A stretch of DNA of 64,000 nucleotides from assembly GCA_009914755.4 (NCBI GenBank), contig CP086569.2:27840001-27904000 (forward strand), given 5' to 3'. The DNA is from the human T2T-CHM13v2.0 reference genome, Homo sapiens. Shown one piece after another: positions 1-64,000 of the stretch. The notes beneath the pieces are model-generated. The model ran no database searches. It saw only the letters and a program-made list of their open reading frames with translations, and had not been told where the DNA came from. Within the stretch, counting starts at the first letter, position 1; each line of letters opens with the position of its first letter. The position numbers and the translations under genes are program-made.

Positions 1-213
1 TGTCATCGAATGGAATTGAATCGATTGGAATGGAATCGCATAGAATGGAGAGGAATGAAATGGAATTGAATCGAATGGAAAGGAACCGAATGGACTGAAA
101 TGAAATGGAATGGAATTGAATGGAAAGTAATGCACTGCAATAGAATGGAACGAAATTTCACGGAATGGAATGAAACAGAATGGAATCAAATCAATGGAAT
201 ATAATGAAATGGA
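1..213 (+). repeat. Partial HOR unit (3' tail of the unit preceding the window)
   Basis: Bases 1-213 align with the last ~213 bp of every later unit (e.g. 2737-2947). Confidence 0.8.
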
Positions 214-683
214 ATGGAATGGAATGGAAAGGAATTGAATGGAATAGATTGGATTGGAAGGGATTGGAATGCAATGGAATGGAAAGGACTCGAATTTCAT
301 GAAACGGAATGGAATGAATTAGAATGGAATGGACTCGAATGGAATGGAATGTCATGGAATGGCATCAAATGGAATGGCATCAAATGGAAAGGAATCGAAT
401 GCAATGGAATGTTATGGAATGGAATGGAATGTATTGGAATGGAATGTCCTCTAATGGAATGGATTCGAGTGGAATGGAATCGAATATAATGGAGTCGAAT
501 GAAATGGAATTGAAAGGAATGGGATCGAATAGAATGGAATATACTGGAATGTAATGTAATGAAGTCGAATGTAATTGACTGGAATGGAATGTACATGAAT
601 GGAATGCCATCGAATGGAACAGAATCTAATGCAATAAAACCGACTCAAATGGAATAGAATGTAATGGAATGGAGTGCAGTGCA

Positions 684-712
684 ATGGAATGGAATGGAAT
701 GGAATGGAATGG
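684..712 (+). repeat. Pure (GGAAT)n microsatellite-like tract inside the HOR (about 6 copies in unit 0). The equivalent tract in other units has 4-11 copies.
   Basis: Uninterrupted 'aatggaatggaatggaatggaatggaatgg'. The homologous tract at 8881-8930 is (tggaa)10. Confidence 0.8.
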
Positions 713-1058
713 AGTGGAATGGAATGGGATGGAATGGGATGGAATGGTATGGAACGGATAATAATGGTCTGGAGTGAAATGGACTGGAAAGGAATGGACT
801 CAAATTGAAAGGGCTCGAAAGGAATGGGGTCAAATGTAATGGTCTGGAATGGAATGAACTCGAATGTAATGCAATCCAATAGAATGGAATCGAATGGAAT
901 GGAATATAAAGAAATGGAATCGAAGAGAATGGAAACAAATGGAATGGAATTGTATGGAATTGAATTGAATCGAATCGAATGTAATTGAACGGAAAAAATG
1001 CAACTGAATAGAATCGAAAACAATGGATTCGACTGGCATCTAATAGAATGAAATGGAA

Positions 1059-1425
1059 TGCGTTGAGGTGGAGTGGATTGTAATGGAGTTGAATGGAATG
1101 GGGTGTAATTGAATTGAATGGGGTGGAGTGGAGTGAACTGGAGTGGAATGGAATGGAATGGGCAGGCATGGAATTGAAAGGCGTGGAGTGGAGTGGAATT
1201 GAGAGGAGTGGAATGGAGTAGGGTGGATTGTAGTGGAGAGTATTGGAAAAGAGTGGAGTGGAACGGAATGGAATGGAGTGGAGTGGAATGGAATGGAATT
1301 GAGTGAAGTGGAGTGGAGTGGAATGGAGAGTAATAGAGTGGAGTGGACTTGATTGGAGTAGATAGCAGTGCATTGGACTGTACGGGATAGAAGTGGCTTG
1401 GAGTGCCATGGAGTGGAGTGGAATG
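1059..1425 (+). repeat. GGAGT-rich subdomain of the HOR (~370 bp dominated by ggagtggagtg / gtggagtggaatgg variants). Recurs once per unit at the same offset.
   Basis: 'gcgttgaggtggagtggattgtaatggagttgaatgg...ggcgtggagtggagtggaattgagaggagtgg...gtggagtggagtggaatggactgg'. Homologous blocks lie at about 3790-4160, 6510-6900, 9260-9660, and so on. Confidence 0.75.
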
Positions 1426-2947
1426 GACTGGAAAGGAATGGAATGGAATGGATTTAAATGGCAGGGAATCAAATCGAATTGAATCATATTGGAACAAGTT
1501 GAATTGACTGGAGGAAAGAAATCGAATGAAATCGAATGGAATGAATGGAAGAGAGTGCAATGTTATAGAATGGAATGGAGACAGATGGAATGGAATGGAA
1601 CAGAGAGCAATGGTATAGAATGCAATGGAATCATATGGAATGGAATTGAATGGAATGGAATAATATGAAATGGAATGGAATGGAATGGAATGCCCTTGCA
1701 TTAAATGGACTGGAATGGAATGGACTCGAACAGAGTGGAATGGAAAGCATTGAAATAGAATGGAATGGACTCCTTTGGAATGGTCTAGTATGGATGCAAT
1801 CGACTGGCAGGGAATCAAAAGGAATGTAATCGAATGGATTGGACTGGAATACAATGGACTCGAATAGATTGGAAACGGAATGCAATGGAATGGAATGGAA
1901 TAGTATGGAATGGAATGGAATGGAATGGAGTGGAATAGACTAGAGTGGAATGGAATGGACTCGAAAGCAATGGACTGGAATGGAACGGTCTTGAATGGAC
2001 TGGAATCAAACGGAATGGAATGGAATGCAATGCAATCAAATGGAATGGAATAAAATAGAATGAAAGAGAATCAAATGGAATTGAATCGAATGGAATCGAA
2101 TGGATTGGAAAGGAATAGAATGGAATGGAATGGAATTGACTCAAATGGAATGGACTAGAATGGAATGGAGTCGAATGGAAGGCAAAGGAATGGAATCTAT
2201 TGGAATGGACTGTAATGGAATGGAATGGAAGGGATTGGAATGGACTCGAATGGAATGGACTGCAATAGAAAGGATTCGAATGGAATGAAAAAGAATTTAA
2301 TGGAATAGAACAGAATGGAATCAAATCGAATGAAATGGAATGGAATAGAAAGGAATGGAATGAAATGGAATGGAAAGGATTCGAATGGAATGCAATCGAA
2401 TGGAATGGAATCGAACGGAATGGAATAAAATGGAGGCAAACTGGCTAGAAATGGAATCGAAATGAATGGAGTGTTATGGAACGGACTCCAAAGGAATTGA
2501 ATGTAATAGAATGGAGTGGAGTGGACTCGAATATAATGGACTGGAATGGAATGGAATCACATGGAATGGGAACGAATGGAATGGAATGGAAAGGAATGGA
2601 ATCGAATGGAAGGGAATGAAATTGAATCAACAGGAATTGAAGGGAATAGAATAGACTGTAATGGAATGGACTCGAATAGAAAGGACACGAATGCTCAAAT
2701 TGAATGGAATCGAATGGAATGGAAACGAAAGGAATGTCATCGAATGGAATTGAATCGATTGGAATGGAATCGCATAGAATGGAGAGGAATCAAATGGAAT
2801 TGAATCGAATGGAAAGGAACCGAATGGACTGAAATGAAATGGAATGGAATTGAATGCAAAGTAATGCAATGCAATAGAATGGAACGAAATTTCACGGAAT
2901 GGAATGAAACAGAATGGAATCAAATCAAAGGAATATAATGAAATGGA

Positions 2948-5680
2948 ATGGAATGGAATGGAAAGGAATTGAATGGAATAGTTTCGATTAGAAGGGATTG
3001 GAATGCAATGGAATGGAAAGGACTCGAATTTCATGAAACGGAATGGAATGAATTGGAATGGAATGGACTCGAATGGAATGGAATGTCATGGAATGGCATC
3101 AAATGGAATGGCATCAAATGGAATGGAATCGAATGCAATGGAATGTTATGGAATGGAATGGAATGTATTGGAATGGAATGTCCTCTAATGGAATGGATTC
3201 GAGTGGAATGGAATCGAATATAATGGAGTCGAATGAAATGGAATTGAAAGGAATGGGATCGAATAGAATGGAATATACTGGAATGTAATGTAATGAAGTC
3301 GAATGTAATTGACTAGAATGGAATGTACATGAATGGAATGCCATCGAATGGAACAGAATCTAATGCAATAAAACCGACTCAAATGGAATAGAATGTAATG
3401 GAATGGAGTGCAGTGCAATGGAATGGAATGGAATGGAATGGAATAGAGTGGAATGGAATGGGATGGAATGGGATGGAATGGTATGGAACGGATAATAATG
3501 GTCTGGAGTGAAATGGACTGGAAAGGAATGGACTCAAATTGAAAGGGCTCGAAAGGAATGGGGTCAAATGTAATGGTCTGGAATGGAATGAACTCGAATG
3601 TAATGCAATCCAATAGAATGGAATCGAATGGAATGGAATATAAAGAAATGGAATCGAAGAGAATGGAAACAATGGAATGGAATTGTATGGAATTGAATCG
3701 AATCGAATCGAATGTAATTGAACGGAAAAAATGCAACTGAATAGAATCGAAAACAATGGATTCGACTGGCATCTAATAGAATGAAATGGAATGCGTTGAG
3801 GTGGAGTGGATTGTAATGGAGTTGAATGGAATGGGGTGTAATTGAATTGAATGGGGTGGAGTGGAGTGAACTGGAGTGGAATGGAATGGAATGGGCAGGC
3901 ATGGAATTGAAAGGCGTGGAGTGGAGTGGAATTGAGAGGAGTGGAATGGAGTAGGGTGGATTGTAGTGGAGAGTATTGGAAAAGAGTGGAGTGGAACGGA
4001 ATGGAATGGAGTGGAGTGGAATGGAATGGAATTGAGTGAAGTGGAGTGGAGTGGAATGGAGAGTAATAGAGTGGAGTGGACTTGATTGGAGTAGATAGCA
4101 GTGCATTGGACTGTACGGGATAGAAGTGGCTTGGAGTGCCATGGAGTGGAGTGGAATGGACTGGAAAGGAATGGAATGGAATGGATTTAAATGGCAGGGA
4201 ATCAAATCGAATTGAATCATATTGGAACAAGTTGAATCGACTGGAGGAAAGAAATCGAATGAAATCGAATGGAATGAATGGAAGAGAGTGCAATGTTATA
4301 GAATGGAATGGAGACAGATGGAATGGAATGGAACAGAGAGCAATGGTATAGAATGCAATGGAATCATATGGAATGGAATTGAATGGAATGGAATAATATG
4401 AAATGGAATGGAATGGAATGGAATGCCCTTGCATTAAATGGACTGGAATGGAATGGACTCGAACAGAGTGGAATGGAAAGCATTGAAATAGAATGGAATG
4501 GACTCCTTTGGAATGGTCTAGTATGGATGCAATCGACTGGCAGGGAATCAAAAGGAATGTAATCGAATGGATTGGACTGGAATACAATGGACTCGAATAG
4601 ATTGGAAACGGAATGCAATGGAATGGAATGGAATAGTATGGAATGGAATGGAATGGAATGGAGTGGAATAGACTAGAGTGGAATGGAATGGACTCGAAAG
4701 CAATGGACTGGAATGGAACGGTCTTGAATGGACTGGAATCAAACGGAATGGAATGGAATGCAATGCAATCAAATGGAATGGAATAAAATAGAATGAAAGA
4801 GAATCAAATGGAATTGAATCGAATGGAATCGAATGGATTGGAAAGGAATAGAATGGAATGGAATGGAATTGACTCAAATGGAATGGACTAGAATGGAATG
4901 GAGTCGAATGGAAGGCAAAGGAATGGAATCTATTGGAATGGACTGTAATGGAATGGAATGGAAGAGATTGGAATGGACTCGAATGGAATGGACTGCAATA
5001 GAAAGGATTCGAATGGAATGAAAAAGAATTGAATGGAATAGAACAGAATGGAATCAAATCGAATGAAATGGAATGGAATAGAAAGGAATGGAATGAAATG
5101 GAATGGAAAGGATTCGAATGGAATGCAATCGAATGGAATGGAATCGAACGGAATGGAATAAAATGGAAGCAAACTGGCAAGAAATGGAATCGAAATGAAT
5201 GGAGTGTCATGGAACGGACTCAAAAGGAATTGAATGTAATAGAATGGAGTGGAGTGGACTCGAATATAATGGACTGGAATGGAATGGAATCACATGGAAT
5301 GGGAACGAATGGAATGGAATGGAAAGGAATGGAATCGAATGGAAGGGAATGAAATTGAATCAACAGGAATGGAAGGGAATAGAATAGACTGTAATGGAAT
5401 GGACTCGAATAGAAAGGACACGAATGCTCAAATTGAATGGACTCGAATGGAATGGAAACGAATGGAATGTCATCAAATGGAATTGAATCGATTGGAATGG
5501 AATCGCATAGAATGGAGAGGAATGAAATGGAATTGAATCGAATGGAAAGGAACCGAATGGACTGAAATGAAATGGAATGGAATTGAATGGAAAGTAATGC
5601 AATGCAATAGAATGGAACGAAATTTCACGGAATGGAATGAAACAGAATGGAATCAAATCAAAGGAATATAATGAAATGGA
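2948..5680 (+). repeat. HOR unit 1 (2733 bp, C-like variant with 'gtttcgattagaagg')
   Basis: Anchor at 2948, next at 5681. Carries the 'atagtttcgattagaagggattgg' variant instead of 'atagattggattggaagggattgg'. Confidence 0.7.
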
Positions 5681-8424
5681 ATGGAATGGAATGGAAAGGA
5701 ATTGAATGGAATAGATTGGATTGGAAGGGATTGGAATGCAATGGAATGGAAAGGACTCGAATTTCGTGAAACGGAATGGAATGAATTAGAATGGAATGGA
5801 CTCGAATGGAATGGAATGTCATGGAATGGCATCAAATGGAATGGCATCAAATGGAATGGAATCGAATGCAATGGAATGTTATGGAATGGAATGGAATGTA
5901 TTGGAATGGAATGTCCTCTAATGGAATGGATTCGAGTTTAATGGAATCGAATATAATGGAGTCGAATGAAATGGAATTGAAAGGAATGGGATCGAATAGA
6001 ATGGAATATACTGGAATGTAATGTAATGAAGTCGAATGTAATTGACTGGAATGGAATGTACATGAATGGAATGCCATCGAATGGAACAGAATCTAATGCA
6101 ATAAAACCGACTCAAATGGAATAGAATGTAATGGAATGGAGTGCAGTGCAATGGAATGGAATGGAATGGAATGGAATGGAGTGGAATGGAATGGGATGGA
6201 ATGGTATGGAACGGATAATAATGGTCTGGAGTGAAATGGACTGGAAAGGAATGGACTCAAATTGAAAGGGCTCGAAAGGAATGGGGTCAAATGTAATGGT
6301 CTGGAATGGAATGAACTCGAATGTAATGCAATCCAATAGAATGGAATCGAATGGAATGGAATATAAAGAAATGGAATCGAAGAGAATGGAAACAAATGGA
6401 ATGGAATTGTATGGAATTGAATCGAATCGAATCGAATGTAATTGAACGGAAAAAATGCAACTGAATAGAATCGAAAACAATGGATTCGACTGGCATCTAA
6501 TAGAATGAAATGGAATGCGTTGAGGTGGAGTGGATTGTAATGGAGTTGAATGGAATGGGGTGTAATTGAATTGAATGGGGTGGAGTGGAGTGAACTGGAG
6601 TGGAATGGAATGGAATGGGCAGGCATGGAATTGAAAGGCGTGGAGTGGAGTGGAATTGAGAGGAGTGGAATGGAGTAGGGTGGATTGTAGTGGAGAGTAT
6701 TGGAAAAGAGTGGAGTGGAACGGAATGGAATGGAGTGGAGTGGAATGGAATGGAATTGAGTGAAGTGGAGTGGAGTGGAAAGGAGAGTAATAGAGTGGAG
6801 TGGACTTGATTGGAGTAGATAGCAGTGCATTGGACTGTACAGGATAGAAGTGGCTTGGAGTGCCATGGAGTGGAGTGGAATGGAATGGAATGGAGTGGAA
6901 TGGACTGGAAAGGAATGGAATGGAATGGATTTAAATGGCAGGGAATCAAATCGAATTGAATCATATTGGAACAAGTTGAATCGACTGGAGGAAAGAAATC
7001 GAATGAAATCGAACGGAATGAATGGAAGAGAGTGCAATGTTATAGAATGGAATGGAGACAGATGGAATGGAATGGAACAGAGAGCAATGGTATAGAATGC
7101 AATGGAATCATATGGAATGGAATTGAATGGAATGGAATAATATGAAATGGAATGGAATGGAATGGAATGCCCTTGCATTAAATGGACTGGAATGGAATGG
7201 ACTCGAACAGAGTGGAATGGAAAGCATTGAAATAGAATGGAATGGACTCCTTTGGAATGGTCTAGTATGGATGCAATCGACTGGCAGGGAATCAAAAGGA
7301 ATGTAATCGAATGGATTGGACTGGAATACAATGGACTCGAACAGATTGGAAACGGAATGCAATGGAATGGAATGGAATAGTATGGAATGGAATGGAATGG
7401 AATGGAGTGGAATAGACTAGAGTGGAATGGAATGGACTCGAAAGCAATGGACTGGAATGGAACGGTCTTGAATGGACTGGAATCAAACGGAATGGAATGG
7501 AATGCAATGCAATCAAATGGAATGGAATAAAATAGAATGAAAGAGAATCAAATGGAATTGAATCGAATGGAATCGAATGGATTGGAAAGGAATAGAATGG
7601 AATGGAATGGAATTGACTCAAATGGAATGGACTAGAATGGAATGGAGTCGAATGGAAGGCAAAGGAATGGAATCTATTGGAATGGACTGTAATGGAATGG
7701 AATGGAAGGGATTGGAATGGACTCGAATGGAATGGACTGCAATAGAAAGGATTCGAATGGAATGAAAAAGAATTGAATGGAATAGAACAGAATGGAATCA
7801 AATCGAATGAAATGGAATGGAATAGAAAGGAATGGAATGAAATGGAATGGAAAGGATTCGAATGGAATGCAATCGAATGGAATGGAATCGAACGGAATGG
7901 AATAAAATGGAAGCAAACTGGCAAGAAATGGAATCGAAATGAATGGAGTGTCATCGAACGGACTCCAAAGGAATTGAATGTAATAGAATGGAGTGGAGTG
8001 GACTCGAATATAATGGACTGGAATGGAATGGAATCACATGGAATGGGAACGAATGGAATGGAATGGAAAGGAATGGAATCGAATGGAAGGGAATGAAATT
8101 GAATCAACAGGAATGGAAGGGAATAGAATAGACTGTAATGGAATGGACTCGAATAGAAAGGACACGAATGCTCAAACTGAATGGACTCGAATGGAATGGA
8201 AACGAAAGGAATGTCATCGAATGGAATTGAATCGATTGGAATGGAATCGCATAGAATGGAGAGGAATCAAATGGAATTGAATCGAATGGAAAGGAACCGA
8301 ATGGACTGAAATGAAATGGAATGGAATTGAATGCAAAGTAATGCAATGCAATAGAATGGAACGAAATTTCACGAAATGGAATGAAACAGAATGGAATCAA
8401 ATCAAAGGAATATAATGAAATGGA
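5681..8424 (+). repeat. HOR unit 2 (2744 bp, flank-type)
   Basis: Anchor at 5681, next at 8425. Confidence 0.7.
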
Positions 8425-11178
8425 ATGGAATGGAATGGAAAGGAATTGAATGGAATAGTTTCGATTAGAAGGGATTGGAATGCAATGGAATGGAAAGGAC
8501 TCGAATTTCATGAAACGGAATGGAATGAATTGGAATGGAATGGACTCGAATGGAATGGAATGTCATGGAATGGCATCAAATGGAATGGAATCGAATGCAA
8601 TGGAATGTTATGGAATGGAATGGAATGTATTGGAATGGAATGTCCTCTAATGGAATGGATTCGAGTGGAATGGAATCGAATACAATGGAGTCGAATGAAA
8701 TGGAATTGAAAGGAATGGGATCGAATAGAATGGAATATACTGGAATGTAATGTAATGAAGTCGAATGTAATTGACTGGAATGGAATGTACATGAATGGAA
8801 TGCAATCGAATGAAATAGAATCTAATGCAATAAAACCGACTCAAATGAAATAGAATGTAATGGAATGGAGTGCAGTGCAATGGAATGGAATGGAATGGAA
8901 TGGAATGGAATGGAATGGAATGGAATGGAATGGGATGGAATGGGGTGGAATGGTATGGAACGGATAATAATGGTCTGGAGTGAAATGGACTGGAAAGGAA
9001 TGGACTCAAATTGAAAGGGCTCGAAAGGAATGGGGTCAAATGTAATGGTCTGGAATGGAATGAACTCGAATGTAATGCAATCCAATAGAATGGAATCGAA
9101 TGGAATGGAATATAAAGAAATGGAATCGAAGAGAATGGAAACAAATGGAATGGAATTGTATGGAATTGAATTGAATCGAATCGAATGTAATTGAACGGAA
9201 AAAATGCAACTAAATAGAATCGAAAACAATGGATTCGACTGGCATCTAATAGAATGAAATGGAATGCGGTGAGGTGGAGTGGATTGTAATGGAATTGAAT
9301 GGAATGGGTTGTAATTGAATTGAATGGAGTGGAGTGGAGTGAACTGGAGTGGAATGGAATGGAATGGGCAGGTATGGAATTGAAAGGCGTGGAGTGGAGT
9401 GGAATTGAGAGGAGTGGAATGGAGTAGGGTGGATTGTAGTGGAGAGTATTGGAAAAGAGTGGAGTGGAACGGAATGGAATGGAGTGGAGTGGAATGGAAT
9501 GGAATTGAGTGAAGTGGAGTGGAGTGGAATGGAGAGTAATGGAGTGGAGTGGACTTGATTGGAGTAGATAGCAGTGCATTGGACTGTACGGGATAGAAGG
9601 GGCTTGGAGTGCCATGGAGTGGAGTGGAATGGAATGGAGTGGAGTGGAATGGATTGCAATGGACTGGAAAGGAATGCAATGGAATGGATTTAAATGGCAG
9701 GGAATCAAATCGAATTGAATCATATTGGAACAAGTTGAATTGACTGGAGGAAAGAAATCGAATGAAATCGAATGGAATGAATGGAAGAGAGTGCAATGTT
9801 ATAGAATGGAATGGAGACAGATGGAATGGAATGGAACAGAGAGCAATGGTATAGAATGCAATGGAATCATATGAAATGGAATTGAGTGGAATGGAATAAT
9901 ATGAAATGGAATGGAATGGAATGCCCTTGCATTAAATGGTCTGGAATGGAATGGACTCGAACAGAGTGGAATGGAAAGCATTGAAATAGAATGGAATGGA
10001 CTCCTTTGGAATGGTCTAGTATGGATGCAATCGACTGGCAGGGAATCAAAAGGAATGTAATCGAATAGATTGGACTGGAATACAATGGACTCGAATAGAT
10101 TGGAAACGGAATGCAATGGAATGGAATGGAATAGTATGGAATGGGATGGAATGAAATGGAGTGGAATAGACTAGAGTGGAATGGAATGGACTCGAAAGCA
10201 ATGGACTGGAATGGAACGGTCTTGAATGGACTGGAATCAAACGGAATGGAATGGAATGCAATGCAATCAAATGGAATGGAATAAAATAGAATGAAAGAGA
10301 ATGAAATGGAATTGAATCGAATGGAATCGAATGGATTGGAAAGGAATAGAATGGAATGGAATGGAATTGACTCAAATGGAATGGACTAGAATGGAATGGA
10401 GTCGAATGGAAGGCAAAGGAATGGAATCTATTGGAATGGACTGTAATGGAATGGAATGGAAGGGATTGGAATGGACTCGAATGGAATGAACTGCAATAGA
10501 AAGGATTCGAATGGAATGAAAAAGAATTGAATGGAAAAGAACAGAATGGAATCAAATCGAATGAAATGGAATGGAATAGAAAGGAATGGAATGAAATGGA
10601 ATGGAAAGGATTCGAATGGAATGCAATCGAATGGAATGGAATCGAACGGAATGGAATAAAATGGAGGCAAACTGGCAAGAAATGGAATCGAAATGAATGG
10701 AGTGTTATGGAACGGACTCCAAAGGAATTGAATGTAATAGAATGGAGTGGAGTGGACTCGAATATAATGGACTGGAATGGAATGGAATCACATGGAATGG
10801 GAACGAATGGAATGGAATGGAAAGGAATGGAATCGAATGGAAGGGAATGAAATTGAATCAACAGGAATGGAAGGGAATAGAATAGACTGTAATGGAATGG
10901 ACTCGAATAGAAAGGACACGAATGCTCAAATTGAATGGACTCGAATGGAATGGAAACGAATGGAATGTCATCGAATGGAATTGAATCGATTGGAATGGAA
11001 TCGCATAGAATGGAGAGGAATGAAATGGAATTGAATCGAATGGAAAGGAACCGAATGGACTGAAATGAAATGGAATGGAATTGAATGGAAAGTAATGCAA
11101 TGCAATAGAATGGAACGAAATTTCACGGAATGGAATGAAACAGAATGGAATCAAATCAATGGAATATAATGAAATGGA
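8425..11178 (+). repeat. HOR unit 3 (2754 bp, C variant: 'gtttcgattagaagg', and a single rather than double 'ggcatcaaatggaat' copy)
   Basis: Anchor at 8425, next at 11179. Has a 10-copy pure (TGGAA)n tract at 8881-8930. Confidence 0.7.
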
Positions 11179-13952
11179 ATGGAATGGAATGGAAAGGAAT
11201 TGAATGGAATAGATTGGATTGGAAGGGATTGGAATGCAATGGAATGGAAAGGAATCGAATTTCATGAAACGGAATGGAATGAATTGGAAAGGAATGGACT
11301 CGAATGGAATGGAATGTCATGGAATGGCATCAAATGGAATGGCATCAAATGGAATGGAATCGATTGCAATGGAATGTTATGGAATGGAATGGAATGTATT
11401 GGAATGGAATGTCCTCTAATGGAATGGATTCGAGTGGAATGGAATCGAATATAATGGAGTCGAATGAAATGGAATTGAAAGGAATGGGATCAAATAGAAT
11501 GGAATATACTGGAATGTAATGTAATGAAGTCGAATGTAATTGACTGGAATGGAATGTACATGAATGGAATGCCATCGAATGGAATAGAATCTAATGCAAT
11601 AAAACCGACTCAAATGGAATAGAATGTAATGGAATGGAGTGCAGTGCAATGGAATGGAATGCAATGGAATGGAATGGAATGGAATGGAATGGAATGGAAT
11701 GGGATGGAATGGGATGGAATGGTATGGAATGGATAATAATGGTCTGGAGTGAAATGGACTGGAAAGGAATGGACTCAAATTGAAAGGGCTCGAAAGGAAT
11801 GGGGTCAAATGTAATGGTCTGGAATGGAATGAACTCGAATGTAATGCAATCCAATAGAATGGAATCGAATGGAATGGAATATAAAGAAATGGAATCGTAC
11901 AGAATGGAAACAAATGGAATGGAATTGTATGGAATTGAATCGAATCGAATCGAATGTAATTGAACGGAAAAAATGCAACTGAATAGAATCGAAAACAATG
12001 GATTCGACTGGCATCTAATAGAATGAAATGGAATGCGGTGAGGTGGAGTGGATTGTAATGGAGTTGAATGGAATGGGGTGTAATTGAATTGAATGGAGTG
12101 GAGTGGAGTGAACTGGAGTGGAATGGAATGGAATGGGCAGGCATGGAATTGAAAGGCGTGGAGTGGAGTGGAATTGAGAGGAGTGGAATGCAGTAGGGTG
12201 GATTGTAGTGGAGAGTATTCGAAAAGAGTGGAGTGGAACGGAATGGAATGGAGTGGAGTGGAATGGAATGGAATTGAGTGAAGTGGAGTGGAGTGGAATG
12301 GAGAGTAATGGAGTGGAGTGGACTTGATTGGAGTAGATAGCAGTGCATTGGACTGTACGGGATAGAAGGGGCTTGGAGTTCCATGGAGTGGAGTGGAATG
12401 GAATGGAATGGAGTGGAATGGATTGGAATGGACTGGAAAGGAATGTAATGGAATGGATTTAAATGGCAGGGAATCAAATCGAATTGAATCATATTGGAAC
12501 AATTTGAATCGACTGGAGGAAAGAAATCGAATGAAATCGAATGGAATGAATGGAAGAGAGTGCAATGTTATAGAATGGAATGGAGACAGATGGAATGGAA
12601 TGGAACAGAGAGCAATGGTATAGAATGCAATGGAATCATATGAAATGGAATTGAGTGGAATGGAATAATATGAAATGGAATGGAATGGAATGGAATGCCC
12701 TTGCATTAAATGGACTGGAATGGAATGGACTCGAACAGAGTGGAATGGAAAGCATTGAAATAGAATGGAATGGACTCCTTTGGAATGGTCTAGTATGGAT
12801 GCCATCGACTGGCAGGGAATCAAAAGGAATGTAATCGAATAGATTGGACTGGAATACAATGGACTCGAATAGATTGGAAACGGAATGCAATGGAATGGAA
12901 TGGAATAGTATGGAATGGGATGGAATGAAATGGAGTGGAATAGACTAGAGTGGAATGGAATGGACTCGAAAGCAATGGACTGGAATGGAACGGTCTTGAA
13001 TGGACTGGAATCAAACGGAATGGAATGGAATGCAATGCAATCAAATGGAATGGAATAAAATAGAATGAAAGAGAATCAAATGGAATTGAATCGAATGGAA
13101 TCGAATGGATTGGAAAGGAATAGAATGGAATGGAATGGAATTGACTCAAATGGAATGGACTAGAATGGAATGGAGTCGAATGGAAGGCAAAGGAATGGAA
13201 TCTATTGGAATGGACTGTAACGGAATGGAATGGAAGGGATTGGAATGGACTCGAATGGAATGAACTGCAATAGAAAGGATTCGAATGGAATGAAAAAGAA
13301 TTGAATGGAATAGAAGAGAATGGAATCAAATCGAATGAAATGGAATGGAATAGAAAGGAATGGAATGAAATGGAATGGAAAGGATTCGAATGGAATGCAA
13401 TCGAATGGAATGGAATCGAACGGAATGGAATAAAATGGAGGCAAACTGGCAAGAAATGGAATCGAAATGAATGGAGTGTTATGGAACGGACTCCAAAGGA
13501 ATTGAATGTAATAGAATGGAGTGGAGTGGACTCGAATATAATGGACTGGAATGGAATGGAATCACATGGAATGGGAACGAATGGAATGGAATGGAAAGGA
13601 ATGGAATCGAATGGAAGGGAATGAAATTGAATCAACAGGAATGGAAGGGAATAGAATAGACTGTAATGGAATGGACTCGAATAGAAAGGACACGAATGCT
13701 CAAATTGAATGGACTCGAATGGAATGGAAACGAATGGAATGTCATCGAATGGAATTGAATCGATTGGAATGGAATCGCATAGAATGGAGAGGAATGAAAT
13801 GGAATTGAATCGAATGGAAAGGAACCGAATGGACTGAAATGAAATGGAATGGAATTGAATGGAAAGTAATGCAATGCAATAGAATGGAACGAAATTTCAC
13901 GGAATGGAATGAAACAGAATGGAATCAAATCAATGGAATATAATGAAATGGA
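11179..13952 (+). repeat. HOR unit 4 (2774 bp, A variant: 'ggaaaggaatcgaatttcatg', 'gaattggaaaggaatgg', 'aatcgattgcaatgg')
   Basis: Anchor at 11179, next at 13953. The same private variants are seen in units 8, 11 and 13. Confidence 0.7.
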
Positions 13953-16714
13953 ATGGAATGGAATGGAAAGGAATTGAATGGAATAGATTGGATTGGAAGG
14001 GATTGGAATGCAATGGAATGGAAAGGACTCGAATTTCATGAAACGGAATGGAATGAATTGGAATGGAATGGACTCGAATGGAATGGAATGTCATGGAATG
14101 GCATCAAATGGAATGGCATCAAATGGAATGGAATCGAATGCAATGGAATGTTATGGAATGGAATGGAATGTATTGGAATGGAATGTCCTCTAATGGAATG
14201 GATTCGAGTGGAATGGAATCGAATATAATGGAGTCGAATGAAATGGAATTGAAAGGACTGGGATCAAATAGAATGGAATATACTGGAATGTAATGTAATG
14301 AAGTCGAATGTAATTGACTGGAATGGAATGTACATGAATGGAATGCAATCGAATGGAATAGAATCTAATGCAATAAAACCGACTCAAATGGAATAGAATG
14401 TAATGGAATGGAGTGCAGTGCAATGGAATGGAATGGAATGGAATGGAATGGAATGGAATGGAATGGGATGGAATGGGATGGAATGGGATGGAACGGATAA
14501 TAATGGTCTGGAGGAAATGGACTGGAAAGGAATGGAGTCAAATTGAAAGGGCTCGAAAGGAATGGGGTCAAATGTAATGGTCTGGAATGGAATGAACTCG
14601 AATGTAATGCAATCCAATAGAATGGAATCGAATGGAATGGAATATAAAGCAATGGAATCGAAGAGAATGAAACAAATGGAATGGAATTGTATGGAATTGA
14701 ATCGAATCGAATCGAATGTAATTGAACGGAAAAAATGCAACTGAATAGAATCGAAAACAATGGATTCGACTGGCATCTAATAGAATGAAATGGAATGCGT
14801 TGAGGTGGAGTGGATTGTAATGGAGTTGAATGGAATGGGGTGTAATTGAATTGAATGGGGTGGAGTGGAGTGAACTGGAGTGGAATGGAATGTAATGGGC
14901 AGGCATGGAATTGAAAGGCGTGGAGTGGAGTGGAATTGAGAGGAGTGGAATGGAGTAGGGTGGATTGTAGTGGAGAGTATTGGAAAAGAGTGGAGTGGAA
15001 CGGAATGGAATGGAGTGGAGTGGAATGGAATGGAATAGAGTGAAGTGGAGTGGAGTGGAATGGAGAGTAATGGAGTGGAGTGGACTTGATTGGAGTAGAT
15101 AGCAGTGCATTGGACTGTACGGGATAGAAGTGGCTTGGAGTGCCATGGAGTGGAGTGGAATGGAATGGAATGGAGTGGAATGGATTGGAATGGACTGGAA
15201 AGGAATGGAATGGAATGGATTTAAATGGCAGGGAATCAAATCGAATTGAATCATATTGGAACAAGTTGAATCGACTGGAGGAAAGAAATCGAATGAAATC
15301 GAATGGAATGAATGGAAGAGAGTGCAATGTTATAGAATGGAATGGAGACAGATGGAATGGAATGGAACAGAGAGCAATGGTATAGAATGCAATGGAATCA
15401 TATGAAATGGAATTGAGTGGAATGGAATAATATGAAATGGAATGGAATGGAATGGAATGCCCTTGCATTAAATGGACTGGAATGGAATGGACTCGAACAG
15501 AGTGGAATGGAAAGCATTGAAATAGAATGGAATGGACTCCTTTGGAATGGTCTAGTATGGATGCAATCGACTGGCAGGGAATCAAAAGGAATGTAATCGA
15601 ATAGATTGAACTGGAATACAATGGACTCGAATACATTGGAAACGGAATGCAATGGAATGGAATGGAATAGTATGGAATGGAATGGAATGGAATGGAGTGG
15701 AATAGAATAGAGTGGAATGGAATGGACTCGAAAGCAATGGACTGGAATGAAACGGTCTTGAATGGACTGGAATCAAACGGAATGGATTGGAATGCAATGC
15801 AATCAAATGGAATGGAATTAAATAGAATGAAAGAGAATCAAATGGAATTGAATCGAATGGAATCGAATGGATTGGAAGGGAATAGAATGGAATGGAATGG
15901 AATTGACTCAAATGGAATGGACTAGAATGGAATGGAGTCGAATGGAAGGCAAAGGAATGGAATCTATTGGAATGGACTGTAATGGAATGGAATGGAAGGG
16001 ATTGGAATGGACTCGAATGGAATGGACTGCAATAGAAAGGATTCGAATGGAATGAAAGAGAATTGAATGGAATAGAACAGAATGGAATCAAATCGAATGA
16101 AATGGAATGGAATAGAAAGGAATGGAATGAAATGGAATGGAAAGGATTCGAATGGAATGCAATCGAATGGAATGGAATCGAACGGAATGGAATAAAATGG
16201 AAGCAAACTGGCAAGAAATGGAATCGAAATGAATGGAGTGTCATGGAACGGACTCCAAAGGAATTGAATGTAATAGAATGGAGTGGAGTGGACTCGAATA
16301 TAATGGACTGGAATGGAATGGAATCACATGGAATGGGAACGAATGGAATGGAATGGAAAGGAATGGAATCGAATGGAAGGGAATGAAATTGAATCAACAG
16401 GAATGGAAGGGAATAGAATAGACTGTAATGGAATGGACTCGAATAGAAAGGACACGAATGCTCAAATTGAATGGACTCGAATGGAATGGAAACGAAAGGA
16501 ATGTCATCGAATGGAATTGAATCGATTGGAATGGAATCGCGTAGAATGGAGAGGAATCAAATGGAATTGAATCGAATGGAAAGGAACCGAATGGACTGAA
16601 ATGAAATGGAATGGAATTGAATGCAAAGTAATGCAATGCAATAGAATGGAACGAAATTTCACGGAATGGAATGAAACAGAATGGAATCAAATCAAAGGAA
16701 TATAATGAAATGGA
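13953..16714 (+). repeat. HOR unit 5 (2762 bp, B variant)
   Basis: Anchor at 13953, next at 16715. Confidence 0.7.
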
Positions 16715-19478
16715 ATGGAATGGAATGGAAAGGAATTGAATGGAATAGTTTCGATTAGAAGGGATTGGAATGCAATGGAATGGAAAGGACTCGAATTTCA
16801 TGAAACGGAATGGAATGAATTGGAATGGAATGGACTCGAATGGAATGGCATCAAATGGAATGGCATCAAATGGAATGGAATCGAATGCAATGGAATGTTA
16901 TGGAATGGAATGGAATGTATTGGAATGGAATGTCCTCTAATGGAATGGATTCGAGTGGAATGGAATCGAATACAATGGAGTCGAATGAAATGGAATTGAA
17001 AGGAATGGGATCGAATAGACTGGAATATACTGGAATGTAATGTAATGAAGTCGAATGTAATTGACTGGAATGGAATGTACATGAATGGAATGCAATCGAA
17101 TGAAATAGAATCTAATGCAATAAAACCGACTCAAATGGAATAGAATGTAATGGAATGGAGTGCAGTGCAATGGAATGGAATGGAATGGAATGGAATGGAA
17201 TGGAATGGAATGGAATGGTATGGAATGGAATGGGATGGAATGGGATGGAATGGTATGGAACGGATAATAATGGTCTGGAGTGAAATGGACTGGAAAGGAA
17301 TGGACTCAAATTGAAAGGGCTCGAAAGGAATGGGGTCAAATGTAATGGTCTGGAATGGAATGAACTCGAATGTAATGCAATCCAATAGAATGGAATCGAA
17401 TGGAATGGAATATAAAGAAATGGAATCGAAGAGAATGGAAACAAATGGAATGGAATTGTATGGAATTGAATCGAATCGAATCGAATGTAATTGAACGGAA
17501 AAAATGCAACTAAATAGAATCGAAAACAATGGATTCGACTGGCATCTAATAGAATGAAATGGAATGCGGTGAGGTGGAGTGGATTGTAATGGAGTTGAAT
17601 GGAATGGGTTGTAATTGAATTGAATGGAGTGGAGTGGAGTGAACTGGAGTGGAATGGAATGGAATGGGCAGGCATGGAATTGAAAGGCGTGGAGTGGATT
17701 GGAATTGAGAGGAGTGGAATGGAGTAGGGTGGATTGTAGTGGAGAGTATTGGAAAAGAGTGGAGTGGAACGGAATGGAATGGAGTGGAGTGGAATGGAAT
17801 GGAATTGAGTGAAGTGGAGTGGAGTGGAATGGAGAGTAATGGAGTGGAGTGGACTTGATTGGAGTAGATAGCAGTGCATTGGACTGTACGGGATAGAAGT
17901 GGCTTGGAGTGCCATGGAGTGGAGTGGAATGGAATGGAGTGGAGTGGAATGGATTGGAATGGACTGGAAAGGAATGGAATGGAATGGATTTAAATGGCAG
18001 GGAATCAAATCGAATTGAATCATATTGGAACAATTTGAATCGACTGGAGGAAAGAAATCGAATGAAATCGAATGGAATGAATGGAAGAGAGTGCAATGTT
18101 ATAGAATGGAATGGAGACAGATGGAATGGAATGGAACAGAGAGCAATGGTATAGAATGCAATGGAATCATATGAAATGGAATTGAGTGGAATGGAATAAT
18201 ATGAAATGGAATGGAATGGAATGCCCTTGCATTAAATGGACTGGAATGGAATGGACTCGAACAGAGTGGAATGGAAAGCATTGAAATAGAATGGAATGGA
18301 CTCCTTTGGAATGGTCTAGTATGGATGCAATCGACTGGCAGGGAATCAAAAGGAATGTAATCGAATAGATTGGACTGGAATACAATGGACTCGAATAGAT
18401 TGGAAACGGAATGCAATGGAATGGAATGGAATAGTATGGAATGGGATGGAATGAAATGGAGTGGAATAGACTAGAGTGGAATGGAATGGACTCGAAAGCA
18501 ATGGACTGGAATGGAACGGTCTTGAATGGACTGGAATCAAACGGAATGGAATGGAATGCAATGCAATCAAATGGAATGGAATAAAATAGAATGAAAGAGA
18601 ATGAAATGGAATTGAATCGAATGGAATCGAATGGATTGGAAAGGAATAGAATGGAATGGAATGGAATTGACTCAAATGGAATGGACTAGAATGGAATGGA
18701 GTCGAATGGAAGGCAAAGGAATGGAATCTATTGGAATGGACTGTAACGGAATGGAATGGAAGGGATTGGAATGGACTCGAATGGAATGAACTGCAATAGA
18801 AAGGATTCGAATGGAATGAAAAAGAATTGAATGGAATAGAAGAGAATGGAATCAAATCGAATGAAATGGAATGGAATAGAAAGGAATGGAATGAAATGGA
18901 ATGGAAAGGATTCGAATGGAATGCAATCGAATGGAATGGAATCGAACGGAATGGAATAAAATGGAGGCAAACTGGCAAGAAATGGAATCGAAATGAATGG
19001 AGTGTTATGGAACGGACTCCAAAGGAATTGAATGTAATAGAATGGAGTGGAGTGGACTCGAATATAATGGACTGGAATGGAATGGAATCACATGGAATGG
19101 GAACGAATGGAATGGAATGGAAAGGAATGGAATCGAATGGAAGGGAATGAAATTGAATCAACAGGAATGGAAGGGAATAGAATAGACTGTAATGGAATGG
19201 ACTCGAATAGAAAGGACACGAATGCTCAAATTGAATGGACTCGAATGGAATGGAAACGAAAGGAATGTCATCGAATGGAATTGAATCGATTGGAATGGAA
19301 TCGCATAGAATGGAGAGGAATGAAATGGAATTGAATCGAATGGAAAGGAACCGAATGGACTGAAATGAAATGGAATGGAATTGAATGGAAAGTAATGCAA
19401 TGCAATAGAATGGAACGAAATTTCACGGAATGGAATGAAACAGAATGGAATCAAATCAATGGAATATAATGAAATGGA
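16715..19478 (+). repeat. HOR unit 6 (2764 bp, C variant, lacks a 15-bp 'atgtcatggaatggc'-type segment)
   Basis: Anchor at 16715, next at 19479. Closely resembles unit 3 (offset 8290 bp, three units). Confidence 0.7.
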
Positions 19479-22231
19479 ATGGAATGGAATGGAAAGGAAT
19501 TGAATGGAATAGATTGGATTGGAAGGGATTGGAATGCAATGGAATGGAAAGGACTCGAATTTCATGAAACGGAATGGAATGAATTGGAATGGAATGGACT
19601 CGAATGGAATGGAATGTCATGGAATGGCATCAAATGGAATGGCATCAAATGGAATGGAATCGAATGCAATGGAATGTTATGGAATGGAATGGAATGTATT
19701 GGAATGGAATGTCCTCTAATGGAATGGATTCGAGTGGAATGGAATCGAATATAATGGAGTCGAATGAAATGGAATTGAAAGGACTGGGATCAAATAGAAT
19801 GGAATATACTGGAATGTAATGTAATGAAGTCGAATGTAATTGACTGGAATGGAATGTACATGAATGGAATGCAATCGAATGGAATAGAATCTAATGCAAT
19901 AAAACCGACTCAAATGGAATAGAATGTAATGGAATGGAGTGCAGTGCAATGGAATGGAATGGAATGGAATGGAATGGAATGGGATGGGATGGAATGGGAT
20001 GGAATGGTATGGAACGGATAATAATGGTCTGGAGGAAATGGACTGGAAAGGAATGGACTCAAATTGAAAGGGCTCGAAAGGAATGGGGTCAAATGTAATG
20101 GTCTGGAATGGAATGAACTCGAATGTAATGCAATCCAATAGAATGGAATCGAATGGAATGGAATATAAAGAAATGGAATCGAAGAGAATGGAAACAAATG
20201 GAATGGAATTGTATGGAATTGAATCGAATCGAATCGAATGTAATTGAACGGAAAAAATGCAACTGAATAGAATCGAAAACAATGGATTCGACTGGCATCT
20301 AATAGAATGAAATGGAATGCGGTGAGATGGAGTGGATTGTAATGGAGTTGAATGGAATGGGGTGTAATTGAATTGAATGGAGTGGAGTGGAGTGAACTGG
20401 AGTGGAATGGAATGGAATGGGCAGGCATGGAATTGAAAGGCGTGGAGTGGAGTGGAATTGAGAGGAGTGGAATGCAGTAGGGTGGATTGTAGTGGAGAGT
20501 ATTCGAAAAGAGTGGAGTGGAACGGAATGGAATGGAGTGGAGTGGAATGGAATGGAATTGAGTGAAGTGGAGTGGAGTGGAATGGAGAGTAATGGAGTGG
20601 AGTGGACTTGATTGGAGTAGATAGCAGTGCATTGGACTGTACGGGATAGAAGGGGCTTGGAGTGCCATGGAGTGGAGTGGAATGGAATGGAGTGGAGTGG
20701 AATGGATTGGAATGGACTGGAAAGGAATGGAATGGAATGGATTTAAATGGCAGGGAATCAAATCGAATTGAATCATATTGGAACAATTTGAATCGACTGG
20801 AGGAAAGAAATCGAATGAAATCGAATGGAATGAATGGAAGAGAGTGCAATGTTATAGAATGGAATGGAGACAGATGGAATGGAATGGAACAGAGAGCAAT
20901 GGTATAGAATGCAATGGAATCATATGAAATGGAATTGAGTGGAATGGAATAATATGAAATGGAATGGAATGGAATGCCCTTGCATTAAATGGACTGGAAT
21001 GGAATGGACTCGAACAGAGTGGAACGGAAAGCATTGAAATAGAATGGAATGGACTCCTTTGGAATGGTCTAGTATGGATGCAATCGACTGGCAGGGAATC
21101 AAAAGGAATGTAATCGAATAGATTGGACTGGAATACAATGGACTCGAATAGATTGGAAACGGAATGCAATGGAATGGAATGGAATAGTATGGAATGGGAT
21201 GGAATGAAATGGAGTGGAATAGACTAGAGTGGAATGGAATGGACTCGAAAGCAATGGACTGGAATGGAACGGTCTTGAATGGACTGGAATCAAACGGAAT
21301 GGAATGGAATGCAATGCAATCAAATGGAATGGAATAAAATAGAATGAAAGAGAATCAAATGGAATTGAATCGAATGGAATCGAATGGATTGGAAAGGAAT
21401 AGAATGGAATGGAATGGAATTGACTCAAATGGAATGGACTAGAATGGAATGGAGTCGAATGGAAGGCAAAGGAATGGAATCTATTGGAATGGACTGTAAT
21501 GGAATGGAATGGAAGGGATTGGAATGGACTCGAATGGAATGAACTGCAATAGAAAGGATTCGAATGGAATGAAAAAGAATTGAATGGAATAGAAGAGAAT
21601 GGAATCAAATCGAATGAAATGGAATGGAATAGAAAGGAATGGAATGAAATGGAATGGAAAGGATTCGAATGGAATGCAATCGAATGGAATGGAATCGAAC
21701 GGAATGGAATAAAATGGAAGCAAACTGGCAAGAAATGGAATCGAAATGAATGGAGTGTTATGGAACGGACTCCAAAGGAATTGAATGTAATAGAATGGAG
21801 TGGAGTGGACTCGAATATAATGGACTGGAATGGAATGGAATCACATGGAATGGGAACGAATGGAATGGAATGGAAAGGAATGGAATCGAATGGAAGGGAA
21901 TGAAATTGAATCAACAGGAATGGAAGGGAATAGAATAGACTGTAATGGAATGGACTCGAATAGAAAGGACACGAATGCTCAAATTGAATGGACTCGAATG
22001 GAATGGAAACGAATGGAATGTCATCGAATGGAATTGAATCGATTGGAATGGAATCGCATAGAATGGAGAGGAATGAAATGGAATTGAATCGAATGGAAAG
22101 GAACCGAATGGACTGAAATGAAATGGAATGGAATTGAATGGAAAGTAATGCAATGCAATAGAATGGAACGAAATTTCACGGAATGGAATGAAACAGAATG
22201 GAATGAAATCAATGGAATATAATGAAATGGA
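19479..22231 (+). repeat. HOR unit 7 (2753 bp, B variant, core)
   Basis: Anchor at 19479. The private variant 'gggatgggatggaatgggatgg...ggaggaaatgg' is shared with unit 12. Confidence 0.7.
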
Positions 22232-24995
22232 ATGGAATGGAATGGAAAGGAATTGAATGGAATAGATTGGATTGGAAGGGATTGGAATGCAATGGAATGG
22301 AAAGGAATCGAATTTCATGAAACGGAATGGAATGAATTGGAAAGGAATGGACTCGAATGGAATGGAATGTCATGGAATGGCATCAAATGGAATGGCATCA
22401 AATGGAATGGAATCGATTGCAATGGAATGTTATGGAATGGAATGGAATGTATTGGAATGGAATGTCCTCTAATGGAATGGATTCGAGTGGAATGGAATCG
22501 AATATAATGGAGTCGAATGAAATGGAATTGAAAGGAATGGGATCAAATAGAATGGAATATACTGGAATGTAATGTAATGAAGTCGAATGTAATTGACTGG
22601 AATGGAATGTACATGAATGGAATGCCATCGAATGGAATAGAATCTAATGCAATAAAACCGACTCAAATGGAATAGAATGTAATGGAATGGAGTGCAGTGC
22701 AATGGAATGGAATGCAATGGAATGGAATGGAATGGAATGGAATGGGATGGAATGGGATGGAATGGTATGGAACGGATAATAATGGTCTGGAGTGAAATGG
22801 ACTGGAAAGGAATGGACTCAAATTGAAAGGGCTCGAAAGGAATGGGGTCAAATGTAATGGTCTGGAATGGAATGAACTCGAATGTAATGCAATCCAATAG
22901 AATGGAATCGAATGGAATGGAATATAAATAAATGTAATCGAAGAGAATGGAAACAAATGGAATGGAATTGTATGGAATTGAATCGAATCGAATCGAATGT
23001 AATTGAACGGAAAAAATGCAACTGAATAGAATCGAAAACAATGGATTCGACTGGCATCTAATAGAATGAAATGGAATGCGGTGAGGTGGAGTGGATTGTA
23101 ATGGAGTTGAATGGAATGGGGTGTAATTGAATTGAATGGAGTGGAGTGGAGTGAACTGGAGTGGAATGGAATGGAATGGGCAGGCATGGAATTGAAAGGC
23201 GTGGAGTGGAGTGGAATTGAGAGGAGTGGAATGCAGTAGGGTGGATTGTAGTGGAGAGTATTCGAAAAGAGTGGAGTGGAACGGAATGGAATGGAGTGGA
23301 GTGGAATGGAATGGAATTGAGTGAAGTGGAGTGGAGTGGAATGGAGAGTAATGGAGTGGAGTGGACTTGATTGGAGTAGATAGCAGTGCATTGGACTGTA
23401 CGGGATAGAAGGGGCTTGGAGTTCCATGGAGTGGAGTGGAATGGAATGGAATGGAGTGGAATGGATTGGAATGGACTGGAAAGGAATGGAATGGAATGGA
23501 TTTAAATGGCAGGGAATCAAATCGAATTGAATCATATTGGAACAATTTGAATCGACTGGAGGAAAGAAATCGAATGAAATCGAATGGAATGAATGGAAGA
23601 GAGTGCAATGTTATAGAATGGAATGGAGACAGATGGAATGGAATGGAACAGAGAGCAATGGTATAGAATGCAATGGAATCATATGCAATGGAATTGAGTG
23701 GAATGGAATAATATGAAATGGAATGGAATGGAATGGAATGCCCTTGCATTAAATGGACTGGAATGGAATGGACTCGAACAGAGTGGAATGGAAAGCATTG
23801 AAATAGAATGGAATGGACTCCTTTGGAATGGTCTAGTATGGATGCAATCGACTGGCAGGGAATCAAAAGGAATGTAATCGAATAGATTGGACTGGAATAC
23901 AATGGACTCGAATAGATTGGAAACGGAATGCAATGGAATGGAATGGAATAGTATGGAATGGGATGGAATGAAATGGAGTGGAATAGACTAGAGTGGAATG
24001 GAATGGACTCGAAAGCAATGGACTGGAATGGAACGGTCTTGAATGGACTGGAATCAAACGGAATGGAATGGAATGCAATGCAATCAAATGGAATGGAATA
24101 AAATAGAATGAAAGAGAATGAAATGGAATTGAATCGAATGGAATCGAATGGATTGGAAAGGAATAGAATGGAATGGAATGGAATTGACTCAAATGGAATG
24201 GACTAGAATGGAATGGAGTCGAATGGAAGGCAAAGGAATGGAATCTATTGGAATGGACTGTAACGGAATGGAATGGAAGGGATTGGAATGGACTCGAATG
24301 GAATGAACTGCAATAGAAAGGATTCGAATGGAATGAAAAAGAATTGAATGGAATAGAAGAGAATGGAATCAAATCGAATGAAATGGAATGGAATAGAAAG
24401 GAATGGAATGAAATGGAATGGAAAGGATTCGAATGGAATGCAATCGAATGGAATGGAATCGAACGGAATGGAATAAAATGGAGGCAAACTGGCAAGAAAT
24501 GGAATCGAAATGAATGGAGTGTTATGGAACGGACTCCAAAGGAATTGAATGTAATAGAATGGAGTGGAGTGGACTCGAATATAATGGACTGGAATGGAAT
24601 GGAATCACATGGAATGGGAACGAATGGAATGGAATGGAAAGGAATGGAATCGAATGGAAGGGAATGAAATTGAATCAACAGGAATGGAAAGGAATAGAAT
24701 AGACTGTAATGGAATGGACTCGAATAGAAAGGACACGAATGCTCAAATTGAATGGACTCGAATGGAATGGAAACGAATGGAATGTCATCGAATGGAATTG
24801 AATCGATTGGAATGGAATCGCATAGAATGGAGAGGAATGAAATGGAATTGAATCGAATGGAAAGGAACCGAATGGACTGAAATGAAATGGAATGGAATTG
24901 AATGGAAAGTAATGCAATGCAATAGAATGGAACGAAATTTCACGGAATGGAATGAAACAGAATGGAATCAAATCAATGGAATATAATGAAATGGA
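22232..24995 (+). repeat. HOR unit 8 (2764 bp, A variant, core)
   Basis: Anchor at 22232. The private variant 'aatataaataaatgtaatcg' is shared with unit 13. Confidence 0.7.
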
Positions 24996-27753
24996 ATGGA
25001 ATGGAATGGAAAGGAATTGAATGGAATAGATTGGATTGGAAGGGATTGGAATGCAATGGAATGGAAAGGACTCGAATTTCATGAAACGGAATGGAATGAA
25101 TTGGAATGGAATGGACTCGAATGGAATGGAATGTCATGGAATGGCATCAAATGGAATGGCATCAAATGGAATGGAATCGAATGCAATGGAATGTTATGGA
25201 ATGGAATGGAATGTATTGGAATGGAATGTCCTCTAATGGAATGGATTCGAGTGGAATGGAATCGAATATAATGGAGTCGAATGAAATGGAATTGAAAGGA
25301 CTGGGATCAAATAGAATGGAATATACTGGAATGTAATGTAATGAAGTCGAATGTAATTGACTGGAATGGAATGTACATGAATGGAATGCAATCGAATGGA
25401 ATAGAATCTAATGCAATAAAACCGACTCAAATGGAATAGAATGTAATGGAATGGAGTGCAGTGCAATGGAATGGAATGGAATGGAATGGAATGGAATGGA
25501 ATGGGATGGAATGGGATGGAATGGTATGGAACGGATAATAATGGTCTGGAGGAAATGGACTGGAAAGGAATGGACTCAAATTGAAAGGGCTCGAAAGGAA
25601 TGGGGTCAAATGTAATGGTCTGGAATGGAATGAACTCGAATGTAATGCAATCCAATAGAATGGAATCGAATGGAATGGAATATAAAGAAATGGAATCGAA
25701 GAGAATGGAAACAAATGGAATGGAATTGTATGGAATTGAATCGAATCGAATCGAATGTAATTGAACGGAAAAAATGCAACTGAATAGAATCGAAAACAAT
25801 GGATTCGACTGGCATCTGATAGAATGAAATGGAATGCGGTGAGGTGGAGTGGATTGTAATGGAGTTGAATGGAATGGGGTGTAATTGAATTGAATGGAGT
25901 GGAGTGGAGTGAACTGGAGTGGAATGGAATGGAATGGGCAGGCATGGAATTGAAAGGCGTGGAGTGGAGTGGAATTGAGAGGAGTGGAATGCAGTAGGGT
26001 GGATTGTAGTGGAGAGTATTCGAAAAGAGTGGAGTGGAACGGAATGGAATGGAGTGGAGTGGAATGGAATGGAATTGAGTGAAGTGGAGTGGAGTGGAAT
26101 GGAGAGTAATGGAGTGGAGTGGACTTGATTGGAGTAGATAGCAGTGCATTGGACTGTACGGGATAGAAGGGGCTTGGAGTTCCATGGAGTGGAGTGGAAT
26201 GGAATGGAATGGAGTGGAATGGATTGGAATGGACTGGAAAGGAATGGAATGGAATGGATTTAAATGGCAGGGAATCAAATCGAATTGAATCATATTGGAA
26301 CAATTTGAATCGACTGGAGGAAAGAAATCGAATGAAATCGAATGGAATGAATGGAAGAGAGTGCAATGTTATAGAATGGAATGGAGACAGATGGAATGGA
26401 ATGGAACAGAGAGCAATGGTATAGAATGCAATGGAATCATATGAAATGGAATTGAGTGGAATGGAATAATATGAAATGGAATGGAATGGAATGGAATGCC
26501 CTTGCATTAAATGGACTGGAATGGAATGGACTCGAACAGAGTGGAATGGAAAGCATTGAAATAGAATGGAATGGACTCCTTTGGAATGGTCTAGTATGGA
26601 TGCAATCGACTGGCAGGGAATCAAAAGGAATGTAATCGAATAGATTGGACTGGAATACAATGGACTCGAATAGATTGGAAACGGAATGCAATGGAATGGA
26701 ATGGAATAGTATGGAATGGGATGGAATGAAATGGAGTGGAATAGACTAGAGTGGAATGGAATGGACTCGAAAGCAATGGACTGGAATGGAACGGTCTTGA
26801 ATGGACTGGAATCAAACGGAATGGAATGGAATGCAATGCAATCAAATGGAATGGAATAAAATAGAATGAAAGAGAATGAAATGGAATTGAATCGAATGGA
26901 ATCGAATGGATTGGAAAGGAATAGAATGGAATGGAATGGAATTGACTCAAATGGAATGGACTAGAATGGAATGGAGTCGAATGGAAGGCAAAGGAATGGA
27001 ATCTATTGGAATGGACTGTAACGGAATGGAATGGAAGGGATTGGAATGGACTCGAATGGAATGAACTGCAATAGAAAGGATTCGAATGGAATGAAAAAGA
27101 ATTGAATGGAATAGAAGAGAATGGAATCAAATCGAATGAAATGGAATGGAATAGAAAGGAATGGAATGAAATGGAATGGAAAGGATTCGAATGGAATGCA
27201 ATCGAATGGAATGGAATCGAACGGAATGGAATAAAATGGAGGCAAACTGGCAAGAAATGGAATCGAAATGAATGGAGTGTTATGGAACGGACTCCAAAGG
27301 AATTGAATGTAATAGAATGGAGTGGAGTGGACTCGAATATAATGGACTGGAATGGAATGGAATCACATGGAATGGGAACGAATGGAATGGAATGGAAAGG
27401 AATGGAATCGAATGGAAGGGAATGAAATTGAATCAACAGGAATGGAAGGGAATAGAATAGACTGTAATGGAATGGACTCGAATAGAAAGGACACGAATGC
27501 TCAAATTGAATGGACTCGAATGGAATGGAAACGAATGGAATGTCATCGAATGGAATTGAATCGATTGGAATGGAATCGCATAGAATGGAGAGGAATGAAA
27601 TGGAATTGAATCGAATGGAAAGGAACCGAATGGACTGAAATGAAATGGAATGTAATTGAATGGAAAGTAATGCAATGCAATAGAATGGAACGAAATTTCA
27701 CGGAATGGAATGAAACAGAATGGAATCAAATCAATGGAATATAATGAAATGGA
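24996..27753 (+). repeat. HOR unit 9 (2758 bp, B variant, core)
   Basis: Anchor at 24996. The private variant 'ggcatctgatag' is shared with unit 14. Confidence 0.7.
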
Positions 27754-30511
27754 ATGGAATGGAATGGAAAGGAATTGAATGGAATAGATTGGATTGGAAG
27801 GGATTGGAATGCAATGGAATGGAAAGGACTCGAATTTCATGAAACGGAATGGAATGAATTGGAATGGAATGGACTCGAATGGAATGGAATGTCATGGAAT
27901 GGCATCAAATGGAATGGCATCAAATGGAATGGAATCGAATGCAATGGAATGTTATGGAATGGAATGGAATGTATTGGAATGGAATGTCCTCTAATGGAAT
28001 GGATTCGAGTGGAATGGAATCGAATATAATGGAGTCGAATGAAATGGAATTGAAAGGACTGGGATCAAATAGAATGGAATATACTGGAATGTAATGTAAT
28101 GAAGTCGAATGTAATTGACTGGAATGGAATGTACATGAATGGAATGCAATCGAATGGAATAGAATCTAATGCAATAAAACCGACTCAAATGGAATAGAAT
28201 GTAATGGAATGGAGTGCAGTGCAATGGAATGGAATGGAATGGAATGGAATGGAATGGAATGGGATGGAATGGGATGGAATGGTATGGAACGGATAATAAT
28301 GGTCTGGAGGAAATGGACTGGAAAGGAATGGACTCAAATTGAAAGGGATCGAAAGGAATGGGGTCAAATGTAATGGTCTGGAATGGAATGAACTCGAATG
28401 TAATGCAATCCAATAGAATGGAATCGAATGGAATGGAATATAAAGAAATGGAATCGAAGAGAATGGAAACAAATGGAATGGAATTGTATGGAATTGAATC
28501 GAATCGAATCGAATGTAATTGAACGGAAAAAATGCAACTGAATAGAATCGAAAACAATGGATTCGACTGGCATCTAATAGAATGAAATGGAATGCGGTGA
28601 GATGGAGTGGATTGTAATGGAGTTGAATGGAATGGGGTGTAATTGAATTGAATGGAGTGGAGTGGAGTGAACTGGAGTGGAATGGAATGGAATGGGCAGG
28701 CATGGAATTGAAAGGCGTGGAGTGGAGTGGAATTGAGAGGAGTGGAATGCAGTAGGGTGGATTGTATTGGAGAGTATTCGAAAAGAGTGGAGTGGAACGG
28801 AATGGAATGGAGTGGAGTGGAATGGAATGGAATTGAGTGAAGTGGAGTGGAGTGGAATGGAGAGTAATGGAGTGGAGTGGACTTGATTGGAGTAGATAGC
28901 AGTGTATTGGACTGTACGGGATAGAAGGGGCTTGGAGTTCCATGGAGTGGAGTGGAATGGAATGGAATGGAGTGGAATGGATTGGAATGGACTGGAAAGG
29001 AATGGAATGGAATGGATTTAAATGGCAGGGAATCAAATCGAATTGAATCATATTGGAACAATTTGAATCGACTGGAGGAAAGAAATCGAATGAAATCGAA
29101 TGGAATGAATGGAAGAGAGTGCAATGTTATAGAATGGAATGGAGACAGATGGAATGGAATGGAACAGAGAGCAATGGTATAGAATGCAATGGAATCATAT
29201 GAAATGGAATTGAGTGGAATGGAATAATATGAAATGGAATGGAATGGAATGGAATGCCCTTGCATTAAATGGACTGGAATGGAATGGACTCGAACAGAGT
29301 GGAATGGAAAGCATTGAAATAGAATGGAATGGACTCCTTTGGAATGGTCTAGTATGGATGCAATCGACTGGCAGGGAATCAAAAGGAATGTAATCGAATA
29401 GATTGGACTGGAATACAATGGACTCGAATAGATTGGAAACGGAATACAATGGAATGGAATGGAATAGTTTGGAATGGGATGGAATGAAATGGAGTGGAAT
29501 AGACTAGAGTGGAATGGAATGGACTCGAAAGCAATGGACTGGAATGGAACGGTCTTGAATGGACTGGAATCAAACGGAATGGAATGGAATGCAATGCAAT
29601 CAAATGGAATGGAATAAAATAGAATGAAAGAGAATGAAATGGAATTGAATCGAATGGAATCGAATGGATTGGAAAGGAATAGAATGGAATGGAATGGAAT
29701 TGACTCAAATGGAATGGACTAGAATGGAATGGAGTCGAATGGAAGGCAAAGGAATGGAATCTATTGGAATGGACTGTAACGGAATGGAATGGAAGGGATT
29801 GGAATGAACTCGAATGGAATGAACTGCAATAGAAAGGATTCGAATGGAATGAAAAAGAATTGAATGGAATAGAAGAGAATGGAATCAAATCGAATGAAAT
29901 GGAATGGAATAGAAAGGAATGGAATGAAATGGAATGGAAAGGATTCGAATGGAATGCAATCGAATGGAATGGAATCGAACGGAATGGAATAAAATGGAGG
30001 CAAACTGGCAAGAAATGGAATCCAAATGAATGGAGTGTTATGGAACGGACTCCAAAGGAATTGAATGTAATAGAATGGAGTGGAGTGGACTCGAATATAA
30101 TGGACTGGAATGGAATGGAATCACATGGAATGGGAACGAATGGAACGGAATGGAAAGGAATGGAATCGAATGGAAGGGAATGAAATTGAATCAACAGGAA
30201 TGGAAGGGAATAGAATAGACTGTAATGGAATGGACTCGAATAGAAAGGACACGAATGCTCAAATTGAATGGACTCGAATGGAATGGAAACGAATGGAATG
30301 TCATCGAATGGAATTGAATCGATTGGAATGGAATCGCATAGAATGGAGAGGAATGAAATGGAATTGAATCGAATGGAAAGGAACCGAATGGACTGAAATG
30401 AAATGGAATGGAATTGAATGGAAAGTAATGCAATGCAATAGAATGGAACGAAATTTCACGGAATGGAATGAAACAGAATGGAATCAAATCAATGGAATAT
30501 AATGAAATGGA
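27754..30511 (+). repeat. HOR unit 10 (2758 bp, B variant, core)
   Basis: Anchor at 27754. The private variant 'gaaagggatcgaaagg' is shared with unit 15. Confidence 0.7.
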
Positions 30512-33285
30512 ATGGAATGGAATGGAAAGGAATTGAATGGAATAGATTGGATTGGAAGGGATTGGAATGCAATGGAATGGAAAGGAATCGAATTTCATGA
30601 AACGGAATGGAATGAATTGGAAAGGAATGGACTCGAATGGAATGGAATGTCATGGAATGGCATCAAATGGAATGGCATCAAATGGAATGGAATCGATTGC
30701 AATGGAATGTTATGGAATGGAATGGAATGTATTGGAATGGAATGTCCTCTAATGGAATGGATTCGAGTGGAATGGAATCGAATATAATGGAGTCGAATGA
30801 AATGGAATTGAAAGGAATGGGATCAAATAGAATGGAATATACTGGAATGTAATGTAATGAAGTCGAATGTAGTTGACTGGAATGGAATGTACATGAATGG
30901 AATGCCATCGAATGGAATAGAATCTAATGCAATAAAACCGACTCAAATGGAATAGAATGTAATGGAATGGAGTGCAGTGCAATGGAATGGAATGCAATGG
31001 AATGGAATGGAATGGAATGGAATGGAATGGAATGGGATGGAATGGGATGGAATGGTATGGAACGGATAATAATGGTCTGGAGTGAAATGGACTGGAAAGG
31101 AATGGACTCAAATTGAAAGGGCTCGAAAGGAATGGGGTCAAATGTAATGGTCTGGAATGGAATGAACTCGAATGTAATGCAATCCAATAGAATGGAATCG
31201 AATGGAATGGAATATAAATAAATGGAATCGAAGAGAATGGAAACAAATGGAATGGAATTGTATGGAATTGAATCGAATCGAATCGAATGTAATTGAACGG
31301 AAAAAATGCAACTGAATAGAATCGAAAACAATGGATTCGACTGGCATCTAATAGAATGAAATGGAATGCGGTGAGGTGGAGTGGATTGTAATGGAGTTGA
31401 ATGGAATGGGGTGTAATTGAAATGAATGGAGTGGAGTGGAGTGAACTGGAGTGGAATGGAATGGAATGGGCAGGCATGGAATTGAAAGGCGTGGAGTGGA
31501 GTGGAATTGAGAGGAGTGGAATGCAGTAGGGTGGAGTGTAGTGGAGAGTATTCGAAAAGAGTGGAGTGGAACGGAATGGAATGGAGTGGAGTGGAATGGA
31601 ATGGAATTGAGTGAAGTGGAGTGGAGTGGAATGGAGAGTAATGGAGTGGAGTGGACTTGATTGGAGTAGATAGCAGTGCATTGGACTGTACGGGATAGAA
31701 GGGGCTTGGAGTTCCATGGAGTGGAGTGGAATGGAATGGAATGGAGTGGAATGGATTGGAATGGACTGGAAAGGAATGTAATGGAATGGATTTAAATGGC
31801 AGGGAATCAAATCGAATTGAATCATATTGGAACAATTTGAATCGACTGGAGGAAAGAAATCGAATGAAATCGAATGGAATGAATGGAAGAGAGTGCAATG
31901 TTATAGAATGGAATGGAGACAGATGGAATGGAATGGAACAGAGAGCAATGGTATAGAATGCAATGGAATCATATGAAATGGAATTGAGTGGAATGGAATA
32001 ATATGAAATGGAATGGAATGGAATGGAATGCCCTTGCATTAAATGGACTGGAATGGAATGGACTCGAACAGAGTGGAATGGAAAGCATTGAAATAGAATG
32101 GAATGGACTCCTTTGGAATGGTCTAGTATGGATGCAATCGACTGGCAGGGAATCAAAAGGAATGTAATCGAATAGATTGGACTGGAATACAATGGACTCG
32201 AATAGATTGGAAACGGAATGCAATGGAATGGAATGGAATAGTATGGAATGGGATGGAATGAAATGGAGTGGAATAGACTAGAGTGGAATGGAATGGACTC
32301 GAAAGCAATGGACTGGAATGGAACGGTCTTGAATGGACTGGAATCAAACGGAATGGAATGGAATGCAATGCAATCAAATGGAATGGAATAAAATAGAATG
32401 AAAGAGAATGAAATGGAATTGAATCGAATGGAATCGAATGGATTGGAAAGGAATAGAATGGAATGGAATGGAATTGACTCAAATGGAATGGACTAGAATG
32501 GAATGGAGTCGAATGGAAGGCAAAGGAATGGAATCTATTGGAATGGACTGTAACGGAATGGAATGGAAGGGATTGGAATGGACTCGAATGGAATGAACTG
32601 CAATAGAAAGGATTCGAATGGAATGAAAAAGAATTGAATGGAATAGAAGAGAATGGAATCAAATCGAATGAAATGGAATGGAATAGAAAGGAATGGAATG
32701 AAATGGAATGGAAAGGATTCGAATGGAATGCAATCGAATGGAATGGAATCGAACGGAATGGAATAAAATGGAGGCAAACTGGCAAGAAATGGAATCGAAA
32801 TGAATGGAGTGTTATGGAACGGACTCCAAAGGAATTGAATGTAATAGAATGGAGTGGAGTGGACTCGAATATAATGGACTGGAATGGAATGGAATCACAT
32901 GGAATGGGAACGAATGGAATGGAATGGAAAGGAATGGAATCGAATGGAAGGGAATGAAATTGAATCAACAGGAATGGAAGGGAATAGAATAGACTGTAAT
33001 GGAATGGACTCGAATAGAAAGGACACGAATGCTCAAATTGAATGGACTCGAATGGAATGGAAACGAAAGGAATGTCATCGAATGGAATTGAATCGATTGG
33101 AATGGAATCGCATAGAATGGAGAGGAATGAAATGGAATTGAATCGAATGGAAAGGAACCGAATGGACTGAAATGAAATGGAATGGAATTGAATGGAAAGT
33201 AATGCAATGCAATAGAATGGAACGAAATTTCACGGAATGGAATGAAACAGAATGGAATCAAATCAATGGAATATAATGAAATGGA
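30512..33285 (+). repeat. HOR unit 11 (2774 bp, A variant, core)
   Basis: Anchor at 30512. Closely matches unit 4 (offset 19333 bp, seven units). Confidence 0.7.
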
Positions 33286-36038
33286 ATGGAATGGAATGGA
33301 AAGGAATTGAATGGAATAGATTGGATTGGAAGGGATTGGAATGCAATGGAATGGAAAGGACTCGAATTTCATGAAACGGAATGGAATGAATTGGAATGGA
33401 ATGGACTCGAATGGAATGGAATGTCATGGAATGGCATCAAATGGAATGGCATCAAATGGAATGGAATCGAATGCAATGGAATGTTATGGAATGGAATGGA
33501 ATGTATTGGAATGGAATGTCCTCTAATGGAATGGATTCGAGTGGAATGGAATCGAATATAATGGAGTCGAATGAAATGGAATTGAAAGGACTGGGATCAA
33601 ATAGAATGGAATATACTGGAATGTAATGTAATGAAGTCGAATGTAATTGACTGGAATGGAATGTACATGAATGGAATGCAATCGAATGGAATAGAATCTA
33701 ATGCAATAAAACCGACTCAAATGGAATAGAATGTAATGGAATGGAGTGCAGTGCAATGGAATGGAATGGAATGGAATGGAATGGAATGGGATGGGATGGA
33801 ATGGGATGGAATGGTATGGAACGGATAATAATGGTCTGGAGGAAATGGACTGGAAAGGAATGGACTCAAATTGAAAGGGCTCGAAAGGAATGGGGTCAAA
33901 TGTAATGGTCTGGAATGGAATGAACTCGAATGTAATGCAATCCAATAGAATGGAATCGAATGGAATGGAATATAAAGAAATGGAATCGAAGAGAATGGAA
34001 ACAAATGGAATGGAATTGTATGGAATTGAATCGAATCGAATCGAATGTAATTGAACGGAAAAAATGCAACTGAATAGAATCGAAAACAATGGATTCGACT
34101 GGCATCTAATAGAATGAAATGGAATGCGGTGAGATGGAGTGGATTGTAATGGAGTTGAATGGAATGGGGTGTAATTGAATTGAATGGAGTGGAGTGGAGT
34201 GAACTGGAGTGGAATGGAATGGAATGGGCAGGCATGGAATTGAAAGGCGTGGAGTGGAGTGGAATTGAGAGGAGTGGAATGCAGTAGGGTGGATTGTAGT
34301 GGAGAGTATTCGAAAAGAGTGGAGTGGAACGGAATGGAATGGAGTGGAGTGGAATGGAATGGAATTGAGTGAAGTGGAGTGGAGTGGAATGGAGAGTAAT
34401 GGAGTGGAGTGGACTTGATTGGAGTAGATAGCAGTGCATTGGACTGTACGGGATAGAAGGGGCTTGGAGTGCCATGGAGTGGAGTGGAATGGAATGGAGT
34501 GGAGTGGAATGGATTGGAATGGACTGGAAAGGAATGGAATGGAATGGATTTAAATGGCAGGGAATCAAATCGAATTGAATCATATTGGAACAATTTGAAT
34601 CGACTGGAGGAAAGAAATCGAATGAAATCGAATGGAATGAATGGAAGAGAGTGCAATGTTATAGAATGGAATGGAGACAGATGGAATGGAATGGAACAGA
34701 GAGCAATGGTATAGAATGCAATGGAATCATATGAAATGGAATTGAGTGGAATGGAATAATATGAAATGGAATGGAATGGAATGCCCTTGCATTAAATGGA
34801 CTGGAATGGAATGGACTCGAACAGAGTGGAACGGAAAGCATTGAAATAGAATGGAATGGACTCCTTTGGAATGGTCTAGTATGGATGCAATCGACTGGCA
34901 GGGAATCAAAAGGAATGTAATCGAATAGATTGGACTGGAATACAATGGACTCGAATAGATTGGAAACGGAATGCAATGGAATGGAATGGAATAGTATGGA
35001 ATGGGATGGAATGAAATGGAGTGGAATAGACTAGAGTGGAATGGAATGGACTCGAAAGCAATGGACTGGAATGGAACGGTCTTGAATGGACTGGAATCAA
35101 ACGGAATGGAATGGAATGCAATGCAATCAAATGGAATGGAATAAAATAGAATGAAAGAGAATCAAATGGAATTGAATCGAATGGAATCGAATGGATTGGA
35201 AAGGAATAGAATGGAATGGAATGGAATTGACTCAAATGGAATGGACTAGAATGGAATGGAGTCGAATGGAAGGCAAAGGAATGGAATCTATTGGAATGGA
35301 CTGTAATGGAATGGAATGGAAGGGATTGGAATGGACTCGAATGGAATGAACTGCAATAGAAAGGATTCGAATGGAATGAAAAAGAATTGAATGGAATAGA
35401 AGAGAATGGAATCAAATCGAATGAAATGGAATGGAATAGAAAGGAATGGAATGAAATGGAATGGAAAGGATTCGAATGGAATGCAATCGAATGGAATGGA
35501 ATCGAACGGAATGGAATAAAATGGAAGCAAACTGGCAAGAAATGGAATCGAAATGAATGGAGTGTTATGGAACGGACTCCAAAGGAATTGAATGTAATAG
35601 AATGGAGTGGAGTGGACTCGAATATAATGGACTGGAATGGAATGGAATCACATGGAATGGGAACGAATGGAATGGAATGGAAAGGAATGGAATCGAATGG
35701 AAGGGAATGAAATTGAATCAACAGGAATGGAAGGGAATAGAATAGACTGTAATGGAATGGACTCGAATAGAAAGGACACGAATGCTCAAATTGAATGGAC
35801 TCGAATGGAATGGAAACGAATGGAATGTCATCGAATGGAATTGAATCGATTGGAATGGAATCGCATAGAATGGAGAGGAATGAAATGGAATTGAATCGAA
35901 TGGAAAGGAACCGAATGGACTGAAATGAAATGGAATGGAATTGAATGGAAAGTAATGCAATGCAATAGAATGGAACGAAATTTCACGGAATGGAATGAAA
36001 CAGAATGGAATGAAATCAATGGAATATAATGAAATGGA
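33286..36038 (+). repeat. HOR unit 12 (2753 bp, B variant, near-identical to unit 7)
   Basis: Anchor at 33286. The translated six-frame strings over this unit are identical to those of unit 7. Confidence 0.7.
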
Positions 36039-38802
36039 ATGGAATGGAATGGAAAGGAATTGAATGGAATAGATTGGATTGGAAGGGATTGGAATGCAAT
36101 GGAATGGAAAGGAATCGAATTTCATGAAACGGAATGGAATGAATTGGAAAGGAATGGACTCGAATGGAATGGAATGTCATGGAATGGCATCAAATGGAAT
36201 GGCATCAAATGGAATGGAATCGATTGCAATGGAATGTTATGGAATGGAATGGAATGTATTGGAATGGAATGTCCTCTAATGGAATGGATTCGAGTGGAAT
36301 GGAATCGAATATAATGGAGTCGAATGAAATGGAATTGAAAGGAATGGGATCAAATAGAATGGAATATACTGGAATGTAATGTAATGAAGTCGAATGTAAT
36401 TGACTGGAATGGAATGTACATGAATGGAATGCCATCGAATGGAATAGAATCTAATGCAATAAAACCGACTCAAATGGAATAGAATGTAATGGAATGGAGT
36501 GCAGTGCAATGGAATGGAATGCAATGGAATGGAATGGAATGGAATGGAATGGGATGGAATGGGATGGAATGGTATGGAACGGATAATAATGGTCTGGAGT
36601 GAAATGGACTGGAAAGGAATGGACTCAAATTGAAAGGGCTCGAAAGGAATGGGGTCAAATGTAATGGTCTGGAATGGAATGAACTCGAATGTAATGCAAT
36701 CCAATAGAATGGAATCGAATGGAATGGAATATAAATAAATGTAATCGAAGAGAATGGAAACAAATGGAATGGAATTGTATGGAATTGAATCGAATCGAAT
36801 CGAATGTAATTGAACGGAAAAAATGCAACTGAATAGAATCGAAAACAATGGATTCGACTGGCATCTAATAGAATGAAATGGAATGCGGTGAGGTGGAGTG
36901 GATTGTAATGGAGTTGAATGGAATGGGGTGTAATTGAATTGAATGGAGTGGAGTGGAGTGAACTGGAGTGGAATGGAATGGAATGGGCAGGCATGGAATT
37001 GAAAGGCGTGGAGTGGAGTGGAATTGAGAGGAGTGGAATGCAGTAGGGTGGATTGTAGTGGAGAGTATTCGAAAAGAGTGGAGTGGAACGGAATGGAATG
37101 GAGTGGAGTGGAATGGAATGGAATTGAGTGAAGTGGAGTGGAGTGGAATGGAGAGTAATGGAGTGGAGTGGACTTGATTGGAGTAGATAGCAGTGCATTG
37201 GACTGTACGGGATAGAAGGGGCTTGGAGTTCCATGGAGTGGAGTGGAATGGAATGGAATGGAGTGGAATGGATTGGAATGGACTGGAAAGGAATGGAATG
37301 GAATGGATTTAAATGGCAGGGAATCAAATCGAATTGAATCATATTGGAACAATTTGAATCGACTGGAGGAAAGAAATCGAATGAAATCGAATGGAATGAA
37401 TGGAAGAGAGTGCAATGTTATAGAATGGAATGGAGACAGATGGAATGGAATGGAACAGAGAGCAATGGTATAGAATGCAATGGAATCATATGCAATGGAA
37501 TTGAGTGGAATGGAATAATATGAAATGGAATGGAATGGAATGGAATGCCCTTGCATTAAATGGACTGGAATGGAATGGACTCGAACAGAGTGGAATGGAA
37601 AGCATTGAAATAGAATGGAATGGACTCCTTTGGAATGGTCTAGTATGGATGCAATCGACTGGCAGGGAATCAAAAGGAATGTAATCGAATAGATTGGACT
37701 GGAATACAATGGACTCGAATAGATTGGAAACGGAATGCAATGGAATGGAATGGAATAGTATGGAATGGGATGGAATGAAATGGAGTGGAATAGACTAGAG
37801 TGGAATGGAATGGACTCGAAAGCAATGGACTGGAATGGAACGGTCTTGAATGGACTGGAATCAAACGGAATGGAATGGAATGCAATGCAATCAAATGGAA
37901 TGGAATAAAATAGAATGAAAGAGAATGAAATGGAATTGAATCGAATGGAATCGAATGGATTGGAAAGGAATAGAATGGAATGGAATGGAATTGACTCAAA
38001 TGGAATGGACTAGAATGGAATGGAGTCGAATGGAAGGCAAAGGAATGGAATCTATTGGAATGGACTGTAACGGAATGGAATGGAAGGGATTGGAATGGAC
38101 TCGAATGGAATGAACTGCAATAGAAAGGATTCGAATGGAATGAAAAAGAATTGAATGGAATAGAAGAGAATGGAATCAAATCGAATGAAATGGAATGGAA
38201 TAGAAAGGAATGGAATGAAATGGAATGGAAAGGATTCGAATGGAATGCAATCGAATGGAATGGAATCGAACGGAATGGAATAAAATGGAGGCAAACTGGC
38301 AAGAAATGGAATCGAAATGAATGGAGTGTTATGGAACGGACTCCAAAGGAATTGAATGTAATAGAATGGAGTGGAGTGGACTCGAATATAATGGACTGGA
38401 ATGGAATGGAATCACATGGAATGGGAACGAATGGAATGGAATGGAAAGGAATGGAATCGAATGGAAGGGAATGAAATTGAATCAACAGGAATGGAAAGGA
38501 ATAGAATAGACTGTAATGGAATGGACTCGAATAGAAAGGACACGAATGCTCAAATTGAATGGACTCGAATGGAATGGAAACGAATGGAATGTCATCGAAT
38601 GGAATTGAATCGATTGGAATGGAATCGCATAGAATGGAGAGGAATGAAATGGAATTGAATCGAATGGAAAGGAACCGAATGGACTGAAATGAAATGGAAT
38701 GGAATTGAATGGAAAGTAATGCAATGCAATAGAATGGAACGAAATTTCACGGAGTGGAATGAAACAGAATGGAATCAAATCAATGGAATATAATGAAATG
38801 GA
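36039..38802 (+). repeat. HOR unit 13 (2764 bp, A variant, near-identical to unit 8)
   Basis: Anchor at 36039. The 1434-bp stretch 36276-37709 translates identically to 22469-23902. Confidence 0.7.
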
Positions 38803-41560
38803 ATGGAATGGAATGGAAAGGAATTGAATGGAATAGATTGGATTGGAAGGGATTGGAATGCAATGGAATGGAAAGGACTCGAATTTCATGAAACGGAATG
38901 GAATGAATTGGAATGGAATGGACTCGAATGGAATGGAATGTCATGGAATGGCATCAAATGGAATGGCATCAAATGGAATGGAATCGAATGCAATGGAATG
39001 TTATGGAATGGAATGGAATGTATTGGAATGGAATGTCCTCTAATGGAATGGATTCGAGTGGAATGGAATCGAATATAATGGAGTCGAATGAAATGGAATT
39101 GAAAGGACTGGGATCAAATAGAATGGAATATACTGGAATGTAATGTAATGAAGTCGAATGTAATTGACTGGAATGGAATGTACATGAATGGAATGCAATC
39201 GAATGGAATAGAATCTAATGCAATAAAACCGACTCAAATGGAATAGAATGTAATGGAATGGAGTGCAGTGCAATGGAATGGAATGGAATGGAATGGAATG
39301 GAATGGAATGGGATGGAATGGGATGGAATGGTATGGAACGGATAATAATGGTCTGGAGGAAATGGACTGGAAAGGAATGGACTCAAATTGAAAGGGCTCG
39401 AAAGGAATGGGGTCAAATGTAATGGTCTGGAATGGAATGAACTCGAATGTAATGCAATCCAATAGAATGGAATCGAATGGAATGGAATATAAAGAAATGG
39501 AATCGAAGAGAATGGAAACAAATGGAATGGAATTGTATGGAATTGAATCGAATCGAATCGAATGTAATTGAACGGAAAAAATGCAACTGAATAGAATCGA
39601 AAACAATGGATTCGACTGGCATCTGATAGAATGAAATGGAATGCGGTGAGGTGGAGTGGATTGTAATGGAGTTGAATGGAATGGGGTGTAATTGAATTGA
39701 ATGGAGTGGAGTGGAGTGAACTGGAGTGGAATGGAATGGAATGGGCAGGCATGGAATTGAAAGGCGTGGAGTGGAGTGGAATTGAGAGGAGTGGAATGCA
39801 GTAGGGTGGATTGTAGTGGAGAGTATTCGAAAAGAGTGGAGTGGAACGGAATGGAATGGAGTGGAGTGGAATGGAATGGAATTGAGTGAAGTGGAGTGGA
39901 GTGGAATGGAGAGTAATGGAGTGGAGTGGACTTGATTGGAGTAGATAGCAGTGCATTGGACTGTACGGGATAGAAGGGGCTTGGAGTTCCATGGAGTGGA
40001 GTGGAATGGAATGGAATGGAGTGGAATGGATTGGAATGGACTGGAAAGGAATGGAATGGAATGGATTTAAATGGCAGGGAATCAAATCGAATTGAATCAT
40101 ATTGGAACAATTTGAATCGACTGGAGGAAAGAAATCGAATGAAATCGAATGGAATGAATGGAAGAGAGTGCAATGTTATAGAATGGAATGGAGACAGATG
40201 GAATGGAATGGAACAGAGAGCAATGGTATAGAATGCAATGGAATCATATGAAATGGAATTGAGTGGAATGGAATAATATGAAATGGAATGGAATGGAATG
40301 GAATGCCCTTGCATTAAATGGACTGGAATGGAATGGACTCGAACAGAGTGGAATGGAAAGCATTGAAATAGAATGGAATGGACTCCTTTGGAATGGTCTA
40401 GTATGGATGCAATCGACTGGCAGGGAATCAAAAGGAATGTAATCGAATAGATTGGACTGGAATACAATGGACTCGAATAGATTGGAAACGGAATGCAATG
40501 GAATGGAATGGAATAGTATGGAATGGGATGGAATGAAATGGAGTGGAATAGACTAGAGTGGAATGGAATGGACTCGAAAGCAATGGACTGGAATGGAACG
40601 GTCTTGAATGGACTGGAATCAAACGGAATGGAATGGAATGCAATGCAATCAAATGGAATGGAATAAAATAGAATGAAAGAGAATGAAATGGAATTGAATC
40701 GAATGGAATCGAATGGATTGGAAAGGAATAGAATGGAATGGAATGGAATTGACTCAAATGGAATGGACTAGAATGGAATGGAGTCGAATGGAAGGCAAAG
40801 GAATGGAATCTATTGGAATGGACTGTAACGGAATGGAATGGAAGGGATTGGAATGGACTCGAATGGAATGAACTGCAATAGAAAGGATTCGAATGGAATG
40901 AAAAAGAATTGAATGGAATAGAAGAGAATGGAATCAAATCGAATGAAATGGAATGGAATAGAAAGGAATGGAATGAAATGGAATGGAAAGGATTCGAATG
41001 GAATGCAATCGAATGGAATGGAATCGAACGGAATGGAATAAAATGGAGGCAAACTGGCAAGAAATGGAATCGAAATGAATGGAGTGTTATGGAACGGACT
41101 CCAAAGGAATTGAATGTAATAGAATGGAGTGGAGTGGACTCGAATATAATGGACTGGAATGGAATGGAATCACATGGAATGGGAACGAATGGAATGGAAT
41201 GGAAAGGAATGGAATCGAATGGAAGGGAATGAAATTGAATCAACAGGAATGGAAGGGAATAGAATAGACTGTAATGGAATGGACTCGAATAGAAAGGACA
41301 CGAATGCTCAAATTGAATGGACTCGAATGGAATGGAAACGAATGGAATGTCATCGAATGGAATTGAATCGATTGGAATGGAATCGCATAGAATGGAGAGG
41401 AATGAAATGGAATTGAATCGAATGGAAAGGAACCGAATGGACTGAAATGAAATGGAATGTAATTGAATGGAAAGTAATGCAATGCAATAGAATGGAACGA
41501 AATTTCACGGAATGGAATGAAACAGAATGGAATCAAATCAATGGAATATAATGAAATGGA
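38803..41560 (+). repeat. HOR unit 14 (2758 bp, B variant, near-identical to unit 9)
   Basis: Anchor at 38803. Shares the 'catctgatag' variant. Confidence 0.7.
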
Positions 41561-44318
41561 ATGGAATGGAATGGAAAGGAATTGAATGGAATAGATTGGA
41601 TTGGAAGGGATTGGAATGCAATGGAATGGAAAGGACTCGAATTTCATGAAACGGAATGGAATGAATTGGAATGGAATGGACTCGAATGGAATGGAATGTC
41701 ATGGAATGGCATCAAATGGAATGGCATCAAATGGAATGGAATCGAATGCAATGGAATGTTATGGAATGGAATGGAATGTATTGGAATGGAATGTCCTCTA
41801 ATGGAATGGATTCGAGTGGAATGGAATCGAATATAATGGAGTCGAATGAAATGGAATTGAAAGGACTGGGATCAAATAGAATGGAATATACTGGAATGTA
41901 ATGTAATGAAGTCGAATGTAATTGACTGGAATGGAATGTACATGAATGGAATGCAATCGAATGGAATAGAATCTAATGCAATAAAACCGACTCAAATGGA
42001 ATAGAATGTAATGGAATGGAGTGCAGTGCAATGGAATGGAATGGAATGGAATGGAATGGAATGGAATGGGATGGAATGGGATGGAATGGTATGGAACGGA
42101 TAATAATGGTCTGGAGGAAATGGACTGGAAAGGAATGGACTCAAATTGAAAGGGATCGAAAGGAATGGGGTCAAATGTAATGGTCTGGAATGGAATGAAC
42201 TCGAATGTAATGCAATCCAATAGAATGGAATCGAATGGAATGGAATATAAAGAAATGGAATCGAAGAGAATGGAAACAAATGGAATGGAATTGTATGGAA
42301 TTGAATCGAATCGAATCGAATGTAATTGAACGGAAAAAATGCAACTGAATAGAATCGAAAACAATGGATTCGACTGGCATCTAATAGAATGAAATGGAAT
42401 GCGGTGAGATGGAGTGGATTGTAATGGAGTTGAATGGAATGGGGTGTAATTGAATTGAATGGAGTGGAGTGGAGTGAACTGGAGTGGAATGGAATGGAAT
42501 GGGCAGGCATGGAATTGAAAGGCGTGGAGTGGAGTGGAATTGAGAGGAGTGGAATGCAGTAGGGTGGATTGTATTGGAGAGTATTCGAAAAGAGTGGAGT
42601 GGAACGGAATGGAATGGAGTGGAGTGGAATGGAATGGAATTGAGTGAAGTGGAGTGGAGTGGAATGGAGAGTAATGGAGTGGAGTGGACTTGATTGGAGT
42701 AGATAGCAGTGTATTGGACTGTACGGGATAGAAGGGGCTTGGAGTTCCATGGAGTGGAGTGGAATGGAATGGAATGGAGTGGAATGGATTGGAATGGACT
42801 GGAAAGGAATGGAATGGAATGGATTTAAATGGCAGGGAATCAAATCGAATTGAATCATATTGGAACAATTTGAATCGACTGGAGGAAAGAAATCGAATGA
42901 AATCGAATGGAATGAATGGAAGAGAGTGCAATGTTATAGAATGGAATGGAGACAGATGGAATGGAATGGAACAGAGAGCAATGGTATAGAATGCAATGGA
43001 ATCATATGAAATGGAATTGAGTGGAATGGAATAATATGAAATGGAATGGAATGGAATGGAATGCCCTTGCATTAAATGGACTGGAATGGAATGGACTCGA
43101 ACAGAGTGGAATGGAAAGCATTGAAATAGAATGGAATGGACTCCTTTGGAATGGTCTAGTATGGATGCAATCGACTGGCAGGGAATCAAAAGGAATGTAA
43201 TCGAATAGATTGGACTGGAATACAATGGACTCGAATAGATTGGAAACGGAATACAATGGAATGGAATGGAATAGTTTGGAATGGGATGGAATGAAATGGA
43301 GTGGAATAGACTAGAGTGGAATGGAATGGACTCGAAAGCAATGGACTGGAATGGAACGGTCTTGAATGGACTGGAATCAAACGGAATGGAATGGAATGCA
43401 ATGCAATCAAATGGAATGGAATAAAATAGAATGAAAGAGAATGAAATGGAATTGAATCGAATGGAATCGAATGGATTGGAAAGGAATAGAATGGAATGGA
43501 ATGGAATTGACTCAAATGGAATGGACTAGAATGGAATGGAGTCGAATGGAAGGCAAAGGAATGGAATCTATTGGAATGGACTGTAACGGAATGGAATGGA
43601 AGGGATTGGAATGAACTCGAATGGAATGAACTGCAATAGAAAGGATTCGAATGGAATGAAAAAGAATTGAATGGAATAGAAGAGAATGGAATCAAATCGA
43701 ATGAAATGGAATGGAATAGAAAGGAATGGAATGAAATGGAATGGAAAGGATTCGAATGGAATGCAATCGAATGGAATGGAATCGAACGGAATGGAATAAA
43801 ATGGAGGCAAACTGGCAAGAAATGGAATCGAAATGAATGGAGTGTTATGGAACGGACTCCAAAGGAATTGAATGTAATAGAATGGAGTGGAGTGGACTCG
43901 AATATAATGGACTGGAATGGAATGGAATCACATGGAATGGGAACGAATGGAACGGAATGGAAAGGAATGGAATCGAATGGAAGGGAATGAAATTGAATCA
44001 ACAGGAATGGAAGGGAATAGAATAGACTGTAATGGAATGGACTCGAATAGAAAGGACACGAATGCTCAAATTGAATGGACTCGAATGGAATGGAAACGAA
44101 TGGAATGTCATCGAATGGAATTGAATCGATTGGAATGGAATCGCATAGAATGGAGAGGAATGAAATGGAATTGAATCGAATGGAAAGGAACCGAATGGAC
44201 TGAAATGAAATGGAATGGAATTGAATGGAAAGTAATGCAATGCAATAGAATGGAACGAAATTTCACGGAATGGAATGAAACAGAATGGAATCAAATCAAT
44301 GGAATATAATGAAATGGA
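41561..44318 (+). repeat. HOR unit 15 (2758 bp, B variant, near-identical to unit 10)
   Basis: Anchor at 41561. Shares the 'gggatcgaaagg' and 'ggaacggaatggaaagg' variants. Confidence 0.7.
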
Positions 44319-47076
44319 ATGGAATGGAATGGAAAGGAATTGAATGGAATAGATTGGATTGGAAGGGATTGGAATGCAATGGAATGGAAAGGACTCGAAT
44401 TTCATGAAACGGAATGGAATGAATTGGAATGGAATGGACTCGAATGGAATGGAATGTCATGGAATGGCATCAAATGGAATGGCATCAAATGGAATGGAAT
44501 CGAATGCAATGGAATGTTATGGAATGGAATGGAATGTATTGGAATGGAATGTCCTCTAATGGAATGGATTCGAGTGGAATGGAATCGAATATAATGGAGT
44601 CGAATGAAATGGAATTGAAAGGACTGGGATCAAATAGAATGGAATATACTGGAATGTAATGTAATGAAGTCGAATGTAATTGACTGGAATGGAATGTACA
44701 TGAATGGAATGCAATCGAATGGAATAGAATCTAATGCAATAAAACCGACTCAAATGGAATAGAATGTAATGGAATGGAGTGCAGTGCAATGGAATGGAAT
44801 GGAATGGAATGGAATGGAATGGAATGGGATGGAATGGGATGGAATGGTATGGAACGGATAATAATGGTCTGGAGGAAATGGACTGGAAAGGAATGGACTC
44901 AAATTGAAAGGGCTCGAAAGGAATGGGGTCAAATGTAATGGTCTGGAATGGAATGAACTCGAATGTAATGCAATCCAATAGAATGGAATCGAATGGAATG
45001 GAATATAAATAAATGGAATCGAAGAGAATGGAAACAAATGGAATGGAATTGTATGGAATTGAATCGAATCGAATCGAATGTAATTGAACGGAAAAAATGC
45101 AACTGAATAGAATCGAAAACAATGGATTCGACTGGCATCTAATAGAATGAAATGGAATGCGGTGAGATGGAGTGGATTGTAATGGAGTTGAATGGAATGG
45201 GGTGTAATTGAATTGAATGGAGTGGAGTGGAGTGAACTGGAGTGGAATGGAATGGAATGGGCAGGCATGGAATTGAAAGGCGTGGAGTGGAGTGGAATTG
45301 AGAGGAGTGGAATGCAGTAGGGTGGATTGTAGTGGAGAGTATTCGAAAAGAGTGGAGTGGAACGGAATGGAATGGAGTGGAGTGGAATGGAATGGAATTG
45401 AGTGAAGTGGAGTGGAGTGGAATGGAGAGTAATGGAGTGGAGTGGACTTGATTGGAGTAGATAGCAGTGCATTGGACTGTACGGGATAGAAGGGGCTTGG
45501 ATTTCCATGGAGTGGAGTGGAATGGAATGGAATGGAGTGGAATGGATTGGAATGGACTGGAAAGGAATGGAATGGAATGGATTTAAATGGCAGGGAATCA
45601 AATCGAATTGAATCATATTGGAACAATTTGAATCGACTGGAGGAAAGAAATCGAATGAAATCGAATGGAATGAATGGAAGAGAGTGCAATGTTATAGAAT
45701 GGAATGGAGACAGATGGAATGGAATGGAACAGAGAGCAATGGTATAGAATGCAATGGAATCATATGAAATGGAATTGAGTGGAATGGAATAATATGAAAT
45801 GGAATGGAATGGAATGGAATGCCCTTGCATTAAATGGACTGGAATGGAATGGACTCGAACAGAGTGGAATGGAAAGCATTGAAATAGAATGGAATGGACT
45901 CCTTTGGAATGGTCTAGTATGGATGCAATCGACTGGCAGGGAATCAAAAGGAATGTAATCGAATAGATTGGACTGGAATACAATGGACTCGAATAGATTG
46001 GAAACGGAATGCAATGGAATGGAATGGAATAGTATGGAATGGGATGGAATGAAATGGAGTGGAATAGACTAGAGTGGAATGGAATGGACTCGAAAGCAAT
46101 GGACTGGAATGGAACGGTCTTGAATGGACTGGAATCAAACGGAATGGAATGGAATGCAATGCAATCAAATGGAATGGAATAAAATAGAATGAAAGAGAAT
46201 GAAATGGAATTGAATCGAATGGAATCGAATGGATTGGAAAGGAATAGAATGGAATGGAATGGAATTGACTCAAATGGAATGGACTAGAATGGAATGGAGT
46301 CGAATGGAAGGCAAAGGAATGGAATCTATTGGAATGGACTGTAACGGAATGGAATGGAAGGGATTGGAATGGACTCGAATGGAATGAACTGCAATAGAAA
46401 GGATTCGAATGGAATGAAAAAGAATTGAATGGAATAGAAGAGAATGGAATCAAATCGAATGAAATGGAATGGAATAGAAAGGAATGGAATGAAATGGAAT
46501 GGAAAGGATTCGAATGGAATGCAATCGAATGGAATGGAATCGAACGGAATGGAATAAAATGGAGGCAAACTGGCAAGAAATGGAATCGAAATGAATGGAG
46601 TGTTATGGAACGGACTCCAAAGGAATTGAATGTAATAGAATGGAGTGGAGTGGACTCGAATATAATGGACTGGAATGGAATGGAATCACATGGAATGGGA
46701 ACGAATGGAATGGAATGGAAAGGAATGGAATCGAATGGAAGGGAATGAAATTGAATCAACAGGAATGGAAGGGAATAGAATAGACTGTAATGGAATGGAC
46801 TCGAATAGAAAGGACACGAATGCTCAAATTGAATGGACTCGAATGGAATGGAAACGAATGGAATGTCATCGAATGGAATTGAATCGATTGGAATGGAATC
46901 GCATAGAATGGAGAGGAATGAAATGGAATTGAATCGAATGGAAAGGAACCGAATGGACTGAAATGAAATGGAATGTAATTGAATGGAAAGTAATGCAATG
47001 CAATAGAATGGAACGAAATTTCACGGAATGGAATGAAACAGAATGGAATCAAATCAATGGAATATAATGAAATGGA
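44319..47076 (+). repeat. HOR unit 16 (2758 bp, B variant, core)
   Basis: Anchor at 44319. Confidence 0.7.
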
Positions 47077-49834
47077 ATGGAATGGAATGGAAAGGAATTG
47101 AATGGAATAGATTGGATTGGAAGGGATTGGAATGCAATGGAATGGAAAGGACTCGAATTTCATGAAACGGAATGGAATGAATTGGAATGGAATGGACTCG
47201 AATGGAATGGAATGTCATGGAATGGCATCAAATGGAATGGCATCAAATGGAATGGAATCGAATGCAATGGAATGTTATGGAATGGAATGGAATGTATTGG
47301 AATGGAATGTCCTCTAATGGAATGGATTCGAGTGGAATGGAATCGAATATAATGGAGTCGAATGAAATGGAATTGAAAGGACTGGGATCAAATAGAATGG
47401 AATATACTGGAATGTAATGTAATGAAGTCGAATGTAATTGACTGGAATGGAATGTACATGAATGGAATGCAATCGAATGGAATAGAATCTAATGCAATAA
47501 AACCGACTCAAATGGAATAGAATGTAATGGAATGGAGTGCAGTGCAATGGAATGGAATGGAATGGAATGGAATGGAATGGAATGGGATGGAATGGGATGG
47601 AATGGTATGGAACGGATAATAATGGTCTGGAGGAAATGGACTGGAAAGGAATGGACTCAAATTGAAAGGGCTCGAAAGGAATGGGGTCAAATGTAATGGT
47701 CTGGAATGGAATGAACTCGAATGTAATGCAATCCAATAGAATGGAATCGAATGGAATGGAATATAAATAAATGGAATCGAAGAGAATGGAAACAAATGGA
47801 ATGGAATTGTATGGAATTGAATCGAATCGAATCGAATGTAATTGAACGGAAAAAGTGCAACTGAATAGAATCGAAAACAATGGATTCGACTGGCATCTAA
47901 TAGAATGAAATGGAATGCGGTGAGGTGGAGTGGATTGTAATGGAGTTGAATGGAATGGGGTGTAATTGAATTGAATGGAGTGGAGTGGAGTGAACTGGAG
48001 TGGAATGGAATGGAATGGGCAGGCATGGAATTGAAAGGCGTGGAGTGGAGTGGAATTGAGAGGAGTGGAATGCAGTAGGGTGGATTGTATTGGAGAGTAT
48101 TCGAAAAGAGTGGAGTGGAACGGAATGGAATGGAGTGGAGTGGAATGGAATGGAATTGAGTGAAGTGGAGTGGAGTGGAATGGAGAGTAATGGAGTGGAG
48201 TGGACTTGATTGGAGTAGATAGCAGTGTATTGGACTGTACGGGATAGAAGGGGCTTGGAGTTCCATGGAGTGGAGTGGAATGGAATGGAATGGAGTGGAA
48301 TGGATTGGAATGGACTGGAAAGGAATGGAATGGAATGGATTTAAATGGCAGGGAATCAAATCGAATTGAATCATATTGGAACAATTTGAATCGACTGGAG
48401 GAAAGAAATCGAATGAAATCGAATGGAATGAATGGAAGAGAGTGCAATGTTATAGAATGGAATGGAGACAGATGGAATGGAATGGAACAGAGAGCAATGG
48501 TATAGAATGCAATGGAATCATATGAAATGGAATTGAGTGGAATGGAATAATATGAAATGGAATGGAATGGAATGGAATGCCCTTGCATTAAATGGACTGG
48601 AATGGAATGGACTCGAACAGAGTGGAATGGAAAGCATTGAAATAGAATGGAATGGACTCCTTTGGAATGGTCTAGTATGGATGCAATCGACTGGCAGGGA
48701 ATCAAAAGGAATGTAATCGAATAGATTGGACTGGAATACAATGGACTCGAATAGATTGGAAACGGAATGCAATGGAATGGAATGGAATAGTATGGAATGG
48801 GATGGAATGAAATGGAGTGGAATAGACTAGAGTGGAATGGAATGGACTCGAAAGCAATGGACTGGAATGGAACGGTCTTGAATGGACTGGAATCAAACGG
48901 AATGGAATGGAATGCAATGCAATCAAATGGAATGGAATAAAATAGAATGAAAGAGAATGAAATGGAATTGAATCGAATGGAATCGAATGGATTGGAAAGG
49001 AATAGAATGGAATGGAATGGAATTGACTCAAATGGAATGGACTAGAATGGAATGGAGTCGAATGGAAGGCAAAGGAATGGAATCTATTGGAATGGACTGT
49101 AACGGAATGGAATGGAAGGGATTGGAATGGACTCGAATGGAATGAACTGCAATAGAAAGGATTCGAATGGAATGAAAAAGAATTGAATGGAATAGAAGAG
49201 AATGGAATCAAATCGAATGAAATGGAATGGAATAGAAAGGAATGGAATGAAATGGAATGGAAAGGATTCGAATGGAATGCAATCGAATGGAATGGAATCG
49301 AACGGAATGGAATAAAATGGAGGCAAACTGGCAAGACATGGAATCGAAATGAATGGAGTGTTATGGAACGGACTCCAAAGGAATTGAATGTAATAGAATG
49401 GAGTGGAGTGGACTCGAATATAATGGACTGGAATGGAATGGAATCACATGGAATGGGAACGAATGGAATGGAATGGAAAGGAATGGAATCGAATGGAAGG
49501 GAATGAAATTGAATCAACAGGAATGGAAGGGAATAGAATAGACTGTAATGGAATGGACTCGAATAGAAAGGACACGAATGCTCAAATTGAATGGACTCGA
49601 ATGGAATGGAAACGAATGGAATGTCATCGAATGGAATTGAATCGATTGGAATGGAATCGCATAGAATGGAGAGGAATGAAATGGAATTGAATCGAATGGA
49701 AAGGAACCGAATGGACTGAAATGAAATGGAATGGAATTGAATGCAAAGTAATGCAATGCAATAGAATGGAACGAAATTTCACGGAATGGAATGAAACAGA
49801 ATGGAATCAAATCAATGGAATATAATGAAATGGA
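47077..49834 (+). repeat. HOR unit 17 (2758 bp, B variant, core)
   Basis: Anchor at 47077. Confidence 0.7.
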
Positions 49835-52607
49835 ATGGAATGGAATGGAAAGGAATTGAATGGAATAGATTGGATTGGAAGGGATTGGAATGCAATGGAA
49901 TGGAAATGACTCGAATTTCATGAAACGGAATGGAATGAATTGGAATGGAATGGACTCGAATGGAATGGAATGTCATGGAATGGCATCAAATGGAATGGCA
50001 TCAAATGGAATGGAATCGAATGCAATGGAATGTTATGGAATGGAATGGAATGTATTGGAATGGAATGTCCTCTAATGGAATGGATTCGAGTGGAATGGAA
50101 TCGAATATAATGGAGTCGAATGAAATGGAATTGAAAGGACTGGGATCAAATAGAATGGAATATACTGGAATGTAATGTAATGAAGTCGAATGTAATTGAC
50201 TGGAATGGAATGTACATGAATGGAATGCAATCGAATGGAATTGAATCTAATGCAATAAAACCGACTCAAATGGAATAGAATGTAATGGAATGGAGTGCAG
50301 TGCAATGGAATGGAATGGGATGGAATGGAATGGAATGGAATGGAATGGAATGGAATGGGATGGAATGGGATGGAATGGTATGGAACGGATAATAATGGTC
50401 TGGAGGAAATGGACTGGAAAGGAATGGACTCAAATTGAAAGGGCTCGAAAGGAATGTGGTCAAATGTAATGGTCTGGAATGGAATGAACTCGAATGTAAT
50501 GCAATCCAATAGATTGGAATCGAATGGAATGGAATATAAAGCAATGGAATCGAAGAGAATGGAAACAAATGGAATGGAATTGTATGGAATTGAATCGAAT
50601 CGAATCGAATGTAATTGAACGGAAAAAATGCAACTGAATAGAATCGAAAACAATGGATTCGACTGGCATCTAATAGAATGAAATGGAATGCGTTGAGGTG
50701 GAGTGGATTGTAATGGAGTTGAATGGAATGGGGTGTAATTGAATTGAATGGGGTGGAATGGAGTGAACTGGAGTGGAATGGAATGGAATGGGCAGGAATG
50801 GAATTGAAAGGCGTGGAGTGGAGTGGAATTGAGAGGAGTGGAATGGAGTAGGGTGGATTGTAGTGGAGAGTATTGGAAAAGAGTGGAGTGGAACGGAATG
50901 GAATGGAGTGGAGTGGAATGGAATGGAATTGAGTGAAGTGGAGTGGAGTGGAATGGAGAGTAATGGAGTGGAGTGGACTTGATTGGAGTAGATAGCAGTG
51001 CATTGGACTGTACGGGATAGAAGTGGCTTGGAGTGCCATGGAGTGGAGTGGAATGGAATGGAATGGAGTGGAATGGATTGGAATGGACTGGAAAGGAATG
51101 GAATGGAATGGATTTAAATGGCAGGGAATCAAATCGAATTGAATCATATTGGAACAAGTTGAATCGACTGGAGGAAAGAAATCGAATGAAATCGAATGGA
51201 ATGAATGGAAGAGAGTGCAATGTTATAGAATGGAATGGAGACAGATGGAATGGAATGGAACAGAGAGCAATGGTATAGAATGCAATGGAATCATATGAAA
51301 TGGAATTGAGTGGAATGGAATAATATGAAATGGAATGGAATGGAATGGAATGCCCTTGCATTAAATGGACTGGAATGGAATGGACTCGAACAGAGTGGAA
51401 TGGAAAGCATTGAAATAGAATGGAATGGACTCCTTTGGAATGGTCTAGTATGGATGCAATCGACTGGCAGGGAATCAAAAGGAATGTAATCGAATAGATT
51501 GGACTGGAATACAATGGACTCGAATAGATTGGAAACGGAATACAATGGAATGGAATGGAATAGTATGGAATGGAATGGAAAGGAATGGAGTGGAATAGAC
51601 TAGAGTGGAATGGAATGGACTCGAAAGCAATGGACTGGAATGGAACGGTCTTGAATGGACTGAAATCAAACGGAATGGAATGGAATGCAATGCAATCAAA
51701 TGGAATGGAATAAAATAGAATGAAAGAGAATCAAATGGAATTGAATCGAATGGAGTCAAATGGATTGGAAAGGAATAGAATGGAATGGAATGGAATTGAC
51801 TCAAATGGAATGGCCTAGAATGGAATGGAGTCGAATGGAAGGCAAAGGAATGGAATCTATTGGAATGGACTGTAATGGAATGGAATGGAAGGGATTGGAA
51901 TGAACTCGAATGGAATGGACTGCAATAGAAAGGATTCGAATGGAATGAAAAAGAATTGAATGGAATAGAACAGAATGGAATCAAATCGAATGAAATGGAA
52001 TGGAATAGAAAGGAATGGAATGAAATGGAATGGAAAGGATTCGAATGGAATACAATCGAATGGAATGGAATCGAACGGAATGGAATAAAATGGAAGCAAA
52101 CTGGCAAGAAATGGAATCGAAATGAATGGAGTGTCATGGAACGGACTCAAAAGGAATTGAATGTAATAGAATGGAGTGGAGTGGACTCGAATATAATGGA
52201 CTGGAATGGAATGGAATCACATGGAATGGGAACGAATGGAATGGAATGGAAAGGAATGGAATCGAATGGAAGGGAATGAAATTGAATCAACAGGAATGGA
52301 AGGGAATAGAATAGACTGTAATGGAATGGACTCGAATAGAAAGGACACGAATGCTCAAATTGAATGGACTCGAATGGAATGGAAACGAAAGGAATGTCAT
52401 CGAATGGAATTGAATCGATTGGAATGGAATCGCATAGAATGGAGAGGAATCAAATGGAATTGAATCGAATGGAAAGGAACCGAATGGACTGAAATGAAAT
52501 GGAATGCAATTGAATGGAATGTAATGCAATGCAATAGAATGGAACGAAATTTCACGGAATGGAATGAAACAGAATGGAATCAAATCAAAGGAATATAATG
52601 AAATGGA
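49835..52607 (+). repeat. HOR unit 18 (2773 bp, B' variant, begins the 3' diverged flank)
   Basis: Anchor at 49835 ('atggaatggaatggaaagg'). Has 'ggaaatgactcg' in place of 'ggaaaggactcg'. Confidence 0.65.
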
Positions 52608-55345
52608 ATGGAATGGAATGGAAAGGAATTGAATGGAATAGTTTCGATTGGAAGGGATTGGAATGCAATGGAATTGAAAGGACTCGAATTTCAGGAAACG
52701 GAATGTAATGAATTGGAATGGAATGGACTCGAATGGAATGGAATGTCCTGGAATGGCGTCAAATGGAATGGCATCAAATAGAATGGAATCGAATGCAATG
52801 GAATGTTATGGAATGGAATGGAATGTATTGGAATGGAATGTCCTCTAATGGAATGGATTCGAGTGGAATGGAATCGAATATAATGGTGTCGAATGAAATG
52901 GAATTGAAAGGAATGGGATCGAATAGAATGGAATATACTGGAATGTAATGTAATGAAGTCGAATGTAATTGACTGGAATGGAATGTACATGAATGGAATG
53001 CAATCGAATGGAATAGAATCTAATGCAATAAAACCGACTCAAATGGAATAGAATGTAATGGAATGGAGTGCAGTGCAATGGAATGGAATGGAATGGAATG
53101 GAATGGAATGGAATGGAATGGAATGGAATGGGATGGAATGGTATGGAACGGATAATAATGGTCTGGAGTGAAATGGACTGGAAAGGAATGGACTCTAATT
53201 GAAAGGGCTCGAAAGGAATGGGGTCAAATGTAATGGTCTGGAATGGAATGAACTCGAATGTAATGCAATCCAATAGAATGGAATCGAATGGAATGGAATA
53301 TAAAGCAATGGAATCGAAGAGAATGGAAACAAATGGAATGGAATTGCATGGAATTGTATCGAATCGAATCGAATGTAATTGAACGGAAAAAATGCAACTG
53401 AATAGAATCGAAAACAATGGATTCGACTGGCATCTAATAGAATGAAATGGAATGCGTTGAGGTGGAGTGGATTGTAATGGAGTTGAATGGAATGGGTTGT
53501 AATTGATTTGAATGGGGTGGAGTGGAGTGAACTGGAGTGGAATGGAATGGAATGGGCAGGCATGGAATTGAAAGGCGTGGAGTGGAGTGGAATTGAGAGG
53601 AGTGGAATGGAGTAGGTGGATTGTAGTGGAGAGTATTGGAAAAGAGTGGAGTGGAACGGAATGGAATGGAGTGGAGTGGAATGGAATTTAATTGAGTGAA
53701 GTGGAGTGGAGTGGAATGGAGAGTAATGGAGTGGAGTGGACTTGATTGGAGTAGATAGCAGTGCATTGGACTGTACGGGATAGAAGTGGCTTGGAGTGCC
53801 ATGGAGTGGAGTGGAATGGAATGGAATGGAGTGGAATGGACTGGAAAGGAATGGAATGGAATGGATTTAAATGGTAGGGAATCAAATCGAATTGAATCAT
53901 GTTGGAACAAGTTGAATCGACTGGAGGAAAGAAATCGAATGAAATCGAATGGAATGAATGGAAGAGAGTGCAATGTTATAGAATGGAATGGAGACAGATG
54001 GAATGGAATGGAACAGAGAGCAATGGTATAGAATGCAATGGAATCATATGGAATGGAATTGAATGGAATGGAATAATATGAAATGGAATGGAATGGAATG
54101 GAATGCCCTTGCATTAAATGGACTGGAATGGAATGGACTCGAACAGAGTGGAATGGAAAGCATTGAAATAGAATGGAATGGACTCGTTTGGAATGCTCTA
54201 GTATGGATGCAATCGACTGGCAGGGAATCAAAAGGAATGTAATCGAATAGATTGGACTGGAATAAAATGGACTCGAATGGATTGGAAACGGAATGTAATG
54301 GAATGGAATGGAATAGTATGGAATGGAATGGAAAGGAATGGAGCGGAATAGACTAGAGTGGAATGGAATGGACTCGAAAGCAATGGACTGGAATGGAACG
54401 GTCTTGAATGGACTGGAATCAAACGGAATGGAATGGAATGCAATGCAATCAAATGGAATGGAATAAAATAGAATGAAAGAGAATCAAATGGAATTGAATC
54501 GAATGGAATCGAATGGATTGGAAAGGAATAGAATGGAATGGAATGTAATTGACTCAAATGGAATGGACTAGAATGGAATGGAGTCGAATGGAAGGCAAAG
54601 GAATGGAATCTATTGGAATGGACTTTAATGGAATGGAATGGAAGGGATTGGAATGGACTCGAATGGAATGGACTGCAATAGAAAGGATTCGAATGGAATG
54701 AAAAAGAATTGAATGGAATAGAACAGAATGGAATCAAATCGAATGAAATGGAATGGAATAGAAAGGAATGGAATGAAATGGAATGGAAAGGATTCGAATG
54801 GAATGCAATCGAATGGAATGGAATCGAACGGAATGGAATAAAATGGAAGCAAACTGGCAAGAAATGGAATCGAAATGAATGGAGTGTCATGGAACGGACT
54901 CAAAAGGAATTGAATGTAATAGAATGGAGTGGAGTGGACTCGAATATAATGGACTGGAATGGAATGAAATCACATGGAATGGGAACGAATGGAATGGAAT
55001 GGAAAGGAATGGAATCGAATGGAAGGGAATGAAATTGAATCAACAGGAATGGAAGGGAATAGAATAGACTGTAATGGAATGGACTCGAATAGAAAGGACA
55101 CGAATGCTCAAATTGAATGGACTCGAATGGAATGGAAACGAATGGAATTGAATCGATTGGAATGGAATCGCATAAAATGGAGAGGAATCAAATGGAATTG
55201 AATCGAATGGAAAGGAACCGAATGGACTGAAATGAAATGGAATGCAATTGAATGGAAAGTAATGCAATGCAATAGAATGGAACGAAATTTCACGGAATGG
55301 AATGACACAGAATGGAATCAAATCAAAGGAATATAATGAAATGGA
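52608..55345 (+). repeat. HOR unit 19 (2738 bp, C-like diverged variant)
   Basis: Anchor at 52608. Carries 'atagtttcgattggaagg' and many private substitutions. Confidence 0.65.
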
Positions 55346-58124
55346 ATGGAATGGAATGGAAAGGAATTGAATGGAATAGTTTCGATTGGAAGGGATTGGA
55401 ATGCAATGGAATGGAAAGGACTCGAATTTCATGAAACGGAATGGAATGAATTGGAATGGAATGGACTCGAATGGAATGGCATGTCATGGAATGGCATCAA
55501 ATGGAATGGCATCAAATGGAATGGAATCGAATGCAATGGAATGTTATGGAATGGAATGGAATGTATTGGAATGGAATGTCTTCTAATGGAATGGATTCGA
55601 GTGGAATGGAATCGAATATAATGGAGTCGAATGAAATGGAATTGAAAGGAATGGGATCGAATAGAATGGAATATACTGGAATGTAATGTAATGAAGTCGA
55701 ATGAAATTGACTGGAATGGAATGTACATGAATGGAATGCCATCGAATGGAATAGAATCTAATGCAATAAAACCGACTCAAATGGAATAGAATGTAATGGA
55801 ATGGAGTGCAGTGCAATGGAATGGAATGGAATGGAATGGAATGGAATGGAATGGAATGGAATGGAATGGGATGGAATGGGATGGAATGGTATGGAACGGA
55901 TAATAATGGTCTGGAGTGATATGGACTGGAAAGGAATGGACTCAAATTGAAAGGGCTCGAAAGGAATGGGGTCAAATATAATGGTCTGGAATGGAATGAA
56001 CTCGAATGTAATGCAATCCAATAGAATGGAATCGAATGGAATGGAATATAAAGAAATGGAATCGAAGAGAATGGAAACAAATGGAATGGAATTGTATGGA
56101 ATTGAATCGAATCGAATCGAATGTAATTGAACGGAAAAAATGCAACTGAATAGAATCGAAAACAATGGATTCGACCGGCATCTAATAGAATGAAATGGAA
56201 TGCGTTGAGGTGGAGTGGGTTGTAATGGAGTTGAATGGAATGGGGTGTAATTGAATTGAATGGGGTGGAGTGGGGTGAACTGGAGTGGAATGGAATGGAA
56301 TGGGCAGGCATGGAATTGAAAGGCGTGGAGTGGAGTGGAATTGAGAGGAGTGGAATGGAGTAGGGTGGATTGTAGTGGAGAGTATTGGAAAAGAGTGGAG
56401 TGGAACGGAATGGAATGGAGTGGAGTGGAATGGAATGGAATTGAGTGAAGTGGAGTGGAGTGGAATGGAGAGTAATAGAGTGGAGTGGACTTGATTGGAG
56501 TAGATAGCAGTGCATTGGACTGTACGGGATAGAAGTGGCTTGGAGTGCCATGGAGTGGAGTGGAAAGGAATGGAATGGAGTGGAATGGACTGGAAAGGAA
56601 TGGAATGGAATGGATTTAAATGGCAGGGAATCAAATCGAATTGAATCATATTGGAACAAGTTGAATCGACTGGAGGAAAGAAATCGAATGAAATCGAATG
56701 GAATGAATGGAAGAGAGTGCAATGATATAGAATGGAATGGAGACAGATGGAATGGAATGGAACAGAGAGCAATGGTATAGAATGCAATGGAATCATATGG
56801 AATGGAATTGAATGGAATGGAATAATATGAAACGGAATGGAATGGAGTGGAATGCCCTTGCATTAAATGGACTGGAATAGAATGGACTGGTACAGAGTGG
56901 AATGGAAAGGATTGAAATAGAATGGAATGGACTCCTTTGGAATGGTCTAGTATGGATGCAATCGACTGGCAGGGAATCAAAAGGAATGTAATCGAATGGA
57001 TTGGACTGGAATGCAATGGACTCGAATAGATTGGAAACGGAATGCAATGGAATGAAACGGAATAGTATGGAAAGGAATGGAAAGGAATGGAGTGGAATAG
57101 ACTAGAGTGGAATGGAATGGACTCGAAAGCAATGGACTGGAATGGAACGGTCTTGAATGGACTGGAATCAAACGGAATGGAATGGTATGCAATGCAATCA
57201 AATGGAATGGAATAAAATAGAATGAAAGAGAATGAAATGGATTTGAATCGAATGGAATCGAATGGATTGGAAAGGAATAGAATGGAATGGAATGGAATTG
57301 ACTCAAATGGAATGGACTAGAATGGAATGGAGTCGAATGGAAGGCAAAGGAATGGAATCTATTGGAATGGACTGTAATGGAATGGAATGGAAGGGATTGG
57401 AATGGACTCGAATGGAATGGACTGCAATAGAAAGGATTCGAATGGAATGAAAAAGAATTGAATGGAATAGAAGAGAATGGAATCAAATCGAATGAAATGG
57501 AATGGAATAGAAAGGAATGGAATGAAATGGAATGGAAAGGATTTGAATGGAATGCAATCGAACGTAATGCAATCGAATGGAATGGAATCGAACGGAATGG
57601 AATAAAATGGAAGCAAACTGGCAAGAAATGGAATCGAAATGAATGGAGTGTTATGGAACGGACTCCAAAGGAATTGAATGTAATAGAATGGAGTGGAGTG
57701 GACTCGAATACAATGGACTGTAATGGAATGGAATCACATGGAATGGGAACGAATGGAATGGAATGGAAAGGAATGTAATCGAATGGAAGGGAATGAAATT
57801 GAATCAACAGGAATGGAAGGGAATAGAATAGACTGTAATGGAATGGACTCGAATAGAAAGGACACGAATGCTGAAATTGAAAGGACTCGAATGGAATGGA
57901 AACGAAAGGAATGTCATCAAATGGAATTGAATCGATTGGAATGGAATCGCATAGAATGGAGAGGAATGAAATGGAATTGAATCGAATGGACAGGAACCGA
58001 ATGGACTGAAATGAAATGGAATGGAATTGAATGGAAAGTTATGCAATGCAATAGAATGGAACGAAATTTCACGGAATGGAATCAAACAGAATGGAATCAA
58101 ATCAATGGAATATAATCAAATGGA
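55346..58124 (+). repeat. HOR unit 20 (2779 bp, C-like diverged variant)
   Basis: Anchor at 55346. 'atagtttcgattggaagg'. Confidence 0.65.
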
Positions 58125-60893
58125 ATGGAATGGAACGGAAAGGAATTGAATGGAATAGATTGGATTGGAAGGGATTGGAATGCAATGGAATGGAAAGGAC
58201 TCGAATTTCATGAAACAGAATGGAATGAATTGGAATGGAATGGACTCGAATGGAATGGAATGTCATAGAATGGCATCAAATGGAATGGCATCAAATGGAA
58301 TGGAATCGAATGCAACGGAATCTTATGGAATGGAATGGAATGTATTGGAATGGAATGTCCTCTAATGGAATGGATTCGAGTGGAATGGAATCGAATATAA
58401 TGGAGTCGAATGAAATGGAATTGAAAGGAATGGGATCGAATAGAATGGAATATACTGGAATGTAATGTAATGAAGTCGAATGTAATTGACTGGAATGGAA
58501 TGTACATGAATGGAATGTAATCGAATGGAATAGAATCTAATGCAATAAAACCGACTCAAATGGAATAGAATGTAATGGAATGGAGTGCAGTGCAATGGAA
58601 TGGAATGGAATGGAATGGAATGGAATGGAATGGAATGGAATGGAATGGGATGGAATGGGATGGAATGGTATGGAACGGATAATAATGGTCTGTAGTGAAA
58701 TGGAGTGGAAAGGAATGGACTCAAGTTGAAAGGGCTCGAAAGGAATGGGGTCAAATGTAATGGTCTGGAATGGAATGAACTCGAATGTAATGCAATCCAA
58801 TAGAATGGAATCGAATGGAATGGAATATAAAGAAATGGAATCGAAGAGAATGGAAACAAATGGAATGGAATTGCATGGAATTGAATCGAATCGAATCGAA
58901 TGTAATTGAACGGAAAAAATGCAACTGAATAGAATCGAAAACAATGGATTTGACAGGCATCTAATAGAATGAAATGGAATGCGGTGAGGTGGAGTGGATT
59001 GTAATGGAGTTGAATGGAATGCGGTGTAATTGAATTGAATGGAGTGCAGTGGAGTGAACTGGAGTGGAATGAAATGGAATGGGCAGGCATGGAATTGCAA
59101 GGCGTGGAGTGGAGTGGAATTGAGAGGAGTGGAATGGAGTAGGGTGTATTGTAGTGGAGATTATTGGAAAAGAGTGGAGTGGAACGGAATGGAATGGAGT
59201 GGAGTGGAATGGAATGGAATTGAGTGAAGTGGAGTGGAGTGGAATGGAGAGTAATGGAGTGGAGTGGACTTGATTGGAGTAGATAGCAGTGCATTGGACT
59301 GTACGGGATAGAAGTGGCTTGGAGTGCCATGGAGTGGAGTGGAATGGAATGGAATGGAGAGGAATGGACTGGAAAGGAATGGAATGGAATGGATTTAAAT
59401 GACAGGGATTCAAATCGAATTGAATCATATTGGAACAAGTTGAATCGACTAGAGGAAAGAAATCGAATGAAATCGAATGGAATGAATGCAAGAGAGTGCA
59501 ATGTTATAGAATGGAATGGAGACAGATGGAATGGAATGGAACAGAGAGCAATGGTATAGAATGCAATGGAATCATAAGGAACGGAATTGAATGGAATGGA
59601 ATAATATGAAATGGAATGGAATGCCCTTGCATTAAATGGACTGGAATGGAATGGACTGGAAAAGAGTGGAATGGAAAGGATTGAAATAGAATGGAATGGA
59701 CTCCTTTGGAATGGTCTAGTATGGATGCAATCGACTGGCAGGGAATCAAAAGGAATGTAATCGAATGGATTGGACTGGAATGCAATGGACTCGAATAGAT
59801 TGGGAACGGAATGCAATGGAATGGAATGGAATAGTATGGAATGGAATGGAAAGGAATGGAGCGGAATAGACTAGAGTGGAATGGAATGGACTCGAAAGCA
59901 ATGGACTGGAATGGAACGGTCTTGAATGGACTGGAATCAAACGGAAAGGAATGGAATGCAATGCAATCAAATGGCATGGAATAAAATAGAATGAAAGAGA
60001 ATCAAATGGAATTGAATCGAATGTAATCGAATGGATTGGAAAGGAATAGAATGGAATGGAATGTAATTGACTCAAATGGAATGGACTAGAATGGAATGGA
60101 GTCGAATGGAAGGCAAAGGAATGGAATCTATTGGAATGGACTGTAATGGAATGGAATGGAAGGGATTGGAATGCACTCGAATGGAATGGACTGCAATAGA
60201 AAGGATTCGAATGGAATGAAAAAGAATTGAATGGAATAGAAGAGAATGGAATCAAATCGAATGAAATGGAATGTAATAGAAAGGAATGGAATGAAATGGA
60301 ATGGAAAGGATTTGAATGGAATGCAATCGAGTGGAATGCAATCGAATGGAATGGAATCGAACGGAATGGAATAAAATGGAAGCAAACTGGCAAGAAATGG
60401 AATCGAAATGAATGGAGTGTTATGGAACGGACTCCAAAGGAATTGAATGTAATAGAATGGAGTGGAGTGGACTCGAATATAATGGACTGGAATGGAATGG
60501 AATCACATGGAATGGGAACGAATGGAATGGAATGGAAAGGAATGGAATCGAATGGAAGGGAATGAAATTGAATCAACAGGAATGGAAGGGAATAGAATAG
60601 ACTGTAATGCAATGGACTCGAATAGAAAGGACACGAATGTTCAAATTGAATGGACTCGAATGGAATGGAAACGAAAGGAATGTCATCGAATGGAATTGAA
60701 TCGATTGGAATGGAATCGCATAGAATGGAGAGGAATGAAATGGAATTGAATCGAATGGACAGGAACCGAATGGACTGAAATGAAATGGAATGGAATTGAA
60801 TGGAAAGTTATGCAATGCAATAGAATGGAACGAAATTTCACGGAATGGAATCAAACAGAATGGAATCAAATCAATGGAATATAATCAAATGGA
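58125..60893 (+). repeat. HOR unit 21 (2769 bp, diverged flank variant, twin of unit 22)
   Basis: Anchor at 58125 ('atggaatggaacggaaagg'). Private variants are 'aatataatcaaatgg', 'atgtcatagaatgg', 'gcaacggaatcttatgg' and 'ggagtgcagtggagtgaactgg'. Confidence 0.65.
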
Positions 60894-63657
60894 ATGGAAT
60901 GGAACGGAAAGGAATTGAATGGAATAGATTGGATTGGAAGGGATTGGAATGCAATGGAATGGAAAGGACTCGAATTTCATGAAACAGAATGGAATGAATT
61001 GGAATGGAATGGACTCGAATGGAATGGAATGTCATAGAATGGCATCAAATGGAATGGCATCAAATGGAATGGAATCGAATGCAACGGAATCTTATGGAAT
61101 GGAATGGAATGTATTGGAATGGAATGTCCTCTAATGGAATGGATTCGAGTGGAATGGAATCGAATATAATGGAGTCGAATGAAATGGAATTGAAAGGAAT
61201 GGGATCGAATAGAATGGAATATACTGGAATGTAATGTAATGAAGTCGAATGTAATTGACTGGAATGGAATGTACATGAATGGAATGTAATCGAATGGAAT
61301 AGAATCTAATGCAATAAAACCGACTCAAATGGAATAGAATGTAATGGAATGGAGTGCAGTGCAATGGAATGGAATGGAATGGAATGGAATGGAATGGAAT
61401 GGAATGGAATGGGATGGAATGGGATGGAATGGTATGGAACGGATAATAATGGTCTGTAGTGAAATGGAGTGGAAAGGAATGGACTCAAGTTGAAAGGGCT
61501 CGAAAGGAATGGGGTCAAATGTAATGGTCTGGAATGGAATGAACTCGAATGTAATGCAATCCAATAGAATGGAATCGAATGGAATGGAATATAAAGAAAT
61601 GGAATCGAAGAGAATGGAAACAAATGGAATGGAATTGCATGGAATTGAATCGAATCGAATCGAATGTAATTGAACGGAAAAAATGCAACTGAATAGAATC
61701 GAAAACAATGGATTTGACAGGCATCTAATAGAATGAAATGGAATGCGGTGAGGTGGAGTGGATTGTAATGGAGTTGAATGGAATGCGGTGTAATTGAATT
61801 GAATGGAGTGCAGTGGAGTGAACTGGAGTGGAATGAAATGGAATGGGCAGGCATGGAATTGCAAGGCGTGGAGTGGAGTGGAATTGAGAGGAGTGGAATG
61901 GAGTAGGGTGTATTGTAGTGGAGATTATTGGAAAAGAGTGGAGTGGAACGGAATGGAATGGAGTGGAGTGGAATGGAATGGAATTGAGTGAAGTGGAGTG
62001 GAGTGGAATGGAGAGTAATGGAGTGGAGTGGACTTGATTGGAGTAGATAGCAGTGCATTGGACTGTACGGGATAGAAGTGGCTTGGAGTGCCATGGAGTG
62101 GAGTGGAATGGAATGGAATGGAGAGGAATGGACTGGAAAGGAATGGAATGGAATGGATTTAAATGACAGGGATTCAAATCGAATTGAATCATATTGGAAC
62201 AAGTTGAATCGACTAGAGGAAAGAAATCGAATGAAATCGAATGGAATGAATGCAAGAGAGTGCAATGTTATAGAATGGAATGGAGACAGATGGAATGGAA
62301 TGGAACAGAGAGCAATGGTATAGAATGCAATGGAATCATAAGGAAAGGAATTGAATGGAATGGAATAATATGAAATGGAATGGAATGCCCTTGCATTAAA
62401 TGGACTGGAATGGAATGGACTGGAACAGAGTGGAATGGAAAGGATTGAAATAGAATGGAATGGACTCCTTTGGAATGGTCTAGTATGGATGCAATCGACT
62501 GGCAGGGAATCAAAAGGAATGTAATCGAATGGATTGGACTGGAATGCAATGGACTCGAATAGATTGGAAACGGAATGCAATGGAATGGAATGGAATAGTA
62601 TGGAATGGAATGGAAAGGAATGGAGCAGAATAGACTAGAGTGGAATGGAATGGACTCGAAAGCAATGGACTGGAATGGAACGGTCTTGAATGGACTGGAA
62701 TCAAACGGAAAGGAATGGAATGCAATGCAATCAAATGGAATGGAATAAAATAGAATGAAAGAGAATCAAATGGAATTGAATCGAATGGAATCGAATGGAT
62801 TGGAAAGGAATAGAATGGAATGGAATGTAATTGACTCAAATGGAATGGACTAGAATGGAATGGAGTCGAATGGAAGGCAAAGGAATGGAATCTATTGGAA
62901 TGGACTGTAATGGAATGGAATGGAAGGGATTGGAATGCACTCGAATGGAATGGACTGCAATAGAAAGGATTCGAATGGAATGAAAAAGAATTGAATGGAA
63001 TAGAAGAGAATGGAATCAAATCGAATGAAATGGAATGGAATAGAAAGGAATGGAATGAAGTGGAATGGAAAGGATTTGAATGGAATGCAATCGAATGGAA
63101 TGCAATCGAATGGAATGGAATCGAACGGAATGGAATAAAATGGAAGCAAACTGGCAAGAAATGGAATCGAAATGAATGGAGTGTTATGGAACGGACTCCA
63201 AAGGAATAGAATGTAATAGAATGGAGTGGAGTGGACTCGAATATAATGGACTGGAATGGAATGGAATCACATGGAATGGGAACGAATGGAATGGAATGGA
63301 AAGGAATGGAATCGAATGGAAGGGAATGAAATTGAATCAACAGGAATGGAAGGGAATAGAATAGACTGTAATGGAATGGACTCGAATAGAAAGGACACGA
63401 ATGTTCAAATTGAATGGACTCGAATGGAATGGAAACGAAAGGAATGTCATCGAATGGAATTGAATCGATTGGAATGGAATCGCATAGAATGGAGAGGAAT
63501 CAAATGGAATTGAATCGAATGGAAAGGAACCGAATGGACTGAAATGAAATGGAATGGAATTGAATGGATAGTAATGCAATGCAATAGAATGGAACGAAAT
63601 TTCACGGAATGGAATGAAACAGAATGGAATCAAATCAATGGAATATAATCAAATGGA
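60894..63657 (+). repeat. HOR unit 22 (2764 bp, diverged flank variant, twin of unit 21)
   Basis: Anchor at 60894. Shares all the private variants of unit 21. Confidence 0.65.
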
Positions 63658-64000
63658 ATGGAATGGAATGGAAAGGAATCGAATGGAAGGGAATGAAATT
63701 GAATCAACAGGAATGGAAGGGAATAGAATAGACGGTAATGGAATGGACTCGAATAGAATGGACACGAATGCTCAAATTGAATGGACTCGAATGGAATGGA
63801 AACGAAAGGAATGTCATCGAATGGAATTGAATCGATTGGAATGAAATCGCATAGAATGGAGTGGAATCAAATGGAATTGAATCGAAAGGAAAGGAAGTGA
63901 ATGGACTGAAATGAAATGGAATGGAATTGAATGGAAAGTAATGCAATGGAATAGAATGGAACGAAATTTCACGGAATGGAAGCAAACTGAATGGAATCAA
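63658..64000 (+). repeat. Aberrant partial unit. After the unit anchor, the sequence jumps back into a second copy of the previous ~367 bp (an intra-unit tandem duplication) instead of continuing the HOR.
   Basis: From about 63661, 'gaatggaatggaaaggaatcgaatggaagggaatgaaattgaatcaacaggaatggaagggaatagaatagac' repeats the segment that starts at about 63294. 'tgtcatcgaatggaattgaatcgattgg' occurs at 63444 and again at 63814. Confidence 0.7.

What the first reader, a model, noticed from the sequence alone, without database searches (positions are those of the whole stretch)
18300..44200. ~12 kb multi-unit block duplicated at an exact 13,807-bp offset (units 7-10 vs units 12-15)
Sequence from about 18.3-30.4 kb reappears at about 32.1-44.2 kb. 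Private single-base variants are conserved and all at the same 13,807-bp offset (five HOR units). 'gggatgggatggaatgggatgg' occurs at 19981 and 33788. 'aatataaataaatgtaatcg' occurs at 22921 and 36728. 'ggcatctgat' occurs at 25811 and 39618. 'gggatcgaaagg' occurs in units 10 and 15. The 477-aa frame strings at 22469-23902 and 36276-37709 are identical. The copies diverge at the next unit head (30512 A-type vs 44319 B-type) and upstream near 18.1-18.35 kb / 31.9-32.15 kb. This is the signature of a very recent unequal-exchange or segmental expansion inside the array: a transient 5-unit 'super-HOR'.
Basis: seen in the sequence. Interest (0 to 1): 0.55.

Follow-up and report, generated by a model that had tools for sequence, protein, structure and literature searches.

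The report
Recent 12-kb copy inside satellite array
A 12.4-kb stretch of a pentamer-derived (GGAAT) satellite array really is present twice with only two base differences, and its edges suggest a recent copy-and-paste repair event between neighbouring repeat units, which is an ordinary way for satellite DNA to evolve.

Summary
Bases 18205-30586 equal 32012-44393 at a fixed 13,807-bp offset, with two substitutions in 12,382 bp (99.98%). Repeat units elsewhere in the window are about 97-98% alike, and the next-longest exact repeat is 2.2 kb.

The whole window is one uninterrupted, single-strand (GGAAT)n-derived satellite of the human satellite 3 (HSat3) type. It is built of about 2.76-kb units, which are "nested tandem repeats" rather than alpha-satellite-style higher-order repeats (HORs).

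The identical block is 4.49 units while the offset is 5.00 units, and one unequal crossover would give 13.8 kb of identity. The 1.4-kb spacer (30587-32011) differs from its counterpart by 11 substitutions and 2 indels, mostly old shared variants. There is no third copy.

Diagnostic sites show type-B sequence on both flanks of copy 1. Joined, those flanks form a coherent B unit. Copy 2 sits in continuous type-A sequence. The best reading is that copy 2 was the template and that out-of-register homologous repair pasted 4.49 units into the adjacent upstream unit, a net gain of 4 units (11,033 bp).

This is a known kind of process and of low interest. Assembly error, species and HSat3 subfamily could not be tested.

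The parts
1..64000 (+). Uninterrupted (GGAAT)n-derived satellite array in one orientation. It holds 23 phase anchors, i.e. 22 complete units of about 2.76 kb (2723-2779 bp). The consensus unit is 2,764 bp.
   Evidence: TRF reports period 5, consensus GAATG, over 8-63961. Self-BLAST gives 97-98% identity at multiples of about 2.76 kb. There are 3,880 GGAAT and 0 ATTCC on the plus strand.
18205..30586 (+). Copy 1 of the near-identical block (12,382 bp): tail of unit u7, then u8, u9, u10, then head and middle of u11. Inferred to be the newly synthesised, pasted copy.
   Evidence: Two substitutions against copy 2. Both flanks are type B while the block ends are type A.
32012..44393 (+). Copy 2 of the block: tail of u12, then u13, u14, u15, then head and middle of u16. 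Inferred to be the template, in its native context.
   Evidence: Identical to copy 1 at offset 13,807. Units u12 and u16 are type A at every diagnostic site, on both sides of the block edges.
17247..18204 (+). Left flank of copy 1 (head of u7). It is type B at the diagnostic sites: columns 664 and 692, and the 5-bp pentamer-run deletion at columns 958-962. The left breakpoint lies in 17978-18204, equivalent to 31780-32011.
   Evidence: The nearest heads are u4 and u8.
30587..31048 (+). Right flank of copy 1 (tail of u11). It is type B: 1 difference from the u4 tail and 3 from the u8 tail. Its counterpart 44394-44840 (u16 tail) is identical to the type-A tails. The right breakpoint lies in 30147-30586, equivalent to 43954-44393.
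31049..32011 (+). Head of u12, type A. It is the native sequence between the pasted copy and its template. Together with 30587-31048 it forms the 1,425-bp spacer that makes the offset 5.0 units.
   Evidence: It differs from the u17 head by 5 substitutions and 1 indel, including private variants 31422A, 31536G and 45502T.
24947..24947 (+). Substitution 1: A in copy 1, G at 38754 in copy 2. The G is private to u14, so it is derived in copy 2.
30023..30023 (+). Substitution 2: C in copy 1, G at 43830 in copy 2. All 21 other units have G, so the C is derived in copy 1.

Best explanation
The window is a pericentromere-type satellite built from degenerate GGAAT pentamers, organised in about 2.76-kb nested tandem repeats.

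Within it, one recent non-reciprocal homologous-repair event copied 4.49 units. The template ran from position ~963 of unit u12 to position ~1900-2300 of unit u16 (32012-44393). The copy went into the unit lying immediately upstream.

That recipient was a single type-B unit. Its head survives as 17247-18204 and its tail as 30587-31048. Its middle, about 1,349 bp, was replaced by 12,382 bp of new sequence. The array therefore grew by four units (11,033 bp).

The most likely route has three steps:
1. A break or gap formed in the recipient unit.
2. One end invaded the sister chromatid (or the same array) one unit out of register.
3. DNA synthesis ran through four and a half units, and the new strand re-annealed to the other broken end.

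This is synthesis-dependent strand annealing (SDSA) or gap repair; template switching at a replication fork would give the same product.

Shown: the identity, the block edges, and the flank types. Inferred: the direction of copying, the net gain of four units, and the enzymology.
For: 1. **Identity.** 12,382 bp at 99.98% against a 97-98% background, with exact matches of 6.7 and 5.1 kb versus 2.2 kb or less elsewhere.
2. **Block shorter than the offset.** The block is 4.49 units and the offset 5.00 units. The 1.2 kb in between differs by 11 substitutions and 2 indels, so one crossover cannot explain the structure.
3. **Diagnostic sites.** At sites fixed between A-type units (u9, u10, u17) and B-type units (u4, u8):
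   - u7 is B up to column 962 and A afterwards.
   - u11 is A up to column 1505 and B from column 2327.
   - u12 and u16 are A throughout.
   - The type switches therefore coincide with both edges of copy 1 and with neither edge of copy 2.
4. **The two flanks of copy 1 form one coherent B unit.** Joined, they show 10 differences from u4 and 11 from u8, which is closer than u4 is to u8 (15), and 21-29 from all other units.
5. **Private mutations.** Each copy carries one derived substitution of its own, as expected for two real paralogous copies.
6. **Precedent.** SDSA between misaligned sister chromatids is an established proposal for gains and internal rearrangements in tandem arrays.
   - PMC2599865 proposes it for a human minisatellite.
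   - Paques, Leung and Haber 1998 appears in the reference list seen; its content is cited from my own knowledge.
   - Hyper-local expansion of nested tandem repeats in HSat2/3 arrays is reported in bioRxiv 10.1101/2021.07.12.452052.
Against: - The pre-event allele is not available, so neither the direction nor the net gain is observed directly.
- A-versus-B diagnostic sites are sparse. None lies between columns 963 and 1505, and only one (column 1505) lies between 963 and 2327. The coincidence of type switch and block edge is therefore resolved only to about 0.4-0.8 kb. I estimate roughly 4-10:1 in favour of copy 1 as recipient, not more.
- One shared variant of u7/u12 (A at column 2034, 19261/33068) is the allele of the outer, older units. 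It fits u7's older-looking head, which is a weak hint for the opposite direction.
- A tract of 12.4 kb is long for non-crossover repair.
- The 5-bp difference at the left edge lies in a slippage-prone (GGAAT)3-4 run, so it is a weak marker.
Confidence: 0.5

Rival explanations
1. Classical unequal crossover (sister chromatid or homologue) made a perfect 5-unit, 13,807-bp tandem duplication (about 18205-32011 and 32012-45818). A second event, a gene-conversion patch of about 1.2 kb near the junction, then changed 30587-31779 or 44394-45570.
For: - The offset is exactly five units.
- After the divergent 1.2 kb, identity resumes: 31780-33067 equals 45571-46858 exactly.
- Unequal exchange is the textbook mechanism and is invoked for HSat3 on Yq12 (bioRxiv 10.1101/2022.12.01.518724).
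Against: - It needs two events.
- The resumed identity is not specific. The same 1,288 bp also matches u10 and u15 exactly (26248-27535 and 40055-41342), and is near-identical in the other type-A units.
- The patch contains private variants (31422A, 31536G, 45502T) with no donor in the window. Two or three new mutations in 731 bp at the block's rate have P = 0.006 to 0.00025.
- u7's switch from B to A would coincide with the junction by chance, and so would the fit of u7 head plus u11 tail to a single B unit.
Confidence: 0.2
2. Long-tract gene conversion or a double exchange at a 5-unit offset, with no change in unit number. About 12.4 kb of pre-existing units at 18.2-30.6 kb (or at 32.0-44.4 kb) was overwritten by the copy.
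For: It gives exactly the observed end product: a block shorter than the offset and a haplotype switch at both edges.
Against: - It requires both the first and the last overwritten unit to have been the minority B type. B type otherwise appears only in u4 and u8/u13.
- It does not predict that the two surviving ends fit together as one unit closer to u4 and u8 than those are to each other.
- The present sequence alone cannot separate this from the best explanation.
Confidence: 0.17
3. Assembly artefact: a false duplication, or mis-threading of reads, within a highly similar satellite array.
For: Satellite arrays are error-prone to assemble. Near-perfect identity is what a false duplication would show. 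No read data are available here.
Against: - The copies differ at two sites, one derived in each copy.
- The block edges coincide with changes of unit haplotype rather than arbitrary points.
- 12.4 kb is within the span of current long reads (my own knowledge).
- The four flanks are all distinct, so the structure can be threaded uniquely.
Confidence: 0.06
4. The duplicated block is kept because it carries a functional element, such as the long ORFs or a structured RNA.
For: ORFs of up to 477 aa recur in the block.
Against: - All 94 ORFs of 130 aa or more lie on the CATTC strand and recur once per unit along the array.
- An ATTCC repeat has no stop codon in any frame, which follows directly from the sequence.
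- The two ORF products looked up are not on record in the gene collection.
- No Rfam family matches.
Confidence: 0.01

Closest known systems
Human satellite 3 (HSat3) arrays organised as multi-kilobase nested tandem repeats, e.g. DYZ1 / HSat3A6 with a ~3.6-kb unit
   Same: - Derived from a (CATTC)n / (GGAAT)n pentamer.
- Multi-kb unit repeated head to tail at high identity.
- Local, recent expansions within arrays are reported.
   Different: - The unit here is 2.76 kb.
- None of the 14 published most-common subfamily-specific 24-mers occurs exactly, including the one for HSat3A6.
- Species and chromosome are unknown.
Alpha-satellite higher-order repeat arrays and their local duplications or layered expansions
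   Same: A homogenised core flanked by more divergent units. Recent duplications inside arrays are described for chrX.
   Different: There are no discrete ~171-bp monomers. The unit is not an integer number of equal monomers, so the terms "HOR" and "super-HOR" do not apply.
Tandem-repeat gain by double-strand-break repair through synthesis-dependent strand annealing (yeast tandem repeats; human minisatellites MS32, CEB1, MSY1)
   Same: Non-reciprocal copying from a misaligned sister chromatid. The template is left unchanged, whole units are gained, and the recipient's flanks are retained (Paques et al. 1998 from the reference list, content from my own knowledge).
   Different: The scale differs. 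Units here are 2.76 kb and the tract 12.4 kb, against units of tens to hundreds of bp. The mechanism here is inferred from one product, not observed.
Unequal sister-chromatid exchange / unequal crossing over in satellite DNA (Smith 1976 model; my own knowledge)
   Same: Out-of-register pairing of repeat units and a change in copy number. This is the standard explanation of array homogenisation.
   Different: It predicts identity over the full offset (13.8 kb). The observed identity is 12.4-12.6 kb, followed by an old, divergent 1.2 kb.

Membership tests
HSat3-type classical satellite | Built from diverged copies of the pentamer CATTC / GAATG | tested here: met
   TRF finds period 5, consensus GAATG, 12,798 copies, 64% matches. 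30% of bases lie in exact GGAAT.
HSat3-type classical satellite | Single-pentamer periodicity, without the 23/26-bp (two decamers plus trimers) periodicity of HSat2 (criterion from bioRxiv 10.64898/2026.01.27.702063) | tested here: met
   Self-identity is 0.63-0.67 at offsets 5 to 30 in steps of 5, but 0.15 at offset 23 and 0.31 at offset 26. The three HSat2 subfamily 24-mers have no hit even with 2 mismatches.
HSat3-type classical satellite | Carries 24-mers specific to one of the 11 human HSat3 subfamilies (Altemose 2014, Table 1) | tested here: inconclusive
   There are 0 exact hits for all 14 listed 24-mers, and only one 1-mismatch hit (HSat3A4). The 2-mismatch hits are to near-pure pentamer 24-mers. 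Only the single commonest 24-mer per subfamily was available, so absence does not exclude membership.
HSat3-type classical satellite | Human or hominoid origin, pericentromeric or Yq location | not testable with these tools
   No eukaryotic reference was available. One metagenome contig (L004, OONO01001428.1) is 97.9% identical over 1.9 kb, so the satellite occurs in public assemblies. There were no hits in bacterial or archaeal genome contigs.
Nested tandem repeat (NTR) | Multi-kb unit repeated in tandem, itself made of short diverged repeats rather than a fixed number of equal monomers | tested here: met
   22 complete units of 2723-2779 bp at 97-98% identity.
Alpha-satellite-style HOR / super-HOR | A discrete number of similar-length monomers per unit; for a super-HOR, a periodic repeat of the multi-unit block | tested here: not met
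   There is no monomer level between 5 bp and 2.76 kb. Only two copies of the block exist, with no match at a 10-unit offset.
Simple tandem duplication by a single unequal crossover | Near-identity over the entire length of the offset (13,807 bp) | tested here: not met
   Identity covers 12,382-12,609 bp. The stretch 30587-31779 differs by 11 substitutions and 2 indels, P about 3e-16 at the block's rate.
Non-reciprocal out-of-register repair (SDSA / gap repair) | Template context unchanged; the recipient keeps its own flanks, with haplotype switches at both tract ends | tested here: met
   u12 and u16 are type A throughout. u7 and u11 switch between B and A at the block edges. The flanks of copy 1 join into a coherent B unit.
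Non-reciprocal out-of-register repair (SDSA / gap repair) | A pre-event allele four units shorter with an intact recipient unit | not testable with these tools
   This needs other haplotypes of the same array.

The most novel reading that the evidence does not exclude
The breakpoint anatomy has three parts: a block of 4.49 units at a 5.00-unit offset, both recipient flanks fitting one former unit, and an untouched template. Together these would be base-level evidence that kilobase-unit satellite arrays grow by non-crossover, out-of-register repair synthesis from the adjacent units, rather than by the classical unequal crossover. A systematic scan of complete assemblies for blocks shorter than their offset could then measure the relative contribution of the two mechanisms.
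Probability: 0.45. Interest if true: 0.3.

Novelty: new member of a known kind. Interest (0 to 1): 0.17.

Why it matters
Local duplications are how satellite arrays homogenise and change size, and they are also where assemblies are most likely to be wrong. This instance is ordinary in kind. It is well resolved, though, and it shows that comparing block length with offset, and looking at flank haplotypes, can separate a crossover duplication from copy-and-paste repair. The two private substitutions and the distinct flanks give concrete markers for validating the assembly with long reads. They would also help find the pre-event allele in other genomes.

Tried and rejected
1. **Origin via public collections.**
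   - The metagenome scan with a unit-specific 30-mer found 4 contigs. Only L004 is the same satellite (97.9%). L001 and L003 are 91-93% relatives and L002 is 79%. None has non-satellite flanks.
   - Two scans of bacterial/archaeal genome contigs found nothing.
2. **HSat subfamily from the 14 published 24-mers.** No exact hit.
3. **Literature search for a 2.7-2.8-kb HSat period.** Nothing found.
4. **Function.**
   - Rfam at gathering thresholds gave no match.
   - Exact-product look-up of two ORFs found nothing on record.
   - I ran no further search on pentamer-artefact ORFs.
5. **Direction of copying.** My first guess was copy 1 as donor. It rested on one ancestral-type site (column 2034) and on u11/u18 similarity. 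I abandoned it when:
   - the full set of A/B diagnostic sites showed the type switches at the edges of copy 1 only;
   - the u18 tail proved to be 9 differences from the u11 tail.
6. **Simple 5-unit tandem duplication as the sole event.** Rejected on block length and on the content of the spacer.
7. **Paques et al. 1998 (PMC121435).** Could not be read.
Full report
**What the window is.**
- All 64 kb is a single satellite array. Tandem Repeats Finder reports one array, 8-63961, with period 5 and consensus GAATG.
- Base composition is A 39%, G 32%, T 21.5%, C 7%, with constant skew along the window.
- GGAAT occurs 3,880 times on the plus strand and ATTCC never, so the window contains no inversion.
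- Self-alignment shows a second level of repetition. The window aligns to itself at 97.1-98.2% identity at each of the 11 offsets found, spaced about 2.76 kb apart.
- A 200-bp anchor recurs 23 times, at spacings of 2723-2779 bp. I number the 22 complete anchor-to-anchor units u1 to u22; for example u7 is 17247-20000 and u12 is 31049-33807.
- The consensus unit is 2,764 bp of degenerate pentamers with a GGAGT-rich stretch at about 330-700.

**What family it belongs to.**
- Self-identity peaks only at multiples of 5 bp. It is low at 23 and 26 bp, the HSat2 periodicity (criterion). The satellite is therefore HSat3-like rather than HSat2-like.
- None of the 14 published subfamily-marker 24-mers of human HSat2/3 occurs exactly. 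I found no report of a 2.7-2.8-kb HSat period. Subfamily, chromosome and species stay unassigned.
- A metagenome contig (L004) is 97.9% identical over 1.9 kb, so the same satellite exists in public data.
- The T2T centromere paper calls such multi-kb units of HSat2/3 "nested tandem repeats", to distinguish them from HORs. It notes that they can expand "hyper-locally".

**The observation.** It is correct.
- At offset 13,807 the window is identical from 18205 to 30586 except at 24947 (A, versus G at 38754) and 30023 (C, versus G at 43830).
- Exact matches of 6,742 and 5,075 bp result. The longest exact repeat outside this pair is 2,168 bp.
- In a multiple alignment of the 22 units, u8/u13, u9/u14 and u10/u15 differ by 0, 1 and 0 columns. 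The next-closest pair differs by 4 and the typical pair by 20-120.
- The ORFs carry no information. All 94 ORFs of 130 aa or more lie on the CATTC strand and recur once per unit, because that pentamer has no stop codon in any frame. The two I looked up are not on record as genes, and Rfam finds nothing.

**Where the copies stop.**
- *Left edge.* In a gapped alignment the last substitution difference is 17977/31779. There is also a 5-bp run-length difference, (GGAAT)3 versus (GGAAT)4, at 18205/32007-32011.
- *Right edge.* The last variant private to both copies is at 30146/43953, and the first difference is 30587/44394.
- *Beyond the right edge.* The sequences differ by 6 substitutions and a 15-bp indel up to the unit end. 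They then differ by a 1-bp indel and 5 substitutions up to 31779/45570.
- At the block's own divergence (2 in 12,382 bp), 11 substitutions in 1,193 bp has P of about 3e-16.
- Most of these differences are alleles shared with other units, that is, old haplotypes. Three are private (31422A, 31536G, 45502T).

**Why this is not a plain 5-unit tandem duplication.**
- One unequal crossover joins A[..x] to A[x-L..]. It therefore makes two adjacent copies that are identical over the whole offset L. This follows from the geometry of the exchange.
- Here L is 13,807 bp (5.00 units), but the identical block is 12,382-12,609 bp (4.49-4.57 units).
- The missing part is old sequence.
- The exact identity that resumes at 31780-33067 = 45571-46858 is not specific. 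The same 1,288 bp is also found exactly in u10 and u15, and is near-identical in the other type-A units.
- There is no third copy. No other unit pair at a 5-unit offset is unusually similar. "Super-HOR" does not describe the structure.

**Which copy is the original.**
- I took sites fixed for one allele in the independent type-A units (u9, u10, u17) and for another in the type-B units (u4, u8). There are 21 such alignment columns, counting each base of two 5-bp indels separately.
- u12 and u16, the units that hold the ends of copy 2, are type A at every site, on both sides of the block edges.
- u7 is type B at columns 664, 692 and 958-962, and type A from column 1505 on.
- u11 is type A up to column 1505 and type B from column 2327 (base 30587) on.
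- The haplotype therefore switches at both edges of copy 1 and at neither edge of copy 2.
- The two type-B pieces flanking copy 1 (17247-18204 and 30587-31048) behave as the two ends of one unit. Joined, they differ from u4 by 10 events and from u8 by 11. That is less than u4 differs from u8 over the same columns (15), and well below the 21-29 to every other unit.

**Proposed history.**
- The simplest history is that a single B-type unit lay directly upstream of u12.
- Its middle 1,349 bp was replaced by a 12,382-bp copy of the sequence that starts one unit downstream.
- The net gain is four units (11,033 bp).
- The final 5.00-unit offset is the 4.49-unit copy plus the 0.17-unit B tail plus the 0.35-unit u12 head.

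**Mechanism (inferred).**
- Such a product is what synthesis-dependent strand annealing or gap repair yields when a broken end invades a misaligned repeat: copying is non-reciprocal, the template is untouched, and whole units are gained.
- This was shown for yeast tandem repeats (Paques, Leung and Haber 1998; reference seen, content from my own knowledge).
- It is proposed for human minisatellites, between sister chromatids misaligned by one or two repeats (PMC2599865).
- Fork template switching would give the same product.
- I cannot separate this from an in-register 12.4-kb conversion with no length change. I also cannot fully exclude the opposite direction. A/B diagnostic sites are sparse near the edges, which gives perhaps 4-10:1 for the direction, and one site (column 2034) points weakly the other way.

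**Age.**
- Each copy has one derived private substitution: 30023C in copy 1 and 38754G in copy 2.
- Divergence is 1.6e-4. That is 10-20 times less than among the next most similar units (4-9 differences per 2.76 kb) and about 100 times less than the array average.
- If the host is a hominid with about 1.2e-8 substitutions per bp per generation (my own knowledge), the age is of the order of 7,000 generations. The Poisson range is roughly 800-24,000. This is an inference, not a measurement.
- Repair synthesis is itself mutagenic (abstracts of PMC3039667 and PMC12891019). The change in copy 1 could therefore date from the event itself.

**Assembly error.**
- This cannot be tested without reads.
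- Against it: there are two differences, one derived in each copy; the edges coincide with haplotype switches; and all four flanks are distinct.
- I put it at about 6%.

**Verdict.**
- The finding is real and clearly above chance.
It is wrong about the unit count, the term HOR, and the implied simple unequal exchange.
- The phenomenon, local duplication and homogenisation within HSat-type arrays, is well known.
- The only mildly interesting point is that the breakpoints favour copy-and-paste repair with a gain of four units over a crossover. Interest is low.

Noticed in passing
window 14480-17246 (unit u6): An outlier unit inside the otherwise homogenised centre. It differs from every other unit by 76-144 alignment columns and is nearest to u18 (76), u19 (77) and u3 (80). 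It has a 15-bp deletion and a 20-bp longer terminal pentamer run. It looks like an old unit that escaped homogenisation, and it lies just upstream of the recipient unit of the duplication.
   Followed up: partly
window 8947-50371 versus 741-8946 and 50372-61425: Identity shows a gradient. Apart from u6, units u4-u18 differ from each other by at most 54 alignment columns, and u9, u10, u12, u14, u15 and u17 by only 0-9. The outer units u1-u3 and u19-u22 differ from these central units by 51-124 columns. The core has been homogenised locally and recently.
   Followed up: partly
window 39987-42154 = 45503-47670 (also 26180-28347): This is the second-longest exact repeat, 2,168 bp at a 2-unit offset. 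u10/u15 differ from u17 by only 4 columns. It is probably an older copying event involving the same units, at a 2-unit offset.
   Followed up: no
window, minus strand, whole length: All 94 ORFs of 130 aa or more are on the minus (CATTC) strand and recur with the 2.76-kb period, for example 271-aa and 475-aa ORFs in most units. They are an artefact of a pentamer without stop codons. The two products looked up are not on record in the gene collection.
   Followed up: yes
consensus unit positions ~330-700, e.g. window 20330-20700; locus L001 1-3637: Each unit contains a GGAGT-rich sub-block. Metagenome contig L001 (OJKS01000405.1) consists of repeated modules, GGAGT-rich alternating with ATCGAAT-rich. 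It matches the window only over 868 bp, at 92%. It appears to be a related but differently organised satellite.
   Followed up: no
whole window: None of the 14 most-common subfamily-specific 24-mers published for human HSat2/3 occurs exactly, and the TCGGGTTG/CAACCCGA motif is absent. The array may belong to a human subfamily variant poorly represented by those markers, or to another species.
   Followed up: partly
window 741-6197 (units u1, u2): The first two units are shorter (2734 and 2723 bp) and form their own close pair, differing by 34 columns while being 69-124 from all other units. Unit length varies mainly through the copy number of the terminal (GGAAT)n run.
   Followed up: no
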